Shown here piece after piece: positions 1 through 64,000 of a stretch of DNA of 64,000 bases. Where the stretch lies: assembly GCA_965178125.1 (NCBI GenBank), contig OZ237748.1, forward strand, positions 186,001 to 250,000. Direction: 5' to 3'. The stretch is from Bilabrum cf. latius. Lineage: Eukaryota. A program made the translations under genes and the position numbers. Below the pieces are notes generated by a model, which did not search any database, was not told where the DNA came from, and saw nothing but the letters and a program-made list of their open reading frames with translations. Numbering within the stretch: the stretch's first letter is position 1; each line of letters starts with the position of its first letter.

Positions 1-2
1 GC

Positions 3-1628
3 AACATCAGCGGGATGGTGACGATTGAGATGGCCAAGGCGGGAGACCAGCTGGTGGCTGCGGGGTCGGCGGACCCGGACGTGGCGGCACTCGTCACACT
101 GAACGACGACGGAATCAACGCCACCATCGCCGAAGGTTCCCTGGCGCACGTCGCGGCGGCCCTGCAGACCCTCGGGTTCCGGTCTACCGCCGGCCAGGTC
201 ATCCCCGTTGGCCCGAGGCGGGTGTTCGCCACGCTGCACGACGCGAGTCCCAGGGCAGTCGCCGTCAGCGGCGGTGCACCCGCGGTTGCAACCGTCGGCA
301 GGGGCGTGGCCGTCGTGCACGTGAATCAGCCCCCGGCGCTGGAGGTGTCGCTTGCCTCTGCGCTTGATTCGTACACCCGCGGAGACGACGCAGTGGAGCT
401 GGTGGGCCAGGGTGCCACGGTCACTCTCAGCGACCCCGACGACGAGTCCATGGCGAGGCTGGTGGTGCGAGTAGCCAGCGGGTGCAGGGCGGGCGAGGAC
501 GAGCTGTCCCTGGGGGAGGGAGCGCCGGCATCGCTGGAGGGCACCTGGGTCGGGGAGTCGAGTGATGCTGCAATGCAGTGCACCCTCACCGTCGCTCCTT
601 CCTCTGCTTCGGAGACCGCTCCAGTGGCGGACTGGATCGCGGCGATCCGATCCGTGATGTTCCGGTCTGCGCGCAGCCTCCAGGGCAGCAGCGTGGATGT
701 ATCCGTTGAGTTCAACATCACGGACGCAGCGTCGATCGGGGATGTGGCGACCAACGGGGGACGGCAGTCAGCCTCTGTTCCTGCCCCGGGTGCCGACAGC
801 CCCGTGGTGCTGACCGTGGTGCCCGTGCCAGCCCCGGAGGTGGAGCCCGTGCCGGAGGACAAGCCCGTCGAATGCGGCGGGGACGATCCCGAGGACCAGA
901 CCTCCATCGCCTCCACCTCGATCCCCAACGGCCAGCCCGTGCTGAAGATCGACCTGTCGATCCAGTCCGAAGACGCGCTCAACTGCGAGGGAACCAAGGT
1001 GCTGTCCAAGGTCATCATCGACAAGGCGTTCGAGGCAGAGGGGGTAAAGAAGCCCCCCCAGGTCGCCGTGCTGACGAGGGGGAGGAGGAGGAGGGGCAGG
1101 GGCAGGGCGCTTACTTCACTGGTCTCAGGCGGAGCTGTCGGATCTGTGACCGCCTCTTCCGCAAGCCTTCGCGCCCTGCAAGAAGCGGATGCGACGGTGA
1201 TCTTCGAGACGGACATCACCATCATCGCGCCGGTGGAGGACGAGGAGGTTGCAACCGCCGCCCTCGAGCGCCTCGTTGCCGCCGACGGGGATGGGTCTCT
1301 CGATGCTGCCATCAGGGCCGAGCCCGCACTCGTCACACTCATCACGGGCGAGGTGGAGGTGGAGATCGAGGAAGAGACGTCGGCTGTGGGCAGCGCCCAG
1401 GAGATGCTCGGTCGGCCGGAGGACGACGAGAGTGGCCTCGGCCTCATCATCGGGGTCGTGGTGGGCGTGATCGTGCTGCTGGCGGTGGCGGCTGCAAGCT
1501 GGTGCTACTGCCGCCGCCAGCCGTCTGCTTCCGAGACCAAGAAGGATTCGGAGGGACTCTCAGAGATTGTTCCCGGGTCAAGCAAGCTGGGAGGCAAGGC
1601 CGGTGCATCAGGGGCCGAGGAGGTGTAA
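3..1628 (+). CDS. 3' part of a type I membrane/cell-surface protein (cadherin/Ig-like beta domains, SEA-like juxtamembrane region, TM helix, short tail); 5' end probably outside the window
   Basis: Frame is open from the window start to TAA at 1626-1628. It has a hydrophobic segment GLGLIIGVVVGVIVLLAVAAASWCYC followed by RRQ, a cadherin-like NQPPAL...TLSDPDD motif and an RALQ loop like the other surface proteins here. Confidence 0.8.
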   Translation, partial: NISGMVTIEMAKAGDQLVAAGSADPDVAALVTLNDDGINATIAEGSLAHVAAALQTLGFRSTAGQVIPVGPRRVFATLHDASPRAVAVSGGAPAVATVGRGVAVVHVNQPPALEVSLASALDSYTRGDDAVELVGQGATVTLSDPDDESMARLVVRVASGCRAGEDELSLGEGAPASLEGTWVGESSDAAMQCTLTVAPSSASETAPVADWIAAIRSVMFRSARSLQGSSVDVSVEFNITDAASIGDVATNGGRQSASVPAPGADSPVVLTVVPVPAPEVEPVPEDKPVECGGDDPEDQTSIASTSIPNGQPVLKIDLSIQSEDALNCEGTKVLSKVIIDKAFEAEGVKKPPQVAVLTRGRRRRGRGRALTSLVSGGAVGSVTASSASLRALQEADATVIFETDITIIAPVEDEEVATAALERLVAADGDGSLDAAIRAEPALVTLITGEVEVEIEEETSAVGSAQEMLGRPEDDESGLGLIIGVVVGVIVLLAVAAASWCYCRRQPSASETKKDSEGLSEIVPGSSKLGGKAGASGAEEV

Positions 1629-3112
1629 TGGGCGAGCAGTGGATAGGGTGCAGGTGGATCTGTTTGGGCGGAATAAACGGATCCATCATCTCATCGTGTC
1701 GCGGCGAGCAGCCGACGGCAGACGCGGGCATGTGTCGTGCGGATGGCCCGGAAATCGGTGGCAACAGAGTTTGACTCAGCCTTTTTGCCCGATTCGTGAT
1801 GGGTGTATCCGTATTAACTTGTAAGGGAAGGACCAGGAATCGGTGGCAACTGAGTTTGACTCAGCATTCTTGCCCGATCCACTCTCGGTTGGTTCCAACG
1901 CCCGTTTGCTCACTTTGTAAATGTTACAAGAATCTAGATCTAACCAGGCATAAGTATAAATCCGCATCATGCGTGTGTCCTCTTCGACTCTGGCAAGCCC
2001 CTCAGGCACGACGAGGACTCGCGCTGGACACATCGTTTGGGGGGGTCGAAAAATTGTGTGGCGTGATAGATTTGAAGGAAATCAATGATAGGTGAACAAG
2101 GCGTGCGGGGTGGATGGAGCGGGAGGCACAGACAGGGCAGGAATGGGGAAGGGGGCGGTCTGACGCCGCGGTCACCGTCCGTAAATAACGTATTGAAATA
2201 ATCACACACAACAAAACTTATCCAAAGTTCTTCAACTTTCGGCACCGGCACCCGGGTCGGCTTGAGCGAGTTGCCCTTGCGCTACTCCAACATCCGCCCG
2301 GACCGCCAAGCCCTTTTTTCTGGTAACTCTTACCAAAACGTTACAATTGGCCATCCACAATATATGTACACGCAACCAAATCTGATTTATTGTGATGCCT
2401 GCATATGAGGCGCAAATCATAATCAGGACCTACAGCGCGAAGTGGTCATTAAATGCCTAAGAAAAAGCATATATTACTAATAATTAGTGGCATTCAAGCA
2501 GTTGGTGTTGTTCTAGAGGCATAAACGGTTTGTATGACTGGCCACAAGCGAGCTCGAGCACCCAGCTTTCTGTCAACGAACCTATCAAGCGAGAATAAGG
2601 CGTAGCTTGAAAGCAGGCGCCGAACATTTCTGCCTAAGGCATACTAAAAGCGGACTATTGAGGTCAAGGGGCTCCTTAGCCTTCTCTTTGGGGAGCAGGA
2701 TCTGGAGCACTGTATCTAGACTGGGCAGATGTTTTGTTGGGGTTGCGGGTAGTGGAAGGGCGCTCGTAGTGCCGGACACTGAGTAGCCATGCTGCTTTCC
2801 ATAACCGTTTGAAAGGTAACACTACTGTTTCTGAGTTGCAGCGATTTAGCTAGGGCGTGGACTATCTGCGTAGGACATCAGATCCATGTTAAATGCACGG
2901 AAGCGGATCAGAATCAAAGATGGTTTCGCTTGAATGGCATGCATTCACAGGGATTCTAGCAGTGTGGATGTAGTAGCTGCTGTATCGCATGATCTGGCGA
3001 GTCTTGTGCGGAAACCTCTCAACAGCAGTAGTCATGCATCGGCCTCCGGCGCAGGTAGCTAATTTCAGGTCAAGCATACCTTGTGGACAGCTTGTTTGGC
3101 ATAGGGCGAAAA

Positions 3113-3673
3113 GCGTTCCTGATACAGTTGATTTCTGGCCCCAGGATGCGACGGATGCTTGATGCCCTGTGCCCCCCTGGAGGAGAGGCCTGTCCTTGGG
3201 ATAAATGCGTTCCTGATACAGTTGATTTCTGGCCCCAGGATGCGACGGATGCTTGATGCACTGTGCCCCCCCTGGAGGAGAGGCCTGTCCTTGGGATAAA
3301 TGCGTTCCTGATACATTTGATTTCTGGCCCCAGGATGCGACGGATGCTTGATGCACTGTGCCCCCCCTGGAGGAGAGGCCTGTCCTTGGGATAAATGCGT
3401 TCCTGATACATTTGATTTCTGGCCCCAGGATGCGACGGATGCTTGATGCACTGTGCCCCCCCTGGAGGAGAGGCCTGTCCTTGGGATAAATGCGTTCCTG
3501 ATACATTTGATTTCTGGCCCCAGGATGCGACGGATGCTTGATGCCCTGTGCCCCCCCTGGAGGAGAGGCCTGTCCTTGGGATAAATGCGTTCCTGATACA
3601 GTTGATTTCTGGCCCCAGGATGCGACGGATGCTTGATGCACTGTGCCCCCCCTGGAGGAGACGCCTGTCCTTG
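3113..3673. repeat. Minisatellite, 94-95 bp unit, ~6 copies
   Basis: Unit GCGTTCCTGATACA(G/T)TTGATTTCTGGCCCCAGGATGCG... starts at 3113, 3207, 3302, 3397, 3492 and 3587. Length is not a multiple of 3. Confidence 0.95.
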
Positions 3674-3944
3674 CACCAGATCAACTCATGCAAGACGATC
3701 ACGAATGAAGTCATAGACTCATCAATATACCCCTGGCAAAAGCGAAGGTAGAGCGCACTTCCAAGCGCTTCAACGCAGATGGGCTGGTTTAAGCAGCGGC
3801 GGGGCCTGAACGGGCTGCCACGATCGGGCGAAGACGGCGCACCCCCAGGACTTTTGGATGAAGATGATAACAAGCTTTCCTACACTCGGGTACTTGGCTG
3901 CATTTCTGCGTAGCATAGCCCTTACCCAAGCATCGGTGGAGACC

Positions 3945-6790
3945 AGGCCAGGGGAGAGGAGCAGGAGCTCCACCTCAGGCACTGAAGGCCGAGCCACCCA
4001 CGAGAAGGACTGAGGCCGTGGGAGGAGGCCAGGGGAGGGGAGCAGGAGCTCCACCTCAGGCACTGAAGGCCGAGCCACCCACGAGAAGGACTGAGGCCGT
4101 GGGAGGAGGCCAGGGGAGGGGAGCAGGAGCTCCACCTCAGGCACTGAAGGCCGAGCCACCCACGAGAAGGACTGAGGCCGTGGGAGGAGGCCAGGGGAGG
4201 GGAGCAGGAGCTCCACCTTAGGCACTGATAGCCGAGCCACCCACGAGAAGGACTGAGGCCGTGGGAGGAGGCCAGGGGAGGGGAGCAGGAGCTCCACCTC
4301 AGGCACTGATAGCCGAGCCACCCACGAGAAGGACTGAGGCCGTGGGAGGAGGCCAGGGGAGGGGAGCAGGAGCTCCACCTCAGGCACTGATAGCCGAGCC
4401 ACCCACGAGAAGGACTGAGGCCGTGGGAGGAGGCCAGGGGAGGGGAGCAGGAGCTCCACCTCAGGCACTGATAGCCGAGCCACCCACGAGAAGGACTGAG
4501 GCCGTGGGAGGAGGCCAGGGGAGGGGAGCAGGAGCTACACCTTAGGCACTGATAGCCGAGCCACCCACGAGAAGGACTGAGGCCGTGGGAGGAGGCCAGG
4601 GGAGGGGAGCAGGAGCTCCACCTTAGGCACTGATAGCCGAGCCCCCCACGAGAAGGACTGAGGCCGTGGGAGGAGGCCAGGGGAGGGGAGCAGGAGCTCC
4701 ACCTCAGGCACTGATAGCCGAGCCACCCACGAGAAGGACTGAGGCCGTGGGAGGAGGCCAGGGGAGGGGAGCAGGAGCTCCACCTCAGGCACTGAAACCC
4801 GAGCCACCCACGAGAAGGACTGAGGCCGTGGGAGGAGGCCAGGGGAGGGGAGCAGGAGCTCCACCTCAGGCACTGATAGCCGAGCCACCCACGAGAAGGA
4901 CTGAGGCCGTGGGAGGAGGCGAGAGGAGCAGGAGCTCCACCTCAGGCACTGATAGCCGAGCCACCCACGAGAAAGACTGAGGCCGTGGGAGGAGGCCAGG
5001 GGAGGGGAGCAGGAGCTCCACCTCAGGCACTGATAGCCGAGCCACCCACGAGAAGGACTGAGGCCGTGGGAGGAGGCCAGGGGAGGGGAGCAGGAGCTCC
5101 ACCTCAGGCACTGATAGCCGAGCCATCCACGAGAAGGACTGAGGCCGTGGGAGGAGGCCAGGGGAGGGGAGCAGGAGCTCCACCTCAGGCACTGATAGCC
5201 GAGCCACCCACGAGAAGGACTGAGGCCGTGGGAGGAGGCCAGGGGAGGGGAGCAGGAGCTCCACCTCAGGCACTGATAGCCGAGCCATCCACGAGAAGGA
5301 CTGAGGCCGTGGGAGGAGGCCAGGGGAGGGGAGCAGGAGCTCCACCTTAGGCACTGATAGCCGAGCCACCCACGAGAAGGACTGAGGCCGTGGGAGGAGG
5401 CCAGGGGAGGGGAGCAGGAGCTCCACCTCAGGCACTGATAGCCGAGCCACCCACGAGAAGGACTGAGGCCGTGGGAGGAGGCCAGGCGAGGGGAGCAGGA
5501 GCTCCACCTCAGGCACTGATAGCCGAGCCCCCCACGAGAAGGACTGAGGCCGTGGGAGGAGGCCAGGGGAGGGGAGCAGGAGCTCCACCTCAGGCACTGA
5601 TAGCCGAGCCACCCACGAGAAGGACTGAGGCCGTGGGAGGAGGCCAGGGGAGGGGAGCAGGAGCTACACCTTAGGCACTGATAGCCGAGCCCCCCACGAG
5701 AAGGACTGAGGCCGTGGGAGGAGGCCAGGGGAGGGGAGCAGGAGCTCCACCTTAGGCACTGAAGGCAGAGCCACCCACGAGAAGGACTGAGGCCGTGGGA
5801 GGAGGCCAGGGGAGGGGAGCAGGAGCTCCACCTCAGGCACTGAAGGCCGAGCCACCCACGAGAAGGACTGAGGCCGTGGGAGGAGGCCAGGGGAGGGGAG
5901 CAGGAGCTCCACCTCAGGCACTGAAACCCGAGCCACCCACGAGAAGGACTGAGGCCGTGGGAGGAGGCCAGGGGAGGGGAGCAGGAGCTCCACCTCAGGC
6001 ACTGAAAGCCGAGCCACCCACGAGAAGAACTGAGGCCGTGGGAGGAGGCCAGGGGAGGGGAGCAGGAGCTCCACCTTAGGCACTGATAGCCGAGCCACCC
6101 ACGAGAAGGACTGAGGCCGTGGGAGGAGGCCAGGGGAGGGGAGCAGGAGCTCCACCTCAGGCACTGAAGGCCGAGCCACCCACGAGAAGGACTGAGGCCG
6201 TGGGAGGAGGCCAGGCGAGGGGAGCAGGAGCTCCACCTCAGGCACTGATAGCCGAGCCCCCCACGAGAAGGACTGAGGCCGTGGGAGGAGGCCAGGGGAG
6301 GGGAGCAGGAGCTCCACCTCAGGCACTGATAGCCGAGCCACCCACGAGAAGGACTGAGGCCGTGGGAGGAGGCCAGGGGAGGGGAGCAGGAGCTACACCT
6401 TAGGCACTGATAGCCGAGCCACCCACGAGAAGGACTGAGGCCGTGGGAGGAGGCCAGGGGAGGGGAGCAGGAGCTCCACCTTAGGCACTGATAGCCGAGC
6501 CACCCACGAGAAGGACTGAGGCCGTGGGAGGAGGCCAGGGGAGGGGAGCAGGAGCTCCACCTCAGGCACTGAAGGCCGAGCCACCCACGAGAAGGACTGA
6601 GGCCGTGGGAGGAGGCCAGGGGAGGGGAGCAGGAGCTCCACCTCAGGCACTGAAAGCCGAGCCACCCACGAGAAAGACTGAGGCCGTGGGAGGAGGCCAG
6701 GGGAGGGGAGCAGGAGCTCCACCTCAGGCACTGAAAGCCGAGCCACCCACGAGAAGAACTGAGGCCGTGGGAGGAGGCCAGGGGAGGGGA
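3945..6790. repeat. Minisatellite, 81 bp unit, ~35 copies, purine-rich + strand
   Basis: Unit AGGCCAGGGGAGGGGAGCAGGAGCTCCACCT(C/T)AGGCACTGATAGCCGAGCCACCCACGAGAAGGACTGAGGCCGTGGGAGG. One copy near 4920 carries a 5-nt deletion. Confidence 0.97.
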
Positions 6791-7599
6791 GGGGAGCTGG
6801 AGGGGACCCGTAGCTTCGCCTATTCAAGGTTACGATGGGCGGGGCAGCGGCTCATCAGCAGGCATGTTCATCAGGACCCCCTACGGCATTGAGTTGTAGT
6901 TGCAGTGAGCAAGCAAACGTAGCAGCATATCAATTTTACCCTATCAATCAATCGCATGGACCGATCGAAGCGGCCCGGCTCTGATCTGGGCCGCCAAGCG
7001 AGAGTCTCCTAAAATCCCATTCGGAGGCCAGCGAGCGAGCGCCCCTGAGCCAGAGCCTCGGCAGTGTGCCGGCCCGGCGTGTCGCTGTCGAGTCTCGATC
7101 CATGCGATGCGATGGGGATCGACGCATCGAGACTCGAGGGGCTCTCGCCGGCAGCGAGCCTTGTCCGGAGTCGCGCGCGAACTTTGATGGACCCGCCCTG
7201 CCACTGGCACTGTGACGTGCGTTGGCACCAATTCGAAGTCTTCCACGAGCTACTAGTAGGGGCCACTGCTTCATATTTTCAACCCAAAGCAATACCTACC
7301 ATCCTGTTGCTGTCAGCATTCACTTTATTTCGCTCATGGATTGCATGACCAGGGTAAGTTGATCAGACTTTCAGCTCGTACCAAATTGATGAGGGTGCAA
7401 ACTGAAAGCACCATCTCGCTAATGGGCTCCTTAACTGGCGCACGGCATTTAACTAGAAGATTTCGGATGGATTCGATTTGAATAAAATGACTCACATATA
7501 GTGCACTATCTCGTTTCGCAGAGCGCGCCCTTAAGCCATCAGTCGACCAGCTGCACCAATGGACCCAGTGTTACCGCTGGAGATTCGGCTATCAATCAA

Positions 7600-9138
7600 A
7601 TGGCAACGTCAAGTTGTATGAAGTTATGCAGGTGCGCTAATATATCGTGCATGCACCATAAACGATGGTATATTGATGCGAACAATGCTGGTTCTACGGG
7701 GTTTATCGCGTGGCTGCTTGTGGTTGCATGTGCGTCGTTCTTGACAATTGCTGCGGCAGACTCTGCGACGTCAGCAAAATTGCACGCGAGCACTACTAGC
7801 CGTTCTCATCATCCGTATGATTTTGCTCTCAATTTACGCGGCCCGCTTCGGAATGAGCCGGCGTCAAAGCCTTCAGTCCGATCGGGATCGGGCGACCGAT
7901 CTGATGGGTGCAGCCCAGTGCAATGCACCAAAGCACGTGAAGCAAGTGTGCAGTTTCCTACTCATGGTATTTTGCCGTTGCACCAGGAATTGTCTTCACC
8001 GCATCCATACGGTGGTGAAGAAAGCCGGGCGCAAGAAGCCGAAGATGCGACTGCTGACGACTCGGAGGTGCCGGCCCTGCCCTGCTGCACCACTGGCAAG
8101 TACTACCAGCCGTGCAGTGCAGTGCAGTGCGGTGATGGCGGCGGAGATGCTGACTAGATGCAGGACAGTTCGTGTATGTGCAAAGAAGGTGCAGAGGAGT
8201 GCGCTGCCAACTTCGGCTGCTTGGATGGCCTGAAGTGCTCCTTTGACACGCACCGGTGTGTGAAGCCAGGCGGCCAGCCCGGTCTGTATGTGCGCGTGGT
8301 CGGCCTGCGGCTTCATTCCAGTTACTACGCCCGGTATCTGCACAGGCTGGTGCACATAATTAAGCACGGAATACAGCAAACGGCAGGGGCGCGCAGTGTG
8401 TCTTTCCTGCAAGTGTAGCAGGTGCATAGGTCAGACCGTGGCGACACAGAGCGGCTCACCGAGAACGATGATTCCGACGGCGCGGACATTAAGATCGACA
8501 TTCTTGCGCGGTTCGGAAGCGGAACAAGCGCGTTGGATGCTCGGGAGCGCGTGCTGGACTACCTTCGTGGCGGGTCACCCGCGGAGTCGGACCTGTCTTT
8601 AGATCATGATGGGTATGACGATCCCGTGGAGAGAGGATATGACGATCCCATGGAGAGAGGATATGACGATCCCATGGAGAGAGGATATGACGATCCCGTG
8701 GAGAGAGGGTATGACGATCCCGTGGAGAGAGGATATGACGATCCCATGGAGAGAGGATATGACGATCCCATGGAGAGAGGATATGACGATCCCATGGAGA
8801 GAGGATATGACGATCCCATGGAGAGAGGATATGACGATCCCATGGAGAGAGGATATGACGATCCCATGGAGAGAGGATATGACGATCCCATGGAGAGAGG
8901 ATATGACGATCCCGTGGAGGGAGGGTATAGAGCGTTCTACCTAGCGGAGGAAGCATACGAAGACTACGATGCGGAAGGAATCGAAGGTACCGGTATCCAC
9001 GGTACCACTTTGCCCACCCTGGGGAACTATGGCTCGCTACAAAAGGCACTGATAGTCAGTGCACCACCCTCCGATGGGGACGATGACCTGGCAATTGATT
9101 CTGCCGGCATCGAGGTCTCCACCTACGAGCTGCGCTGA
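7600..9138 (+). CDS. Secreted/anchored protein with Cys-rich + SEA-like module and (ERGYDDPM)n repeat; 2 in-frame TAG
   Basis: ORFs 7501-8157, 8158-8418 and 8422-9138 share one frame, are separated only by TAG (8155, 8416) and end in TGA. Hydrophobic FIAWLLVVACASFLTIAAA; CVKPGGQPGLYVRVVGLRL resembles CVAPVQLAGAYVAVIGLRI of the 11510 gene. Start codon uncertain. Confidence 0.7.
8611..8928 (+). repeat. Coding tandem repeat, 24 bp (ERGYDDPM/V), ~13 copies
   Basis: GAGAGAGGATATGACGATCCC(A/G)TG repeated in frame. Confidence 0.95.
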
Positions 9139-9394
9139 ACCCGATCGTAAAATGGAACAAGAGGGGGTCGCAAATTCAATTTTGTTCGTAGCGGGCACGG
9201 GTGAACGCAACTGTATTCGAATTGATCAAGTTCAAGGCGCTGCGCTCATTGGCGGGTGTGCTGTCACTGCCACCCGTGTGTTGAATGGTGTCTGTCACCC
9301 AGCACAAAGCAGGCTCCGCTGCTCATTCCACCCGACTCCGGAACGATAAGATGGGGTCGGAGCCGCTGCATGGCGATGCGCGGTGGCCGTGGAG

Positions 9395-9809
9395 GGAGGC
9401 ATTCGTCACCACCCGCGGCCTGATCAGATCAGTGATCGTGTCGGAGGCATTCGTCACCACCCGCGGCCTGATCAGATCAGTGATCGTGTCGGAGGCATTC
9501 GTCACCACCCGCGGCCTGATCAGTGATCGTGTCGGAGGCATTCGTCACCACCCGCGGCCTGATCAGATCAGTGATCGTGTCGGAGGCATTCGTCACCACC
9601 CGCGGCCTGATCAGTGATCGTGTCGGAGGCATTCGTCACCACCCGCGGCCTGATCAGTGATCGTGTCGGAGGCATTCGTCACCACCCGCGGCCTGATCAG
9701 TGATCGTGTCGGAGGCATTCGTCACCACCCGCGGCCTGATCAGTGATCGTGTCGGAGGCATTCGTCACCACCCGCGGCCTGATCAGATCAGTGATCGTGT
9801 CGGAGGCAT
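9395..9809. repeat. Minisatellite with mixed 48-bp and 43-bp units, ~9 copies
   Basis: GGAGGCATTCGTCACCACCCGCGGCCTGATCAG(ATCAG)TGATCGTGTC; units differ by a 5-nt indel. Confidence 0.95.
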
Positions 9810-11509
9810 CGAAATCGCCGAAGGCTTGGCTGCTGGACAGGGGGCGGGAGTTCCGGCTAGGCGTGTGGCTCAGAAACGACGATAACACCCCGATCTCTCG
9901 TCGCCTTGCCAGTGCCAGTGCTGACAGTGCCTCGATGAATGTGCCTTGCAACGGCCCTCTTGTGGGCGCGACCGTGGGGGCAAGGTTACTGTTGGAGGGA
10001 GAGGACGAGCAGGGACGAGTAGTGCGGAGGGAGGTGACTGCCACGGATAATCTCAGGATTCTGACGCAACTGGCGTTGATCTGTACGCTGCACCGAATCC
10101 GTTTTAGCCTGACGATCCGGTAGGAATTGGGATGCTCATTGCTCATAGAGCACTTTAAAGCGTCGGCATTCAAGTTGATCAAGGCGCTTCGAGTCATTTC
10201 TTGTATTGGTTTAGAAAAACCACGGTACGAATCATCCTCTAATGCCGTCGAATAAGCAGATTTTGCCTTGATGCCGTCGAATCGTTGCTCTTCTGCTCAA
10301 CCCCGTCAGTGGGTAAGAGCAAGTTCCACAGAAAACCCCGATAATCTAGGCAATTAATACATTAAGTGAAAGATAAACACAAGGGTGGATGCTGGTGAAG
10401 CTGAATGCTCAATAAACATAACAAGTGTGGCCAATCAATACCTACGTACAATTTGATGTATATCCCCTTTCATTGAGACATTTAAGCTCACAAAGAGTAG
10501 TAAATATCACTAATAATTAACCAACTCGATTTTCTGGCCATGATTCTCCCACAAATGTGGCGAAAAACACCGATAATGAATGTCCACACCATATTACAGT
10601 GCAATGCATACATACTCGTCACGCATGTTGCGACCAACAGCAGCCTGCTGGCGGAAGTGTCCTGCGACGTCGCCTCATCCCCACCTGCTGCTGGCTCGTG
10701 AAGGTCTATTTGTGGTACGCTTAAAATACAAGATAGCATTCAAAGCTGCGTTGTGAATAACAGCGCCCTTCAAATGTGAGACGCGACGACGGACCTCGCC
10801 CGTCTCCGTGGCGATGACGGGGTCTGGCGACAGCGAGCTTTACGTGCGATATTTGTGCTGAATGCAGTGCGCACCGGCCCCGATTTTAGATTTCCTGGAT
10901 GTTTCAAAAGTACCTCAACTTTGCGTGCCAGTTGGATGCAAGGAGCGGCCGTAGGGAATTGGGTCAACAGCCGATCAATGAATCCATGCTGATGGCAGCC
11001 GCAATCACTGCTGTACTGCGAAATGTCGGAATGGTATGCTGTTATTCATTTTGAAAGCTCATTAACATGCATTGCACCACCTGATGCCTGTTTGGACCCT
11101 TGGATAGCTGTGCATTATGCCTCATCACTGGCAGTGTCCCACGTGGTCGATCCAAACACCTTAGTTAGACTCCGTTTTAGTGCGCGTGAAGTATGACATC
11201 TAGGGAACTATATGCATTTTTAGCATATTGTGCCAGCTAGTATGACCTAACTTTTTGTGTAATCGCAGTATTAAAGGCCGAAGCCGAACGACAGCGCCGG
11301 CGGGGTCGACTCCGCAGAAAATCCACCTGGTAACGAAAACCAGCCTTATTTGAGGACTTTCGCTCCCATTTTACAGTATCGTCGATCATTTCTAACGGTC
11401 TATGGCGAATTATCGAGCCGAAATTAGCTGCAATGCAGCCGGCAAGCAACCGTCAACTGGGGTGCATCAGCTACAGCCATTCAGGGCCGCCGCCACGCAG
11501 CCGCCGCGC

Positions 11510-14500
11510 ATGACGATCCTTACCCTTGCAGCAATCGTATGCATGTCGCAGTCCTCTTCGGCCCAGAGTCCGTTGCCCTCTCCCTCTCCCGCCGCTGCCG
11601 GTACCATCGTCTCATCTGCGACCAAGATCGCGCAGGGGCTCAGCGGATTGCCTTCCAGCTTTCCCCAGGCCGGGGACTCCTTCGGGCAGTCCGCACAGTC
11701 AATGGGGGATATGGACGGGGATGGAATTGAGGACATGATCGTGTTTCTGTACTCTGGAGATGGCGGGAGCGTCTCGAGTGCAGGCAGTTTTGCCATCTTG
11801 CACATGAACCGGGATGCCACCGTGAAGGACTTCCGGGAGTACTGGCTGGGAACCGGTGGTGGGATCGACGATTCGATCGCGGGACAGGCGGGCTCTCAGT
11901 TCGGTGAAGGCGCAAACCGCTTCGACCAGCCGTCGGGGGACGACCCTGACCAGCCTAGGGTATTCGTGGGGCAGCCGACGTACACTGCATCCTCGCTCAA
12001 TAACGTGGGTCGGGGCTTCATCCTCCGGTTCGATGGCGAGACTGTGACGAGTGTGACTCAGCTGTTCAACGGGCTGAACGGAATCCCGGCGGGGCACTTC
12101 AGCGCCGGGGGACGTTTCGGTTTCGCGTCCACCGGTGGATTGGGCGACGTGGACGGCGACGGGTACCACGATCTGGCAGCGAGCTCGATCCTCTCCTTCG
12201 CCGGCGTATCCCAGGGCGGCATCATCCACCTGTTCTTCCTAAACGGTGACGATACGGTCAGCAGCATCAAGCAGCTGTCTCAGGCAGCGGGCGGCGGATT
12301 CGACGGGCTTTCGTCCTCCGTGGAGTGGCTCGGCTACAGCATGGTCGCGATGACTCCCCGCGGCCCGGGCAGGAACGTCGACCTCGTGATCGGAGCAGCG
12401 AAGTCTGACGTCATCATTCTGTGCGGAATCGACACGTCGGGTGACGTGGTGAGCGGATCGATCGAGGTGCTGGACAACGGGCAGGAGGGCGTCCCCACAG
12501 GAACGTTCGTTTCGGGTTCGCGGGTCGGGGGCGGCCTCGCCAACTTGGGCGACATCGACGGCGACGGGCAGACGGACATCGGAAACGGGGCGTTTGTCTA
12601 CGACAGCGGGGGCAGCACGCTGACGGGCCAGAGCCACATCCTGTTCCTGAACCCCGGCGGCGAATCGGACGCCGTTAAGAGCGTTACCACGTTGACGTCA
12701 TCCACGTCAGGGCTCAGCGGAGTGCAGTCGGCGGGCAGCAGGGCTGGCATCGTGGGTGCCTTCGATGACCTCAACGGGGACGGGAGGGCGGATTTGATCT
12801 TCCGGGCGGCGCACGACACTACTGGAGGGTCCTTTACGGGCGCGGTGCTCGTGGCATCGCTCGGCGGACCGGCTCCTTCGCCCTCGCCGGCTCCTCAAGG
12901 AACGCTCGTCGAGGTCACGGTGATCGGCCAAGACGAGGGCGGGCTGCCGGTGACATTCCCCGAGGCGGGTGACCAGTTTGGCCACCAGGCAGCTGCGATC
13001 GGAGACATGGATGGGGACGGGATCGAGGACGTGGCTGTGTTCATTCAGCTCAGGGACGCCGGGGGAGTCTCGAGTGCGGGCGCTTTTGCCACCTTACATA
13101 TGAACCGGGATGCCACCGTGAAGGACTTCCGAGAGTACTGGCTGGGAACCGGCGGTGGGATCGACGATTCGATCGCGGGACAGGCGGGTTCTCAGTTCGG
13201 AGGTGGGATATGCCGGTTTGACCAGCCCCGGGGAACAGATGGGGACGAGCCAAGGCTTGTGGTCGGCCAGAACGATTACGACGACACGGGAGGTGCAGGG
13301 GCAGGGGCAGGACGGGCCTACATACTCAGGATGCATCCAACGAGCGGTGCGGTGACGAGCGTGATCACGCTGGGCAGCGGCTTGGGAGGTCTGCCTGCCG
13401 GCTTCCTCAGCAGCGGCGATCGATTTGGCGCCTCTTCCGCCGCACTGGGCGACATTGATGCCGATGGACTCAACGATATTGCGGTGGGGGCCTCTCGGTC
13501 TGACAGCGGGGGCAGCGACGGAGGTGCCGTGCACATATTCAGGATGAATGGGGACGACACGGTGAAGGCGCATTCCATCGTATCGCAGGCCACGGGCAAC
13601 GGCCTTGATGGCATCAGCCCGTTCATCGAGAGGATCGGCACTTCCGTTGCAGCCATGAGCCCGAGGGGCACAGGACGTGCGGTGGATCTCGCGATCGGTG
13701 CCCCGCTCTCTGACACAGTGGTACTGGTGGGAATCGATTCCAGCGGGCAGGTAGTGTCTGGATCAATCGAGGTGCTAGAAGACGGTGCGGGGGGCATTTC
13801 GTCAGGGACTATCACGGGAAGCACTCAATTTGGGACCGGCATCACAAGCCCTGGCGATCTTGACGGAGACGGGGTGAGTGACCTCGTGATCTCTGCACCT
13901 GCGGACGACACGGGCGGGGCCGATTCTGGGAAATCGATCGTTCTGTACATGAACGCGGGTACGGGAACAAACGCTGTCAAAGGAGTTCTTGAGCTCACTA
14001 TCGGCACTCTGGGTCTCACTGGGAAGCAGGAAACCAGCTCGCAAACAGGCGTGGCTGCTGCCTTCACGGACCTGAACGGAGACGGCAGACCCGCGTTGAT
14101 TTTCGGTGCACCAGCAGCGGCTTCCAACGGCGGACAGGTGCTTATTGCGACCATGGGTGGACCGAGACAGTCGCCTTCAACGAGCCCAACACCCAGCATC
14201 ACGCCCAGTACATCGCCCACGTCGTCATCGACAAGCACCAGCAGCGCGACACCCACGCCCAGTATCACTGCCAGCACCACTGCCAGCCCAAGCAACAGCC
14301 CAACAGCGTCAGTCTCCCCGTCAAGCAGTCCCAGCCCGAGCACCACGGCCAGCCCGAGCCCAACGAGCAGCAGCAGTCCCAGCCCGAGCACCACGGCCAG
14401 CCCGAGCCCAACGAGCAGCAGCAGTCCCAGCCCGAGCACCACGGCCAGCCCGAGCCCAACGAGCAGCAGCAGTCCCAGCCCGAGCACCACGGCCAGCCCG

Positions 14501-17500
14501 AGCCCAACGAGCAGCAGCAGTCCCAGCCCGAGCACCACGGCCAGCCCGAGCCCAACGAGCAGCAGCAGTCCCAGCCCGAGCACCACGGCCAGCCCGAGCC
14601 CAACGAGCAGCAGCAGTCCCAGCCCGAGCGCGACAGCCAGCACCAGTCCCAGCGGATCTGTCTCCCCATCGAGCAGTCCCAGCCCGAGCACCACGGCCAG
14701 CCCGAGCCCAACGAGCAGCAGCAGCCCCAGCCCGAGCACCACGGCCAGCCCGAGCCCAACGAGCAGCAGCAGCCCCAGCCCGAGCACCACGGCCAGCCCG
14801 AGCCCAACGAGCAGCAGCAGTCCCAGCCCGAGCACCACGGCCAGCCCGAGCCCAACGAGCAGCAGCAGTCCCAGCCCGAGCGCGACAGCCAGCACCAGTC
14901 CCAGCGGATCTGTCTCCCCATCGAGCAGCCCCAGCCCGAGCACCACGGCCAGCCCCAGCAGCAGCCCGAGCATGGGTTCATCTGCCAGCCCCAGCAGCAG
15001 CCCGAGCATGGGATCATCTGCCAGCCCCAGCAGCAGCCCGAGCATGGGATCATCTGCCAGCCCCAGCAGCAGCCCGAGCATGGGATCATCTGCCAGCCCG
15101 AGCAGCAGCCCGAGCATGGGATCATCGGCCAGCCCCAGCAGCAGCCCGAGCATGGGATCATCTGCCAGCCCCAGCAGCAGCCCGAGCATGGGATCATCTG
15201 CCAGCCCCAGCAGCAGCCCGAGCATGGGATCATCTGCCAGCCCGAGCAGCAGCCCGAGCATGGGATCATCGGCCAGCCCCAGCAGCAGCCCGAGCATGGG
15301 ATCATCTGCCAGCCCCAGCAGCAGCCCGAGCATGGGATCATCTGCCAGCCCCAGCAGCAGCCCGAGCATGGGATCATCGGCCAGCCCCAGCAGCAGCCCG
15401 AGCATGGGATCATCTGCCAGCCCCAGCAGCAGCCCGAGCATGGGATCATCTGCCAGCCCGAGCAGCAGCCCGAGCATGGGATCATCGGCCAGCCCCAGCA
15501 GCAGCCCGAGCATGGGATCATCTGCCAGCCCCAGCAGCAGCCCGAGCATGGGATCATCTGCCAGCCCCAGCAGCAGCCCGAGCATGGGATCATCTGCCAG
15601 CCCCAGCAGCAGCCCGAGCATGGGATCATCGGCCAGCCCCAGCAGCAGCCCGAGCATGGGATCATCTGCCAGCCCCAGCAGCAGCCCGAGCATGGGATCA
15701 TCTGCCAGCCCGAGCAGCAGCCCGAGCATGGGATCATCGGCCAGCCCCAGCAGCAGCCCGAGCATGGGATCATCTGCCAGCCCCAGCAGCAGCCCGAGCA
15801 TGGGATCATCTGCCAGCCCCAGCAGCAGCCCGAGCATGGGATCATCTGCCAGCCCCAGCAGCAGCCCGAGCATGGGATCATCTGCCAGCCCCAGCAGCAG
15901 CCCGAGCATGGGATCATCTGCCAGCCCGAGCAGCAGCCCGAGCATGGGATCATCTGCCAGCCCCAGCAGCAGCCCGAGCATGGGATCATCTGCCAGCCCC
16001 AGCAGCAGCCCGAGCATGGGATCATCTGCCAGCCCCAGCAGCAGCCCGAGCATGGGATCATCTGCCAGCCCCAGCAGCAGCCCGAGCATGGGATCATCTG
16101 CCAGCCCCAGCAGCAGCCCGAGCATGGGATCATCTGCCAGCCCCAGCAGCAGCCCGAGCATGCGATCATCTGCCAGCCCCAGCAGCAGCCCGAGCATGGG
16201 ATCATCTGCCAGCCCCAGCAGCAGCCCGAGCATGGGATCATCTGCCAGCCCCAGCAGCAGCCCGAGCATGGGATCATCTGCCAGCCCCAGCAGCAGCCCG
16301 AGCATGGGATCATCTGCCACTGCCTCTTTAAGCCCTAGTCCGAGCACAATGAGCACCCCAGCCGCAAGCGCGAGCCCGACACCTTCCTCAAGTTCACTCG
16401 TCACACCATCCCCACGGAACGCGACTTGCTTCGACGCTATACTCAACGGACAGGAAGGCGACATCGATTGCGGGGATCCAAGTGACAGCTCGTGTCCCGG
16501 GTGCACACAAGGCAGGGCCTGCACTTTCACCGCAAATTGCGCGGCTGGTCTCATTTGCGGGCAGCAGCAGCGAAGGTGCGTAGCTCCCGTGCAGCTAGCC
16601 GGCGCGTACGTAGCCGTGATTGGGCTCCGGATTGATGGTGTGGCGAGTGCGCAGTTCGTCGACGTCCTGCAGGCACCGCTGCTTGACGGCGTGATTTCAG
16701 CGACCGGCGCAGAGGCGGCTTCCGTGACTCGGATCGTGGAGCTTGGCTCCACCTCATCATCATCATCATCATCATCTTCGGCTTCCCGGTTCCTGGCGTC
16801 TGGTCTGGGTCAGGTTCTGCAAAGTCTTGCACCTCGTGCGCTGCAAGGCGCTGCACCCGGCGTGGAGGTTGACCTGCAGGCGAGGCTGCCGCCGGGTGCA
16901 GACGAGCAGAAGGCCAAGGAGGCTCTCTCTGCATACCTATCATCTAGCGAAACAGGAGCGGGCGAACCTGGGGCTGGAGGAGCGGGTGGAGGTGGAAGCG
17001 GTGAAGGCAAGGAGAACGGTAGCGGAAGCGACGGGGGAGGTGCCGGTGGGGGTGGTGCGGGCCAGCCGCCCGTGGAGGGTCCGAGCCTTCTTGCCGACCT
17101 GCGTGCGGCGGCCGAGTCCTCCGCCGCTATCGATTCCGGATCCATATAGGTTGCAACCGCGGAGGCCACCATCGAGACGGTGGTTCTGACGGCAGATGTG
17201 GTGATGGAGGAGGCCCCACCCTTGCCGAGCGGCAACCAACAAGGCGGGGATGGAGGGGGAGGTGGCGGTACTGGCACTGGTGCTGGCACTGGTGCTAGCA
17301 TTGGGGGTGATGATGACGATTCACTGTCTACTGGTGCGATCGCAATTCTGGCCGTGTTCGGTGCGGTCGTGCTGCTGGTGGTCGCCGTTGGATATTTTAT
17401 CGTGAGTGCCCGGCGGCGGGCGGTTCCCGGCAGAGCAGGCTGCTGCTCTTCATCTTCGAAGTACGCGGCCTCGCACGCACCCCATCCGTCCGGCTCGAAC

Positions 17501-17797
17501 GACGCGATGTCAAAGACGAGATCAACGGCAGAGATGCTGGAACGCCGGAGCACCCAGGAGGCGGCTCTCCCGAGGCGAAGCAACGCAAACGGAGATGATG
17601 GTGGGGTCAAGAGAACTGCACTGGACGACATCGGCGTTGATGTGAACGTGGACGACGATGATGAGGCGGGGCCTGGCAGCATGTACGCCGCTTTGGCATC
17701 CGGGCCGGGGGGGTCATCTGCCGCCTCCGCCTCTGCTTCTTGCCCCCACAAGGGGGGCGGGGACGACGGCGCCATCGATGACGGGGTGCACGTGTGA
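11510..17797 (+). CDS. FG-GAP (integrin-alpha-like) double beta-propeller surface protein with Ser/Pro/Thr stalk, Cys-rich + SEA-like module, TM helix and tail; 1 in-frame TAG
   Basis: Signal-peptide-like MTILTLAAIVCMSQSSSA; many GDxDGDG..D Ca-binding motifs in two duplicated halves. ORF 11402-17149 continues in frame across TAG 17147 into 17180-17797, which supplies the TM helix (AIAILAVFGAVVLLVVAVGYFIV). Ends in TGA. Confidence 0.88.
14320..16320 (+). repeat. Coding mucin-like stalk: 48-bp units (SPSPSTTASPSPTSSS) followed by ~38 36-bp units (SPSSSPSMGSSA)
   Basis: Directly visible in-frame tandem repeats. Confidence 0.95.
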
Positions 17798-18961
17798 CGA
17801 GTGTGACAAGGTGGTGGCGGAGTTGGTTGTGCATCGCACTGTACGGAATTGACTCGATTGGGACGATCTAGGGCGCGCTTGCTGCTTGCGCGCTTGTATG
17901 CGTCGTATATGTGTCGTCGCTGTGGGGGGCTGGGGGGTTGCCGGCATGGGGGGGTGGCATGGGGGGGTGGCATGGGGGGGGGCGGCATAGGTGCGTGTCC
18001 CCGAACGGCTCGAGTCTAGCACACGATCTTCGCGTGGCTGCCAATGGCGCCCGCGAAAGAGAGAGCGATCGGGCGCGCGTGATGCATCGAGCTCATGGTA
18101 CCAAGTGCCGACGGTGATTGTCTGGTGTCCCCTACGAATGTAATGGTACAATAGACACAATAGACTAGTCTACTGGTTTGTACCGGTTCCGGATCGGATC
18201 AGTGATTTGCGCGGCGCCATAAAATGATGCACCTCGATTCAGCACGCTCCTGCACGTTTGCTGGTGCGCTTCTCAACTCCGCACGAGGAGATTAAGTATG
18301 TTGATATGCTATTCAAAGATACGGCCTTTGGCAGGGAGCTGCAGCTTTGTGCGGCGCCGTATCTGTGTGATTAGTGTTACACGACAGCCCGACAGTACCC
18401 GGACAATCCTCTCTAGTCAACAAAACGACCTAAATGTACACCTGTATGATAATGACACCTAATTATGCGGTTTACAGCAGACAGAAGTCTGAATATGATT
18501 CATTTGGACAGGACAGGGTCCACGGTCGTCCCTCTGGCAGCCGCAGCAAACTTCCTTCGACTGGCCCTCTTGAGACACTGAATTTGATTACATCCTTGGC
18601 ATGCAGGGATCCAAATCGCGCATTTCGACGTGCGTGCGAAATGCCTGGCGGCCACATGGTTGCAACTCGTGGTGCAGCGGGTATGCCGGGGTGACTGTCA
18701 ACCACCGTACGAACATCGCAGCCCGATTGTAATGCTTGCTCGGACTTCAGTAACAAATGAATAGATCCAATAGTCAAAAAGTATAGGCTGAACGTTTGCG
18801 ATTGAACAGCTTACCCTCAGGTCAGACGCTACCGGCAACCGCCGTCCGCTTGTGGACACAACCTCGCACCTCCACCGCAAAAAAAACTCCTTCCCCTCGC
18901 GGGTCAGGGGGCCGCCTAAGCCTAGAGCAGTAAAAGCATAGACAGTCAAGACAACCTGTAC

Positions 18962-20492
18962 GCTCACCTTCAGCGCAGGTCACAGGCTCAGCGAGGTCGT
19001 CCCAGCGGACAGGGCGGGTAGAGCGCGAGGGCTCACCTTCAGCGCAGGTCACAGGCTCAGCGAGGTCGTCCCAGCGGACAGGGCGGGTAGAGCGCGAGGG
19101 CTCACCTTCAGCGCGGGTCACAGGCTCAGCGAGGTCGTCCCAGCGGACAGGGCGGGTAGAGCGCGAGGGCTCACCTTCAGCGCAGGTCACAGGCTCAGCG
19201 AGGTCGTCCCAGCGGACAGGGCGGATCGAGCGCAAGGGCTCACCTTCAGCGCGGGTCACAGGCTCAGCGAGGTCGTCCCAGCGGACAGGGCGGGTAGAGC
19301 GCGAGGGCTCACCTTCAGCGCAGGTCACAGGCTCAGCGAGGTCGTCCCAGCGGACAGGGCGGATCGAGCGCGAGGGCTCACCTTCAGCGCAGGTCACAGG
19401 CTCAGCGAGGTCGTCCCAGCGGACAGGGCGGATCGAGCGCGAGGGCTCACCTTCAGCGCAGGTCACAGGCTCAGCGAGGTCGTCCCAGCGGACAGGGCGG
19501 ATCGAGCGCGAGGGCTCACCTTCAGCGCAGGTCACAGGCTCAGCGAGGTCGTCCCAGCGGACAGGGCGGGTAGAGCGCGAGGGCTCACCTTCAGCGCAGG
19601 TCACAGGCTCAGCGAGGTCGTCCCAGCGGACAGGGCGGATAGAGCGCGAGGGCTCACCTTCAGCGCGGGTCACAGGCTCAGCGAGGTCGTCCCAGCGGAC
19701 AGGGCGGATCGAGCGCGAGGGCCCACCTTCAGCGCAGGTCACAGGCTCAGCGAGGTCGTCCCAGCGGACAGGGCGGATAGAGCGCGAGGGCTCACCTTCA
19801 GCGCGGGTCACAGGCTCAGCGAGGTCGTCCCAGTGGACAGGGCGGATAGAGCGCGAGGGCTCACCTTCAGCGCAGGTCACAGGCTCAGCGAGGTCGTCCC
19901 AGCGGACAGGGCGGATCGAGCGCGAGGGCTCACCTTCAGCGCAGGTCACAGGCTCAGCGAGGTCGTCCCAGCGGACAGGGCGGATCGAGCGCGAGGGCTC
20001 ACCTTCAGCGCAGGTCACAGGCTCAGCGAGGTCGTCCCAGCGGACAGGGCGGATAGAGCGCGAGGGCTCACCTTCAGCGCGGGTCACAGGCTCAGCGAGG
20101 TCGTCCCAGCGGACAGGGCGGATCGAGCGCGAGGGCTCACCTTCAGCGCAGGTCACAGGCTCAGCGAGGTCGTCCCAGAGGACAGGGCGGATCGAGCGCG
20201 GGGGCTCACCTTCAGCGCGGGTCACAGGCTCAGCGAGGTCGTCCCAGCGGACAGGGCGGATCGAGCGCGAGGGCTCACCTTCAGCGCAGGTCACAGGCTC
20301 AGCGAGGTCGTCCCAGCGGACAGGGCGGATCGAGCGCGAGGGCCCACCTTCAGCGCAGGTCACAGGCTCAGCGAGGTCGTCCCAGTGGACAGGGCGGATC
20401 GAGCGCGAGGGCTCACCATCAGCGCGGGTCACAGGCTCAGCGAGGTCGTCCCAGCGGACAGGGCGGATCGAGCGCGAGGGCCCACCTTCAGC
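18962..20492. repeat. Minisatellite, 69 bp unit, ~22 copies; coding status unclear
   Basis: GCTCACCTTCAGCGC(A/G)GGTCACAGGCTCAGCGAGGTCGTCCCAGCGG... at 18962, 19031, etc. Open on the - strand (AEGEPSRSIRPVRWDDLAEPVTC, 18822-20507, no ATG) and also in one + frame. Confidence 0.95.
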
Positions 20493-21877
20493 GTCCTCCT
20501 CTGCCACACGCCCTCCTGAACCCTCGTCCTCCTGCCTGTATTTTTATACCAGCCAGCAATACGCCCCCCCCCCCCCCCCCCCCCTTCCTCCAAAGGATAA
20601 GACGAGCAGGCGACTCGCTTCCTCTTGCAGATACCCGATTATCATCGACGGCTCATGTGCTCCTCAATCGCGACGTCAGACGATTCCGTCGCCGCGTTAT
20701 CCTACCGGGGCATTACGCGCCTAAGTTTTGCAGATAGCTGACCCTGAGGCGGCGCAACGTACGGGTTGGCGGACGTGGCGAATGCCAAGTTGGGGAGCTT
20801 AACATGAGTTTGAACAAGCTGGTCGCAGGATGAGGACGAAGCGGATCATGTCCATTACGGTGCCCACACCATCAATACATCGCTGGAGCATATACCGTAA
20901 GGCCTCCACAAACGATGCTTGTTCCCTGGTGCTGGAATTGCGGTTTACTTCGGCGAAGCAGCGAAGTCTGATGGTCCTTTCACCACCGGTTTGCACCTCT
21001 TCGCGTGAAAATCCGCGCACTCGCCGTTTGCTGAATGGTCGCAATTGAATTTATTGATATCTGTCCCCAGACGAGCGTCTCGGCTCCTTCATATCTGAAG
21101 GTGTCCTTCGACACAGAGCTTTTACTGTCGACTTTAGTTGAGGGCACCGGCTTTTGCTCATTTGAGAACCGATCCACAAAGACATCGAACTGCTCGTCGG
21201 CTCACATTTACAAATTGATTGCATTCGTTAATCAAGGGTGTCATTGCCTCTATAACCGAGAATTTTGTGAGGCGAGTGGCAGAGTTCGCGGTTGCGACCA
21301 GTCTTGCACAATGCGACGCGTTGTTCCTGAGCACTTTCCTTATCGTGTAGCCACACGAAATGGTTGCACCTGCGTCAAACGTAAAAATAATAAACCCTTT
21401 TAAAGGCGACCAAAGCGAAACGCACGTCACTAAGGTGGAATTTTGTGCTATCAAGCCAGACGTGGGTCCCAAAATTGAAGTAGACGCACCCCTCACACAC
21501 AAGCTACTATTCGGAGGACTTTTCGCTCCAATTGAGGCCTTTCAAAAATTGAAATCCGCGGAGCATCAGGTAGAAGCCAAGTCTGACGCGGGAGAGGCAC
21601 CTGAAGGTGAAGCTTCGTTCCCCCGATGTATTGCAGAGCAGACAGCGGTTCTGAGGGCCCAAATCACAAAGAACAAAGACTACACCCTGCCAAACAAAAA
21701 GAGGTAAGTCATTGCATTCGTTCGTTGGTTGCCTCTTATACGCAGACGGCCGCCCAACACATTGTCCGTCCGTCCCGAGAGAGGCTCTCCGCCGAACCTC
21801 TGGAGCAAAAAGTGGTACACCTCGGAAGCTACCTATTGCATATGCTGATATACATTCCATTTCTTAATATTCACAGG

Positions 21878-24800
21878 ATGACTTGGCGATCGTAGCCTCG
21901 ACTGGGCCCATCGCCAGCTCGCAGTGGTTCCAATACCGTGCCGCTGGCAATCGCACTTCTTCTGAGCCTAACGGTGGCGCTCGCGGCAGCAGCAGAAGCC
22001 ACCTCAGTCTGGCTCATGCCCATGCCCAGCCAGCCCGAGCCCTGGATCGATGAGGTTCACGTTGAGGTCAAGTGGCCGCCCGTGGATAGTCTCATCGAGC
22101 ACAAGGCGTCACTGGTAGGCACAAACCTCACGTCTCGATCCGGCGAGCTGTGGATCGCCATCGGAGCAGGGAATGAGGCAGACGCGCCCCCGAACAGGTC
22201 CCTGCCGATCCCCGCCCCCACGAACTCGACCATTGCGAATCTCACCGGCGGGCAGGGTGCTGGTCTGCTGATCCGCATGGAGGTCCAGGGGTGGCTGAGC
22301 TCTTCCGTGGAGGGCATGACTGCATTCGGGGGCGGTGGCTCGTTCACGGTGTGGCGAAGCAAGGAATCGGTGATGGTGCCATTGAGGGACGAATTGCAGC
22401 TGGCCATGTTCGGGAACTAGTCCATTGCCGATGTCACGCAGGGCATCCTCGGCCCAACGGCAGATGGGTGGGAGAGAGGTCCTGCATGCGGGCGCGTGTC
22501 CATTCTTCCAACGTGGGACAATACCACGATTCGAATTGCCATCCCGCACAGCCTGCTGCTCGGGGCTCAGTCGACCACGACTTCGATCAACACCAGCCTT
22601 GCAGTGTGGAGTTCAGCTCTGGTGAAGAGTGATTCGGACGATCCAAGAGCATCGAGCACACTAAGTGCTACAGGCGTGCAGATGGTGTTGCCCCAGGGGT
22701 GGGAGTCTCCACTGCCGAGCGACTAGTGTGCGATGTCTGCTGCAGTGCAGGTCACTGGGGGAAACACCCATTTTTGCACACTTGTCAGCATGGGTGATGT
22801 TCTGTGCTGGGGTATGAACCAATACGGCCAGCTGGGATGCGGGCACGACAATGGACCTCACTGCATGTACAATGGTATGTACGTTGGCGTAGGCAGCCCT
22901 TCGTTCCTGCTTGGCCCTGTGAATATGACGGACCAGTCGACCTCGAAGACACTTCAAGCAGTGTAGATTTCGGCTGGCGATTACCACACGTGCGCGTTGC
23001 TGGGGGGCGGAAACGTCATGTGCTGGGGCTCGAACAGTCGTGGTCAGCTGGGATGCGGGAATGACAATGGACCTCACTGCATGTACGGGAAAGAAGGTGA
23101 TGGCGTGGGCAGCCCTTCGTTCCTGTCGAGTCCTGTGAATATGACGGACCAGTCGACCTCGAAGACACGTTAGGCAGTGTAGATTTCGGCTAGTGCAGAT
23201 CACACGTGCGCATTGCTGGAGGATGGGGACGTCATGTGCTGGGGTTCAAATCTGTACGGTCAGCTGGGATGCGGGAACGATACTGGTCCTCACTGCAGGT
23301 ATGGTAGCTACTACAATGGCGTGGGCAGCCCTTCGTTGCTGCTTGGCCCCGTGAATATGACGGACCAGTCGATCTCGAAGCGGCATCGGGCGGTGCAGAT
23401 TTCGGCTGGTGCAGATCACACGTGCGCATTGCTGGAGGATGGGGACGTCATGTGCTGGGGTTCAAACCTGTACGGCCAGCTTGGATGCGGGAACGATACT
23501 GGTCCTCACTGCATGTACGCGAATTAGGACGATGGCGTGGGCAGCCCTTCGTTGCTGCTTGGCCCCGTGACTATGACGGACCAGTCGATCTCGAAGCGGC
23601 GACGGGCAGTGCAAATCACAGCTGGCAGCTTGCACACATGCGCGTTGCTGGACGGCGGTGACGTCATGTGCTGGGGTTAGAACCTGTACGGCCAGCTTGG
23701 ATGCGGGAACGATACTGGTCCTCACTGCATGTACGCGAATTAGGACGATGGCGTGGGTAGCCCTTCGTTCCTGTTTGGCCCCGTGAATATGACGGACCAG
23801 TCGACCTCGAAGCGGCGTCGGGTGGTGCAAATCACAGCCGGTAGCTTCTACACATGCGCGCTAACGGAAGGCGGTGACGCCAGGTGCTGGGGCTCGAATT
23901 CGAACGGTGAGCTTGGATGCGGGGACGATACTGGTCCTCACTGCATGTACGCGAATTAGAACGATGGCGTGGGCAGCCCCGCGTTCCTGCAGACCCACAT
24001 TGGCAACGCTAGCTTGCTAGCAATAGCTGCGTCCTCCTTGTCAGCATCATGTGCAATTAGTACTCTTGGAAGCCTGACTTGCTGGGGAAATATCTAGTTT
24101 CGGCCTGCAGCACTACGTCTTGTAGACGTGCCCAAACCCGTATTAGTGGTAGGTTCACATCAGTGGCTTGGCTCAGGGTGTGAAAGTGGCTGGTAGCAAA
24201 CATGCACGTTGCTGGAAGGCGGGGACGTTATGTGCTGGGGCTTAAATTCGTATGGTTAGCTTGGATGCGGGAATGACGAGAGCCCTGACTGCATGTACGG
24301 GGATGAGTACGACGGCTTGGGCAGCCCCTCGCTCCTGCTGAGCCCCATAAATATGACGGACCAATCGACCTCGCAGCGGCGTCAGACGGCGCAGATAACG
24401 GCTGGAAAAGATCACGTGTGCGCGTTGTTGGAGGGCGGGGACGTCATGTGCTGGGGTTCGAACTCAAACAGTCAGCTGGGATGCGGGCACGACAATGGAC
24501 CTCACTGCATGTAGGGGAACGATAACGATGGCTTGGGCAGCCCCTCGCTCCTGCTTGGCCCCGTGAACATGACGGACCAGTCCACTTCGAAGCGGCGTCG
24601 GGCGGTGCAAATAGCTGCTGGCGTGGTCCACACATGCGCATTACTGGAGGATGGGGACGTCATGTGCTGGGGCTCAAATCTGTACGGTCAGCTGGGATGC
24701 GGGAACGATACTGGTCCTCACTGCAGGTATGGTAGCTACTACAATGGCGTGGGCAGCCCTTCGTTGCTGCTTGGCCCCGTGAATATGATGGACCAGTCGA

Positions 24801-27800
24801 TCTCGAAGCGGCGTCGGGCAGTGCAGATTTCGGCTGGAAAAGATCACACATGCGCGCTGTTGAAGGGTGGAGACGTCATGTGCTGGGGTTCGAACAGTCG
24901 TGGTCAGCTGGGATGCGGGAACGATACTGGTCCTCAATGCAGGTATGGTCGCTACTTCGATGGCGTGAGCAGCCCTTCGTTCCTGTCGGGTCCTGTGAAT
25001 ATGACGGACCAGTCGACCTCGAAGACACTTCATGCAGTGTAGATTTCGGCTGGTGCAGATCACACATGCGCGTTGCTGGACGGCGGTGACGTCATGTGCT
25101 GGGGCTCGAATTCGAACGGTCAGCTTGGATGCGGGAACGATACTGGTTCTCACTGCATGTACGCGAATTAGGACGATGGCGTGTGCAGCCCCTCGTTCCT
25201 TCCGGGCCCCGTGAATATTACGGACCATTCCACCTCGAAGCGGCGTCGGGCGGTGCAAATAGCTGCTGGCGTGGTCCACACATGCGCGTTGTTGGAGGGC
25301 GGGGACGTCATGTGCTGGGGTTCAAACCTGTACGGCCAGCTTGGATGCGGGGATAACGATGGCCCAAACTGCAGATATCAATGCGGTGATGTGACTAGTC
25401 CTGCGATCCTGTCGGGTCCTGTGAATATGACGGACCAATCGACCTTGAAGCAGCGTCAGGCAGTGCAGGTTACAGCTGGTTGTTTCCACACGTGCGTATT
25501 GCTACAAAGCGGGGACGTCATTTGCTGGGGCCTAAATAAATATGGCCAGCTTGGATGCGGTGAGTTTTCATACCATTGTTTCCCAGAAATTGGATCCCCA
25601 GCTAGTATAAATGCTGTCAGGATGAGGCCACTTGAACAAACAGCATCACTTAGGTGCCGTGGAGGGACCGGGTGCTTGTCTCCTTTGGGTTTATCCAGTG
25701 GACTCGATCAAATCGAGATTTTGAGCTCTAATGGGATTCCTGGAATCCGTGATCTCCCCAGTGCAAACGCATGGGGTGAAGCAGGCAGTATCGAGGGCGT
25801 GGATGTCGCCGGAGCCTAGCTACCAGGTGTCAAGCAGGCCATCCAGACCGAAGGAGGTTCGTGCCCAGTCCCATACGCCCCCTGGCCATCTTGGGAAGTT
25901 AGGAAGAGAACCAGCTGCTTCGTGGAGGCTTAGAGCCAGGTGTCCACAGTAGGAGATTGGCAGCTCCGCGTAATGGGTTCATGGGCCCCGTTTGTGTCGC
26001 TGATGATCGTACCCGTGGTTCGAGTTGGATCTTCTACACTGTCCGATTGCGTCATCGTGGATGCTGTCACGCTGCAATGCCAAGGCGTGGCTGGAATCGG
26101 GGTCAATCAGAGCGTTTGGATCGAGTCGATGGACTGGCACTTGCCTGGTATCATGAACGCCTCCCGATTTGCTGGAAACATTTCCTATGCCCCGCCTGTG
26201 GTTCGCGCCGTGCGTGGAAGCCAATTCCGGCCAGGACAAGATGTTACCATCCTGGGTTTCGGATTTGGTGGAAGCAGGTTCAAAGCCAACGTCTCGGTCA
26301 CGATTGGGAACTCTGGCGATCCCTGCAAAGTGATCGATGTCGCGGATGATGGCACTTTGAGCTGTAGCTTGCCGTTTATCTACCAGCGAGGCCTTGGAGT
26401 GGTGGTCAGCGTGGGGAACCAGCAGTCCAAGGGCGATGTCACCATTAATATGCCACCGCCAGCCATAGTGGGTGCAAATGTGTCCGTTCCTGACCTCCCC
26501 CAACCGAGTGGAAGATGCGAAGCTGTGCAGGGACAGAAAATTCAGGCCATCATCGATGGATCCGGGTTCTCTCCTGTCCTCCTGGCTAATGTGACGATTG
26601 GCGGTCAGATTGCCTCAGAGTGCAACGTCACTTCCAACGACGGCACCAGTATCGAATGCGCCGTCACGATGCCGTGCGTATGGCGAGAGCCAAAGGTGAC
26701 AGTCGGGTACTTTGAGAGCCAATCCCGCGTGACCATCGGATCGGCTGCGTTTGACGGCGTGCAGCTCCCCGTGCCCAAGAAGCTGCCACTCATCCGTCCG
26801 ATCTCTGCGACGGCCTATCGACCCGCCGATGATACCCATGGGGTGGAGGTGTTCGTGCTTTCGCTTTCCCAGGAGTTCGAAACGAAGCTGCTTGGACTGC
26901 TGGGGCCTGACTACGGCGCAGCTGGTTCGGCGCCTGACAAATTCGAGGTCGTGGTGGAGGAGAGCGACCGGAGCGGCACAGTCGTTGCCACTCCAACGTT
27001 TGACAGGTAGACCTCCCGTGTGACCCTTGGATCCTGGAACTCATCCCTGGCCGATTTAGGTCTTGATCACGGCTTGCATCGGCTTGGCATTCGCGATGCT
27101 GGCTTGCGACAGCAGGTCGATCTCGTGCTGCACGATGCAAGCATAGGGGTGCAGCTCCAGATCGACCGATTCCGCGTAGATCTGGGTCAGAGTGTCCCTA
27201 CCTCTTTAGGTGTGACGATCAATGCCATGGGAGACTCAATGCGTGGACCTGCCAACACCAGTTTCACCATCCCTCACCCAGTTCGTTAGCTCTGCCAAGA
27301 GGGCGGCATGTTCGAGGAGTCCACTGGCACCTGCGTGTCGTGCCCGGAAGGTGCACTGTGCTGCGGACTATCGGCATCTGCAGTGCCTCCGCTTGAAAAA
27401 TGGTGGAAGCTGCCAGAGAGCTGGACGAGCAGCAGCAACAGCACCAACGTGGCATTCGCAAAGTGCCTCGAAGAGACAGAGGAGCTGTGTGGAGGATACG
27501 AGGAGGGTGCTTGCCACTCGCTGCCAGCGGAGCCTGTGCCTCTGCTGGGATTTCCAGCGCGATACCTTGATGACGCTCTCAAGTCAGAGTGGGAGAAACG
27601 GTGGAACGCCTCCCATCCTCTTTAGGTTAGAGTCCGCGATCCCCTCTAGCATGAATGCGAAGAGAACAGTGCCGGCGTCCTATGCTCATCATGCATAGAG
27701 GGCATGCGACCGTCGTCGGAAAGCGGCTGCAGGAAATGCGACGACCAGCTAGTGCTCCGAGAGGCTCTCATTTTGGCTGGTTTTGCACTGGTCAATGCCC

Positions 27801-29863
27801 TCGCAGTGTGGCTGGTACTGGTCATGAACGATCGGTAGAGTCAAGCCGTGGCCACGCGAGTCCTCAGGGGCGAACATCATGAGGCACATCACAGGCCGAC
27901 CAAGTCATTCCAGCACGTTGAGGAACTCGAGGTGCTGAACATCCTGATTTCACATGCGCAGTTCATCGCCATCATAGGCGCGATCGGGCTGCCTCCAGGC
28001 GTGGAAAAAGCTTTGAAGAAAGCTTTCGGTGTTGCTGCCTAGGTGTACAACCTTGGTCAGCAGTACGCCTTTCCTCACTGCATCATCGACTCGATGGGTG
28101 GGCACGAGTCAGATTCCAACAGCAACGGAACCGAGTCCCACAGTGTAGGAAGCGAGGCCCAAGATGGACAGCACCTCGAAGAGTCGGCTTTGAACTCGGA
28201 GCCGTTCACTCTGCTGGTAGCGAACGTTGCGGTCATACTGGCGCTGCATGGACTGGCGTGCATCTACTGGTGGGCGAAAGACACCTGTCGGTGGTGCCAA
28301 TCGTGTGACGAGTGGTGCGACAACGAGCGGCTGGCTTGGGGCTTGAGAGTTCTCTCCGCGGCCGCGTCGACCGTGCGAGAAGGTGAGCACGTCGTACACG
28401 CCGAGTCCCATGACCATGATCATCATCCGGCCCATGTGCCGACCCATGTTCAGCCGTTCGACGGTATCCAGCTGCCCCAGGAGCCGGCAGAACTCCCCGA
28501 GTTCCACCCCACCTTGTCCGGACGCATGGTCATGACTTTCAACGTCGTCATGGTGCTGCTGCACGCCTTCACGACCGAGCTGGCAATGGGCCTGTTGATA
28601 CAGAGGCACATCGGCGGCGCTGATTGCGAAGATGACATATGCAATCGCCTTGCAGAAGATCTGGACGTTGCGTGGAGTGGACAGAACAAGCAAGCTCTAC
28701 TTGGCTTGGGCGTGTCGGTTCTCGTGATTGCGTCCTTCGGCGTTCCACTGGCCTTCCTCGGTATGATGCTCTTGGATGACTCGAGCACGCCCGAAGGGGC
28801 GTATAGGCTGACCAGCCTGCTACAAGCGTTTCGACCTGGCCGCAAGTGGTGGTTGGTTGTGGAGATGATGGCCAAAGCCGTGCTCATCGTCCTCGCTGGC
28901 CTGGCCGAGTACTATGGCGAGAACCTCCAGCTGGTGGTCTACTTGTTCGTCATTGGCGGGCTTGTGTTCGCTCAGCTGGCTCTTCTTCCTCATTGGGAGT
29001 ACGCAGCTGATGTGCTTAGCATGGCATCGAAAGTGGTGATATTCACCTCCCTTGCACTTATCATAGCGGCGTACACGGTGGAGTTCGAAGTCGAGATCGG
29101 GCATGAAGCCAACCATGGCTCGGGTGGCTTCAAAGCGGCTCTTCAGGTGATCGTCGTCATCATTAATGCGGTCTACAGCGCTGTAATGCTCTGGCTCATG
29201 CTGCATCGTCCTGTCGGCACGTTCCTCGCCCGCTGCAGATCGCTGTGCTTCAGAAGGCAGCCGATCGCTTCCCGCCATGCCCAAGTCGGAGACCATGCAG
29301 CTAGTAGAGCTCTCAGAATCACTCGGGCCGAGTACTACGGTACTGTCGCGCGGACAAGCAGCGCAGCGAGCATTGACGTTCGCAGCCACGACGCTCTGCT
29401 TGGTCACGAGGACAACAATCTGACAAATATCGGCTTCGTGGCAGATACGGATGGCAATGCTCGGGACCGGGAGCGGAGACGATACTCGACTAGCCCGGGC
29501 CAGGAGGCCTCGGAGCTGCCGATGGGACCAGTCGGGACACTGGAGACCAGGGGCTTTCATGGCCGCCGCAATGGCTTGGCCGACCCGTCTCGAGACGCGC
29601 AAGTGGCAAAAGACAGGCGTGTGGAGAAGGGTGTATTGGCGGCCACCGTAGTTCTAGCAGATGGTGGCCAGCAGCAAGCAGCAGGCGAATCCAAATGGGA
29701 GCCACTGCTGACTGGTGCATGCGCGCAGCCACAAGGTACTACCGTTGCAACAGGTGCATTCAGTGGCCAGATTGAAAGCACCTTCGATAGCATGCGAGGC
29801 GAAGGAGTAGGAGCTTTCCAAGCTGGAGGCGCCGCCGCATCAGCCGATCCGCCTAGAAAATAA
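21878..29863 (+). CDS. ~2660-aa receptor-like membrane protein: signal peptide, ~14 RCC1-like repeats, IPT/TIG-like domains, Cys-rich linker, multi-pass TM domain; 24 in-frame TAG
   Basis: Thirteen listed ORF fragments between 21938 and 28043 share one frame. Hand translation of the gaps found only TAG, never TAA/TGA, until TAA 29861. RCC1 motif [23 protein letters not shown] in 216-nt units; [12 protein letters not shown] and [13 protein letters not shown] motifs precede several hydrophobic helices. Confidence 0.9.
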
Positions 29864-30320
29864 GCGCTGCAGCAACGGATGATCCGATGCGGCACTCTGC
29901 AAAAGGTATTCGTCGTGAGGCGACGAGAGGGTTACCTATGCAGGAAGAGGTATGGCTCGAACTCAGTGCAGTAGCACGCTGGTTGGCAAACGGGCAGTCT
30001 ACACAATATCAACTTGACACCAGTCTATAGCCTATGAATGGTCCTGCGTTGATGACTAGTTGAAATTTGCTGCTTTGAATGAAAGAAGCTTGACTCAGAA
30101 TTTAGCCAACTTCTTCAAAGCTACACCATACTAATGATAATAAATTGAAGTCTGCACTGCCAACTTGAAACGGCTCAGCTACAGCACCAAGATCGGTTGC
30201 CTTTCTTAGACTCTATCCATGAGGATCCATCCGGATCAAAACGGGCAAATAGTTTAAAGTTGTAAGTTTCGTAAACAATAATCAAGAGTCCCAGCCTCAC
30301 TGTCCTCACCTGCCCCTCCA

Positions 30321-33300
30321 TCAGCTCAATCCACCACCTCCATGAACCGCCCTCCGGAACATCACTAGCCTCTCTCTCCTCGACTGGCAGTTTTGAAGGT
30401 CCAAGCACTGCCACTGCCTGATATACTAGGGCAACACATTATGTTCTGCACAGATGCACGCAGACTTTCTCAGCATGTCGTACGTGCCTGAAACCTGCAG
30501 CGCATTGTGCAGCATCCGCTTCATCTGAGCCATATTTGCTGCAGGTTCGTCCTATTGCCCAGGTTGCCTAGCGTTTCCTTGCAGTGTTGCAACGATGCCA
30601 TCTATAGGGTCATCGTGCACCGAGCGACACGACACGAGTACCCGTACGAAGTGCCTAAGGTGTGAAGCGATCATGCAGAGGATCGACTCGCACTCAAAAA
30701 ACGTGATAGGATCGCCCCATTCGCCATCGTAGTCCGGATGCAAGGCCCTGATCGTTGTACCCTGCACGACCCGGCGGGTATAAATCGCAACGCACACTGC
30801 CAGCGCGCTCATGTGTGTGTAGCTTTCGGAATAGAGCTGGAACTCTTCCGCCCTAGGATTGAGAAAGTTGGGCAGCCCTATAAGCGAGTGAATCATTCTG
30901 GTGGCGCGTTCGGGCTGAAGGTTCTTCACTTCACCCCTTAACCAGGCCGTCATCGTGTGGTATTGCATGGCCCACAAAGGGACACTGGTTGCTACCTGCC
31001 AGAAGTAGCCCACGCTGCAGCATGCTGGAAATCTTCCCTGCCGCCATTCCGCATTGAGTTCGGGCCTACAAATCCATGCAGACACACTCATGTAACTCTG
31101 AGGCTGCGATACTGCAGGGCTAGCCTATCCGACTGCCTAGAGCTCCATGCCAGATGCAGCTTCAGGTGCCCCTGCCCCTGCCCCTGCCCCTGCACCTGCA
31201 CCTGCCCCTGCACCTGCCCCTGCCCCTGCACCTGCCCCTGGTCCTGCACCTGCCCCTGGTCCTGCCCCGCTTGCAGTCTTCTTCTTTTGCCTTCGACCCC
31301 TTCGCCTGCTACTCTTGGCTCCAAATGCCGACACAACTGAGGAAGCCACCGCCACGCTTGGATTCGGAGCGCAAGGGATTGCGTTCATGTTTCCCTTGCG
31401 CACGTTCTCCTTGACTAGTTTGAATTTCCGGGTCACTGCTTCTAGCCACGGCAGCAGGATGGGTTTTAGGTACTAATTATCCTGGTGGATATGCCCTCCA
31501 TCGCAGAAACAAAGCATCTCGATGTGCCTTGACATCATTTGTGCAATCTAGATCAGGTTCCTTGGAATGCGGTAGCTGCCCGACAAAATACGGTCTTCGG
31601 CATCACATATTGCACTGGATCCAATGATTACACCAATCTAGCCTAGGTATGTTACTGCTCCTATTCCATCTGCTAGCACATCAATGGCCTGTCTCACAAA
31701 ACCGGAAGCCTTTCCTGGTTTCGATGGGGAGACGTGCATCCGTGCAGAAACGAGCAGTGGGTGCGACACGAGTGCATGCGCCAAGTGAGGTAGGGTTGCA
31801 AGGCTGCTCGGCTTGCGGCTGCAGCCCTTGTACAGCCTGAAATCAAGACGACTGATGTTCCGTATCGAACGATTCCCACTGATGCCATTGGCCACCTGTC
31901 GGACCACGCCGGGCAGCTCTTTGTCTGACACGCTCTGCAGGCCAATTTCAAGAGAGCGAATCGACAGAGACCGCTGAAGACTTCTTCCAATCTCTTGCAT
32001 ATGTTTCTGAGTCTACGGGCACATCCCAAGTTTCTCCAAGTGCTTTGACACTGCAGCACCACTTGCAATGTGCTTGTTCGCCTCGTTAATCTGATCCTGC
32101 TACTCTTTCGACAAAGCCAAGAATGGGACCTCCGGATCCATGCACATGTACGCATCCTCTCTGCACAACGCACCAGGAGTCACGTCTACGCCTGACATGG
32201 CAGCACTGGGACGTGCCTGCGATGGATCCATCACGTTGCACTGCAAGACCTGGAGAACAGAACCGAGCATCAACTCAAAACCAATCGCAGTGCCAATGAC
32301 GGGATGGCACGGTGAGTGGATAACAAGCTCCCTCAGTGAATACCTCCCGCGAGTATGACGCAGTAATCGGCCGATCGCCTCGGCGCAATCACGCCCTACG
32401 TAGCAGCCGCTGCGACTTGTTGCCCCCTCAGACCAGTGGATAGTCAATCGACGGATGCACTGGCTACATGACAGGCCTACCAGCATCTTCTTGAGCCCAT
32501 CTGAAGCGACTGATAGTGTGGCGCCGCTAGCCCTACACTTCGAAAGAGCCAGAGCAAGAGGGTCAATGGTCCCCGTGCGTAAGTCCACGATGTAACTGAA
32601 TGCTTGCTCTCCTTCCAAAACGTCTGTGGGTTCGTTCTGTGGTGTTGGCCCCGGGTTACTGGCGGCCGAAATAGGGACCTAGGTACCCAGCCCTCCATCT
32701 TGAGGGCCCTGATGACCTGCTGGTGCTGCTGCTGACTCTGCCGCTGCGAAAGTCGCATGTCCTGCTGCAGCGTCTGTCGCATTCCTTGGTCTAGCGAACG
32801 ATTCTACTCCGGAAGCCCCTTCTTCAGAGTCGCCTGCCCCCGACGCAGCATGCTGTGGATGGGCTGATGGATGTGAGGGTCCCGCTGGAAGTCTAGGCGA
32901 TTCGCCTGCGACAGTGCCTGCATCAGCCCAACTGACTGGATGCATCGAATCAGCGGGTATGCCGGCCTCCTGTATATATGCATCCAGTAGCTCTAGGTCA
33001 ATGCTACCGCCCTCCCGAACAGATGTGACGAGTGCGGCGACTAGTGTTCGGCTCCGTGAGCCTGCCGTTGAGCCATGCAGTCGAAGCTTGTCAAGCCGAT
33101 GCAACGCACTACCAGTACCAACGCTGAGCTCCGGCACTGGTCCTATGTACTTGAGCTCTTTCAGTCCACACTGGCAGGCAGGCGAGTCCATTATGGTACG
33201 GAGGAAATGGGCCGCTGCCACGTCGTCTTCGGCACACACCTCTACTTTGGTCACGCGAGGCAGCTGTATCACGCGTTGAAACGACTTGACAAATGATTCT

Positions 33301-33764
33301 ATTGCACCCGCATGCCCCAGCGGAAACCTTGGTAGGGCGATGCCAACGCTTGATAACTGCGAGCAGCACGATGCCACGCGGCTCATGACCAGGCCAGCCT
33401 CAGACACTTGCCGAAGCTCAAATCTGAATTGTATGGTTTTGAGGCAGTGGCATAGTTTAATCACGGGGAGCAGCTGAAGCATGTGTCCTCCCTGGAATTC
33501 GGCAGCAAATGTGATTCCTCGAATGATTGCCGGTTCTTGCGACAGTAAGTCCCCACAAATGCAAGCGCAAGACTTGCCAAAGAATCCCATTAGATCAATC
33601 GATAATCCAGTATCCCCAGTTTCGTCTTCATAGTATTTGAAGACAGCTTGTGCCTCAGCAGAAAACCGAACCGTGCAAGGGATCCTCTGCAACCCCTGCT
33701 CTTTGGCCATTTCAAACGATCTTTCGATCCCATGCTGTTGAATCTCGATAGAAGGAAGATCCAT
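30321..33764 (-). CDS. ~1150-aa protein with degenerate LRR-like (LxxLxL) repeats, function unknown (paralog 1); 10 in-frame TAG
   Basis: ORFs ending at 32679, 32100, 31638, 31137 and 30552 share one frame and are joined only by TAG; TGA at 30321-30323. Colinear from the first Met with the paralog at 34788-38979. Motifs LKELKY, LDKLRL, IRRLTI, LRELVI, IRSLEI. Confidence 0.8.
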
Positions 33765-34453
33765 TTCGTGTATCGAGATTGTGCTGGGTAATAGGAAAGG
33801 AAAGCGCCGGTGCGCCCGACTCGAGTCCTGCCGGTTGTAACCTCTCAAGAGGTCCTCTTGAAGAGGTTACAACCGGTAATTTGTAGCGGCTAAGACCAAT
33901 TTAGCAATCCCCAGATCTCTCGGCTCCTGGGGTTCAATTGCTACTCCTTGTCTGGTTTAATTGATCTAGGTAGTAGTTCTTACATATTAAGTCAGTGTAC
34001 ATCGATCCTTAATATTTGCCAGTACTGCCCTCGCACGCACACTTGCAACTTGTCCATCGATAATCTGATTGTTCGGGAGTAAGCCAAAAGCAAGCGGTAC
34101 ATGCTTTACTACACCACTATTTACCATGCTGCACTGTGGTGGCTCCTCAACATGAGATTCTCAGAATATGCAGCCAAAGTCACGTCGCAAAAACAGTACA
34201 GACAGCGATTTCACCGCCGCGGCTGGGAATATGCACAACATATTACCAACAATATAATACTTATATGCTTGGCTCGCGTTTGATTAACGATGGGGCGTCA
34301 CGGCATCTCTTCATCGCGCCCATCTCGCGCTAATGCGAGCATGCGCATCAGCTGCGCGGACGGCCGCCTTGGGTCGGCCACGAGGATCAGGGCAAGCGTC
34401 AGGAAATGACTCCAAGCTTCCACTACTCTTGATACCATACCCTCTGGCTCCAC

Positions 34454-34650
34454 GTCCTCCCCGGCCAGGTCATCGTCCTCCCCGGCCAGGTCATCGTCCT
34501 CCCCGGCCAGGTCATCGTCCTCCCCGGGCAGGTCATTGTCCTCCCCGGGCAGGTCATCGTCCTCCCCGGCCAGGTCATCGTCCTCCCCGGCCAGGTCATC
34601 GTCCTCCCCGGGCAGGTCATTGTCCTCCCCGGCCAGGTCATCGTCCTCCC
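34454..34650 (-). repeat. 21-bp tandem repeat (GEDDDLA), ~9 copies
   Basis: GGGGAGGACGATGACCTGGCC units on the - strand; the same repeat occurs at 55580-55722 on +. Confidence 0.95.
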
Positions 34651-34870
34651 CACCACCCCCATGCACCGCCCTCCGGAACATCACCAGCCTCTCTCTCCTC
34701 ACCTGCCCCTCCGTCAGCTTGATCCACCACCCCCATGCACCGCCCTCCGGAACATCACCAGCCTCTCTCTCCTCACCTGCCCCTCCGTCAGCTTGATCCA
34801 CCACCCCCATGCACCGTCCTCCGGAACATCACCAGCCTCTCTCTCCTCACCTGCCCCTCCATCAGCTCAA
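34651..34870. repeat. 74-bp tandem repeat, ~3 copies, duplicating the 3' end of paralog 2
   Basis: ATGCACCG(C/T)CCTCCGGAACATCACCAGCC... at 34661, 34735 and 34809. Confidence 0.9.
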
Positions 34871-37800
34871 TACATTTCCAGTGCTGCACAAACATAGGCA
34901 GGCAATCCAGCGCCTGGCACTACCTGGCCCTCCACCTAAAATCGTCAAACACGCCAAGCTCCCTCATGTCATCGTAAAGGAGCGATTGTACGACTTCCGT
35001 CTCCTCTGCCTCTGCTCTGCGCACTGTATTTTCGTCTTCGCCCTGCCCCCAGCGTTTCTGTGCCATAGGCCCACGGACCGGATCCAGCTTTACAGTACGC
35101 GATGAAAACTTTAGGAAGTGCCGAACGCATGCTAGAATAGAGCACACGAACTCCTGCGCCTCCTTCACCGTCGTTCCCTCCCCGTACGATGCAACTCTGT
35201 GCGAGGGTAGCAAGCACCGCTGCAGGACGGCCTCAATGGCGCGGCGGACGTACATCGCCACGCAAAGAATGAATTTCGGGTCGATCATTGGCATTCCCCC
35301 TTCTAGCAGCTGGCACATGTTCGGCACTGCGACGATCGTCTGCATCATCCGAGTGGCCCTCTTGGCAGTGGCGTGCTTCTCGTCGCTGCGGGTCCAGGCC
35401 GCCATCCTCCATTGCTGCTCGGCCCACACAGGGTGCTGATCGACCATGCGCGAGAACAAAATGCGGCTCAATCTCTCGGGGTACTTGCCCTGGCGCAGCA
35501 AACAAGGTCAGCGAAAGCGGGATACGATTGCGCCAACTCAGACGATTCGCCTGCGCCTGCCGCTGCGTCGCATGCAGCAGACCGGGGGGGTCCCTCCTCA
35601 GCCGCAGCACGCACCACGTTACATGAGGCAGACAGAGGGGGTCCCTCCTCAGCCGCAGCTCGCACCACACCCTCCAGGGCCATGGCTGCAGCTGACCAAC
35701 CAAGGTCTACATCGTTGGCTGCGTCAGGATCTTCCGAAACAGCATTGCTTGCAGTACCATGATCAGCTTCTTCTCCATCCTCTGCATCCGGATCTGCACC
35801 GGTATCAGCTGAACTGCCCACAGATTTCTTTGCCTGCCGCTTGCGCCCCCGCCTGCGCCTTTTTCTGCCCCTGGATCGAGAGCTGCTGGGACCAGCATGG
35901 AAGGTTCCTCCGGGCGAGCCGGACCCTTTCGCGGCTGCTTTGTTCGCTGCATGCATCTTTCTGGCCTTCTTGACTGCCTTGCCGACCATGTGTAGCCATG
36001 GGGCGATGACCGGCCGCAGCCCAGCCTGGTCCATGCCGCCCAACTCGAAGATACACAGCGTGTCGCTGCTGTCTGAAACCTGCCTGGCCATCCGAACCAC
36101 CTCGTCGGGAAGGTGATCGCTGCCCGCCAAGATCCGCTTCTCGCAGAGCTGAAGAGCAGTGGAAGCAACGGAGCCCCCCCCCGATCCCATATAGGTCCCG
36201 GGCCCGATGCCGGCGGACGTCAGCTCCACTGCCTCCCTCACATGGGGGTTTATCTTGCCCGGCAGCCCTGCAGGGACGGCGATTGGCGCCTGCACGATGA
36301 GCGGGTGACTGACGATTGCATTCACTAAATGTGGCAGTCTCGCCAGGCTCTCAGGGCCCCTGTCACGCCCCATGCATTTCGTTAGGGACATGCGACCTAG
36401 CATGCAAAGGGACCTGTTCTTCAATATACCATAGGCTAGCTTCATCATTGCCTTTGGAAGCTCCCGGTCGACTATGCTCTGCATGCCAACATCGAGCTGG
36501 TATATGGACACCGTGTTGTAGAGGCACACAGAGATGTCATCATCGCCTTTGGAAGCTCCCGGTCGACTATGCTCTGCATGCCAACATCGAGGTGGTATAT
36601 GGACACCGTGTTGTAGAGGCACACAGAGATGTCATCATCGCCTTTGGAAGCTCCCGGTCGACTATGCTCTGCATGCCAACATCGAGCTGGTATATGGACA
36701 CCGTGTTGTAGAGGCACACAGAGATGTCATCATCGCCTTTGGAAGCTCCCGGTCGACTATGCTCTGCATGCCAACATCGAGCTGGTATATGGACACCGTG
36801 TTGTAGAGGCACACAGAGATGTCATCATCGCCTTTGGAAGCTCCCGGTCGACTATGCTCTGCATGCCAACATCGAGCTGGTATATGGACACCGTGTTGTA
36901 GAGGCACACAGAGATGTCATCATCGCCTTTGGAAGCTCCCGGTCGACTATGCTCTGCATGCCAACATCGAGCTGGTATATGGACACCGTGTTGTAGAGGC
37001 ACACAGATATGTAGTCCATCTGGTTCCAGTCCTATGGACACAAGCCCAGCTGCTCCACGTGCTGCAACCTCAGAACGCCCCTGGCAATAGCAAGGTAGGC
37101 CTTCGAAATGTCACGCTGCTTGTCGTCCGGTAAGCTCCCGAACGGGACGGCCGGCTCCAGCTCGGAGAACAGCTGGCATTCGCACCAGTCCGGGGCCTGC
37201 GACTCGGCCATTACGTTGCAGGCCAGTGACGTCAGCGGCGCGCCGTCCTCCATTGCACTCCCGATCGCTGCGCCTACGTTCGGGTGGCATGGCGGATGGA
37301 TCGAGATCTCCCGAATGGACTTGCTTGGTGACCGCAGCAGCCGATCGATCGCATCGGCGCATGCCTCGCCCACGAACGGTCGGCTTTCCCTCCCTCTCTT
37401 TGTAGATTCCGTTTGGGTACGAAATGATGAGCTTTCGAATGAACGAGCTGCACGACGCGCCCAGCAGCAACGAGTCGAACCCGTCCGAAGCCGGCGACAG
37501 CTGCAAGGCCCCTGCTCTGCATCTAGCGAGCGCCAGTGCAAGGGGATCTACAGTCCCTGTGACTGTATCAATGAGAATGTTGATGCCATTTCCTGCAGGT
37601 TTCTCGGTGTAGGGAACTTCTTCGGCTTGGGTTCCAGCATCTATTTGCCCCTGAATTGACTCAGCTAGCCCTTGGTCCACTGCCAGCGACTCGGTCGGAT
37701 CGCGAGCTTGCAGTTGGCTTCCATCCAGTTGCGGTGAAACATCATCGACGAGATCTGCTGCACTGGAGCCTGCTCCCTGCTGCCCCACTGCACCTTGCGG

Positions 37801-38979
37801 ATGATCGGATGAATCCATTCGGCCCGTCCCAATTGCACCTGTTGCTGCTGCTGCTGCTGCTGCTCCCGCCACCGCGGCTTCAGCAGGTGAAGGTACATCG
37901 CTGCTCTGGACACCAGGGTCACTTGAAGACGCAGAAACACCCGCGCTGCCCCCTGGCCCCTCTTCAGGAGCACCCGCGCTGCCCCCTGGCCCCTCTGCAG
38001 GAGCACCCGCCGCAGATCCAGCGCCAGCGCCCGCACTCGTACCTGAAGCGTCAGGCGTACCGGCCTCGCGAGGTTCCGATCCACCAGCACGAGGCATGCC
38101 TGAACCTGCACCAGTCCCGACCACGGCCTCCTGTACGGCACCTTGCCTGCCCATACCATACATGCTGGGGGCAGGCACCCTAGCGAGCCGTTCGAATTCG
38201 TCCTGGAGCTCGAGATGTATGTCGCCCCCCTTCCGCACCGATGTGACGAGTGAGGCCACAACGGACCTGCTTGCTGGTCCCGCTGTGGTCGCAGTGACGT
38301 GGAGCTCCTCCAGCTGGGCATGAATCTCGCCAGCAGTGCCTATTTGGGGGACGGGTCCGCTGAACACGAGCTTGCGCAATTGCGTGGTTGTTGGCCTATC
38401 CGACATCACGACACGGAGCATGCGGCTGGCGGCGACTTCGTCCTTGGCTGATACCTCCAAGTCCGACAACCCCGGCAACTGCACGATGGTATGCATCGCA
38501 TCGGTCACTTTGTCAAGCGTACTGCCATCTTCAGAGGTGCAGGACGGCAGCGTGATGCCGACGCTCGTCAGCGAAGTGCAGTGAGTCGCCACGCGGCTCA
38601 GAATGAAGCCAGAGTGGGACAATGGTATCGAGTCCGACCCAATTTTAAATTCATCGAGGTTTGTCAGCATCGACATCGCCGGAAGTATCTAAAGAGCGGC
38701 TCCGGCTCGAAAGGTAGCGTCCATTTGAAAGCCACGAATGGTCTCCGGTTCTTGCAGAAGCAGCTACCTACAAAGTCCTGCGTCTGTAACATCATACTAT
38801 CCAATAAGTATCAAACAGAGTCCTCCGCGACCTCTTCTGCCGGAATGCGCGCTGAACACCAAGTGCGCTATCGATGACAACTTCACAGCACTCTGAACGC
38901 CTTGGAGAGCGTCATACTTTGCCACCGCGAAACTCTACTTCACACCATGTTCGTTGACGTCAACTATATCAAGCAACAT
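34788..38979 (-). pseudogene. Tandem paralog of the 30321-33764 gene with three frame disruptions (probable pseudogene or misassembly)
   Basis: MLLDIVDVNEHGVK*SFAVAK aligns to MDLPSIEIQQHGIERSFEMAK, and both end RRERLVMFRRxVHGGGGxS-TGA. Frame changes near 37390 and 35505, plus a 95-bp x6 expansion. Six in-frame TAGs (38935, 38797, 38764, 38689, 37032, 34920). Confidence 0.7.
36451..37008. repeat. 95-bp tandem repeat, ~6 copies, expanded from coding sequence of paralog 2
   Basis: CCTTTGGAAGCTCCCGGTCGAC... at 36451, 36546, 36641, 36736, 36831 and 36926. Confidence 0.97.
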
Positions 38980-39176
38980 ATAGGTTGTTCAATGATTGGA
39001 CCAGTTCTACGAGCGAATAATGGCCTAGATCTATTCACTTTGCAGATGTGACGAATGCGGTAGTCTACGGTGCTGGGTGCAATGCAAAAAATGCACATTG
39101 AGTTCAATCGGTTGAGAATGTTTTTATCCGGAAAACATTTTTGAAACCAAACGAGCTTCGATACCACGCGCGCGAT

Positions 39177-42100
39177 TCACTCCTCCCCCCCCAGCCCATC
39201 CCCATCCCTACCCCCACCCCCATCCCCACCGCTCCCAGCCAGCTCCCCCTTGCTCAGCCCAAAGTACTCCTCAGCGGCAGCTCTCGCCTCCCCCTGCTGC
39301 TCCTCCCCTCCGCATCGCGACTCAAACGCGAGCCAGGCCCGGAACGCCGCCCTCGCCTTGCGCTTGGGCAGCTTCTGGGCGCACAGCCGACGCAGCACGC
39401 CCCTCGCCCGCGCCACCCCGTCCTCCCCACCGTGCTGTTCCTCCAGGTCTGCCCACGCCGTCCATGCATCCAGAGCTCTGGCGCGCGACTCCACCACCCC
39501 CTGCAGAAGCCTGCGCCCCCGCTCGCGGCTGCCCCCCAAACCGGAACCATCGCCCTTGAACTCGGCAGCGGCGGCCCGCAGCACCAGAGGCTGCCTGCAC
39601 CGCTTCGGCAGGCACCCAAGAGCGAACCGAAGCAGCAATCGGGCCCCGTCAGCGTCACCACGCCCGTACCGGTCACCGACCCAGCCCCACCAGAGACCCT
39701 CCCCCGTGGCAAGGTCACGTGATGACCCGGAATCGGAAGCGTGCGCCGTGCTCGGCTCCGCCGACGACGATGACGCGCCGGCTGCGGAACCGGATCCGGA
39801 TTGCGCGGCGCCGCCCTCTTCCCACGGCAGCAGCTGCTTCTGCCCCAGGCCCCCGTAGGCCCTGGCAGCCGTTGCGTACATTCCCTCTGCCTCGTCCCAC
39901 CTCTTGTTGTTCCGCAGGATGCCCAGCATGATAGCATAGGCCCTGCGGACGGGCACCTGCTGCAGGCATAGGGCGAATGCACGGCCGAGGCTCTGGGGCG
40001 TCCCGCTGGATGCCTCCAGTGCCAGCCTCGCCGTCCACACGGCCTCCCGCGCCGCCGCCGCTTCGTCCCCTCCCCTGAGTCTGAGACCGTCGCACGCGCG
40101 CTCCCCCACGGCCCGCGCCCCCTCCAGATCCCCCTGCGCGGCGCGATGTGACATCCAGCGGATCCATGCCTCACCGTTGCTCCGATCGGACATGGCCTGC
40201 TTCTCGAGATGCGCGTCTCGCTCGGACTGCTGCCCCCCGGCGGCGGCGGCGCCGGAGGAGGAGGAAGACGAAGATGACGAGTGCTTGCCCGCACCGGTGC
40301 CGCTGCTGCCGGCCTCGTCCTCGCTATCACCATCCTCATCACTATCGCCATCGCTGTCACCGTCGCCTCTATCCATGGGCGCCGCTCCGGCCCTGCCAGA
40401 GGAAGCAGTCGCCGCGAGCAGCAGGCCGCCGGCAGCAGCTCCCGACAACTCGTCCTCCTCATCTTCATCTTCATCTTCGTCGCTGTCGTCATCCGAATCG
40501 GAGCCGGACTCAGACTCGGAATCAGAATCGCTGTCCTCCATCGCGGACTGCCCCTTGGCACTCGTCACACCAGTCGCGCCGGAAGACCCGCCCGCCGACG
40601 CACGCACGCCCACGGCACGGATCGTTTCCTCGTCCTCATCCTCACCGGCCCCGTGAGGCATCAGCGATCGGAGCACCAGACGAACGGCGTCGCCGGTCTT
40701 GGTACCGCCAGGCAATGCACCCGCCCCGCCGCTGCCCAGCGGAACCCGGACCCGCGCGGCGCCGCGAACACTGGTTCCGCTGCTCCCCAGGGAACACACG
40801 GCCTCTGCCCAGCGCGGCTTGCCCCCCCCACCTCCGCCGAGGCTGACGATCCTGCCCTCCAGTGCGCGGCCGGTTGCAACCAACTCCTCGGCGAGAGCGC
40901 GCGCGGCGCCGGTGGACGCGCCCTTGGTTCCGCTATCACCAGCACCACCAGCCGCTGTCCCTGCCCCGTCGCCGCCCATGGCCCCTGCGGCCTCTGCTGC
41001 CCTGCGGAGCGCAGACGGCCGCAGGTTGACGTCGGCGCGCGGCGCCGATTGCGGAACATCATCGGCGTCGCCCGATGCGGCGCCGGGAGTCACGGACAGC
41101 ACCACCCCCCTGACGACCCGCCCCGGAGCGAACGTTCGCTGAGGTTCGCTGACAAACCCGTCGCCGAGGTCCTTGAGCCTGCAGCGCCCCACCACACCGC
41201 CGGGCATCTGCAAGAAGCACCCCTTGGCACCCGTCCCTGTGACGAGTGCGGTCACCGGCCGCCCCGGACGCACCATGTCACGGGCCTCCTTCCCCGCGAT
41301 CGTCGCCAGCGCCCCGGCTGCATGAGCCGCTCGGTCTGCATCGTCAGCGGCTCCGGCTGCAGCACCATCTGCTGCTGCCGCTGCCGCCGCCTTGACTAGA
41401 TCGACGCGGATAGAGACGCGGGGCGGCGGGGCGGAGCGCGCGGGAGATTGCGCGGCGCCCTTTGCGGAACCTCGCTTCCCCTTGCCCTTCCCCTTGGCGG
41501 CACCCGAGGCAGGCGCCGGCGCCTGGTGTGACGAGTGCAGCACCACGGCCAGCACCCACACGCCGGTTCTTTGCGCCTGCACGCCCATCGTGCCGGGTGC
41601 CAGCCTCAGGGCCCCCAGCACGCCGGCGGAACCGCCCTTCCTGCCCAGTTCCGCCCAATTGCGCGGCGCCGCTGCGTCGCCCGCCCGCAGGATGGCCATG
41701 GAGCCGTACCCCGCCGACACCCTGACGGATCCGGAGCCCTTTTTCACGGCCGCGCCGCCGCCCGCAGACGTAGCCGCAGCCGCGTCGTCCTCCTCGTCGT
41801 CCGATCCTGCGGAACCGTCGCCGGCGCCGCGCATCGCCCTCTGCTCCGCCCGCGCCATCCGCACCATGTCGTCCAGCGAGGTGACTCCGATCGACGAAGA
41901 GGAGGAGGAGGCAGCCGACGATCCGGAGCCGGAATTGCGACCCTTCCCGCTCGACCCCTTCCCCTTGGCGGATCTCGCTGCGGAACCTCGGCCCGGCGCC
42001 GCGCGCTCAGGCAGCACCCGCGCGAGCAGCACCTGCCCGGGCGCGGAGAGTGTCTCCCGCCGCAGTGCCATGCACCTTGCCAGCCACTCGGCCAGGCCAT

Positions 42101-43465
42101 CCCCACCATTATCCTTCTCCTCCTCGTCGGCCATAGCGAATCGGGCGGTGGCGGGTCCAGAAGGGGGCGCGGGCAGTGCCTTGGAGGCCAAATCGATCGA
42201 GCCGTCTGCAGCACCGCCGCTGCCGCCGCCAGCCGACTTTGTATTCTTCCCCTTGCCCTTGCCCTTGCCCTTGCCCTTTGCGGAGCTCGAGGCGCCCTTG
42301 CTCGTGTCCAGGAACGGCGCCGCGCTCAGCGGAACCATCAGGCGCACCTGGATTGCGGAACCGACCGGCGCCGCGCGGAAGCAGCTGCCGGCCACGTCGG
42401 ACAGCCGCACCCTGCCCTCGCACTCGTCATCCAAACCGCCGGCCAGACCCGCCCCGAGTGTACCCCCACCAGCCGACGATCCACTCGTCACACCGGAGGG
42501 AACAGGCAGGTCCTCCGGCGCCACCAGCACCCGCCGGCCCCCGCTGCCAGGGAACAAGCACGCAACCACGGCGCCCCTCGCCCGATCCAGGCCCTCCACC
42601 ACAGCGCCCACGAGCGAGCCAGCGGGATGCGCGGCGCCGGTTCCGCACGAAGCCAGGGCGGCCTTGGTCTTCCACACCGCCGCGAAGCCCACCTCGATCT
42701 CGGTCACGAGCTGCTCGCCGGCGCCGCGCACCGCCAGCGGAACCGCCCCAAGCACCTTGAGCTCGCCGGACGCGATCTCGTCGCCCGCCGCCAGCCCGCT
42801 GCAGAACCGTGCGATGCACCCGCGGCTCGCCTTTTCGAAGGCCTTGCCCTTGCCGTGTCCCACCGCGCCCGGCAGGCGCATCACCACGCGGAACCGGCGC
42901 CGCGCATCTTCGTCCTCGCCCACCGCCAGCCCCGGAATCCTCAAGACGACCTCTCGGGTGTCCAGCGGCGCCGCGCCATCCCCCGTTGCGGAACCTCCAC
43001 TCGTCAGCAGCTTCCTTCCGGACCGCCCCGCCACGATAGAAGCGGCTTTGACCAACGTCCCCGGGATCATCAACCCAGCCGCATCCAGGGCATTGGGAGC
43101 AGCAGAAGCGCCAGAAGCACCGCTGTGCTCCGCTGCGGTGAAGCCGTTCAGCAATCCAACAGAGCTGGTTCCGTTCCCGCTTTTGCTGGCCGACGGTGAG
43201 GCCGAAGCACTCGACCCGGAGCCGGAAGAGGCACTCGTCACACCAGAGGACGCGGGCAGCGCCTTCTTGGCAGCGTCCACCGCCCGCTCGAGCGACACGA
43301 CGGCGTCACCGGTGTGACGAGTGCGCCCTGCACCGGACACCCGCGCGCTGCCACTCTTGCCCGATGGCGATGACGTTGATGACGATGAAGCGGGGGGCAT
43401 TGCGGGCAGAGCCAAAGGGGGGCGGATCGATCCAACGGCGTCGTCCTCTTCCTCGTCGTCTTCTG

Positions 43466-43496
<31 letters not shown>

Positions 43497-46400
43497 GTCA
43501 GACATGTTGGACTGACCCTTGCCCTTGCCCTTGCCCTTGGGATCCTCCTCTGCCTCCTCCTCCTCATCACCGGAGTCATCAGACCCGGAATCGGAATCCT
43601 CCTCCTCCTCTTCGGCACCCGGGCCCAGCGAGGTCTGAGGGAACATAAACACGGGACTGCCCACACTCGTCACACCGGAAGCACTCGTCACGCTTCCGCC
43701 GGCACCCGAGGACCCCGCCATCCGCACGAGGCCCCAAGCATCGCCGCCGCCCGCACTCGTCACACGCACGGCCGCCAGTGCGTGCGCCGCACCACCGTGC
43801 CATGCACCCATCGAGTCACCCCCGGCCCACAGAATCCTTCCCTCCATCGCAGCACCAGCAGCAGCAGACTCAGCCTCACCGTCTTGCTGCAGGGGGCCCA
43901 TGGGCTTGGGCGCCGACTGCCCCTCCGGCACCAGCGCCACCACGAGCCCAAGCGCGGGCGGTTGCAACCTCCCGAGGTCCTCTGCCCCCTCCGGCCTCCA
44001 GGTGGTCGCAACCTCATCCTCATTTTCTTCCTCTTCATCTTCGCGGATGGCCTTCACGCCCACCACCACGGCCCTGACCCGAGTGCCCCCCTCGGGCACT
44101 GGATCGAAGCTGGGGCCCTCGCTACCCCTGGATCGCACCGTCAGCGCAAGGCGGCGACTACCCTTCTTGCCCTTCTTGTCCTTGCTGGTGGAATCGAACA
44201 GGCACAGCTCAGCAACCACCTGATCTTCCTCTTCATATTCCTCATCCTCGCCCCCGTCTGCCGCACCCGGAATCGGAATTCCCCCGATGCTCGTCAGCCG
44301 CAGCCGGTCGCAACCACCACCACCCCCACCAGCACCGCCCGAGGTTGCAACCACCCCCTCCACCGAGCATCCCAGCAGCAGACCGCTCACCAAGTCAGCC
44401 CCGCCGATCGCTGCCAGCCGAGCACCAAGCCAACCATCGCCGTCCTGGTCCGCCTGAGGTGCGGCCCCTGCATCCATGGCCGGCTGCAGGCTCTGCTCGA
44501 GGCGGGCCATGAGCGGGTTGACGCTGGCGCTGGGCGAAGCATCATCATGATGACCCGCATCATCATCGCCGTGATCAGATGACTCGGAGCCGGAATCACC
44601 CTCCTCGTCCTCCTCCCCATCACCATCACTCGTCATCATTTTCTGCTTGGCCGCCATCGCAGCTGCCATTGCCTGTGCCAGCCCGGGCCCCTCCTCGTCC
44701 TCGTCCTCGTCCTCATCTTCCTCTTCACCGCTCCCGCTTTCTTCATCTTCATCTTCATCTTCATCATCCTCGCCGTCCTCATCGCCGCCCGGCCCCATGC
44801 CCATGCCCATCAGAGACCCCAGCCCGGCCCCCGCTCCACTCGTCACATCCTATCCCCGCAGAGCCGCCGCCAGCCGCACCTCGCACAGTGCACTGCCCAT
44901 CACCTCCTCGTCGAAGGAACTTTCGCCGAGGTTCGCCGCACCTCCGCCCAGCAGGGCGGCCAGCATGCCACCGGCACCAGACGACAAAGCACCAGCACCA
45001 GCACCAGCACCCTTCCCATTATCATTCGTCACACCCGCGAGCGCCCTCACAGCGGCCCACACACCCGCGGAGCACAGGCCCAGCCTGTCCACATCAGCGC
45101 CCTTTAGTGCATCACTCAGGTGCCTCAGAGACTGCTGCCCGGCCTTCTTCGAGGCCATTGCCTGCGCTGCCAGGAGCAGGGGGTTGGGGCCGCCCATGGG
45201 CAGCGAGGGCGCGCCGTCCTCTTCATCTTCATCTTCGTCAGAGTCGTCGGATCCGGAAACGGAATCATCGTCCTTCTTCTCTTCCTCCTCACCGTCGTCA
45301 TCGTCGTCCTGCATCGCAGCCGATCCACCGGCGGGTTTGGACACCCCCTCCTCGCCGCTATCTTCATCTTCATCCTCCTCGCTGTCATCACCGTCTCCGC
45401 CACCCATGGAAATGCCCAGGCTGCCCAGATCCAGCCCAGGCCCGGACATCATGCTCACCGCCTTGCTGACGGCACGTGCCGCCGCGCTCAGCACCACGGC
45501 GCCAGCCGCGTCCGCCTGCCGGAGGGCGTCAACCGCCTCACCCACCACCTGGTGTGACGAGTGTGATAGGTGTGACGAGTGGGACAGGGTCCGCAGGAGG
45601 GCAGCGTGGACGCTCTCGGCTCTGCAGTCCGCCATCCACCTCGGCTGGTTGGTGTGACGAGCGCCCTTGCCCTTCCCCTTGCCCTTGCTCTTGCTCTAGG
45701 CTACCGATGACTCGGCAGGACCGTCCCCGCCCCTGCTGTTCTGCATGGTTACAACCGCCCAGCGCCAGCTGCCGACCAGCGGACCCGCCTGACTGCCGTC
45801 CGGAACCATAAAGGGGGGGCACAGCGCGGAGGCGCCGCCCGCCGTCGATACGAACGTCTCAACAGAGGGGCTTGAAGAAGCAGACGGAGATGATCCGGAG
45901 CTGGAATGGCTCCCACGCCTGTTCCCCTTCTTCTTCTTCGACCCCCCTTTAAGCACGTCAGCCGCCCGCTCCTTCCCCCTCCCCTTGCCCTTGCCAAGCT
46001 CGATCGCACGAGACCCGGTCACCCACACGGGCACCAGCTATCCCGGCCGGGGCACAAACCCGGAATCATTAACCACATTGCCACCGGACACCCGCAACAG
46101 CCCCAGGGCCGCAGCGGCCGAAGCCAGCGCCCCCCTCGCGCACACGAGCCCAACGGACACATGCACCGAGGACCCGTCCGCCAGGATGGTCTCCACCCTA
46201 GAGGGCACCTTGCGCCTCGTGAGCACAAGCAGAGGTCGGGACCCGAGAGCCGCACCGTCGTGCGATGCACCCGGCGCACCACCACCGCCGAGCACCCGTC
46301 CCAGGGCAGGCGACACGAACCCGGAGCCGGAAGCGGCCAGCGCCAGCAGCCCGGCGAAGGCCGCCTTGGAGGCAGCGGGGTCGTCGGCGAGGCCCCACCA

Positions 46401-49400
46401 CGGGACCTCGCACCACTCCGAGTGTGACGAGTGCGATGGGTTATTCTCGGTACTCCAGCCCGTCACCTTGCACAGCAGCACGATGGAGCTGTCCTCATCT
46501 TCATCTTCGTTATTGTCGCCGCCTGCACCAGCCCCGGATGCGGCCTGCTTGCCCTTGCCTTTGCCCTTCCCCTTGGGCTTTCGGCTGTGTGTCCATCTGC
46601 CCACCACCACGGAGCCGGCGGCCGCAGCAGCGTCGCCCACCGCCAGACCCGATGCCCCTGGCTTGCACTCGTCACGATCTCCACCGGTAGAAGCACCGCC
46701 AGAGGCAGCAGATGAGGCGGCCGCCTTTGCCGCCTGGGTCTTCTCGCCGGGCTGCACCGACAGGTGGGTGGACAGCCAGAGGCGGGGGATGCGCCTACCA
46801 GTTTGACCACCCTGACCACCGCCGGATTGACCACCCCCGTCGGAGATACCCGTGAGTCTCACCCTCACGGTGCTCCCGATCGGCTGCAGCTCAATGGCCT
46901 GGGCCATCTCCCGCTGGGTGAGGGGCGCGCTGGCCTTGCGACCGTCGCGCTTCTTGTCTTCCTCTTCTTGTTCATCACCGTCATCACCGGCTGCCTGGAT
47001 TCGGAGCCACCTACTCCTGACCTCCCTCGCCGGGATAATACCCCGCACGCCGCCGAAGAAGGTGACCCACGCCCCCGCGCGCCCGCAGCCGGTCACGTAC
47101 CCGGTGCGGACCACCGGCGCACTCGTCACGCTACCACCACTCGTCACACCATCATCTCCACTGAGGGCCGCCCTCGCCTGCTCCCAGGACACCAAGCACT
47201 CGTCATTCGCCGGCCGCATCGCCACGCTCCTGTCCCCTGGCCTGAGTCGGGGGGCGGCCCCGTCCTCCTCTCCAAGGCCAACGAGGGAGGCCTTGAGTGT
47301 GACGAGTGCGCGCAGCCCCTGTCCCTTGTTCCCCTTGCCCTTGCTGTGCCTCTCCTGCTCCACCTCCAGCACACGAGCCCACACCGCCTTGCCCTTCTTC
47401 ATCAATGCAGCCGCTCGCCCGCCCACACCCCCTCCCGCGGCGCTAGCAGCGTCAGACACGTGCGGAGGTGTGACGACTAAAGGCAGCCGGGGGCCCCTGA
47501 CCATCGTCCCGTCGGGTCCTTCGATCCACTGGTCCGTGTACAGCCGGATCGCCTTGCCCGGACGCCCCTGCTCGGCCACAAGCGCCCGCACCAGCTGGCC
47601 CGGCTTCAGGTCACCCAGGCCGGTCGCTACCTCATCGTCCTCCTCGGCGGCCCGCCCCGCCAGGATCCGCCCTTGTTCCCTGGACCTCACCCCCCGCAGC
47701 CGCAGCAGCCCCTCGAAGCCCATGGCACCAGACACGCGCGCCACCACGGCCGTGCCCGGGGGCGCCTCCCGCAGAGCAGAGACCGCCTGTGCCGCCGCCT
47801 CTAGCTTTCTAGAGGACTCGCCCGTCCGCGCGGCGTCCGAAGCAGAGCTACCCGCCAGCGCGGCCGCCTTCTCCTTTGCGTTGGCAGCCTTCTTTCCGCC
47901 CCTTCTTGCCCTCCGACCGGCACCTGTGGACGCGTCCGCTGCTGCTGCTGCTGCTGACGCCTTGCCGTCGGTCTTGTCGGACTTGCTCTCGGCTTTCTCC
48001 TCGTCGTCATCCGCGACAGCTGTATCCTCATCCTCATCATCGGACTCAGATTCAGAATCAGAAACGGAATCCGAATCGGAGTCGGAATCACTGTCCTCCT
48101 CCTCCTCCTCCTCCTCCTCCTCCTCATCATCATCCTGCATGGCCTTGGCAGCCGACACCTGCGCATCCTTGGACCCAGACGATGGCGCTGATGTCGACGA
48201 CAATGAAGAAGCTACAGCGGCTGCAGCACTCTACTTCTTCTTCTCCTTACCCTTGCCCTCGATCGCGCGAGATCCGGCCAGTGCAGTGGCGGGCACGACC
48301 CCGGCGCTGCCCCAGCCCCCCTCCCGCACCCACGCCGGGAGCTGATCGAACACACTCGTCATACCTGTACCATCACCTGCAGTTCCCTCAGACGGCCGCG
48401 AGCGCTTGGTACCCAGCTTGGGCACACTCGTCACACCACCTGGACCTGCCTTGTCGCCGCGCTTGGACCCCCCCGAGGATGACGATGACGGCGATGCGTC
48501 GTGCAGCACGCACAGCTCCGTGCCGGTCTCACTCGTCACACCTTGGCCGCCCCAGGACACCACGGCCCTGCGGCCATCCACGTGCCTCGTCACGGCGCCG
48601 CGCACAGCGGAACCTTTCCCGAGCATGGCTTCCGCCAGCTGCTGCCCCCTCAGGCAGAGCACGTGGGGGGAGGCCGAGAAGCACACGCGCCTCGAGGCGG
48701 GGTCGATGGCCGCAACCCGGAGCCACAAATCGCGGGGGCGGCGCAGGGGCGGAAGCTCCGGCCAGGCCGCTTCCGAGCTTGTCGTAATGGAGTGTGACGA
48801 GTGAGATCCATCCGTCCTCCTCCGCTTCTTCGCATGCTGTTGCCCGCCAGCGCCGGCATCGTCGGATTCGGAGCCTGAGTCATCATCGCTGCTGTCGTCA
48901 TCATCACCTCCGAGCTCCAACGCACTCGTCACATCGGCATCGGGCTGCCTCAGCACGCCTGGCTTGGGGACGGGCGGCGCGTCGGCCATCTCCTTGGGCA
49001 GCTCTTGTTCCCTGGCGCGGGCAGCAGATACCCTGGCGGCATGCGCTGCATCGGCCCTGTCGCACCTCTTTAGCCACCTGCGGATCTCTTCCTCCCAACC
49101 GGCTTTGGCCACCCCGCCCAGGTGCCAGGCGCTGACGGTGCCCACCAGCGCACCCCCGCACACGCTCACCCACACGCCCCCCTTGCACAGACCCCCCACG
49201 CGGCCGCGCACTAGCTGGCCCGGCTTCACGCTGCCCCATCCCTGCACCCCGCCAAGCGGAACCGCCGCGGCGCCAAACCGGCTGGGCCCACCCTTCCCCT
49301 TCCGCTTGCCCTTGGCTGCAGCTCCATCGGATCCGGAGTCCCGCGCGATCTCGTACCCTCCCGTCCGGACCTGCAGCACAGCCGTCCCGTCTCCCCTCAC

Positions 49401-50788
49401 ACTCGTCACACGGGCACCCAGCAGATACCCCCCCTCCGTCAGGGGGTTCCCCTGCCCGTCTGTCCCGTCAGTCGCTGAAAAGGGAAGGAACCCCCGGAGG
49501 CCCCTGCCGCCCGACGCACCTGCCCCCGCACCACCGTTCCCTGCACCCTCCCCCGCCCCGACCCCCAGATCCACCACCCACCCCTCGTCCTCGGCCGACA
49601 CCAGCTGCCCCCCCACCGGCGTGCCAGCCTCCACGTACGCCCTTGACAACCCCATCGCCAGCCGCGCCGGGGCCAAACTGCACGCTACTTCCAACCCGGA
49701 AGAACCCCTCGACCCGCTGGCGGCCTGTGCCCTGGCCGCCGCCGCCCCCTCCTCGTCCCCTCTGGCAGCCAGGAGCGCGGCACGGGCCTCTGCCGCCTGA
49801 GCCGCGGCCGCCGACTTGGGCTTGGGAGCGAGCGTGGAGGCCCGGAGCAGCTGCCCGGGGCGGAAGAATGCCGTGAGCGGGGCGGGGCCGCGTGCATCTG
49901 CGCTTGGCCTGGATTCATGATCCTAATCGTCCTCATCGTCCTCTTCTTCGCTTTCATCCTCTTCTCTCGCATCGTTTGCAGATTCCGCACCCCCCTTGCC
50001 CCTGCCCCTGCCCCTGCCCCTGCCCCTGCCCCTGAGCCATCCCCTGACCCTCCTCCTCACCACGGCGCCGCACTCCTACAGGGTCACCCTGCCCTTGATC
50101 CCAAAGGGGAGGGACAGCGTCAGGGACCGGGAGCCCACACTCGTCACACTCGCCAGGACCAGAGTGCCGGGCCGGATGGTCTGCGATGAGCAATCAGGGG
50201 AGGTCAACGGGGGGAGTGCGGTGGTCGCGGTACACAGGCAGATTCACAGCATCGCAAGCATCAGGGCAGCAACGAGTGGTTGTACACGTATATCACGCTA
50301 GGCATTGCCTTTATCTTCCTCACCTTCGCCTTGAGGACCCACGCCTCCCTGGGTGCCTGCACCCCGGCTCGCCTTGCCACCGACAAGGGGCCCTGGGTCT
50401 TCCCCGCCAATGATGATGATGACGATGACGATGATGCGATTAATCCAGCTCCTCTTGCATGACCTCTGCGGCTTGACTCGGTGCGGGCTTCCATGCCCAT
50501 GCCTCCGCCACTGCGGCTGCTGTCTGCCTGCTGCTCGGCTCGGGAGCTGGAATTCGACTTTCGCCTGCCGCTGCCTCTGGAACGGCGCTGCGACTGCTGC
50601 TCCTGCACTTGGGAGTTTGCATCAGCTCCGGCAGTCCCGTCGGTTGCTGCCGATGCTGCGGGGCCGCTGCTTCCAAACAGCCTGGGAATGTGCTCGAGCG
50701 AACTGGAGGCAGCTGGCTTCTTCGGCTTTGTGCCGGGCATAGGCACCGCCCGAGATAGTCCTCTCGGAAATGATGACTGCTGATCCAT
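39177..50788 (-). CDS. RRP5: rRNA biogenesis protein RRP5/PDCD11 homolog, ~3820 aa, join(50324..50788,39177..50180); 6 in-frame TAG
   Basis: N-terminal SSFPRG; multiple S1-like motifs (IRPGTLVLASV...LSLPFGIKGRV, FFRPGQLLRA, GCFLQMPGGVVGRCRLKDLGDGFVSEPQRTFAPGRVVRGVVLSV); C-terminal HAT repeats (WIRWMSH...ARAVGERA, FRAWLAFESRCG). Exon 2 is one frame broken only by TAG at 50076, 49923, 48231, 46038, 45696 and 44850, and ends in TGA. Confidence 0.92.
50181..50323 (-). other. Spliceosomal intron (143 nt, phase 0) in RRP5
   Basis: Donor AAG|GTGAGG; acceptor CCCCTGATTGCTCATCGCAG| with a CTGAT branch-like site. Removal joins AWVLKAK to TIRPGTLVLASV, restoring the frame and the first S1 motif. Confidence 0.85.
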
Positions 50789-51280
50789 GGAAGTACAGCC
50801 GGTTGCTTAAAAAATACTTCAAACGCTTCTCTTTGCTGTCGAGCTTCAAATTATGGCTATGGCCAGTCAATTTCAGCTTTAATGCACTTCAAAGCAAACG
50901 AAAGAGTAAAATTCTAAAAGGAACAGCTAGATCAGTACTACACTAATTGTCAAACGTGAAAATGACTCCTTTAGTATGTGCTGCGCTCGCCAAAATTGAT
51001 GAGTTGCACCTGCAACTCTGTGCTCCAAACTCGTATTTTAATGTTTTGTTGCGTGTTCATAGAATGTTCGCCCAGGATTCGGCACAGTATGATTCTACTA
51101 CAACCTCGAATGGACCGAACCATCTCATATTGATCAAAATTTGGTATGTTTCTGTATTACTTATCGTCAAGCTTGCATCAACCTGCGGAACGTTGGCATC
51201 CTGTATGAATTTCTCAAGCTCTTTATTACTGAGGTCGAGGTGCAGCCGCATACGACTTCCAGCAAGCGGTCACTCCTCGG

Positions 51281-54200
51281 GGGGCCCGCAGGAAGACGCA
51301 GGGGGGAAGGGAACTGCGATGGAAAGGGCCCGCAGGAAGACGCAGGGGGAAGGGAAATGCGATGAGAAGGGCCCGCAGGAAGACGCAGGGGGAAGGGAAA
51401 TGCGATGAGAAGGGCCCGCAGGAAGACGCAGGGGGGAAGGGAACTGCGATGAGAAGGGCCCGCAGGAAGACGCGGGGGGAAGGGAACTGGGATGAGAAGG
51501 GCCCGCAGGAAGACGCGGGGGGAAGGGAACTGGGATGAGAAGGGCCCGCAGGAAGACGCAGGGGGGAAGGGAACTGCGATGAGAAGGGCCCGCAGGAAGA
51601 CGCAGGGGGAAGGGAACTGCGATGAGAAGGGCCCGCAGGAAGACGCAGGGGGAAGGGAACTGCGATGAGAAGGGCCCGCAGGAAGACGCAGGGGGAAGGG
51701 AACTGCGATGAGAAGGGCCCGCAGGAAGACGCAGGGGGGAAGGGAACTGGGATGAGAAGGGCCCGCAGGAAGACGCAGGGGGAAGGGAACTGGGATGAGA
51801 AGGGCCCGCAGGAAGACGCAGGGGGGAGGGAAATGCGATGAGAAGGGCCCGCAGGAAGACGCAGGGGGGAAGGGAACTGCGATGAGAAGGGCCCGCAGGA
51901 AGACGCAGGGGGGAAGGGAAATGCGATGAGAAGGGCCCGCAGGAAGACGCAGGGGGGAAGGGAACTGGGATGAGAAGGGCCCGCAGGAAGACGCGGGGGG
52001 GAGGGAACTGCGATGAGAAGGGCCCGCAGGAAGACGCAGGGGGGAAGGGAACTGCGATGAGAAGGGCCCGCAGGAAGACGCAGGGGGGAAGGGAACTGCG
52101 ATGAGAAGGGCCCGCAGGAAGACGCAGGGGGAAGGGAACTGCGATGAGCAGGGCCCGCAGGAAGACGCAGGGGGAAGGGAACTGCGATGAGAAGGGCCCG
52201 CAGGAAGACGCAGGGGGGAAGGGAACTGCGATGAGAAGGGCCCGCAGGAAGACGCAGGGGGGAAGGGAACTGGGATGAGAAGGGCCCGCAGGAAGACGCA
52301 GGGGGAAGGGAACTGGGATGAGAAGGGCCCGCAGGAAGACGCAGGGGGAAGGGAAATGCGATGAGAAGGGCCCGCAGGAAGACGCAGGGGGGAAGGGAAC
52401 TGGGATGAGAAGGGCCCGCAGGAAGACGCGGGGGGGAGGGAACTGCGATGAGAAGGGCCCGCAGGAAGACGCAGGGGGGAAGGGAACTGCGATGAGAAGG
52501 GCCCGCAGGAAGACGCAGGGGGGAAGGGAACTGCGATGAGAAGGGCCCGCAGGAAGACGCAGGGGGAAGGGAACTGCGATGAGCAGGGCCCGCAGGAAGA
52601 CGCAGGGGGAAGGGAACTGCGATGAGAAGGGCCCGCAGGAAGACGCAGGGGGGAAGGGAACTGCGATGAGAAGGGCCCGCAGGAAGACGCAGGGGGGAAG
52701 GGAACTGGGATGAGAAGGGCCCGCAGGAAGACGCAGGGGGAAGGGAACTGGGATGAGAAGGGCCCGCAGGAAGACGCAGGGGGAAGGGAAATGCGATGAG
52801 AAGGGCCCGCAGGAAGACGCAGGGGGAAGGGAACTGGGATGAGAAGGGCCCGCAGGAAGACGCAGGGGGAAGGGAAATGCGATGAGAAGGGCCCGCAGGA
52901 AGACGCAGGGGGAAGGGAACTGCGATGAGAAGGGCCCGCAGGAAGACGCAGGGGGAAGGGAACTGCGATGAGAAGGGCCCGCAGGAAGACGCAGGGGGAA
53001 GGGAACTGCGATGAGAAGGGCCCGCAGGAAGACGCAGGGGGGAAGGGAACTGCGATGAGAAGGGCCCGCAGGAAGACGCAGGGGGAAGGGAACTGCGATG
53101 AGAAGGGCCCGCAGGAAGACGCGGGGGGAAGGGAACTGGGATGAGAAGGGCCCGCAGGAAGACGCAGGGGGGAAGGGAACTGCGATGAGAAGGGCCCGCA
53201 GGAAGACGCAGGGGGGAAGGGAACTGCGATGAGAAGGGCCCGCAGGAAGACGCAGGGGGAAGGGAACTGCGATGAGAAGGGCCCGCAGGAAGACGCAGGG
53301 GGGAGGGAACTGGGATGAGAAGGGCCCGCAGGAAGACGCAGGGGGTAGGGAACTGCGATGAGAAGGGCCCGCAGGAAGACGCAGGGGGAAGGGAACTGCG
53401 ATGAGAAGGGCCCGCAGGAAGACGCGGGGGGAAGGGAACTGCGATGAGCAGGGCCCGCAGGAAGACGCAGGGGGAAGGGAACTGCGATGAGAAGGGCCCG
53501 CAGGAAGACGCAGGGGGAAGGGAAATGCGATGAGAAGGGCCCGCAGGAAGACGCAGGGGGAAGGGAAATGCGATGAGAAGGGCCCGCAGGAAGACGCAGG
53601 GGGGAAGGGAACTGGGATGAGAAGGGCCCGCAGGAAGACGCAGGGGGGAAGGGAACTGCGATGAGAAGGGCCCGCAGGAAGATGCGGGGGGAAGGGAACT
53701 GCGATGAGAAGGGCCCGCAGGAAGACGCAGGGGGAAGGGAACTGCGATGAGAAGGGCCCGCAGGAAGACGCGGGGGGAAGGGAACTGCGATGAGAAGGGC
53801 CCGCAGGAAGACGCAGGGGGAAGGGAACTGCGATGAGAAGGGCCCGCAGGAAGACGCAGGGGGAAGGGAACTGCAATGAGAAGGGCCCGCAGGAAGACGC
53901 AGGGGGGTAGGGAACTGGGATGAGAAGGGCCCGCAGGAAGACGCAGGGGGAAGGGAACTGCGATGAGAAGGGCCCGCAGGAAGACGCAGGGGGAAGGGAA
54001 CTGCGATGAGAAGGGCCCGCAGGAAGACGCAGGGGGAAGGGAACTGCGATGAGAAGGGCCCGCAGGAAGACGCAGGGGGAAGGGAACTGCGATGAGAAGG
54101 GCCCGCAGGAAGACGCAGGGGGGAAGGGAACTGGGATGAGAAGGGCCCGCAGGAAGACGCAGGGGGAAGGGAACTGCGATGAGAAGGGCCCGCAGGAAGA

Positions 54201-55531
54201 CGCGGGGGGGAAGGGAACTGCGATGAGAAGGGCCCGCAGGAAGACGCAGGGGGAAGGGAACTGGGATGAGAAGGGCCCGCAGGAAGACGCAGGGGGAAGG
54301 GAACTGCGATGAGAAGGGCCCGCAGGAAGACGCAGGGGGAAGGGAACTGCGATGAGAAGGGCCCGCAGGAAGACGCAGGGGGAAGGGAACTGCGATGAGC
54401 AGGGCCCGCAGGAAGACGCAGGGGGAAGGGAACTGGGATGAGAAGGGCCCGCAGGAAGACGCGGGGGGGAAGGGAACTGGGATGAGAAGGGCCCGCAGGA
54501 AGATGCAGGGGAGAAGGGAACTGCGATGAGAAGGGCCCGCAGGAAGACGCGGGGGGAAGGGAACTGCGATGAGAAGGGCCCGCAGGAAGACGCGGGGGGA
54601 AGGGAACTGGGATGAGAAGGGCCCGCAGGAAGACGCGGGGGGAAGGGAACTGGGATGAGAAGGGCCCGCAGGAAGACGCAGGGGGGAAGGGAACTGCGAT
54701 GAGAAGGGCCCGCAGGAAGACGCGGGGGGAAGGGAACTGCGATGAGAAGGGCCCGCAGGAAGACGCGGGGGGAAGGGAACTGCGATGAGAAGGGCCCGCA
54801 GGAAGACGCAGGGGGGAAGGGAACTGCGATGAGAAGGGCCCGCAGGAAGACGCAGGGGGGAAGGGAACTGGGATGAGAAGGGCCCGCAGGAAGACGCGGG
54901 GGGAAGGGAACTGGGATGAGAAGGGCCCGCAGGAAGACGCAGGGGGAAGGGAACTGCGATGAGAAGGGCCCGCAGGAAGACGCAGGGGGGAAGGGAACTG
55001 GGATGAGAAGGGCCCGCAGGAAGACGCAGGGGGAAGGGAACTGGGATGAGAAGGGCCCGCAAGAAGACGCAGGGGGGAAGGGAACTGCGATGAGAAGGGC
55101 CCGCAGGAAGACGCAGGGGGGTAGGGAACTGGGATGAGAAGGGCCCGCAGGAAGACGCAGGGGGAAGGGAACTGCGATGAGAAGGGCCCGCAGGAAGACG
55201 CAGGGGGGAAGGGAACTGGGATGAGAAGGGCCCGCAGGAAGACGCAGGGGGAAGGGAACTGCGATGAGAAGGGCCCGCAGGAAGACGCGGGGGGAAGGGA
55301 ACTGCGATGAGCAGGGCCCGCAGGAAGACGCGGGGGGAAGGGAACTGCGATGAGAAGGGCCCGCAGGAAGACGCGGGGGGAAGGGAACTGCGATGAGAAG
55401 GGCCCGCAGGAAGACGCAGGGGGGAAGGGAACTGCGATGAGAAGGGCCCGCAGGAAGACGCAGGGGGGAAGGGAACTGCGATGAGAAGGGCCCGCAGGAA
55501 GACGCAGGGGGGAAGGGAACTGCGATGAGAA
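51281..55531. repeat. Satellite array, 43-44 bp unit, roughly 98 copies, G/A-rich + strand
   Basis: GGGCCCGCAGGAAGACGCAGGGGG(G)AAGGGAACTG(C/G)GATGAGAA; the G-run length varies and the unit is not a multiple of 3. Confidence 0.98.
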
Positions 55532-55579
55532 GTGTTCGCATGGGCCCATGATGGGAGGCGCCAACACGGGGATGACAAT

Positions 55580-55722
55580 GATGACTTGGCCGGGGAGGAC
55601 GATGACCTGGCCGGGGAGGACAATGACCTGGCCGGGGAGGACGATGACCTGGCCGGGGAGGATGATGACCTGCCCGGGGAGGACGATGACCTGGCCGGGG
55701 AGGGCGATGACCTGGCCGGGGA
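55580..55722 (+). repeat. 21-bp tandem repeat (GEDDDLA), ~7 copies, within a segment homologous to 34298-34650
   Basis: Same unit as 34454-34650, with a similar downstream flank (GMIFRILEVFRYFLMLA vs GMVSRVVEAWSHFLTLA). Confidence 0.9.
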
Positions 55723-57078
55723 GGCACACCCTGGTTGTGGCGGGGAGCCAAACGGTATGATATTTAGAATACTGGAAGTTTTCAGATATTTCCTGATGCT
55801 TGCTGTGAATCAGGCGCTCGACCCGACTAGAAATATCTAAGAGACCAAGGCGGCCGCAACGCAGCTGCTGGTCTTGCTCGCACTAACGCGAGATGGGCGC
55901 AACAAAGAGACGCCGTGACGCCCCATGGGCGACTGCAAGTTGTTATTGCATTGCCTAGTAAGCAATGTACGATCTTAGTTCGGCTTACTGCCGAAAAGGT
56001 GCCGGTTTGGCGGAGCGTGCGAACCATCTAGTATAACAAGATTTGTCCATTTAGTATTGGGTAACATTTATACATATAGCGACTACACTGAAAACGAGCA
56101 GAGATTATTCACCAGCAGCCGAGCAATACGGGAGTTTTAAAATTGGCCGCAGCCCGAAACGCTGGCGGTTTTAATCTTCTTCTTGAAAGTTCAACACGCT
56201 ACAAAGGACCTCTTGCAAACCCCCCGCCCTAATCAGTCATTTCGCGCACGTTTCGCAGGCCTGGTGTCAGCACTCTACTGAGAAACCTTAACCACTGCAT
56301 GCTCCGCGTTCACGACATTCCTGAAGTTCGCGGGACTAAGTGAAATTGACGGCATCACACCATCCTCATCTCGATCATCATCCTTTAGCTAAACGCTGGC
56401 GGTTGCAACTTATACTATTTGCGAGGTTTGAACCGGAATCACCCGAGGATTCCGGCGAGGAACTTCACATGCTCAGCTGACTGCATATTTCGAGAGGTAT
56501 CGCCCTAAGCCCCTTGAAACAGTCAGCCTTGTACGTGAGACTATGGGTATGCACCATCTTACCACTTTTATGCGGACCCCATGTTCTAATGCCGTGTGGC
56601 AATCGTATCGCTGATCCATGATTGCCGCCTGATGGAGTAGGCTCTACAATGCAGAGCTAGGACCCATCCAGCGCGCCTGCCCAACTTTCCGCAAGACTTT
56701 TCGGTAAATTATCAACAAAAACAAATACGATTTATCCACTGCTAGCCTCAGGCATGGTGTCCTGCGAGTACCGCTAGGCTTGTCCTTCAACTGTCAGTCA
56801 CGACTCGATGCTGCTCAATGCACTTTATTCATGCAATTTGAGCATCGCAGCCGGAAGAAACACATAGATCAACAAAAATGAACCGGACTTTGGGCGCGAA
56901 GGCGTCACTGTGAGCATTTTGGTTGGACTGTGCCCGAAGTAAATCGCGCACAGCGGCATACACTCTTTGCTTGTCTGGAGCACATGAGGCTGACAGCACT
57001 TATAGTAAAAGCTATTCTTCAAAACTGCATGTGCTTGTACCGCCTCTTTTTGCTTGTCGCAGCATCCTTGCGGCAGCC

Positions 57079-59946
57079 ATGACAGCTGCCCCAACTGTAT
57101 TCGCTGCGAGCGGGCACGAAGCGTCCCTAGCCGAAAGGCAGGACCTCGCAGTCAATGTGGCAGCAGAGCACTCCTTGAGGCGAATACTGAGTATTGCAAT
57201 AGGAGCTACGTTCAGTGTCAAGTCCCACCAGAAGATCTCCGATACGAAAGGCGGCTTCACCGGCGAGCTGAACGATGGTAGCATCTTCGGATAGTCCATG
57301 GCATCCCTGGGCGATCTGGACGGAGATGGCACCAACGACCTCGCAGTGGGAGCATACGGTGATAATGATGGAGGGAAGGACCGCGGGGCTACTTGGATCC
57401 TCTTCTTGAACGCCAACGGCACCGTCAAGTCCCACCAGAAGATCTCCGATACGGAAGGCGGCTTCACCGGCGAGCTGAACGATGATGACTGGTTCGGATA
57501 TTCCATGGCATCCTTGGGCGATCTGGACGGAGATGGCACCACCGACCTCGCAGTGGGGGCACCTGATGATGGTAGTGGAGAGGAGGACCGCGGGGCTACT
57601 TGGATCCTCTCCTTGAACAGCAACGGAACCGTCAAGTCCCACCAGAAGATCTCCGATACGGAAGGCGGCTTCACCGGCGAGCTGGACGACGTGGAAAACT
57701 TCGGGTGGTCCGTGGCATCCTTGGGCGATCTGGACGGAGATGGCACCACCGACCTCGCAGTGGGGGCACCCAGTGATAGTAGTGGGTCGAGACGCGCGGC
57801 TACTCTAATCATCCTGTTGAACACCGACGGAACTGTCAAGTCCCACCAGAAGATCTCAGATACGGAAGGCGGCTTCACCGGCGAGCTGATCGATAATGAC
57901 TTCTTCGGATAGTCCATGGCATCTCTGGGCGATCTGGACGGAGATGGCACCACCGACCTCGCAGTGGGGGCATACGGTGATGATGATGGTAGTGGAGGGG
58001 AGGACCGCGGGGCTACTTGGATCCTCTTTTTGAACACCAACGGCACCGTCAAGTCCCACCAGAAGATCTCCGATACGAAGGGCGGCTTCACCGGCGAGCT
58101 GGGCGATTGGAACTTCTTCGGATATTCCATGGCATCCCTGGGCGATCTGGACGGAGATAACATCACCGACCTCGCAGTGGGGGCATACGGTGATAATGAT
58201 GGAGGGATGTTGCGAGGGGCTACTTGGATCCTCTTCTTGAACACCGACGGAACCGTCAAGTCCCACCAGAAGATCTCAGATACGGAAGGTGGCTTCACCG
58301 GAGAGCTGGGGGATTGGAGCTTCTTCGGGTGGTCCGTGGCATCCTTGGGCGATCTGGACGGAGATGGCACCAACGACCTCGCAGTGGGGGCAGGCGGTGA
58401 TGCTGATGGAGGGGAGGGTCACGGGGCTACTTGGATCCTATTCAATGAGGTGGTATTGCCAACACCGAGCAACAGTCCGACCCCGAGTAGTACCCCCAGC
58501 ACCTCCCCCACGCCGAGCATCACCAGCAGCCCCAGCAACTCCCCCACGCCGAGCATCACCAGCAGCCCCAGCACCTCGCCCACGCCGAGCATCACCAGCA
58601 GCCCCAGCAACTCCCCCACGCCGAGCATCACCAGCAGCACCTCGCCCACGCCGAGCATCACCAGCAGCCCCAGCACCTCCCCCACGCCGAGCATCACCAG
58701 CAGCCCCAGCACCTCCCCCACGCCGAGCATCACCAGCAGCCCCAGCACCTCCCCCACGCCGAGCATCACCAGCAGCCCCAGCACCTCGCCCACGCCGAGC
58801 ATCACCAGCAGCCCCAGCACCTCGCCCACGCCGAGCATCACCAGCAGCCCCAGCACCTCCCCCACGCCGAGCATCACCAGCAGCCCCAGCACCTCGCCCA
58901 CGCCGAGCATCACCAGCAGCCCCAGCACCTCCCCCACGCCGAGCATCACCAGCAGCCCCAGCACCTCGCCCACGCCGAGCATCACCAGCAGCCCCAGCAC
59001 CTCGCCCACGCCGAGCATCACCAGCAGCCCCAGCACCTCGCCCACGCCGAGCATCACCAGTAGCCCCAGCACCTCGCCCATGCCGAGCACTTCGAGCACC
59101 GACGGTGCCACGGGATTGACATGCAGTGATGGCGAGACCAACGGCCAGGAGACCGACATTGACTGCGGGGACGCGTCTGCTGAGGACTGTCCATTGTGCG
59201 CCCAGGGCAGGACCTGCATCGTCACAGCCAACTGCGCAAGTGGACTCGTGTGCTCGGCCAGCAGCACCATGTGCACGTCCCCCACGAGGCGCAAGGGCAG
59301 GCGCATCACGGTGTCCGGGACCAAGGTGTCGAGCGTGACCACGCCCGTCTTCCAGTCGAACTTGATGACTCCCTTCATCGCAGCGATCGAAGACGTGTCC
59401 GGAAATGATGATGTGGTCATCGACCGGCTGACAACGTCCTCGACCAGCAGGGGCCGCTCCCCGCAGGCCTCGGGCTCAGAGGAAGATGGCATTTCCGCCG
59501 CTGAGCTGGATTTCACCGCAACTATTCCGCTGGATCGCACCGACGCGGAGTAGACGAGGCAGGACATCCTGGACTTCCTGCGGGGCAACATGAGCACGTC
59601 AACAAACGCGACGCTGGTGTAGGTGCTCAGGATGGCTGCGCCCGTCGAGATGACCCGGCTACTGGTGGTTGATACGACCAGCATTGCCGTGGAGGTCACT
59701 GTACAAGAAGAGGACCTGCAAGTGGAGGAGGCTGTGGCTCCTCCCATGGACGAGGATGACGACGAGGGAGGGGACAGCATGGTCATCATCATCGTAGTGG
59801 CGGTGGTCATCGTCATTGCCGTCATGGTGGGAGCAGCCGCCTACTTCTTCATAGCTCTATGCAGGAACACCAAGGCAGGGATTGCCAAGAAGGACGACAA
59901 GGCGATCGATGTGAAGGTAGAGCTTAGGGCGGCAGAGGCCGTGTAA
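57079..59946 (+). CDS. FG-GAP beta-propeller surface protein (6 near-identical repeats), Ser/Pro/Thr stalk, Cys-rich + SEA-like module, TM helix; 4 in-frame TAG
   Basis: ORFs 56923, 57298, 57916 and 59623 share one frame, with TAG at 57292, 57910, 59551 and 59620 and a TAA end. Repeat VKSHQKISDTEGGFTGEL...FGxSMASLGDLDGDGTTDLAVGA; TM IIIVVAVVIVIAVMVGAAAYFFIAL. Start is uncertain and there may be an upstream exon. Confidence 0.88.
58490..59090 (+). repeat. Coding 36-bp repeat (SPSTSPTPSITS), ~16 copies
   Basis: In-frame tandem repeat forming a mucin-like stalk. Confidence 0.95.
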
Positions 59947-60042
59947 AGGGGCGGATGAAGCCGTCACGTATGCTTGTGCTGGGGCTGTAGTGGAGGAAGT
60001 AACAAGAATCGTGTTACACGATTTACGATTCACCTGCATTGA

Positions 60043-61020
60043 ATGGGCACCCGTATAGAGAGCCAACAGCGCATTGGATTCCAAATCCGGCCACTGTACT
60101 TCATTCCCGCGGATCCACTGAGCTTCACCAAGCAAGCAGCGGAAGGGTCCAAACACGCTTCCTTCACCATCCCAGCGACCAATGAGGGCGGTGCGGGCGA
60201 CAGCCGATCCTCGGAGCTGATGGCCATGAGCAAACTGAAGGTCACCAAGGACTCGAGAGGAAAGCCGCTCGAGACGCTGGCCCAGGCCTACGAGATGTCC
60301 GATGCGTGGGCCGCGGCCAAGACCGTGTGGGGGCTGCTGGCGCAAGGGGATGCGGCTGCGTCTGCCCTCCCCGGCAACGACAGGCTGTACAAGGATTCTG
60401 CCATCCCGCGGCTGCCCCAGGCCGGCAGGGAGCTGGAGGCCATCCTGAGGGGGCTGCTGCAGTCGCTGCCCAGCAAGCGGCTGCGGCCCGAGAGCGCCAT
60501 TGCCGCCCTGCGAGCCCTGCTGTACGGGCCCGGGAGCTGGGAGCAGGTGGAGCGGGCGGCTGGGGAGGGTGAGGCTGCGAGCGGTGGGATGATGGGCGGG
60601 TCCAGCGGTGGAGGCACTGGGGCTGCTTCGGGGGCGGGGGCGGGGGATGCTGCATCGGCGACAGCAGCGGGTGCTGGAGCGGGTGGGTCTGGGCTGGTGG
60701 AGCTGGTCCGGGGGCAGCTGTGGGAGTGCGCGGCTGTGGATGCGGGGCGCAGGGGGGTGGCGTGCGTGCCTGCTGCTGGATTGTGCTGGGGCCTGGCGGG
60801 GCCTGCTCCCATGGTGCGGCTGCCGATTGGGGAGGAGGCGTATGGGGCGTTCGGGTGGGGCGAGCGGCGGTGTGTCCCAGGAGAGGCGAGCCTGTGGGAC
60901 CGGTTCCTGCGGCGGGAGGTGCTGCTGCGGGGGGGCGGGCCGGATGGGTCTGCGGCTTGCATGGCCAAGGACTGCGGGGAGCTGGTGGAGGCGGTGAGGA
61001 GGTTCGGGCAAGGAGAGTGA
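60043..61020 (+). CDS. Protein-kinase C-lobe-like fragment (PINK1-like), lacking recognisable N-lobe/HRD/DFG; possibly a pseudogene
   Basis: YEMSDAWAAAKTVWGLL...YKDSAIPRLP...LRGLLQSLPSKRLRPESAIAALRALLYG resembles kinase subdomains IX-XI as recalled for PINK1. Ends in TGA. Confidence 0.5.
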   Translation: MGTRIESQQRIGFQIRPLYFIPADPLSFTKQAAEGSKHASFTIPATNEGGAGDSRSSELMAMSKLKVTKDSRGKPLETLAQAYEMSDAWAAAKTVWGLLAQGDAAASALPGNDRLYKDSAIPRLPQAGRELEAILRGLLQSLPSKRLRPESAIAALRALLYGPGSWEQVERAAGEGEAASGGMMGGSSGGGTGAASGAGAGDAASATAAGAGAGGSGLVELVRGQLWECAAVDAGRRGVACVPAAGLCWGLAGPAPMVRLPIGEEAYGAFGWGERRCVPGEASLWDRFLRREVLLRGGGPDGSAACMAKDCGELVEAVRRFGQGE

Positions 61021-61131
61021 TGGGAACTGGTGGAGGCGGTGGGGAGGTTCGGGCAAGGAGAGTGTTGGGAGCTGGTGGAGGCGGTGAGGAGGTTCGGGCA
61101 AGGAGAGTGATGGGAGCTGGTGGAGGCGGTG
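60978..61131. repeat. 45-bp tandem repeat, ~3.5 copies, spanning the stop codon of the 60043 ORF
   Basis: GGAGCTGGTGGAGGCGGTGAGGAGGTTCGGGCAAGGAGAGTG(A/T)TG units. Confidence 0.9.
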
Positions 61132-62380
61132 AAGGGCCCATTCCGCAGGAGCCGGGGGCAAAGCGGGCTGCCGAAATGGAGGCTAATGGGAAAAAAGGCC
61201 TGGATTACCGTAGCGGGGGTGTGTGTCTGGTCATGTAATTTGAAATTGGGGCTGGAGCTTGTCTCGGAATGGCAGCTCGGGCCACTGCTTGCTTGCTGTG
61301 ACTGACTGTATACGGATGAATCCAAATCAGATCAGATCCAAATGGATCAAGCTGACTGTATCATTGGTGCATCGCCCATGTTATATGTACCTGGACATCA
61401 GGATTGAAGCAACGGGGAGCAGAGGTGAGACGGACGACGAGGTGGGCGCAGGAGGACAGGAGGTGGAGAAGAAGAGGGGAACACCGGCACAGGCGAAGAC
61501 ATTGCGGTGTCAACAGGGAGAACACAACGGGAGGAATGGGGGCTCCAGGTGCAAGGCACGAGGGAGACGCGGGTGGCAGCGGACTGCATGGCCAGCAGCA
61601 CGCAGAAGGCCAACAGGTGGGTGGACAGATGGGGCGCACGGCAGGTCGGCCAGGACCGGCGCGTGCAAGCTGAAAGGATAGGGCCAAGGTGGCAATGCTG
61701 GGATAAAAGCACACGGTCCCTAGGGCGGGGAACAGGAACAGGAAGCCATGTGGCGACGAGGCCAGTCGGGTGCATGGGGAAAGTGGTGTGTACATTCGTA
61801 GTGTCAGATGAATACCGCATTCAGGTGGACCGGTGAAGAACCAGTCGTTCGGGGTGAAGCCCAGTGGGTCCGCGGGACCGGGGGCAGGAATTTTTCTCTC
61901 AATGTTTGTTGTCAAAGCAATCATGTGCATACAACACCCTTCGAATCTGATGGCTACCATACTAATATAGGAGTCAAATGTAGTGACACGATAAAAACGA
62001 CAGTTTCATCTACATCCAACAATGGACTGCGGCAAAGGCCCAGACGTGACCCGGGCGCCTCGCCGGCTGTGCGCGGCGCCTAAATGAGTTCCGCTCACAC
62101 AAATATGGTCGGCAGCTGCTACCGAAAATCAAGATTCGTTCGTTCGTTCGCTACCGCCTCTTGGAAGGCATTAGTCCGATTGTTCTATCAGTTTGAGATG
62201 TGAGGACGTTTGTATCTGTCTTTTTAGTATCTGTACAACTTGGTCAGGCTGACACCGCTCCGCGGCAGCTGTTGTATCCGAGCTACCTATGGTGCGCTGA
62301 AATCTGCTCGTGGATTCAATCCATATGAGTATGATTAACATGGTACATAGAATATTAAGGTTAATAATCAAAAATCACAG

Positions 62381-63993
62381 GGGAGACACACTTCTCACAG
62401 CAGCCCTAAATGGCAAAGTGGACGCCCTGAGGGCCTGTCTGGATTCGGGAACGGACATCGAATCCAGAGATGGCGTGAGATTGAGTACCTTGTCCATCTA
62501 TTAGATTCCTTTTTGAGTTAGTGTTCTTGTTTACACCATAAGGTCCACGTACAAGCTGTCACGGAGCTCCCAAGTGATGATATCCTCCTTTGGAGACCTG
62601 ATGCACGCCATCGATTCGTTGATGAGCTAAATCAGGGGGTGATACGGGGAGGCTGCAGAGGCTGATGTGTACATGATACTCAAATGCACCTCTAGTTCTG
62701 CTTCCTCTCCGCGCTTGGCCATCAGCGGATCCTCACCCCCCGCCACCAGGTTGCTCCCTTCCCTCGGGGTCTGCCACCCGCGACTACCCACCAACGGTTT
62801 TATATTTCTTGAGTGCATTGCAGGATGGTTGGACAGCTGCATACTATGCGGTATGGAAAGGCGACACCGAGTTGCTGAAGGTGCTCATCGAGAGGGGCGC
62901 CAACGTGAACGCTGCCAGAGACGTGAGAGAGAGAGGCTGCCTGCCCCACAGGGCGGGTTGTATGTGGTACCTGTGATATTTGATTTGGCGCGAGAGTTCA
63001 TCATGCTGGCATATCATTGGCTCCTCGTCGATCGAGCCGGGCCGGACCCCCGAGCGAGTGCTCCCCAGTGACTGATGAAGTCTCGAGGGGAGGGGCGATT
63101 TATTCTTGCTTTCTTGTGTATGCGGTCGATTGTATGTTGGTATGATTTGACTTTTCATGTCCTAGAGTATTGGTGCGAGGGTGGTTGGCCATCGCTCAGC
63201 CTCGGCCGGCTGGTCCACCTGGCTTTCGTGCTGGGTGAGGACAGGGGCAGGTGAGTGGTGGCTTGCAGGATGTGGATTCACAGGGATCGTGTCTAGGTTT
63301 TCGAGGCGAATGTTTACAGATTGATCGACTTAATATAGTAGCTATGTCCAAGGTTGGTTGTTGATCGATGACAACTGCCCGGGGGATAACAGGACTGGCC
63401 TGAGCATGGCCTTTGTGACGAGCATTCAGCTCGATCCTCATTCCCTGGCTTGCGCCTCCGATTGGCAGAGTTCAATGATTTTGCACTGATTAGTACATAC
63501 ATAGTATGACAAAGATGTGATTAATTTGAGTCACTAGCCTTTCGGGACATCAACTGCCAGCGAGCCGGCCGCCGCCCGTCCCCGCAGAGGGCCCCTCGGC
63601 TATCTCAGCCCCCAGGCGGATTCAGAGGCCGGGACCGGTCCCTGTCGTGATGGAATGGCTCGATAGGACAATTGGTGTATGTTTGGATTGGTTTTAATTT
63701 TGGTGATTTTGTCCCTCGAGCGGGAATTGATCCGGGAACTACACCCCTTGGACCCAGAGGGACTCCCACCAGTCCCTCCCAAAGCCCCCCACACCCCCAG
63801 CACCCGCCCCATGCCCACACACATCCACACCGACACCCACTCCGATCACACCCCCTGCTCCCCCTACCCCTTGTCTTCCATCCTTTGACCAAAGAATGGA
63901 TACACACCCGTTCATGCGGCATCCATGTATGGGAGGAAAGGCTGCCTTCGACTGCTGCTTGAAAATGGGGGGGACGTGCATGCGGTGAATGAG
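62381..63993 (+). CDS. Ankyrin-repeat protein, partial; exons 62381-62474, 62824-62922, 63895-63993; continues beyond the window
   Basis: Three AG|exon|GTGAGA-bounded segments encode GDTLLTAALNGKVDALRACLDSGTDIESRDG, DGWTAAYYAVWKGDTELLKVLIERGANVNAARD and NGYTPVHAASMYGRKGCLRLLLENGGDVHAVNE. The last two are exactly 99 nt. First exon not located. Confidence 0.85.
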
Positions 63994-64000
63994 GTGAGAG

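Follow-up and report, generated by a model that had tools for sequence, protein, structure and literature searches.

The window, by which we mean the whole 64-kb stretch of DNA that was analysed, carries 22 exact copies of a 12-base word, CACTCGTCACAC, and these are spread over four different genes: an open reading frame (ORF) at 3-1628, an FG-GAP gene at 11402-17797, an RCC1/TIG gene at 21626-29863 and, on the minus strand, an RRP5-like gene at 39177..50243. The host is GC-rich and, judging from its RRP5, RCC1, TIG and FG-GAP genes, eukaryote-like. The RRP5-like gene consists of one frame that is interrupted by TAG codons only and ends in TGA; the best database match of this frame (50243..39177) is named RRP5 by its source (E 1.3e-13), and Pfam S1_RRP5 is found at E 4.4e-5, below the gathering score. 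The gene is about twice the usual length of an RRP5 and contains long low-complexity linkers. TAG is a sense codon in the host organism, and the amino acid read at it is probably glutamine.

Thirteen of the exact copies are on the plus strand and nine on the minus strand, and all 22 fall inside open reading frames. The first-pass annotation had located 21 of them, all at the correct coordinates, and had overlooked the copy at 28303. Outside the RRP5-like gene, the copies at 88..99 (plus strand, sense) and 1327..1338 (plus strand) are both read ALVTL in ORF 3-1628, and that at 16395..16406 (plus strand) is read SLVTP in the FG-GAP gene. The copy at 17792..17803 is on the minus strand, and the plus strand there gives GTG TGA, with which the ORF from 11402 meets its first stop other than TAG; the earlier proposal that this copy supplies the stop of the gene therefore stands, on condition that the TAG at 17147-17149 is a sense codon. 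The copy at 28303..28314 (minus strand), in the RCC1/TIG gene, is read SCDEW, and no other copy of the word is read in that frame. The remaining 17 copies are in the RRP5-like gene, as had been claimed, and span 40559 to 50138. On the plus strand they are read GVTSA at 40559..40570 and 43232..43243, GVTSG at 42482..42493 and 47138..47149, GVTSV at 43664..43675 and 48425..48436, GVTSE at 48530..48541, RVTSA at 43754..43765, RVTSV at 49400..49411 and SVTSV at 50138..50149; on the minus strand they are read HSSH at 41526..41537, 45552..45563, 45570..45581, 46422..46433 and 48792..48803, RTRHT at 43312..43323 and ALVTL at 47297..47308. No orientation bias of the word within genes was seen, 10 of the exact copies being sense and 12 antisense.

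Chance expectation for the exact word, first put at far below one, comes out at 0.00, none of 100 dinucleotide-preserving shuffles containing a copy. Allowing up to two mismatches, there are 44 sites where 5.10 would be expected (sd 2.29, maximum 13): besides the 22 exact copies, 12 differ by one base and 10 by two. The first-pass annotation had proposed that the constraint is on DNA rather than protein, and had named an amino-acid-preserving shuffle as the analysis that could overturn it. In 1000 such codon shuffles the mean was 0.108 copies and the maximum 3, against 20 observed, and in the RRP5-like gene 17 copies compare with 0.08 expected under the codon-aware null. Since the excess survives the shuffle, the constraint acts on DNA; in keeping with this, the word is read in five combinations of frame and orientation, plus one that yields a stop. 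We conclude that CACTCGTCACAC is a true iterated word of DNA that overlies the coding sequence of proteins; its strong excess in coding DNA, more than codon and amino-acid usage account for, is a feature that it shares with uptake words.

In the RRP5-like gene 13 of the 14 VTS tripeptides are written GTGACGAGT, though AGT makes up just 32 of 379 serine codons, and HSSH coincides with the exact word in all five cases; VTS itself occurs 14 times against about 0.8 expected from residue counts. These counts show that the word has inflated VTS and HSSH peptides in the host protein. The readings GVTS, HSSH, TRHT and LVT reported at first inspection are borne out, and the CDEW reading at 28303 is added to them. 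Frame use is skewed: of 18 antisense copies (exact and one-mismatch copies in ORFs, leaving aside the stop-frame copy at 17792), 17 are in the VTS frame and one in the CDEW frame. The word is filtered by reading frame, as shown by its single use of the stop frame, at a true stop, and its single use of the Cys/Trp frame. To judge from their contexts, rather than from a count, the majority of copies seem to be in low-complexity linker stretches; inflated tripeptides and a bias of frame and position towards tolerant sites are further features shared with uptake words. Strongly biased frame use might suggest that selection acts on the protein, for short peptides such as GVTS and HSSH, with the identity of the DNA following from codon bias. 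We consider this very improbable, because one DNA word is read in both orientations as five unrelated peptides and one stop, its codons are non-preferred, and the outcome of the codon shuffle contradicts it.

The 12 one-mismatch copies show how the word varies. Those on the plus strand are read SVTSA at 43682..43693 and 47120..47131 (position 11, synonymous in both), DVTSG at 44837..44848 and DVTSA at 48923..48934 (position 12), GVTND at 45023..45034 (position 3) and GMTSV at 48353..48364 (position 10). On the minus strand, differences at position 12 are found at 12042..12053 (TVTSV), 33023..33034 (ALVTS, in a position paralogous to 38241), 38241..38252 (SLVTS) and 41237..41248 (ALVTG), a difference at position 7 at 16638..16649 (GVASA) and one at position 2 at 45652..45663 (GARHT). 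The near matches noticed at first reading are real, but four had been misplaced by 1-2 bases, to 12044, 33024, 38243 and 41239 instead of 12042, 33023, 38241 and 41237. Mismatches are not uniform along the word, nine of the 12 near copies differing at positions 10-12, and 10 of the 12 are transitions; just two are synonymous, which is no departure from random expectation. Together with the 28 copies of the 11-mer core in the window, mismatches clustered at one end are what a soft-edged putative binding site would look like. The copy spectrum (22 exact, 12 with one mismatch, about 5 with two above chance) would equally be expected if all copies stemmed from one recent burst and had since decayed neutrally by about 2-4%, so exactness by itself is no proof of constraint.

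At its edges the word is a sharp, orientation-independent unit of 11-12 bp. Flanks of the window copies are unrelated right up to the word, neither terminal repeats nor target duplications are present, and no longer repeat family containing CACTCGTCACAC was found in the window. Three pairs lie exactly 18 bp apart (45552 with 45570, 43664 with the near copy at 43682, and 47138, in the linker directly before an S1 domain, with the near copy at 47120), and in these the words are kept while the 6-bp spacers are unrelated. A discrete unit with a length that is a multiple of three could have been pasted into breaks as a fixed 12-nt insert from an RNA or DNA template, or could be a transposon end or footprint, and would survive in genes since it is open in five of six frames. 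Consistent with insertion are the unrelated flanks, the second copies at a fixed 18-bp offset, the surplus of exact over one-mismatch copies, odd peptides such as HSSH five times in one protein, and the location of most copies in linkers longer than those of other RRP5 proteins. Insertion nevertheless seems unlikely to us. Frame use is too skewed for random phase, there is no 12-bp presence/absence difference at the covered sites in four runs (which represent nearly identical strains), and the features of a transposon end, MITE or excision footprint, namely a target-site duplication, terminal inverted repeats and a longer parent element, are lacking, which led us to reject that candidate.

Comparison with homologues also argues against insertion. 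In S1 strands, the copy at 49400 aligns without a gap to the distant RRP5 homologue P0004 (E 1e-5) and that at 47297, in a conserved C-terminal strand, to the distant homologue P0005 (E 0.008); the copy at 50138, in the first S1 domain, aligns equally gap-free to the distant homologues P0003 and P0004 (E 4.6e-4 and 0.004). A 12-bp insertion would need a gap of four residues, and no added length relative to orthologues was seen at these three of the 22 sites, the comparison involving weak E-values and distant homologues. Positions 1-33 of Pfam S1_RRP5 match the 33 residues spanning the 50138 site weakly (E 0.15), and the AlphaFold model of the gap-free-aligned S1 region is of low confidence. 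The gap-free alignment in conserved S1 strands thus suggests that in at least three cases the word overwrote pre-existing conserved codons, with no change in length, rather than being inserted. To the first-pass reading this adds a probable in-place origin of at least three copies, and the membership of the word in a small vocabulary of iterated words, as follows.

At least four words are iterated in the host organism, and CACTCGTCACAC is the most frequent of them. Two others, GCGCGGCGCC and GGTTCCGC, are almost confined to the RRP5-like gene, which contains 15 of the 17 copies of GCGCGGCGCC and all 16 of GGTTCCGC, and form a cluster at 39784..42999 that holds 14 of the 17 and 14 of the 16 window copies; 11 of the 17 GCGCGGCGCC sites have a complete GGTTCCGC 0-9 bp away, with neither order nor orientation fixed. 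The perfect palindrome GGTTGCAACC occurs at six sites (284..293, and at 1247, 17149, 40872, 43960 and 44343) against about 0.06 expected by hand arithmetic, in genes that also bear the 12-mer. All four words recur in the metagenome contig L043, the fourth as a 9-base core only. This contig shares the TAG-sense reading of the window and otherwise has no similarity to it, and it bears CACTCGTCACAC as a 15-bp tandem array. Any description of the word as genome-wide is based on the 64 kb of the window, where a single gene holds 17 of the 22 copies, plus this one 2.4-kb contig.

Its presence in an independent contig is one reason why an assembly, adapter or sequencing artefact is barely credible, and nothing was found that speaks for one. 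Of the 17 RRP5 copies, 14 lie in zero-difference contig pieces in run X2, 15 in X5 and 14 in X6; 15 of the 17 are covered with zero differences in at least one run, and the other two lie in pieces that differ at a few positions elsewhere. These runs come from three studies, and the best-matching run may be the source sample itself. The first-pass annotation had asked whether the word might be a local artefact of assembly, and such letter-perfect stretches answer that it is not.

The word could also be a neutral by-product of a repeat-prone genome, a concept (cryptic simplicity) reportedly due to Tautz and colleagues in 1986: replication slippage, switching of templates and ectopic conversion of short tracts would scatter a few short seeds across coding DNA of low complexity, and the copies, still exact through being young, would have no function. 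We regard this as possible, if somewhat doubtful. Many minisatellite arrays are present in the window (30 TRF rows), the RRP5-like gene that holds most copies is rich in low-complexity repeats, and both GCGCGGCGCC and GGTTCCGC are near-confined to it; the tandem array in L043, the three 18-bp pairs and the mismatch spectrum of a young burst, with its transitions, point the same way, and the way in which short, scrambled words pile up locally in a gene of low complexity resembles both cryptic simplicity and minisatellite seeding. However, slippage yields direct, adjacent copies that add length, whereas CACTCGTCACAC is sharp-edged, occurs in both orientations between unrelated flanks, is found in four different genes and another contig, and in three cases replaces conserved codons with the length unchanged. 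Nor does this explanation sit well with pairs whose spacers are unrelated while the word is exact, or with mismatches bunched at one end. As a simple tandem or microsatellite array the word was rejected, since the TRF rows do not contain it and the copies are dispersed across 50 kb with just the three 18-bp pairs.

The reading we prefer, tentatively, is that CACTCGTCACAC is the recognition word of a putative DNA-binding protein and has been spread by selection or biased repair. New copies would originate where they stand, through substitutions or through repair of very short patches, and a directional force on double-stranded DNA would then favour them. The most likely such force is a putative sequence-specific DNA-binding protein that recognises CACTCGTCACAC, either because selection favours a high density of putative binding sites along gene bodies or because repair or gene conversion is biased in favour of the word. 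What the protein tolerates would then decide where copies survive, mainly in the disordered linkers of GC-rich genes and in beta-strands that happen to fit. Candidate downstream roles include chromosome organisation or pairing, the marking of own genes and the control of recombination; the first-pass annotation had put forward protein binding, chromatin or methylation, replication and recombination as candidates. Counting against this reading, we know of no mechanism by which eukaryotes would build up many copies of a 12-mer within genes.

The first-pass annotation had likened the word to HIP1 and uptake sequences, aptly in view of its tripeptide inflation and its mostly linker location by reading of contexts. 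Uptake sequences (USS of Pasteurellaceae and DUS of Neisseria) are, like CACTCGTCACAC, short, fixed and over-represented words lying largely in coding DNA; they are of roughly the length of the 12-mer, exceed expectation by factors of hundreds to thousands, and originate through substitutions at the site itself. In bacteria with natural competence they build up because the uptake of DNA is biased, and to our knowledge there is no such cycle of uptake and recombination in eukaryotes. They are described as inflating encoded tripeptides and favouring poorly conserved positions and particular reading frames (PMC2817400), and the linker preference of CACTCGTCACAC loosely recalls those positions. 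Unlike them, it lacks the orientation bias within genes that is reported for uptake sequences (PMC2346458). Because the host is eukaryote-like and no uptake system is expected, we do not class CACTCGTCACAC as an uptake sequence, and regard it as perhaps similar in working.

A CRE-like label had also been attached to the word. The TGACG core is indeed present, within GTGTGACGAGTG, but the CRE/ATF (bZIP) consensus is a palindromic TGACGTCA or an extended M26-type core; with neither found and only the half-site in place, the label is weak and the candidate was rejected.

Among eukaryotic motifs of this size, the X-enriched MEX motif of nematodes is 12 bp long. Such protein-recruiting motifs of nematode chromosomes are situated largely outside coding DNA, in a single region of a chromosome, whereas every copy of CACTCGTCACAC lies in coding sequence. 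The pairing-centre motifs, to which ZIM/HIM-8 bind, are a precedent from eukaryotes: they are clustered 11/12-bp words that recruit sequence-specific zinc-finger proteins (PMC11605055), and CACTCGTCACAC is like them in its local clustering (17 copies in 11 kb). HIP1 is bacterial whereas CACTCGTCACAC is eukaryotic; it lies within and between ORFs, is 15- to 300-fold over-represented and, according to the case made for it, is maintained by selection and not by neutral processes, no peptide or RNA role having been found (PMC5861425). It includes sites for two orphan methyltransferases (PMC4390886). HIP1 (GCGATCGC) of cyanobacteria is a highly iterated palindrome, unlike the 12-mer, which differs from its own reverse complement; only the companion word GGTTGCAACC is palindromic here.

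The 12-mer CACTCGTCACAC is present in 22 exact copies in the 64-kb window, 13 on the forward and nine on the reverse strand, and not one copy appeared in any of 100 dinucleotide-preserving shuffles of the window. The first-pass annotation had reported 21 copies; all of its coordinates are correct, and a further copy on the minus strand at 28303 had been overlooked. Allowing up to two mismatches raises the number of sites to 44 (22 of them exact, 12 off by one base and 10 by two) against 5.1 expected and a shuffle maximum of 13; for the 11-base core CACTCGTCACA the count is 28. In nine of the 12 one-mismatch copies the difference is at positions 10 to 12. Alignment of the copies showed a sharply delimited unit (its 12 positions being invariant by construction) with flanks that are almost free of information; C stands at position -2 in 14 of the 22, and A is absent at position +1 (0/22). 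Flank alignment and repeat comparison within the window identified neither target-site duplications nor inverted terminal repeats, nor any family of longer repeats carrying the 12-mer. Three pairs of sites, 43664/43682, 45552/45570 and 47120/47138, have a start-to-start spacing of exactly 18 bp, and in these pairs the word is retained and the 6-bp spacers are mutually unrelated.

All 22 exact copies are located inside ORFs. In agreement with the annotation 17 of them are in the RRP5-like gene (minus strand, 50243 to 39177), including the copy at 50138, which falls into the first S1 domain when the frame is traced up to 50243; ORF 3-1628 and the FG-GAP gene (ORF 11402-17797) contain two each, and the RCC1 gene (21626-29863) one. 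Ten copies run in the sense of their host gene and 12 against it, and the 22 are read as xVTSx (10), HSSH (5), xLVTx (4), TRHT (1), CDEW (1) and GTG TGA (1), this last being the copy already noticed to supply a stop codon, the TGA of ORF 11402-17797. As a codon-aware null, synonymous codons were shuffled 1000 times within each gene, which keeps every protein and the codon usage of each gene; a mean of 0.108 copies (maximum 3) was obtained against 20 observed, and for the RRP5-like gene alone 0.08 against 17. The annotation had placed the constraint on the DNA and not on the protein, and had proposed an amino-acid-preserving shuffle as a way to refute this; the enrichment persists under the codon shuffle, and the proposed refutation therefore fails. 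Selection on the encoded peptides, by which the copies would be kept for the residues they specify, is effectively excluded. In the RRP5-like gene 13 of the 14 VTS tripeptides are encoded by GTGACGAGT, while AGT accounts for only 32 of its 379 serine codons, and all five HSSH tetrapeptides are the exact word; the 12-mer thus forces non-preferred codons. It has also altered the protein itself, in which VTS is found 14 times against about 0.8 expected from residue counts. Among the 12 one-mismatch copies two differences are synonymous and 10 non-synonymous, a split like that expected by chance.

Most copies apparently fall in linkers for which other RRP5 proteins offer no alignable counterpart, and three can be judged for their mode of origin. 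The copy at 50138 (SVTSV, first S1 domain) aligns without gaps to two homologues (E 4.6e-4 and 0.004), and also to positions 1-33 of Pfam S1_RRP5 with a weak E-value of 0.15; the copy at 49400 (RVTSV) is gapless at the motif inside a longer gapped alignment (E 1e-5), and that at 47297 (ALVTL), in the conserved strand that closes an S1 domain, is gapless as well (E 0.008). Because a 12-bp insertion would require a gap of four residues, these three copies appear to have been written over codons already there; the case is good but not conclusive, the E-values behind the three gapless sites being weak and the structural model of the region uncertain. Templated insertion of 12 bp, the alternative against which these gapless sites argue, must also face a skew in reading frame: with 17792 set aside as stop-frame, there are 18 exact and one-mismatch copies antisense to their ORF, of which 17 use the VTS frame and a single one the CDEW frame, which argues against insertion in random phase. 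We consider such an insertion quite unlikely. An AlphaFold model of the first 338 residues of the RRP5-like protein is of low confidence (mean pLDDT 43.4); in it both pentapeptides encoded by the word are placed in strands, with pLDDT of about 61-66 at residues 28-36 and below 50 at residues 277-282, values too low for the placement to serve as evidence.

With the tandem arrays masked no complex word in the window is repeated nearly as often as the 12-mer, and further words are also repeated. GCGCGGCGCC has 17 copies (0.93 in the codon shuffle), of which 15 belong to the RRP5-like gene, and GGTTCCGC has 16 (1.15 in the shuffle), all in that gene; both are enriched about 15-fold over the codon-aware null. 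Their sites lie at 39784-42999, and additionally at 18209, 48594 and 62071; most are in the 3' third of the RRP5-like gene. Eleven of the 17 GCGCGGCGCC copies have a full GGTTCCGC at 0-9 bp, with no fixed order or orientation, and three further GCGCGGCGCC sites, among them 62071 outside the listed ORFs, have a GGTTCCGC one base short at 4-7 bp. The perfect palindrome GGTTGCAACC occurs at six sites (284, 1247, 17149, 40872, 43960 and 44343) against about 0.06 expected, all in genes bearing the 12-mer, and at two more sites without its last base.

The annotation had also raised the possibility of a local artefact. The 38.5-50.6 kb stretch is present in assembled contigs of public sequencing runs from four studies, and in runs X2, X5 and X6, which belong to three studies, contig pieces with zero differences span 14, 15 and 14, respectively, of the 17 copies in the RRP5-like gene; one of the runs with matching contigs may be the window's own source, so this support is not fully independent. 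None of the nine runs listed for the stretch is an RNA run. Fifteen of the 17 copies lie in zero-difference pieces of at least one run, and the remaining two in pieces that differ elsewhere. The 12-mer, exact in contigs of three studies and also in a metagenome contig (L043, described below), is not a local assembly artefact, and sequencing or assembly error as the source of the copies is effectively excluded. No gain or loss of 12 bp was seen at the covered sites in the four runs compared, all of them contigs, which are nearly identical to the window and give this comparison little power. Indels at 45562-45568 and 47132-47136 are in or beside the spacers of two of the 18-bp pairs and may derive from other loci. 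Only three differences (49392, 49398 and 49425) were recorded around the copy at 49400, all of them outside the word.

Occurrence elsewhere was addressed by scanning metagenomes with a 10-mer-pair pattern, for which at least 125 matches were listed and 124 loci examined. L043 was the sole relevant locus among the matches listed. It is a contig of 2399 bp with a single open frame, four in-frame TAG codons and no similarity to the window besides the words; six exact 12-mers stand in 15-bp tandem units (12-mer plus three bases) encoding (GVTSD)n, the other three words are present too (the palindrome only as its 9-base core), and the product is an acidic low-complexity protein. The words therefore belong to a lineage and not to one gene, and L043 shows that this lineage occurs in environmental data. 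Of 13 high-copy metagenome loci inspected almost all were heptamer satellites of the CACTCGT type, and the other 12-mer-bearing metagenome loci inspected (e.g., L008) were unrelated repeats of other kinds. Scans of GTDB genomes and IMG/VR gave 26 and two loci, and those inspected, a part of them, were rejected as true counterparts, being unrelated satellites or tandem repeats. One inspected contig of 19 kb, assigned to a bacterial MAG (L144, L147 and L148), carries 11 12-mers in a CA/CT-rich satellite unrelated to the window, which shows that the word can arise inside simple satellites elsewhere too.

Hyper-abundant DNA words in genes are a known bacterial puzzle (uptake sequences, HIP1, Chi), linked to bacterial processes; to our knowledge no such word has been described from nuclear coding DNA of a eukaryote. 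In text searches of the literature the 12-mer as a string was found in primers only, in nine papers, and no relevant description of dispersed 12-bp motifs in coding regions was found. The 12-mer combines enrichment past the codon null, sharp edges, use of both orientations, an origin in place where this could be judged, non-preferred codons and inflated peptides with a preference for tolerant positions and frames, and most of these features match those reported for uptake sequences in coding regions (PMC2817400). The 12-mer also resembles HIP1, which is argued to be maintained by selection, without a peptide or RNA role (PMC5861425). A eukaryotic precedent for clustered 11/12-bp words that recruit proteins is offered by nematode pairing centres (PMC11605055).

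We tentatively regard the 12-mer, with somewhat less than even confidence, as a candidate recognition word for a sequence-specific DNA-binding protein, the function being inferred. New copies would arise in place, selection or biased repair/conversion would favour them, and tolerance of the protein would then set where they last. The main rival, on balance unlikely, would explain the copies as neutral cryptic simplicity of a genome highly prone to repeats; the mismatch counts are compatible with a young burst, and a single low-complexity gene contains 17 of the 22. If the copies are young neutral debris of a slippage-prone genome, they are a striking yet ordinary case of cryptic simplicity. 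If instead the word is genome-wide and conserved, it would indicate a new sequence-specific system acting on eukaryotic gene bodies, strong enough to overrule codon preference and to multiply odd peptides (HSSH, VTS) in an essential ribosome-biogenesis protein, and would offer a clean natural system for the trade-off between DNA-level and protein-level constraints. A broader reading, which we hold to be improbable, is that of a eukaryote with a vocabulary of DNA words (the 12-mer, GCGCGGCGCC, GGTTCCGC and GGTTGCAACC) written into its own genes by a putative sequence-specific drive, either biased repair/conversion or selection for binding by dedicated proteins. Such words would overwrite codons and visibly reshape proteins, would correspond in a nucleus to the uptake sequences or HIP1 of bacteria, and would perhaps mark or organise the organism's own chromatin.

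The host genes are long and largely intron-free, and their domains are eukaryote-like (RCC1, TIG, FG-GAP, S1 of RRP5). Under the standard code the RRP5-like frame, bounded by an in-frame TGA upstream (50244) and its terminal TGA (39177), is interrupted by TAG alone (50076, 49923, 48231, 46038, 45696 and 44850). With TAG read as sense several ORFs merge into very long genes: the RCC1 gene (forward strand, 2745 residues, 24 in-frame TAG), the ORF at 30321-33764 (minus strand, 10 in-frame TAG), and the RRP5-like ORF at 39177-49655 and beyond. Eight long ORFs contain 49 in-frame TAG and only three TAA and five TGA, each terminal, and TGA and TAA abound in the two remaining frames. In the internal repeats of RCC1, TAG stands three times in the V-Q-I column, where eight of 10 other repeats have Q, and also in the YG-Q-LG column, where 11 of 12 others have Q; one TAG is in a Y column and one in an S column. 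On the strength of these codon counts and repeat columns TAG is read as a sense codon in this organism, most likely glutamine, with TAA and TGA kept as stops. NCBI table 15 likewise reassigns TAG only; here the reassignment is in a GC-rich eukaryote with few introns, and literature searches for a GC-rich lineage reassigning UAG alone brought up no obvious match. In the FG-GAP gene the read-through TAG and the GGTTGCAACC site at 17149 overlap directly.

The best database relative of the RRP5-like gene is named RRP5 by its source (E 1.3e-13), and the protein search returned three distant RRP5 proteins only and no close relative. Local alignments cover the C-terminal repeat region (5e-14) and several S1 domains, and Pfam searches with short pieces of the protein gave S1 matches that were all sub-threshold. 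The protein is about twice the usual length of RRP5 because of long acidic, Lys-Gly-rich and Ser-rich linkers. Its frame is shut upstream by the TGA at 50244-50246 with no ATG ahead of the first S1 domain, and the first in-frame ATG, at 49655, is downstream of homologue-aligned sequence; the gene may actually start on the far side of a 5' intron, or in a different frame. ARAGORN and Rfam searches of the window found no RNA genes. Three adjacent minus-strand paralogues (30321-33764, 35468-36484 and 37111-38979), a family without a Pfam match, carry no exact 12-mer, are TAG-rich and have a low GC3 of about 0.55-0.62. One tandem array has 98 units of 43 bp at 96% identity (51282-55532), and is probably non-coding because its period is not a multiple of three; other large ones are 81 bp x 35 (3945-6798), 69 bp x 22 (18962-20493) and 36 bp x 38 (14948-16319), the last of which encodes a Ser/Pro-rich stretch.

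Follow-up and report, generated by a model that had tools for sequence, protein, structure and literature searches.

Probable UAG-only reassignment to sense, most likely as glutamine, in GC-rich eukaryotic DNA

The window, a 64 kb stretch of DNA with a GC content of 60.9%, was analyzed over its whole length and carries protein-coding genes on both strands (Table 1), with satellites of 1.5–4.3 kb also present. The product of 3..1628(+) had no match in a Pfam search, and the ORF at 7600..9138(+) contains a 24-nt coding tandem repeat. The RCC1 repeat protein encoded at 21626..29863(+) matched the Pfam models WD40_RLD (7.4e-141) and RCC1_2 (13 stretches). For the orphan protein of 30321..33764(-), neither a Pfam match nor a homologue of near length was found; the likeness of 37111..38979(-) to this paralogue fades beyond approximately residue 527, and the shorter frame may be a pseudogene or a gene with unseen introns. 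RRP5 appears to be split into two exons, the first of which has an N-terminal FPRG motif that we take to be typical of RRP5/PDCD11, and the Atlas clusters nearest to its C terminus contain S1 and HAT domains, which are typical of RRP5. Those clusters are commonest in Chlorophyta and Streptophyta, a weak lead. The lineage also scatters a fixed 10-mer, GTGACGAGTG, through its coding DNA, where it is read mostly as Val-Thr-Ser or His-Ser-Ser-His; the TGA stop at 17795 falls within a copy.

Table 1. Genes and elements of the window, with in-frame TAG codons and terminators.
Feature	Coordinates	Strand	In-frame TAG	Stop	Remarks
3′ part of gene for membrane-anchored surface protein	3..1628	+	0	TAA 1626-1628	TM helix, then short tail
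512-aa ORF	7600..9138	+	2 (8155, 8416)	TGA 9136	
Surface protein: FG-GAP repeats, Ser/Pro/Thr stalk, TM helix	11402..17797	+	1 (17147, upstream of TM helix)	TGA 17795	FG-GAP 9.3e-26
2745-aa protein: RCC1 repeats, TIG domain, several TM helices	21626..29863	+	24	TAA 29861	
Orphan 1147-aa protein	30321..33764	-	10	TGA 30321-30323	
Paralogue of N-terminal third of 30321..33764(-) product	37111..38979	-	4	TGA	36% identity
RRP5 exon 2, much enlarged by low-complexity inserts	39177..50180	-	6 in frame 39177-50243 (50078, 49925, 48233, 46040, 45698, 44852)	TGA 39177	S1_RRP5 8.9e-07, S1
Putative phase-0 intron, 143 nt, GT-AG ends	50181..50323	-			Read from sequence
Putative RRP5 exon 1, exactly 155 codons	50324..50788	-	0		ATG 50788
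Surface protein: six FG-GAP repeats, stalk, TM helix	57079..59946	+	4 (57292, 57910, 59551, 59620)	TAA 59944	FG-GAP 4.4e-42, 6 stretches

Across 11,719 codons in seven long ORFs on both strands, 47 TAG codons were in frame and no TAA or TGA, a count that takes in the TAG-free ORF 3-1628(+) and in which 37111-38979(-) is not among the ORFs summing to 47. The original prediction had given 47 in-frame TAGs and no internal TAA or TGA for six genes on both strands; our recount was identical, and all of the TAA and TGA terminators that it named were located at the positions in Table 1. In-frame UAG makes up approximately 0.4% of codons, and some of these codons lie within conserved domains. In the same DNA, the two off-frames contain 64–66 TAG, 25–30 TAA, and 224–267 TGA. 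When TAG alone was set to sense, the longest frames grew from 1918 and 1891 aa to 3689, 2751, and 2134 aa; setting TAA alone to sense left frame lengths nearly unaltered. That an ORF has no internal TAA or TGA is true by construction, and independent support comes from domains and homology that cross the TAGs. Ten 72-aa RCC1 repeats run in register over 10 TAGs in the 21626..29863(+) product, the six FG-GAP repeats of 57079..59946(+) extend over two, and TM anchors lie downstream of TAG 17147 and of TAGs 59551/59620, which bears out the claim that reading through TAG restores complete protein architectures. TAG is also found inside an S1-like repeat of RRP5, and the "PGqLV" of this protein parallels three of its other S1 starts, PGQL(V/L), in favor of glutamine.

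A second set of contigs uses the same code. Six contigs from the metagenome assembly Ga0136560 carry 8 ORFs of 5,909 codons in total, with 37 TAG and no TAA or TGA. These loci matched the Pfam families PhyH, Abhydrolase_3, SET, Peptidase_S28, EF-hand, and TIP_N, and TAGs fall inside the Abhydrolase_3, PhyH, and Peptidase_S28 matches. For the window and related loci together, there were no in-frame TAA or TGA in 17,628 codons, compared with 24–31 TAA and 113–267 TGA in the off-frames. If UAA and UAG both encoded glutamine (UAR = Gln, NCBI table 6), the observed CAA/CAG ratio would predict 14.3 TAA for the window plus 20.8 for the related loci, approximately 35 overall; the Poisson probability of observing none is approximately 6e-16. 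TAA also terminates three window ORFs, and the table 6 code was rejected. Neither UAA nor UGA serves as a sense codon here. The original prediction that UAG is a sense codon and UAA and UGA are stops is thus supported by the in-frame versus off-frame counts, by domains that span TAGs, and by the second set of contigs.

Eight window ORFs terminate in TGA (5) or TAA (3), and the complete ORFs of the related loci all terminate in TGA (7/7). None of these 15 ORFs ends in TAG (totals: TGA 12, TAA 3), but TAA and TGA were used to delimit the ORFs, and a terminating TAG would escape notice in this count. For the same reason, a context-dependent double meaning, in which UAG is sense inside genes but terminates some of them, would pass unnoticed, and the final TAG of 30321-33764(-) is just 35 codons ahead of its TGA. 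Such usage would resemble that of Condylostoma, in which context-dependent meaning has reportedly been described for all three stop codons. However, a TAG terminator is needed by none of the 15 complete ORFs. Beyond the final TAG of five window genes there is still a TM anchor, a coding repeat, or a stretch of hundreds to thousands of codons, and the code already has two dedicated stops in UAA and UGA. We consider a double meaning to be improbable.

The TAG codons were also present in runs that resemble RNA. In runs X5–X7, the genes were covered and the spacer at 33914-34264 had zero cover, whereas cover in the DNA run X1 was even over the spacer; the RNA label is a program's guess, and X5 was flagged as "probably DNA." All 10 TAGs of 30321-33764(-) lie within X5 contigs that show no differences or joints, pieces from X6 and X7 had no differences either, and the RNA-like contigs here end at 33784 and 30270. 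With the label taken as a guess, the retention of all 10 TAGs unedited is consistent with the proposal that TAG is kept in transcripts. Under the standard code, the TAGs would have to be edited in the mRNA (U-to-C, giving CAG) or spliced out. Editing to CAG could also account for glutamine in relatives, and the RNA nature of X5–X7 is uncertain for the reason given, but cover in these runs tracks the genes and the TAG letters are unchanged in all three. In addition, TAGs lie within repeats that are in register and are therefore not intronic, and protein fragments from a relative break at, or no more than one codon from, TAG sites, as expected if the relative's contig also has TAG. Editing or splicing is therefore a highly improbable explanation. 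Cover of 37111..38979(-) was low or absent in the RNA-like runs; together with its loss of similarity midway, this could point to pseudogenes, or to an assembly or sequencing artefact, under the standard code. Decay or error would be predicted to yield TAA, TGA, and frameshifts, and none occur in the 11,719 codons of the window or the 5,909 of the related loci. The window DNA is moreover present without differences in runs of three studies, and we give this explanation next to no credence.

Relatives of the 21626..29863(+) protein provide the closest view of the amino acid inserted. P0009 and P0010 (78% and 73% identity, respectively) have Q at 2/2 covered TAG sites; each derives from a contig recorded as 1,903 nt, and the P0009 fragment stops precisely where a third TAG site would follow. 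At this third site, the more distant P0011 (32% identity) also has Q, which makes 1/2 TAG sites for that protein. Rough likelihood ratios for these three sites, calculated with BLOSUM62, favored Q over E by 23, over K or R by 64, over S by 181, and over Y by 512, and the BLOSUM80 ratios were greater. The RCC1 repeats offer an internal comparison. In the "GQLG" column, which exceeds every other column with a TAG in conservation, TAG stands opposite CAG in 9/9 other repeats, and in the "AVQI" column it stands opposite CAG or CAA in 7/7, although the three "AVqI" TAGs may share descent from one event. A BLOSUM62 tally over 16 sites gave Q 35.2, Y 9.8, E 9.5, and S -8.0, with Leu outside the best eight.

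Other sites point elsewhere, and UAG could be sense with another meaning, Tyr and Glu being the main candidates and Lys, Arg, Ser, and Leu less likely. TAG is opposite TAC or TAT (Tyr) in 9/9 repeats of the RCC1 "CMYG" column (column 21), opposite TAC in three repeats of column 24, opposite Ser in 7/9 repeats at "CWGSN," and opposite Tyr or Trp (TAT/TGG) in FG-GAP repeats. The Tyr, Ser, and Trp codons in these paralogous columns are single-base neighbors of TAG. Rescoring of the RCC1 region against Pfam was divided: the RCC1_2 model scored best with Q, and K (291.2) tied with Q (291.0) in the RCC1 model, where Leu reached 274.0, but domain-level WD40_RLD preferred Y (652.1 bits) and R (648.8) to Q (609.3). 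For locus L034, the sum over three hydrolase models was highest for Q, with H less than 1 bit behind and Leu the lowest of the real residues; the Abhydrolase_3 model alone was highest with E (57.6). Two TAGs of locus L104 occupy the EF-hand loop position that is typically Glu, although D, Q, or R stands there in the remaining loops of this protein. Distant homologues seldom have Q at TAG sites: the residues are A/A, F/Y, and A/S in P0017 and P0018, and R, F, D, and Q in the 36% paralogue. Among homologues in the PDB, the sets A, K, G; A; and A, F, E were observed, and PHYHD1 has Q, K, and T in one low-scoring stretch. Precedents for other residues exist, with UAG read as Ser in Scotinosphaera and as Leu in a rhizarian, according to parts of PMC8271138 and PMC5304391, respectively.

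Serine was rejected as a candidate (0/3 sites in relatives, its negative tally, and 1/6 paralogous columns, "CWGSN" being the sole one that shows Ser), as was leucine (low Pfam scores in the RCC1 region and at L034, and its place in the tally). Set against the sites that favor Tyr or Glu are Q at both sites in the 73–78% relative and at the third site in P0011, the likelihood ratios, and the conservation of the GQLG glutamine, and we regard a residue other than glutamine as unlikely. Glutamine is most likely the meaning of UAG, as had been predicted; judged from sequence comparisons, it is the best reading rather than a settled one, and Tyr, Glu, and Lys are each compatible with at least one of the tests.

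We conclude that the window very probably comes from the nucleus of a eukaryote with few introns and a high GC content (61%), that UAG has become a sense codon there, most likely for glutamine, and that UAA and UGA are the sole terminators. By analogy with known codes, as treated in parts of PMC5304391, UAG would be read by a CUA-anticodon tRNA-Gln, which should be unable to pair with UAA, and eRF1 would have lost recognition of UAG and kept that of UAA and UGA. Neither the 64 kb window nor any of the six related loci yielded a tRNA gene, and the eRF1 gene lies outside all of these sequences. An independent, undescribed origin of UAG-to-Gln in an unsampled lineage that is GC-rich, intron-poor, and mainly UGA-ending is a tentative proposal, suggested in the original prediction, to which we attach slightly less than even confidence; the evidence for it here is the sharp contrast in stop usage with Iotanema spirale. 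Under an independent origin, AT-driven loss of UAG (codon capture) would be no explanation because in a GC-rich genome UAG should formerly have been a common terminator; if true, this would argue for an ambiguous-intermediate route via tRNA(CUA).

According to the relevant parts of PMC5304391 and PMC11687900, UAG and UAA nearly always change meaning jointly, and the nuclear UAG-only cases named there outside ciliates comprise one rhizarian, one fornicate, and one green alga. A further case, at 61% GC and with TGA as the main stop, would count against models in which mutation (AT pressure) alone drives reassignment, and a genome, beyond transcripts alone, would let the tRNA(CUA) and eRF1 changes be read. 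Standard gene callers split such genes at each TAG, and the relative's protein is present in databases solely as pieces of 112–184 aa; a table with TAG = Gln is needed to annotate this genome and the related metagenome contigs.

Among known codes, that of the fornicate Iotanema spirale is nuclear, with UAG read as Gln and UAA and UGA as stops; its gene ends comprise 104 UAA and 15 UGA, as given in part of PMC5304391. One background detail of the original prediction, its mention of a table-15-like code, is outdated: the same source describes the attribution of table 15 to Blepharisma as an error. Our case resembles I. spirale in that UAG is in frame and not seen terminating, UAA and UGA are stops, Gln is the residue indicated, and the organism is a non-ciliate eukaryote. 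It differs sharply in stop usage (TGA 12, TAA 3; Fisher p = 1.3e-7) and in its GC-rich coding DNA. One of the related loci codes for a protein of the PhyH family (phytanoyl-CoA dioxygenase); enzymes of this type need oxygen, which speaks weakly against an anaerobe in this comparison, and the two organisms may still be kin. UAR = Gln codes, found in many ciliates, hexamitin diplomonads, some Ulvophyceae, and Amoeboaphelidium, share UAG as Gln, which probably involves a tRNA-Gln whose anticodon has mutated.

UAG-only reassignment to Gln in ciliates is described for two phyllopharyngean lineages and Protocruzia tuzeti, and, as in our case, UAA is still a stop and UAG is widespread within genes (part of PMC11687900). 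In that account, the GC content of Phyllopharyngea spans 27.4 to 53.6%, and every species of the dataset uses UAA as its most frequent stop. Unlike those ciliates, the DNA studied here has 61% GC and TGA as its main stop. Its long genes, satellites, and GT-AG intron are presumably also unlike a gene-sized macronuclear chromosome. Scotinosphaera (UAG = Ser, UAA and UGA stops; PMC8271138, in part) shares a UAG-only change in a non-ciliate, but Ser fits poorly here, and the rhizarian exLh (UAG = Leu, UAA and UGA stops; PMC5304391, in part) shares the UAG-only change, but Leu is among the worst fits. The code is a further case of the known UAG-only type, which is rare outside ciliates.

Under the standard code, the longest frames in the window are 1918 and 1891 aa. 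When TAG alone was read as sense, fused ORFs of 3689, 2751, 2134, 1182, and 1011 codons appeared on both strands; when TAA alone was read as sense, ORF lengths hardly changed. The in-frame TAG counts first reported for six genes (2, 1, 24, 10, 6, and 4) were reproduced, and these genes, with the TAG-free ORF at 3–1628, contain 47 TAG, 0 TAA, and 0 TGA within 11,719 codons, compared with 64–66 TAG, 25–30 TAA, and 224–267 TGA in the two off-frames of the same DNA. TGA terminates ORFs at 9136, 17795, 30321, 37111, and 39177, and TAA at 1626, 29861, and 59944. The in-frame versus off-frame counts and the terminal codons support the original prediction that UAG is a sense codon and that UAA and UGA are stops.

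The 10-mer GTGACGAGTG (extended consensus rGT-GTGACGAGTG-yG) occurs 31 times in the window, in both orientations, against 0.15 expected, and all 31 copies lie inside ORFs. In RRP5, each of the 16 sense copies encodes Val-Thr-Ser and each of the five antisense copies His-Ser-Ser-His. In three pairs the spacing is exactly 18 nt. The TGA stop at 17795 falls within one copy, and the copies at 33025 and 38243 occupy the same place in two paralogues. The motif looks like a lineage marker, and its copies are perhaps in-frame micro-insertions or a repair footprint. Metagenome contigs were scanned for two copies 8 bases apart, which yielded 107 loci. Six were assigned to the lineage, all from assembly Ga0136560 (L005, L020, L034, L054, L088, and L104); they have 55–61% GC, isolated in-frame motif copies, and eukaryote-type ORFs with in-frame TAGs. 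Their eight ORFs (5,909 codons) hold 37 TAG, 0 TAA, and 0 TGA, and TGA ends all seven complete ORFs. Pfam matches were PhyH, Abhydrolase_3, SET, TIP_N, Peptidase_S28, and EF-hand; no paper was retrieved when the peptide motif GQSAGAH was searched in full text. The other 101 loci were dismissed as tandem repeats or unrelated genes. The same scan gave one unrelated locus in viral contigs and 41 loci in prokaryote genomes, five of them from one Planctomycetaceae MAG (L110, L117, L127, L132, and L148). These five are also unrelated, with the motif forming part of GTGACGA heptamer arrays under a standard code. Located at gene ends and inside linkers, the arrays occur as inverted pairs reminiscent of REP-like hairpin elements, and they match the motif pattern by chance of sequence.

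If UAA also encoded Gln, the CAA/CAG ratio would predict 14.3 in-frame TAA codons for the window and a further 20.8 for the related loci. Neither set contains any (Poisson probability ~6e-16 for both sets together), which excludes the common UAR = Gln code. A pyrrolysine reading was set aside because TAG makes up 0.4% of codons, which we judge too frequent for that residue. We conclude that the window uses a real UAG-sense nuclear code.

Features of the window, with coordinates and supporting matches
Feature	Position	Details
RCC1-repeat protein with TIG domain and multi-pass membrane part	21626–29863	WD40_RLD 7.4e-141; RCC1_2 in 13 stretches
FG-GAP repeats, Ser/Thr/Pro stalk, TM anchor downstream of TAGs	57079–59946	
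FG-GAP repeats, Ser/Thr/Pro stalk, TM anchor downstream of TAGs	11402–17797	
RRP5	39177–50243	S1_RRP5 and S1 matches; S1- and HAT-domain clusters in Atlas
Intergenic satellite	3945–6798	81 bp x 35; 96–97% matches
Intergenic satellite	18962–20493	69 bp x 22; 96–97% matches
Intergenic satellite	51282–55532	43 bp x 98; 96–97% matches
Smaller arrays	3109–3673, 36442–37012, 9395–9809	95-bp and 43-bp units
GTGACGAGTG sites, examples	12044, 28305, 33025, 38243	21 of 31 within 40559–50147

Reading through TAG yields recognizable proteins. In the RCC1-repeat protein, whose PDB relatives are UVR8, RCC1, and HERC proteins, ten 72-residue repeats hold the register across 10 TAGs. A first RRP5 exon of 155 codons (ATG 50788 to 50324) is predicted upstream of the main ORF, the exons being parted by a putative 143-nt phase-0 GT-AG intron; because of this putative intron, kinetoplastid-like polycistrons were rejected. 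The genes identified mark the window as eukaryotic nuclear DNA with few introns.

RRP5 (39177–50788, minus strand), apparently with a single intron, is ~3,820 aa, about double the usual length (Atlas RRP5 clusters, 1,705–1,806 aa), and runs of Gly-Lys, Asp/Glu, Ser, and Ala fill the stretches between its S1 domains. Its residues 1–2000 found no homologue among shorter proteins; the sole match there to the C-terminal part of the RCC1-repeat protein was P0009, a fragment from a relative. The orphan protein of 30321–33764 (minus strand) had no homologue of near length. The paralogue of its gene (34800–38979, minus strand) shares 36% identity over ~300 aa plus one 61-aa block and contains a 95-bp x 6 repeat; further along, frame or similarity is lost, and cover in the RNA-like runs is scant or nil. 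It could be a duplicate in decay, or else a gene whose introns escaped notice. Four genes within one 60-kb stretch (3–1628, 7600–9138, 11402–17797, and 57079–59946) share one architecture. Each combines an ectodomain, which carries FG-GAP in two cases, with a Cys-rich module containing a motif of the 'DIDCGD' type, a stalk of Ser/Thr/Pro or acidic repeats, a TM helix, and a short tail; together they look like a lineage-specific surface-protein family. The three satellites span 1.5–4.3 kb; they and the smaller arrays are open in several frames and so mimic long ORFs.

The case for Gln is strongest in a relative of the RCC1-repeat protein. An exhaustive HMMER search with its residues 1380–2400 gave 13 matches, the best two being fragments P0009 (184 aa, 78% identity) and P0010 (112 aa, 73%), both on Logan contigs with a recorded length of 1,903 nt. 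The two TAG sites that the fragments cover, residues 1800 and 2005, are both Q in this relative. P0009 ends exactly before TAG 1893, and P0010 starts again at the next Met and ends one codon short of TAG 2013; because the fragments break at or next to TAG sites, the relative probably shares the code. In a more distant match, P0011 (32% identity), residue 1893 is Q and residue 1800 is A. Within the RCC1 repeats, the codon opposite TAG at the Q of GQLG is CAG in all nine remaining repeats, and at AVQI it is CAG/CAA in all seven; the RRP5 sequence PGqLV matches three PGQL(V/L) S1 starts in the same protein. In a crude tally of 16 sites with BLOSUM62, Q scored 35.2, Y 9.8, E 9.5, and S -8.0, making Ser a poor fit, and rough likelihood ratios at the three Q-bearing sites favored Q at least 23-fold.

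Other columns point elsewhere. TAG stands opposite Tyr codons in 9/9 RCC1 repeats (CMYG column), Ser codons in 7/9 (CWGSN column), and TAT/TGG in the FG-GAP repeats, but these codons are all single-base neighbors of TAG and reflect mutational paths as much as meaning. The three AVqI TAGs may go back to a single inherited event. Pfam rescoring under ten TAG readings had low power, with models in conflict. For the RCC1 region, RCC1_2 gave Q 456.2 bits (best), K 455.2, R 449.8, and Y 443.5; RCC1 gave K 291.2, Q 291.0, R 287.6, and Y 279.5; and WD40_RLD gave Y 652.1, R 648.8, Q 609.3, and K 579.8, the last model carrying little weight because its score varies with the number of stretches counted by the domain parser. 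For the L034 hydrolase, Q led the three-model sum by less than 1 bit. Q is rare at TAG sites in distant homologues, where PDB alignments were uninformative. Two TAGs in L104 fall at EF-hand loop positions usually occupied by Glu; the other loops of L104 have D, Q, or R there. The relatives, the GQLG and AVQI columns, and the site tally nevertheless support the proposed assignment to Gln, which, given that UAG is sense, we consider highly probable.

Public sequencing runs were used to follow the TAGs at the transcript level. The 30321–33866 region is present in seven runs from three studies. Run X1 (DNA) covers 29000–39500 evenly, whereas X5–X7, taken as RNA-like from their cover, span 29000–30098, 30270–33784, and 39179 onward; their depth is 0 in the spacer 33914–34264, and up to 39178 it is almost nil in X6 and X7 and low in X5. 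Contigs from X5 span all 10 TAGs of 30321–33764 and show no difference, indel, or joint; the ATG (33764) and TGA (30321) fall between contig ends at 33784 and 30270. This fits unspliced, unedited mRNA, which contigs cannot prove. The codons are unchanged and unspliced in these contigs, but the RNA status of X5–X7 is a guess, with X5 flagged 'probably DNA' and none of the runs listed as RNA. TGTAA, the green-algal poly(A) signal, occurs 33 times in the window (28.5 expected), with none near the two RNA-like contig ends.

The data show the codon usage, the termination pattern, Q in the relative, and no sign of editing. By analogy with the account in PMC5304391, UAG would be decoded by a tRNA-Gln(CUA) unable to read UAA, and eRF1 would no longer recognize UAG. 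tRNA and Rfam scans of the 64-kb window gave 0 matches, and the six related loci likewise yielded no tRNA. Atlas labels for TAG-free stretches of RRP5 ('Eukaryota', Chlorophyta/Streptophyta commonest) and the S28 peptidase ('Eukaryota', mixed phyla) are too weak to place the organism. Full-text searches, in a collection that misses most subscription journals, returned no paper beyond those cited here on a GC-rich non-ciliate with a UAG = Gln code. The code type is known, its meaning in the window is most likely Gln, and the host seems to be an unsampled lineage. In the portions consulted, PMC5304391 reports UAG = Leu in a rhizarian and calls the attribution of table 15 to Blepharisma an error, and PMC8271138 describes UAG = Ser in Scotinosphaera, which fits the window data poorly. 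The former also describes Iotanema spirale, in which UAG encodes Gln and UAA and UGA are stops, but its stop usage (UAA 104, UGA 15) differs from that found here (TGA 12, TAA 3; Fisher p = 1.3e-7). UAG-only Gln is likewise described in two phyllopharyngean lineages and Protocruzia in the available text of PMC11687900; GC in Phyllopharyngea is 27.4–53.6%, and UAA prevails among the stops in that dataset, whereas the window has 60.9% GC and, counted together with the related loci, 12 TGA to 3 TAA stops.

What the first reader, a model, noticed from the sequence alone, without database searches (positions are those of the whole stretch)
22958..25042. Internal repeats decode the codon: TAG swaps with CAG/CAA at invariant RCC1 positions
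In near-identical 216-nt repeats, GCA GTG TAG ATT (22964, 23180, 25040) alternates with GTG CAG ATT / GTG CAA ATC. The conserved RCC1 GQLG motif is written GGT TAG CTT GGA at 24254-24265, versus GGC CAG CTT GGA elsewhere. CGT TAG GCA (23171) aligns with CTT CAA GCA. This behaves like synonymous variation among Gln codons.
Basis: seen in the sequence. Interest (0 to 1): 0.88.

Follow-up and report, generated by a model that had tools for sequence, protein, structure and literature searches.

The report
Stop codon TAG encodes glutamine here
This stretch of DNA comes from an unidentified GC-rich eukaryote that reads the usual stop signal TAG as an ordinary codon, most likely for glutamine, which is a rare but already known kind of change to the genetic code.

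Summary
Frame 21611-29863 (+) stays open for 2750 codons only if TAG is read through. It holds 24 in-frame TAG and no internal TAA or TGA, while the other five frames carry 31-78 TAA+TGA. It encodes a surface-type protein with 13 RCC1 blades in two 216-nt tandem arrays.

Five other frames in the window also carry in-frame TAG, including an Rrp5 homologue. That makes 47 TAG in 11,764 codons. A contig from another metagenome has a 1361-codon frame with 8 TAG.

Glutamine is the best reading:
- TAG sits in 2 of the 3 Gln-majority repeat columns (P=0.017).
- An internal profile puts Gln 5.3 bits ahead of Glu.
- Two homologous fragments (79% and 73% identical) show Q opposite both TAGs they cover and end at or near two further TAGs.

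Not every TAG fits: one lies in a Tyr column and one in a Ser column. Pfam scores alone cannot separate Gln from Lys.

TAA and TGA end the frames, so this looks like the UAG-only-to-Gln code ("code 15"). The lineage is unplaced. No tRNA or eRF1 could be examined.

The parts
21878..29863 (+). Coding sequence of a large membrane protein: signal-peptide-like N-terminus, 13 RCC1 blades, IPT/TIG region, Cys-rich region, multi-pass membrane region. It has 24 in-frame TAG and ends in TAA. The start is uncertain: ATG 21878 directly after the intron, or ATG 21360 in exon 1.
21704..21876 (+). Spliceosomal intron (173 nt, GTAAGT...CAG). It is absent from one contig of run X5 and present in the DNA contigs of run X1.
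22803..23990 (+). First tandem array of 216-nt (72-codon) RCC1 units, 5.5 copies, 84% matches.
24200..25351 (+). Second tandem array of 216-nt RCC1 units, 5.3 copies, 78% matches.
22964..22966 (+). TAG in the AVQI column. The same column holds TAG at 23180-23182 and 25040-25042, and CAG x5 and CAA x4 in the other units.
24257..24259 (+). TAG in the GQLG motif column. The other units have CAG x11 and GAG x1.
23171..23173 (+). TAG in a column that is R6, Q3, H1, A1 in the other units.
24512..24514 (+). TAG in a column that is Tyr in 11 of 11 other units. This counts against a simple synonymous picture.
23678..23680 (+). TAG in a column that is Ser in 9 of 12 other units.
23525..23527 (+). TAG in a variable column (Y3, E2, D1, M1). 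The same column holds TAG at 23741, 23957 and 25169.
27008..27010 (+). TAG (codon 1800 of the frame), opposite Q in homologous fragment P0007 (79% identical).
27623..27625 (+). TAG (codon 2005), opposite Q in homologous fragment P0008 (73% identical).
27287..27289 (+). TAG (codon 1893). Fragment P0007 ends on the residue before it. The distant homologue P0010 has Q here in the motif VRQLC.
27647..27649 (+). TAG (codon 2013). Fragment P0008 ends two residues before it.
39177..50243 (-). Rrp5 homologue (S1 domains plus HAT repeats), 3688 codons, 6 in-frame TAG, ends in TGA. It marks the DNA as eukaryotic and nuclear.
30321..33866 (-). Frame of 1181 codons with no known family, 10 in-frame TAG, ends in TGA.
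56914..59946 (+). FG-GAP repeat membrane protein, 1010 codons, 4 in-frame TAG, ends in TAA.
11396..17797 (+). Second FG-GAP repeat protein with a long Ser/Pro/Thr-rich tract, 2133 codons, 1 in-frame TAG, ends in TGA.
7486..9138 (+). Frame of 550 codons with 2 in-frame TAG, ends in TGA.

Best explanation
The window is nuclear DNA of a GC-rich, intron-poor eukaryote whose code has reassigned UAG from stop to glutamine. UAA and UGA still terminate.

Shown:
- TAG occurs freely inside long, expressed-looking, domain-bearing coding frames.
- It is as frequent in frame as out of frame, and has no special sequence context.
- It interchanges with CAG/CAA between repeats and between homologues.

Inferred from what is known of other UAG-to-Gln lineages:
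- UAG is read by a tRNA-Gln with anticodon CUA, one base away from the CUG isoacceptor. This anticodon cannot pair with UAA.
- The release factor eRF1 has lost efficient recognition of UAG.
- TAG codons then arise mostly from CAG by C-to-T transition and drift as a third, minor Gln codon. A few arise from neighbouring codons (TAC, TCG) as ordinary amino-acid replacements.
For: TAG is a sense codon:
- Frame 21611-29863 holds 24 in-frame TAG and no internal TAA or TGA in 2750 codons. The other five frames hold 14-24 TAG and 31-78 TAA+TGA. Poisson P of zero is at most 3e-14.
- The frame gives RCC1_2 E=4.9e-134 (13 stretches), WD40_RLD E=7.4e-141 and TIG. It matches solved UVR8, RCC1/SRM1, HERC and RPGR chains.
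- Six of seven confident frames carry TAG: 47 TAG, 271 CAG and 80 CAA in 11,764 codons.
- The base after TAG is mixed: A .32, C .19, G .34, T .15.
- Contigs of runs from three studies show no other letter at any place in 21611-29863. One X5 contig is spliced (GT..AG, 173 nt skipped). The listed X5 pieces cover 15 of the 24 TAGs unchanged.
- Relatives share the trait. Metagenome contig L001 (Rrp5 C-terminus 80% identical) has a 1361-codon frame with 8 TAG, no internal TAA or TGA, ending in TGA.

The meaning is Gln:
- TAG sits in 2 of the 3 Gln-majority repeat columns, P=0.017.
- Internal profile, one count per column: Gln best, then Glu -5.3, Ser -7.6, Arg -9.0, Leu -9.1, Tyr -9.3, Lys -11.9 bits.
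- Pfam score scan of 22688-25570 under each of 20 meanings: Gln is top for RCC1_2 (456.3) and for RCC1 (287.6). Tyr scores 443.7 and 276.5. Leu scores 444.2 and 270.0.
- The two close homologous fragments cover 2 TAGs and both show Q. They end at or two residues before two more TAGs.
- In the same alignments, our Q meets Q in 28 of 38 cases and our non-Q meets Q in 10 of 1165 (Glu 3 of 89).
- Distant P0010 has Q at TAG-1893 within VRQLC.
- In Rrp5, PG-TAG-LV matches PGQLV (CAG) in two other S1 domains.

TAA is not reassigned:
- About 14 TAA would be expected if it were used like TAG. None lies within the domain-bearing frames (P=9e-7).
- Three frames end in TAA and four in TGA.
Against: - Six of the 11 TAGs in regular repeats are not in Gln columns. 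One is in a column that is Tyr in 11 of 11 units (distant homologue P0023 has Phe there). One is in a Ser column (9 of 12). Four share a variable column where Tyr is commonest.
- The two FG-GAP TAGs align with TAT (Tyr) and TGG (Trp) in sister repeats. The FG-GAP score scan is flat and slightly prefers W 130.2, R 128.2 and Y 128.0 over Q 126.6.
- Pfam repeat models do not separate Gln from Lys (0.9 and 0.1 bits). The WD40_RLD model scored Arg (648.3) above Gln (629.1), though its scores jump with the number of stretches found.
- Among distant homologues (22-32% identical) outside the repeats, only 1 of 14 residues opposite a TAG is Q.
- Only two TAG sites are covered by close homologues. These may be paralogues of the same genome rather than orthologues.
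- Repeats are related by recent duplication, so columns are not independent samples.
- No tRNA gene lies in the window. No eRF1, no genome and no peptide data were available.
- 'No internal TAA/TGA' is partly by construction, because the frames were cut at those codons.
- Whether TAG also ends some genes was not tested.
Confidence: 0.82

Rival explanations
1. TAG is a sense codon but stands for another amino acid. Candidates are Glu, Tyr, Ser, Lys or Leu, each of which has precedent or some local support.
For: - Tyr: one TAG in an all-Tyr column, four in a column where Tyr is commonest, and FG-GAP TAGs beside TAT repeats.
- Ser: one TAG in a Ser column. UAG=Ser with UAA as stop is reported for Scotinosphaera (passage in PMC11687900).
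- Lys: within 1 bit of Gln in both Pfam repeat models.
- Glu: second in the internal profile, -5.3 bits, or -2.2 bits if every TAG is counted.
Against: - Internal profile: Tyr -9.3, Ser -7.6, Lys -11.9, Leu -9.1 bits.
- Pfam: Tyr and Leu are 11-18 bits below Gln.
- Both close-homologue sites show Q. Non-Gln residues of ours meet Q in only 10 of 1165 cases: Glu 3 of 89, Lys 0, Tyr 0.
- Several TAGs lie in acidic or basic low-complexity tracts of Rrp5, where an aromatic residue is unlikely. This last point is inference.
Confidence: 0.07
2. Both TAA and TAG are reassigned to Gln, as in the ciliate, ulvophyte and diplomonad code. TAA is simply rare in a GC-rich genome.
For: - Three of the seven frames end in TAA, and their true C-termini are not confirmed by homologues.
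- Reading TAA through lengthens the RCC1 frame by only 58 codons.
- UAA and UAG usually change together (passages in PMC5304391 and PMC11687900).
Against: - There are 80 CAA codons. If TAA were used relative to CAA as TAG is relative to CAG, about 14 TAA would be expected inside these frames. None is seen (P=9e-7).
- No TAA interrupts the Rrp5 frame between its first S1 domain and its HAT repeats, nor the RCC1 protein from signal peptide to membrane region.
Confidence: 0.05
3. TAG is ambiguous: it is Gln inside genes but also ends some genes depending on context, as in some karyorelict ciliates and Condylostoma.
For: Nothing in the window speaks for it. It simply cannot be excluded, because a terminal TAG would be read through in my stop-to-stop frames. 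Such codes exist (abstracts listed).
Against: - All seven frames reach a TAA or TGA.
- The Rrp5 end coincides with the ends of P0002 and of the L001 orthologue, which ends in TGA.
- The last TAG of the RCC1 gene lies 606 codons before its end, within sequence that has homologues.
Confidence: 0.05
4. TAG is still a stop. On this reading, the frames are decaying pseudogenes, are rescued by RNA editing or programmed readthrough, or the TAGs are sequencing errors.
For: The repeats are young duplicates, in which C-to-T damage (CAG to TAG) could accumulate.
Against: - All 24 of 24 interruptions are TAG. There are none from CAA to TAA and no TGA, despite 35 CAA and 53 TGG codons.
- The same pattern holds in five other frames and in a relative's contig.
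- TAGs also lie outside the repeats.
- Two TAG positions coincide with the ends of homologous fragments about 25% diverged.
- Contigs from three studies agree letter for letter, including a spliced one.
- There is no common context after TAG.
- Twenty-four successive readthroughs would leave almost no full-length product (inference).
Confidence: 0.01

Closest known systems
UAG-only reassignment to glutamine in eukaryotic nuclei: the fornicate Iotanema spirale, the ciliate Protocruzia tuzeti and two phyllopharyngean ciliate lineages. Called 'genetic code 15' when described for phages.
   Same: In-frame UAG at Gln positions, with UAA kept as a stop. These papers predict or discuss a tRNA-Gln(CUA) and an altered eRF1 (passages read in PMC5304391, PMC9161772 and PMC11687900). 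The 'code 15' name comes from the abstract start of PMC9523058.
   Different: This genome is about 60% G+C with very long intron-poor genes and many minisatellites. Its homologues are all unnamed metagenome proteins, so it cannot be tied to any of those lineages. UGA is as common a stop as UAA here (4 against 3 frames). The tRNA and eRF1 were not seen.
UAA+UAG to glutamine (ciliates, ulvophycean green algae, Hexamita, Streblomastix, Amoeboaphelidium).
   Same: A stop codon captured for Gln, presumably through a mutated tRNA-Gln (passage in PMC11687900).
   Different: TAA is not used as a sense codon here: 0 seen where about 14 would be expected.
UAG to Ser in Scotinosphaera and UAG to Leu in the rhizarian exLh.
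   Same: UAG alone is reassigned and UAA is kept as a stop.
   Different: Ser and Leu score 7.6 and 9.1 bits below Gln in the internal profile. Both close-homologue sites show Q.
RCC1-like beta-propeller proteins (UVR8, RCC1/SRM1, HERC1/2, RPGR).
   Same: The carrier gene has 13 RCC1 blades, enough for two propellers. Best solved match is UVR8 at E=1e-27.
   Different: The blades are 72 residues long with a Cys-rich insert ([12 protein letters not shown]). They sit in a secreted or membrane protein with TIG and multi-pass membrane parts. An Atlas feature search likens the membrane part to TRP-type channel clusters (score 0.94). No TRP family was listed in the Pfam scan of that part at E up to 1, so this remains a lead only.

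Membership tests
UAG-only to Gln nuclear code (code 15 type) | UAG occurs in frame inside conserved protein-coding sequence. | tested here: met
   47 TAG in 11,764 codons of seven frames. Fourteen of them lie in the RCC1 repeat stretch 22688-25570.
UAG-only to Gln nuclear code (code 15 type) | UAG aligns preferentially with Gln in homologues or profiles. | tested here: met
   Gln is best in the internal profile (+5.3 bits over Glu) and in two Pfam models. Two of 2 close-homologue sites show Q. The sample is small. Pfam alone does not exclude Lys.
UAG-only to Gln nuclear code (code 15 type) | UAA is not used as a sense codon and serves as a terminator. | tested here: met
   No TAA inside frames where about 14 would be expected (P=9e-7). 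Three of 7 frames end in TAA. The C-termini of those three are not confirmed by homologues.
UAG-only to Gln nuclear code (code 15 type) | UAG is no longer used to end genes. | tested here: inconclusive
   All seven frames end in TAA or TGA, but a terminal TAG would be invisible in frames read through TAG.
UAG-only to Gln nuclear code (code 15 type) | A tRNA-Gln with anticodon CUA is present. | not testable with these tools
   No tRNA gene in the window. No genome is held.
UAG-only to Gln nuclear code (code 15 type) | eRF1 is altered in its stop-codon recognition motifs. | not testable with these tools
   eRF1 is not in the window and no genome is held.
RCC1-like repeat domain | Repeated blades matching the RCC1, RCC1_2 and RLD profiles above their curated cut-offs. 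| tested here: met
   RCC1_2 433.7 bits (cut-off 22), RCC1 273.3 bits (21.7), WD40_RLD 470.1 bits (150). Solved UVR8, SRM1, HERC and RPGR chains match at E 1e-27 to 1.6e-11.
Rrp5 (eukaryotic rRNA biogenesis protein), used as a marker of a nuclear genome | Multiple S1 domains followed by C-terminal HAT repeats. | tested here: met
   S1_RRP5 at E=8.9e-07 and S1. The C-terminal part hits proteins carrying the Rrp5 domain set, one of them named rRNA biogenesis protein rrp5. An Atlas feature search gives HAT-repeat clusters that are 92-100% Eukaryota by their recorded taxa.

The most novel reading that the evidence does not exclude
The window belongs to a so far unplaced eukaryotic lineage, seen only as unnamed fragments in several metagenome and run collections. 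This lineage independently reassigned UAG alone to glutamine in a GC-rich, intron-poor genome. That would make it the first such case outside ciliates and the fornicate Iotanema. The change would be old enough that TAG positions are shared between relatives about 25% diverged in protein sequence.
Probability: 0.35. Interest if true: 0.75.

Novelty: new member of a known kind. Interest (0 to 1): 0.62.

Why it matters
Cases in which UAG and UAA have different meanings in a nucleus are few. They are used to ask how a release factor and a new tRNA can split two codons that normally travel together.

A further, GC-rich example with genomic DNA at hand would allow direct inspection of the tRNA(CUA) gene and of eRF1. 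The passages I read in the Iotanema paper say its genome had not yet been sequenced for this purpose (PMC5304391).

There is also a practical point. Gene callers that use the standard code cut this organism's genes at every TAG. The database held only fragments of these proteins, so its genes are invisible or misannotated in public collections.

Tried and rejected
- Whole genome: none is held.
- tRNA and Rfam scans of the window found nothing.
- Full-length relatives of the RCC1 protein's non-repeat part: none among proteins of 1512-4813 residues. Only one fragment was found among shorter ones.
- Collection scans:
  - JGI metagenomes with the RCC1 protein: no relative.
  - JGI metagenomes with the Rrp5 C-terminus alignment: one 5.7-kb contig, L001, not syntenic beyond Rrp5.
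  - Prokaryote genome contigs, twice: no relative.
  - Viral contigs, once: no relative.
- The in-window paralogue pair (30321-33866 against 34400-39150) is only about 36% identical. Residues opposite TAG were mixed and uninformative, though one TAG is shared at the same position.
- Lineage placement failed:
  - All ten homologues looked up are unnamed or named only 'hypothetical'. The exceptions are fungal Rrp5 and a Dictyostelium TIG protein.
  - Atlas searches gave only generic eukaryotic HAT-repeat and TRP-like clusters.
  - Pfam did not list TRP.
- Sequencing runs:
  - No RNA holder is listed on record.
  - Runs X5-X7 are only guessed to be RNA, and the tool marks X5 'probably DNA'.
  - In the pieces that one search listed (323 more were not shown), X5 has none over 30099-30269, and the depth of X5-X7 is low or zero over most of 34116-38763. 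This looks like transcripts, but it is not proof of expression.
- Repeat-induced C-to-T damage was considered. It was rejected because no CAA-to-TAA change is seen and because TAGs also lie outside the repeats.
- Literature searches found no report of a GC-rich non-ciliate eukaryote with UAG=Gln. The searches were: UAG, glutamine, nuclear genetic code, UAA, reassignment; sense codon and stop codon reassignment, from 2023; non-canonical genetic code, protist, genome assembly, from 2024. The library lacks most subscription journals. Supplements were not consulted.

Full report
**What is there.** The window is about 60% G+C. It holds a few very long open frames separated by minisatellites.

Under the standard stops, the region 21611-29863 breaks into pieces of at most a few hundred codons. 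With TAG read through, it becomes one frame of 2750 codons with 24 TAG, ending in TAA. In that frame there is no internal TAA or TGA. The other five frames of the same stretch hold 14-24 TAG, 6-14 TAA and 25-64 TGA. TAG is therefore as common in frame as out of frame, and the other two stops are excluded. With 31-78 TAA+TGA expected, the chance of none is at most 3e-14.

The product is a real protein:
- Pfam gives WD40_RLD (E=7.4e-141), RCC1_2 (E=4.9e-134, 13 stretches), RCC1 (E=8.2e-83) and TIG.
- Solved UVR8, SRM1/RCC1, HERC1/2 and RPGR chains match.

The repeats are two arrays of period 216, making 13 regular 72-codon units plus one degenerate unit.

- AVQI column: TAG x3, CAG x5, CAA x4.
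- GQLG column: TAG x1, CAG x11, GAG x1.
- Column of 23171: mostly Arg (R6, Q3, H1, A1).

- 24512 sits where all 11 other units have Tyr.
- 23678 sits where 9 of 12 have Ser.
- 23525, 23741, 23957 and 25169 share a variable column (Y3, E2, D1, M1).

Two of the three Gln-majority columns are among the six TAG-bearing columns (P=0.017). No other residue shows enrichment.

**Beyond the repeats.** TAG also lies in frame in five other frames:
- An Rrp5 homologue (39177-50243, minus strand; 6 TAG in 3688 codons).
- An 1181-codon frame of unknown family (10 TAG).
- Two FG-GAP proteins (4 TAG and 1 TAG).
- A 550-codon frame (2 TAG).

Over seven frames there are 47 TAG, 271 CAG and 80 CAA in 11,764 codons. 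Four frames end in TGA and three in TAA. These frames were cut at TAA and TGA, so the absence of those codons is partly by construction. The evidence lies in the length and domain continuity of the frames.

If TAA were used relative to CAA as TAG is relative to CAG, about 14 TAA would be expected inside them (P of none = 9e-7). The base following TAG is mixed, so this is not a context-specific readthrough signal.

Rrp5 and a canonical GTAAGT...CAG intron mark the DNA as eukaryotic and nuclear.

**Independent copies of the sequence.** Contigs of runs from three studies hold this stretch. Laid on 21500-41400, they show no other letter anywhere in the RCC1 gene.

One contig of run X5 skips 173 nt with GT..AG ends, at 21704-21876 after the 2-nt shift. 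The DNA run X1 keeps these bases. The listed pieces of X5 cover 15 of the 24 TAGs unchanged. In the pieces listed, X5 has none over 30099-30269, and the depth of X5-X7 is low or zero over most of 34116-38763. The tool cannot say that these runs are RNA, and it marks X5 'probably DNA'. I therefore take the spliced contig as a hint that the TAGs survive into mature transcripts, not as proof.

**Which amino acid.** I tested this four ways.

1. Internal repeat profile.
   - For each TAG-bearing column I took the residues of the other units, added BLOSUM62 pseudocounts, and summed log-probabilities per candidate.
   - Counting each column once, Gln is best. Then come Glu -5.3, Ser -7.6, Arg -9.0, Leu -9.1, Tyr -9.3 and Lys -11.9 bits.
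   - Counting every TAG, Glu is at -2.2 and Tyr at -10.2 bits.
2. Pfam score scan.
   - I translated 22688-25570 under each of 20 meanings of TAG and compared scores.
   - RCC1_2: Q 456.3, K 455.4, D 454.2, S 452.1, E 451.5, Y 443.7, L 444.2.
   - RCC1: Q 287.6, K 287.5, D 283.6, R 283.5, E 282.1, Y 276.5, L 270.0.
   - Gln is first in both, but Lys is within a bit of it.
   - The long WD40_RLD model gave erratic totals (R 648.3, Q 629.1, I 605.0; most others near 455), because the number of stretches found changes. I do not use it.
   - The same scan on the FG-GAP repeats is flat: W 130.2, R 128.2, Y 128.0, Q 126.6. Their two TAGs trace to one event in a duplicated three-repeat block whose sister repeats have TAT and TGG.
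3. Close homologues.
   - An exhaustive search with codons 1380-2579 gave 25 hits. Two are close: P0007 (79% identical over 184 aligned residues) and P0008 (73% over 112).
   - They cover TAG-1800 and TAG-2005, and both show Q (TFVRQTSRV, HPLQLRV).
   - P0007 ends on the residue before TAG-1893. P0008 begins seven residues after TAG-1893, at a Met, and ends two residues before TAG-2013. This is what a standard-code gene caller would produce if the homologue also has stops at those two places.
   - In these alignments plus the two Rrp5 ones, our Q meets Q in 28 of 38 cases and our non-Q meets Q in 10 of 1165 (Glu 3 of 89). Two Q out of two is therefore roughly 500 times likelier under Gln than under Glu, and thousands of times likelier than under an average other residue.
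4. Distant homologues.
   - These are mostly uninformative. Outside the repeats, 1 of 14 residues opposite a TAG is Q.
   - That one is P0010 at TAG-1893, inside the conserved motif VRQLC.
   - In its top-scoring alignment, P0023 has Q at the TAG of the AVQI column. In lower-scoring alignments to other repeats it has Q at the GQLG column and F at the Tyr column.

In Rrp5, PG-TAG-LV matches PGQLV (CAG) in two other S1 domains. That position is variable overall.

**Reading.** TAG as a sense codon is close to certain, and Gln is well supported. The TAGs in the Tyr and Ser columns are each one base from TAC and TCG. I read them as ordinary replacements in single blades, which a 13-blade array can tolerate. 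This last point is inference.

The pattern fits a third, minor Gln codon that arises mainly from CAG:
- TAG mixes with both CAG and CAA in the same column.
- Some TAG positions are shared with a homologue about 25% diverged, and others are replaced there by Q.
- There is no special context after TAG.

TAG makes up about 0.9% of codons in the two frames with lower third-position G+C, and 0.05-0.16% in two with higher.

**Relatives.**
- A JGI metagenome contig (L001) carries an Rrp5 C-terminus 80% identical to ours, ending in TGA.
- On its other strand it has a 1361-codon frame with 8 TAG and no internal TAA or TGA, also ending in TGA.
- Fragments 73-96% identical to our proteins come from ENA and Logan.

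The trait therefore belongs to a small group of related organisms, not to one assembly.

I could not place the lineage. All homologues looked up are unnamed, apart from distant fungal Rrp5 and a Dictyostelium TIG protein.

**Comparison with what is known.** UAG alone reassigned to Gln, with UAA kept as stop, is described in several places:
- Iotanema spirale (PMC5304391, passages; PMC9161772, passages).
- Protocruzia tuzeti and two phyllopharyngean ciliate lineages (PMC11687900, passage).
- 'Genetic code 15' in crAss-like phages (PMC9523058, abstract start in a listing).

Other UAG-only changes give Leu in a rhizarian and Ser in Scotinosphaera.

The mechanism proposed in those papers is a tRNA-Gln(CUA) derived from tRNA-Gln(CUG), together with a weakened grip of eRF1 on UAG. 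It is the natural model here, but neither component could be examined. I therefore file this as a new member of a known kind, provided the lineage is not one of those already described. My three literature searches found no GC-rich non-ciliate case.

**Verdict.** Two caveats apply: the repeats alone are modest evidence, and not all TAGs sit at Gln positions.

Noticed in passing
window 3770-6892, 18792-20833, 51167-55942: Three long minisatellite arrays that are open in several frames on both strands. Units are roughly 23-30 codons. AT skew is very high (0.54-0.73) in 4001-6000 and 52001-56000. No Pfam family fits convincingly, and it is unclear whether any frame is coding.
   Followed up: partly
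window 34400-39150 (minus strand): A paralogue of the 30321-33866 gene, about 36% identical. It is split over at least three frames and holds several tandem copies of a 95-nt unit. It shares one TAG at the same position as its partner (CP-TAG-TQ against CP-TAG-DW). The possibly-RNA runs show low or no depth over most of it, so it may be a pseudogene or a silent copy.
   Followed up: partly
window 21219-21703: The exon upstream of the intron is open in the frame that joins exon 2. It has one ATG at 21360, three bases inside the start of the spliced X5 contig. The RCC1 protein may therefore start about 115 residues earlier than the signal-peptide-like ATG at 21878.
   Followed up: partly
window 11396-17797 and 56914-59946: Two FG-GAP repeat proteins with very long Ser/Pro/Thr-rich tandem tracts, a shared Cys-rich module and a C-terminal membrane anchor. 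A similar C-terminal module appears in 7486-9138 and 3-1628, suggesting a local family of surface proteins.
   Followed up: no
window 28478-29365: The multi-pass membrane part of the RCC1 protein resembles TRP-type ion-channel clusters in the Atlas feature search (score 0.94; PF06011 on 18-24% of members). PF06011 was not listed in the Pfam scan.
   Followed up: partly
L001 1610-5695 (minus strand): A 1361-codon frame with 8 in-frame TAG and several membrane-like segments in a relative's contig. It has no Pfam family and no counterpart in the window.
   Followed up: partly
window 21500-41400: Letter-identical contigs occur in runs filed under three different coded organism labels in three studies. 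The same strain is therefore present in material labelled differently.
   Followed up: no
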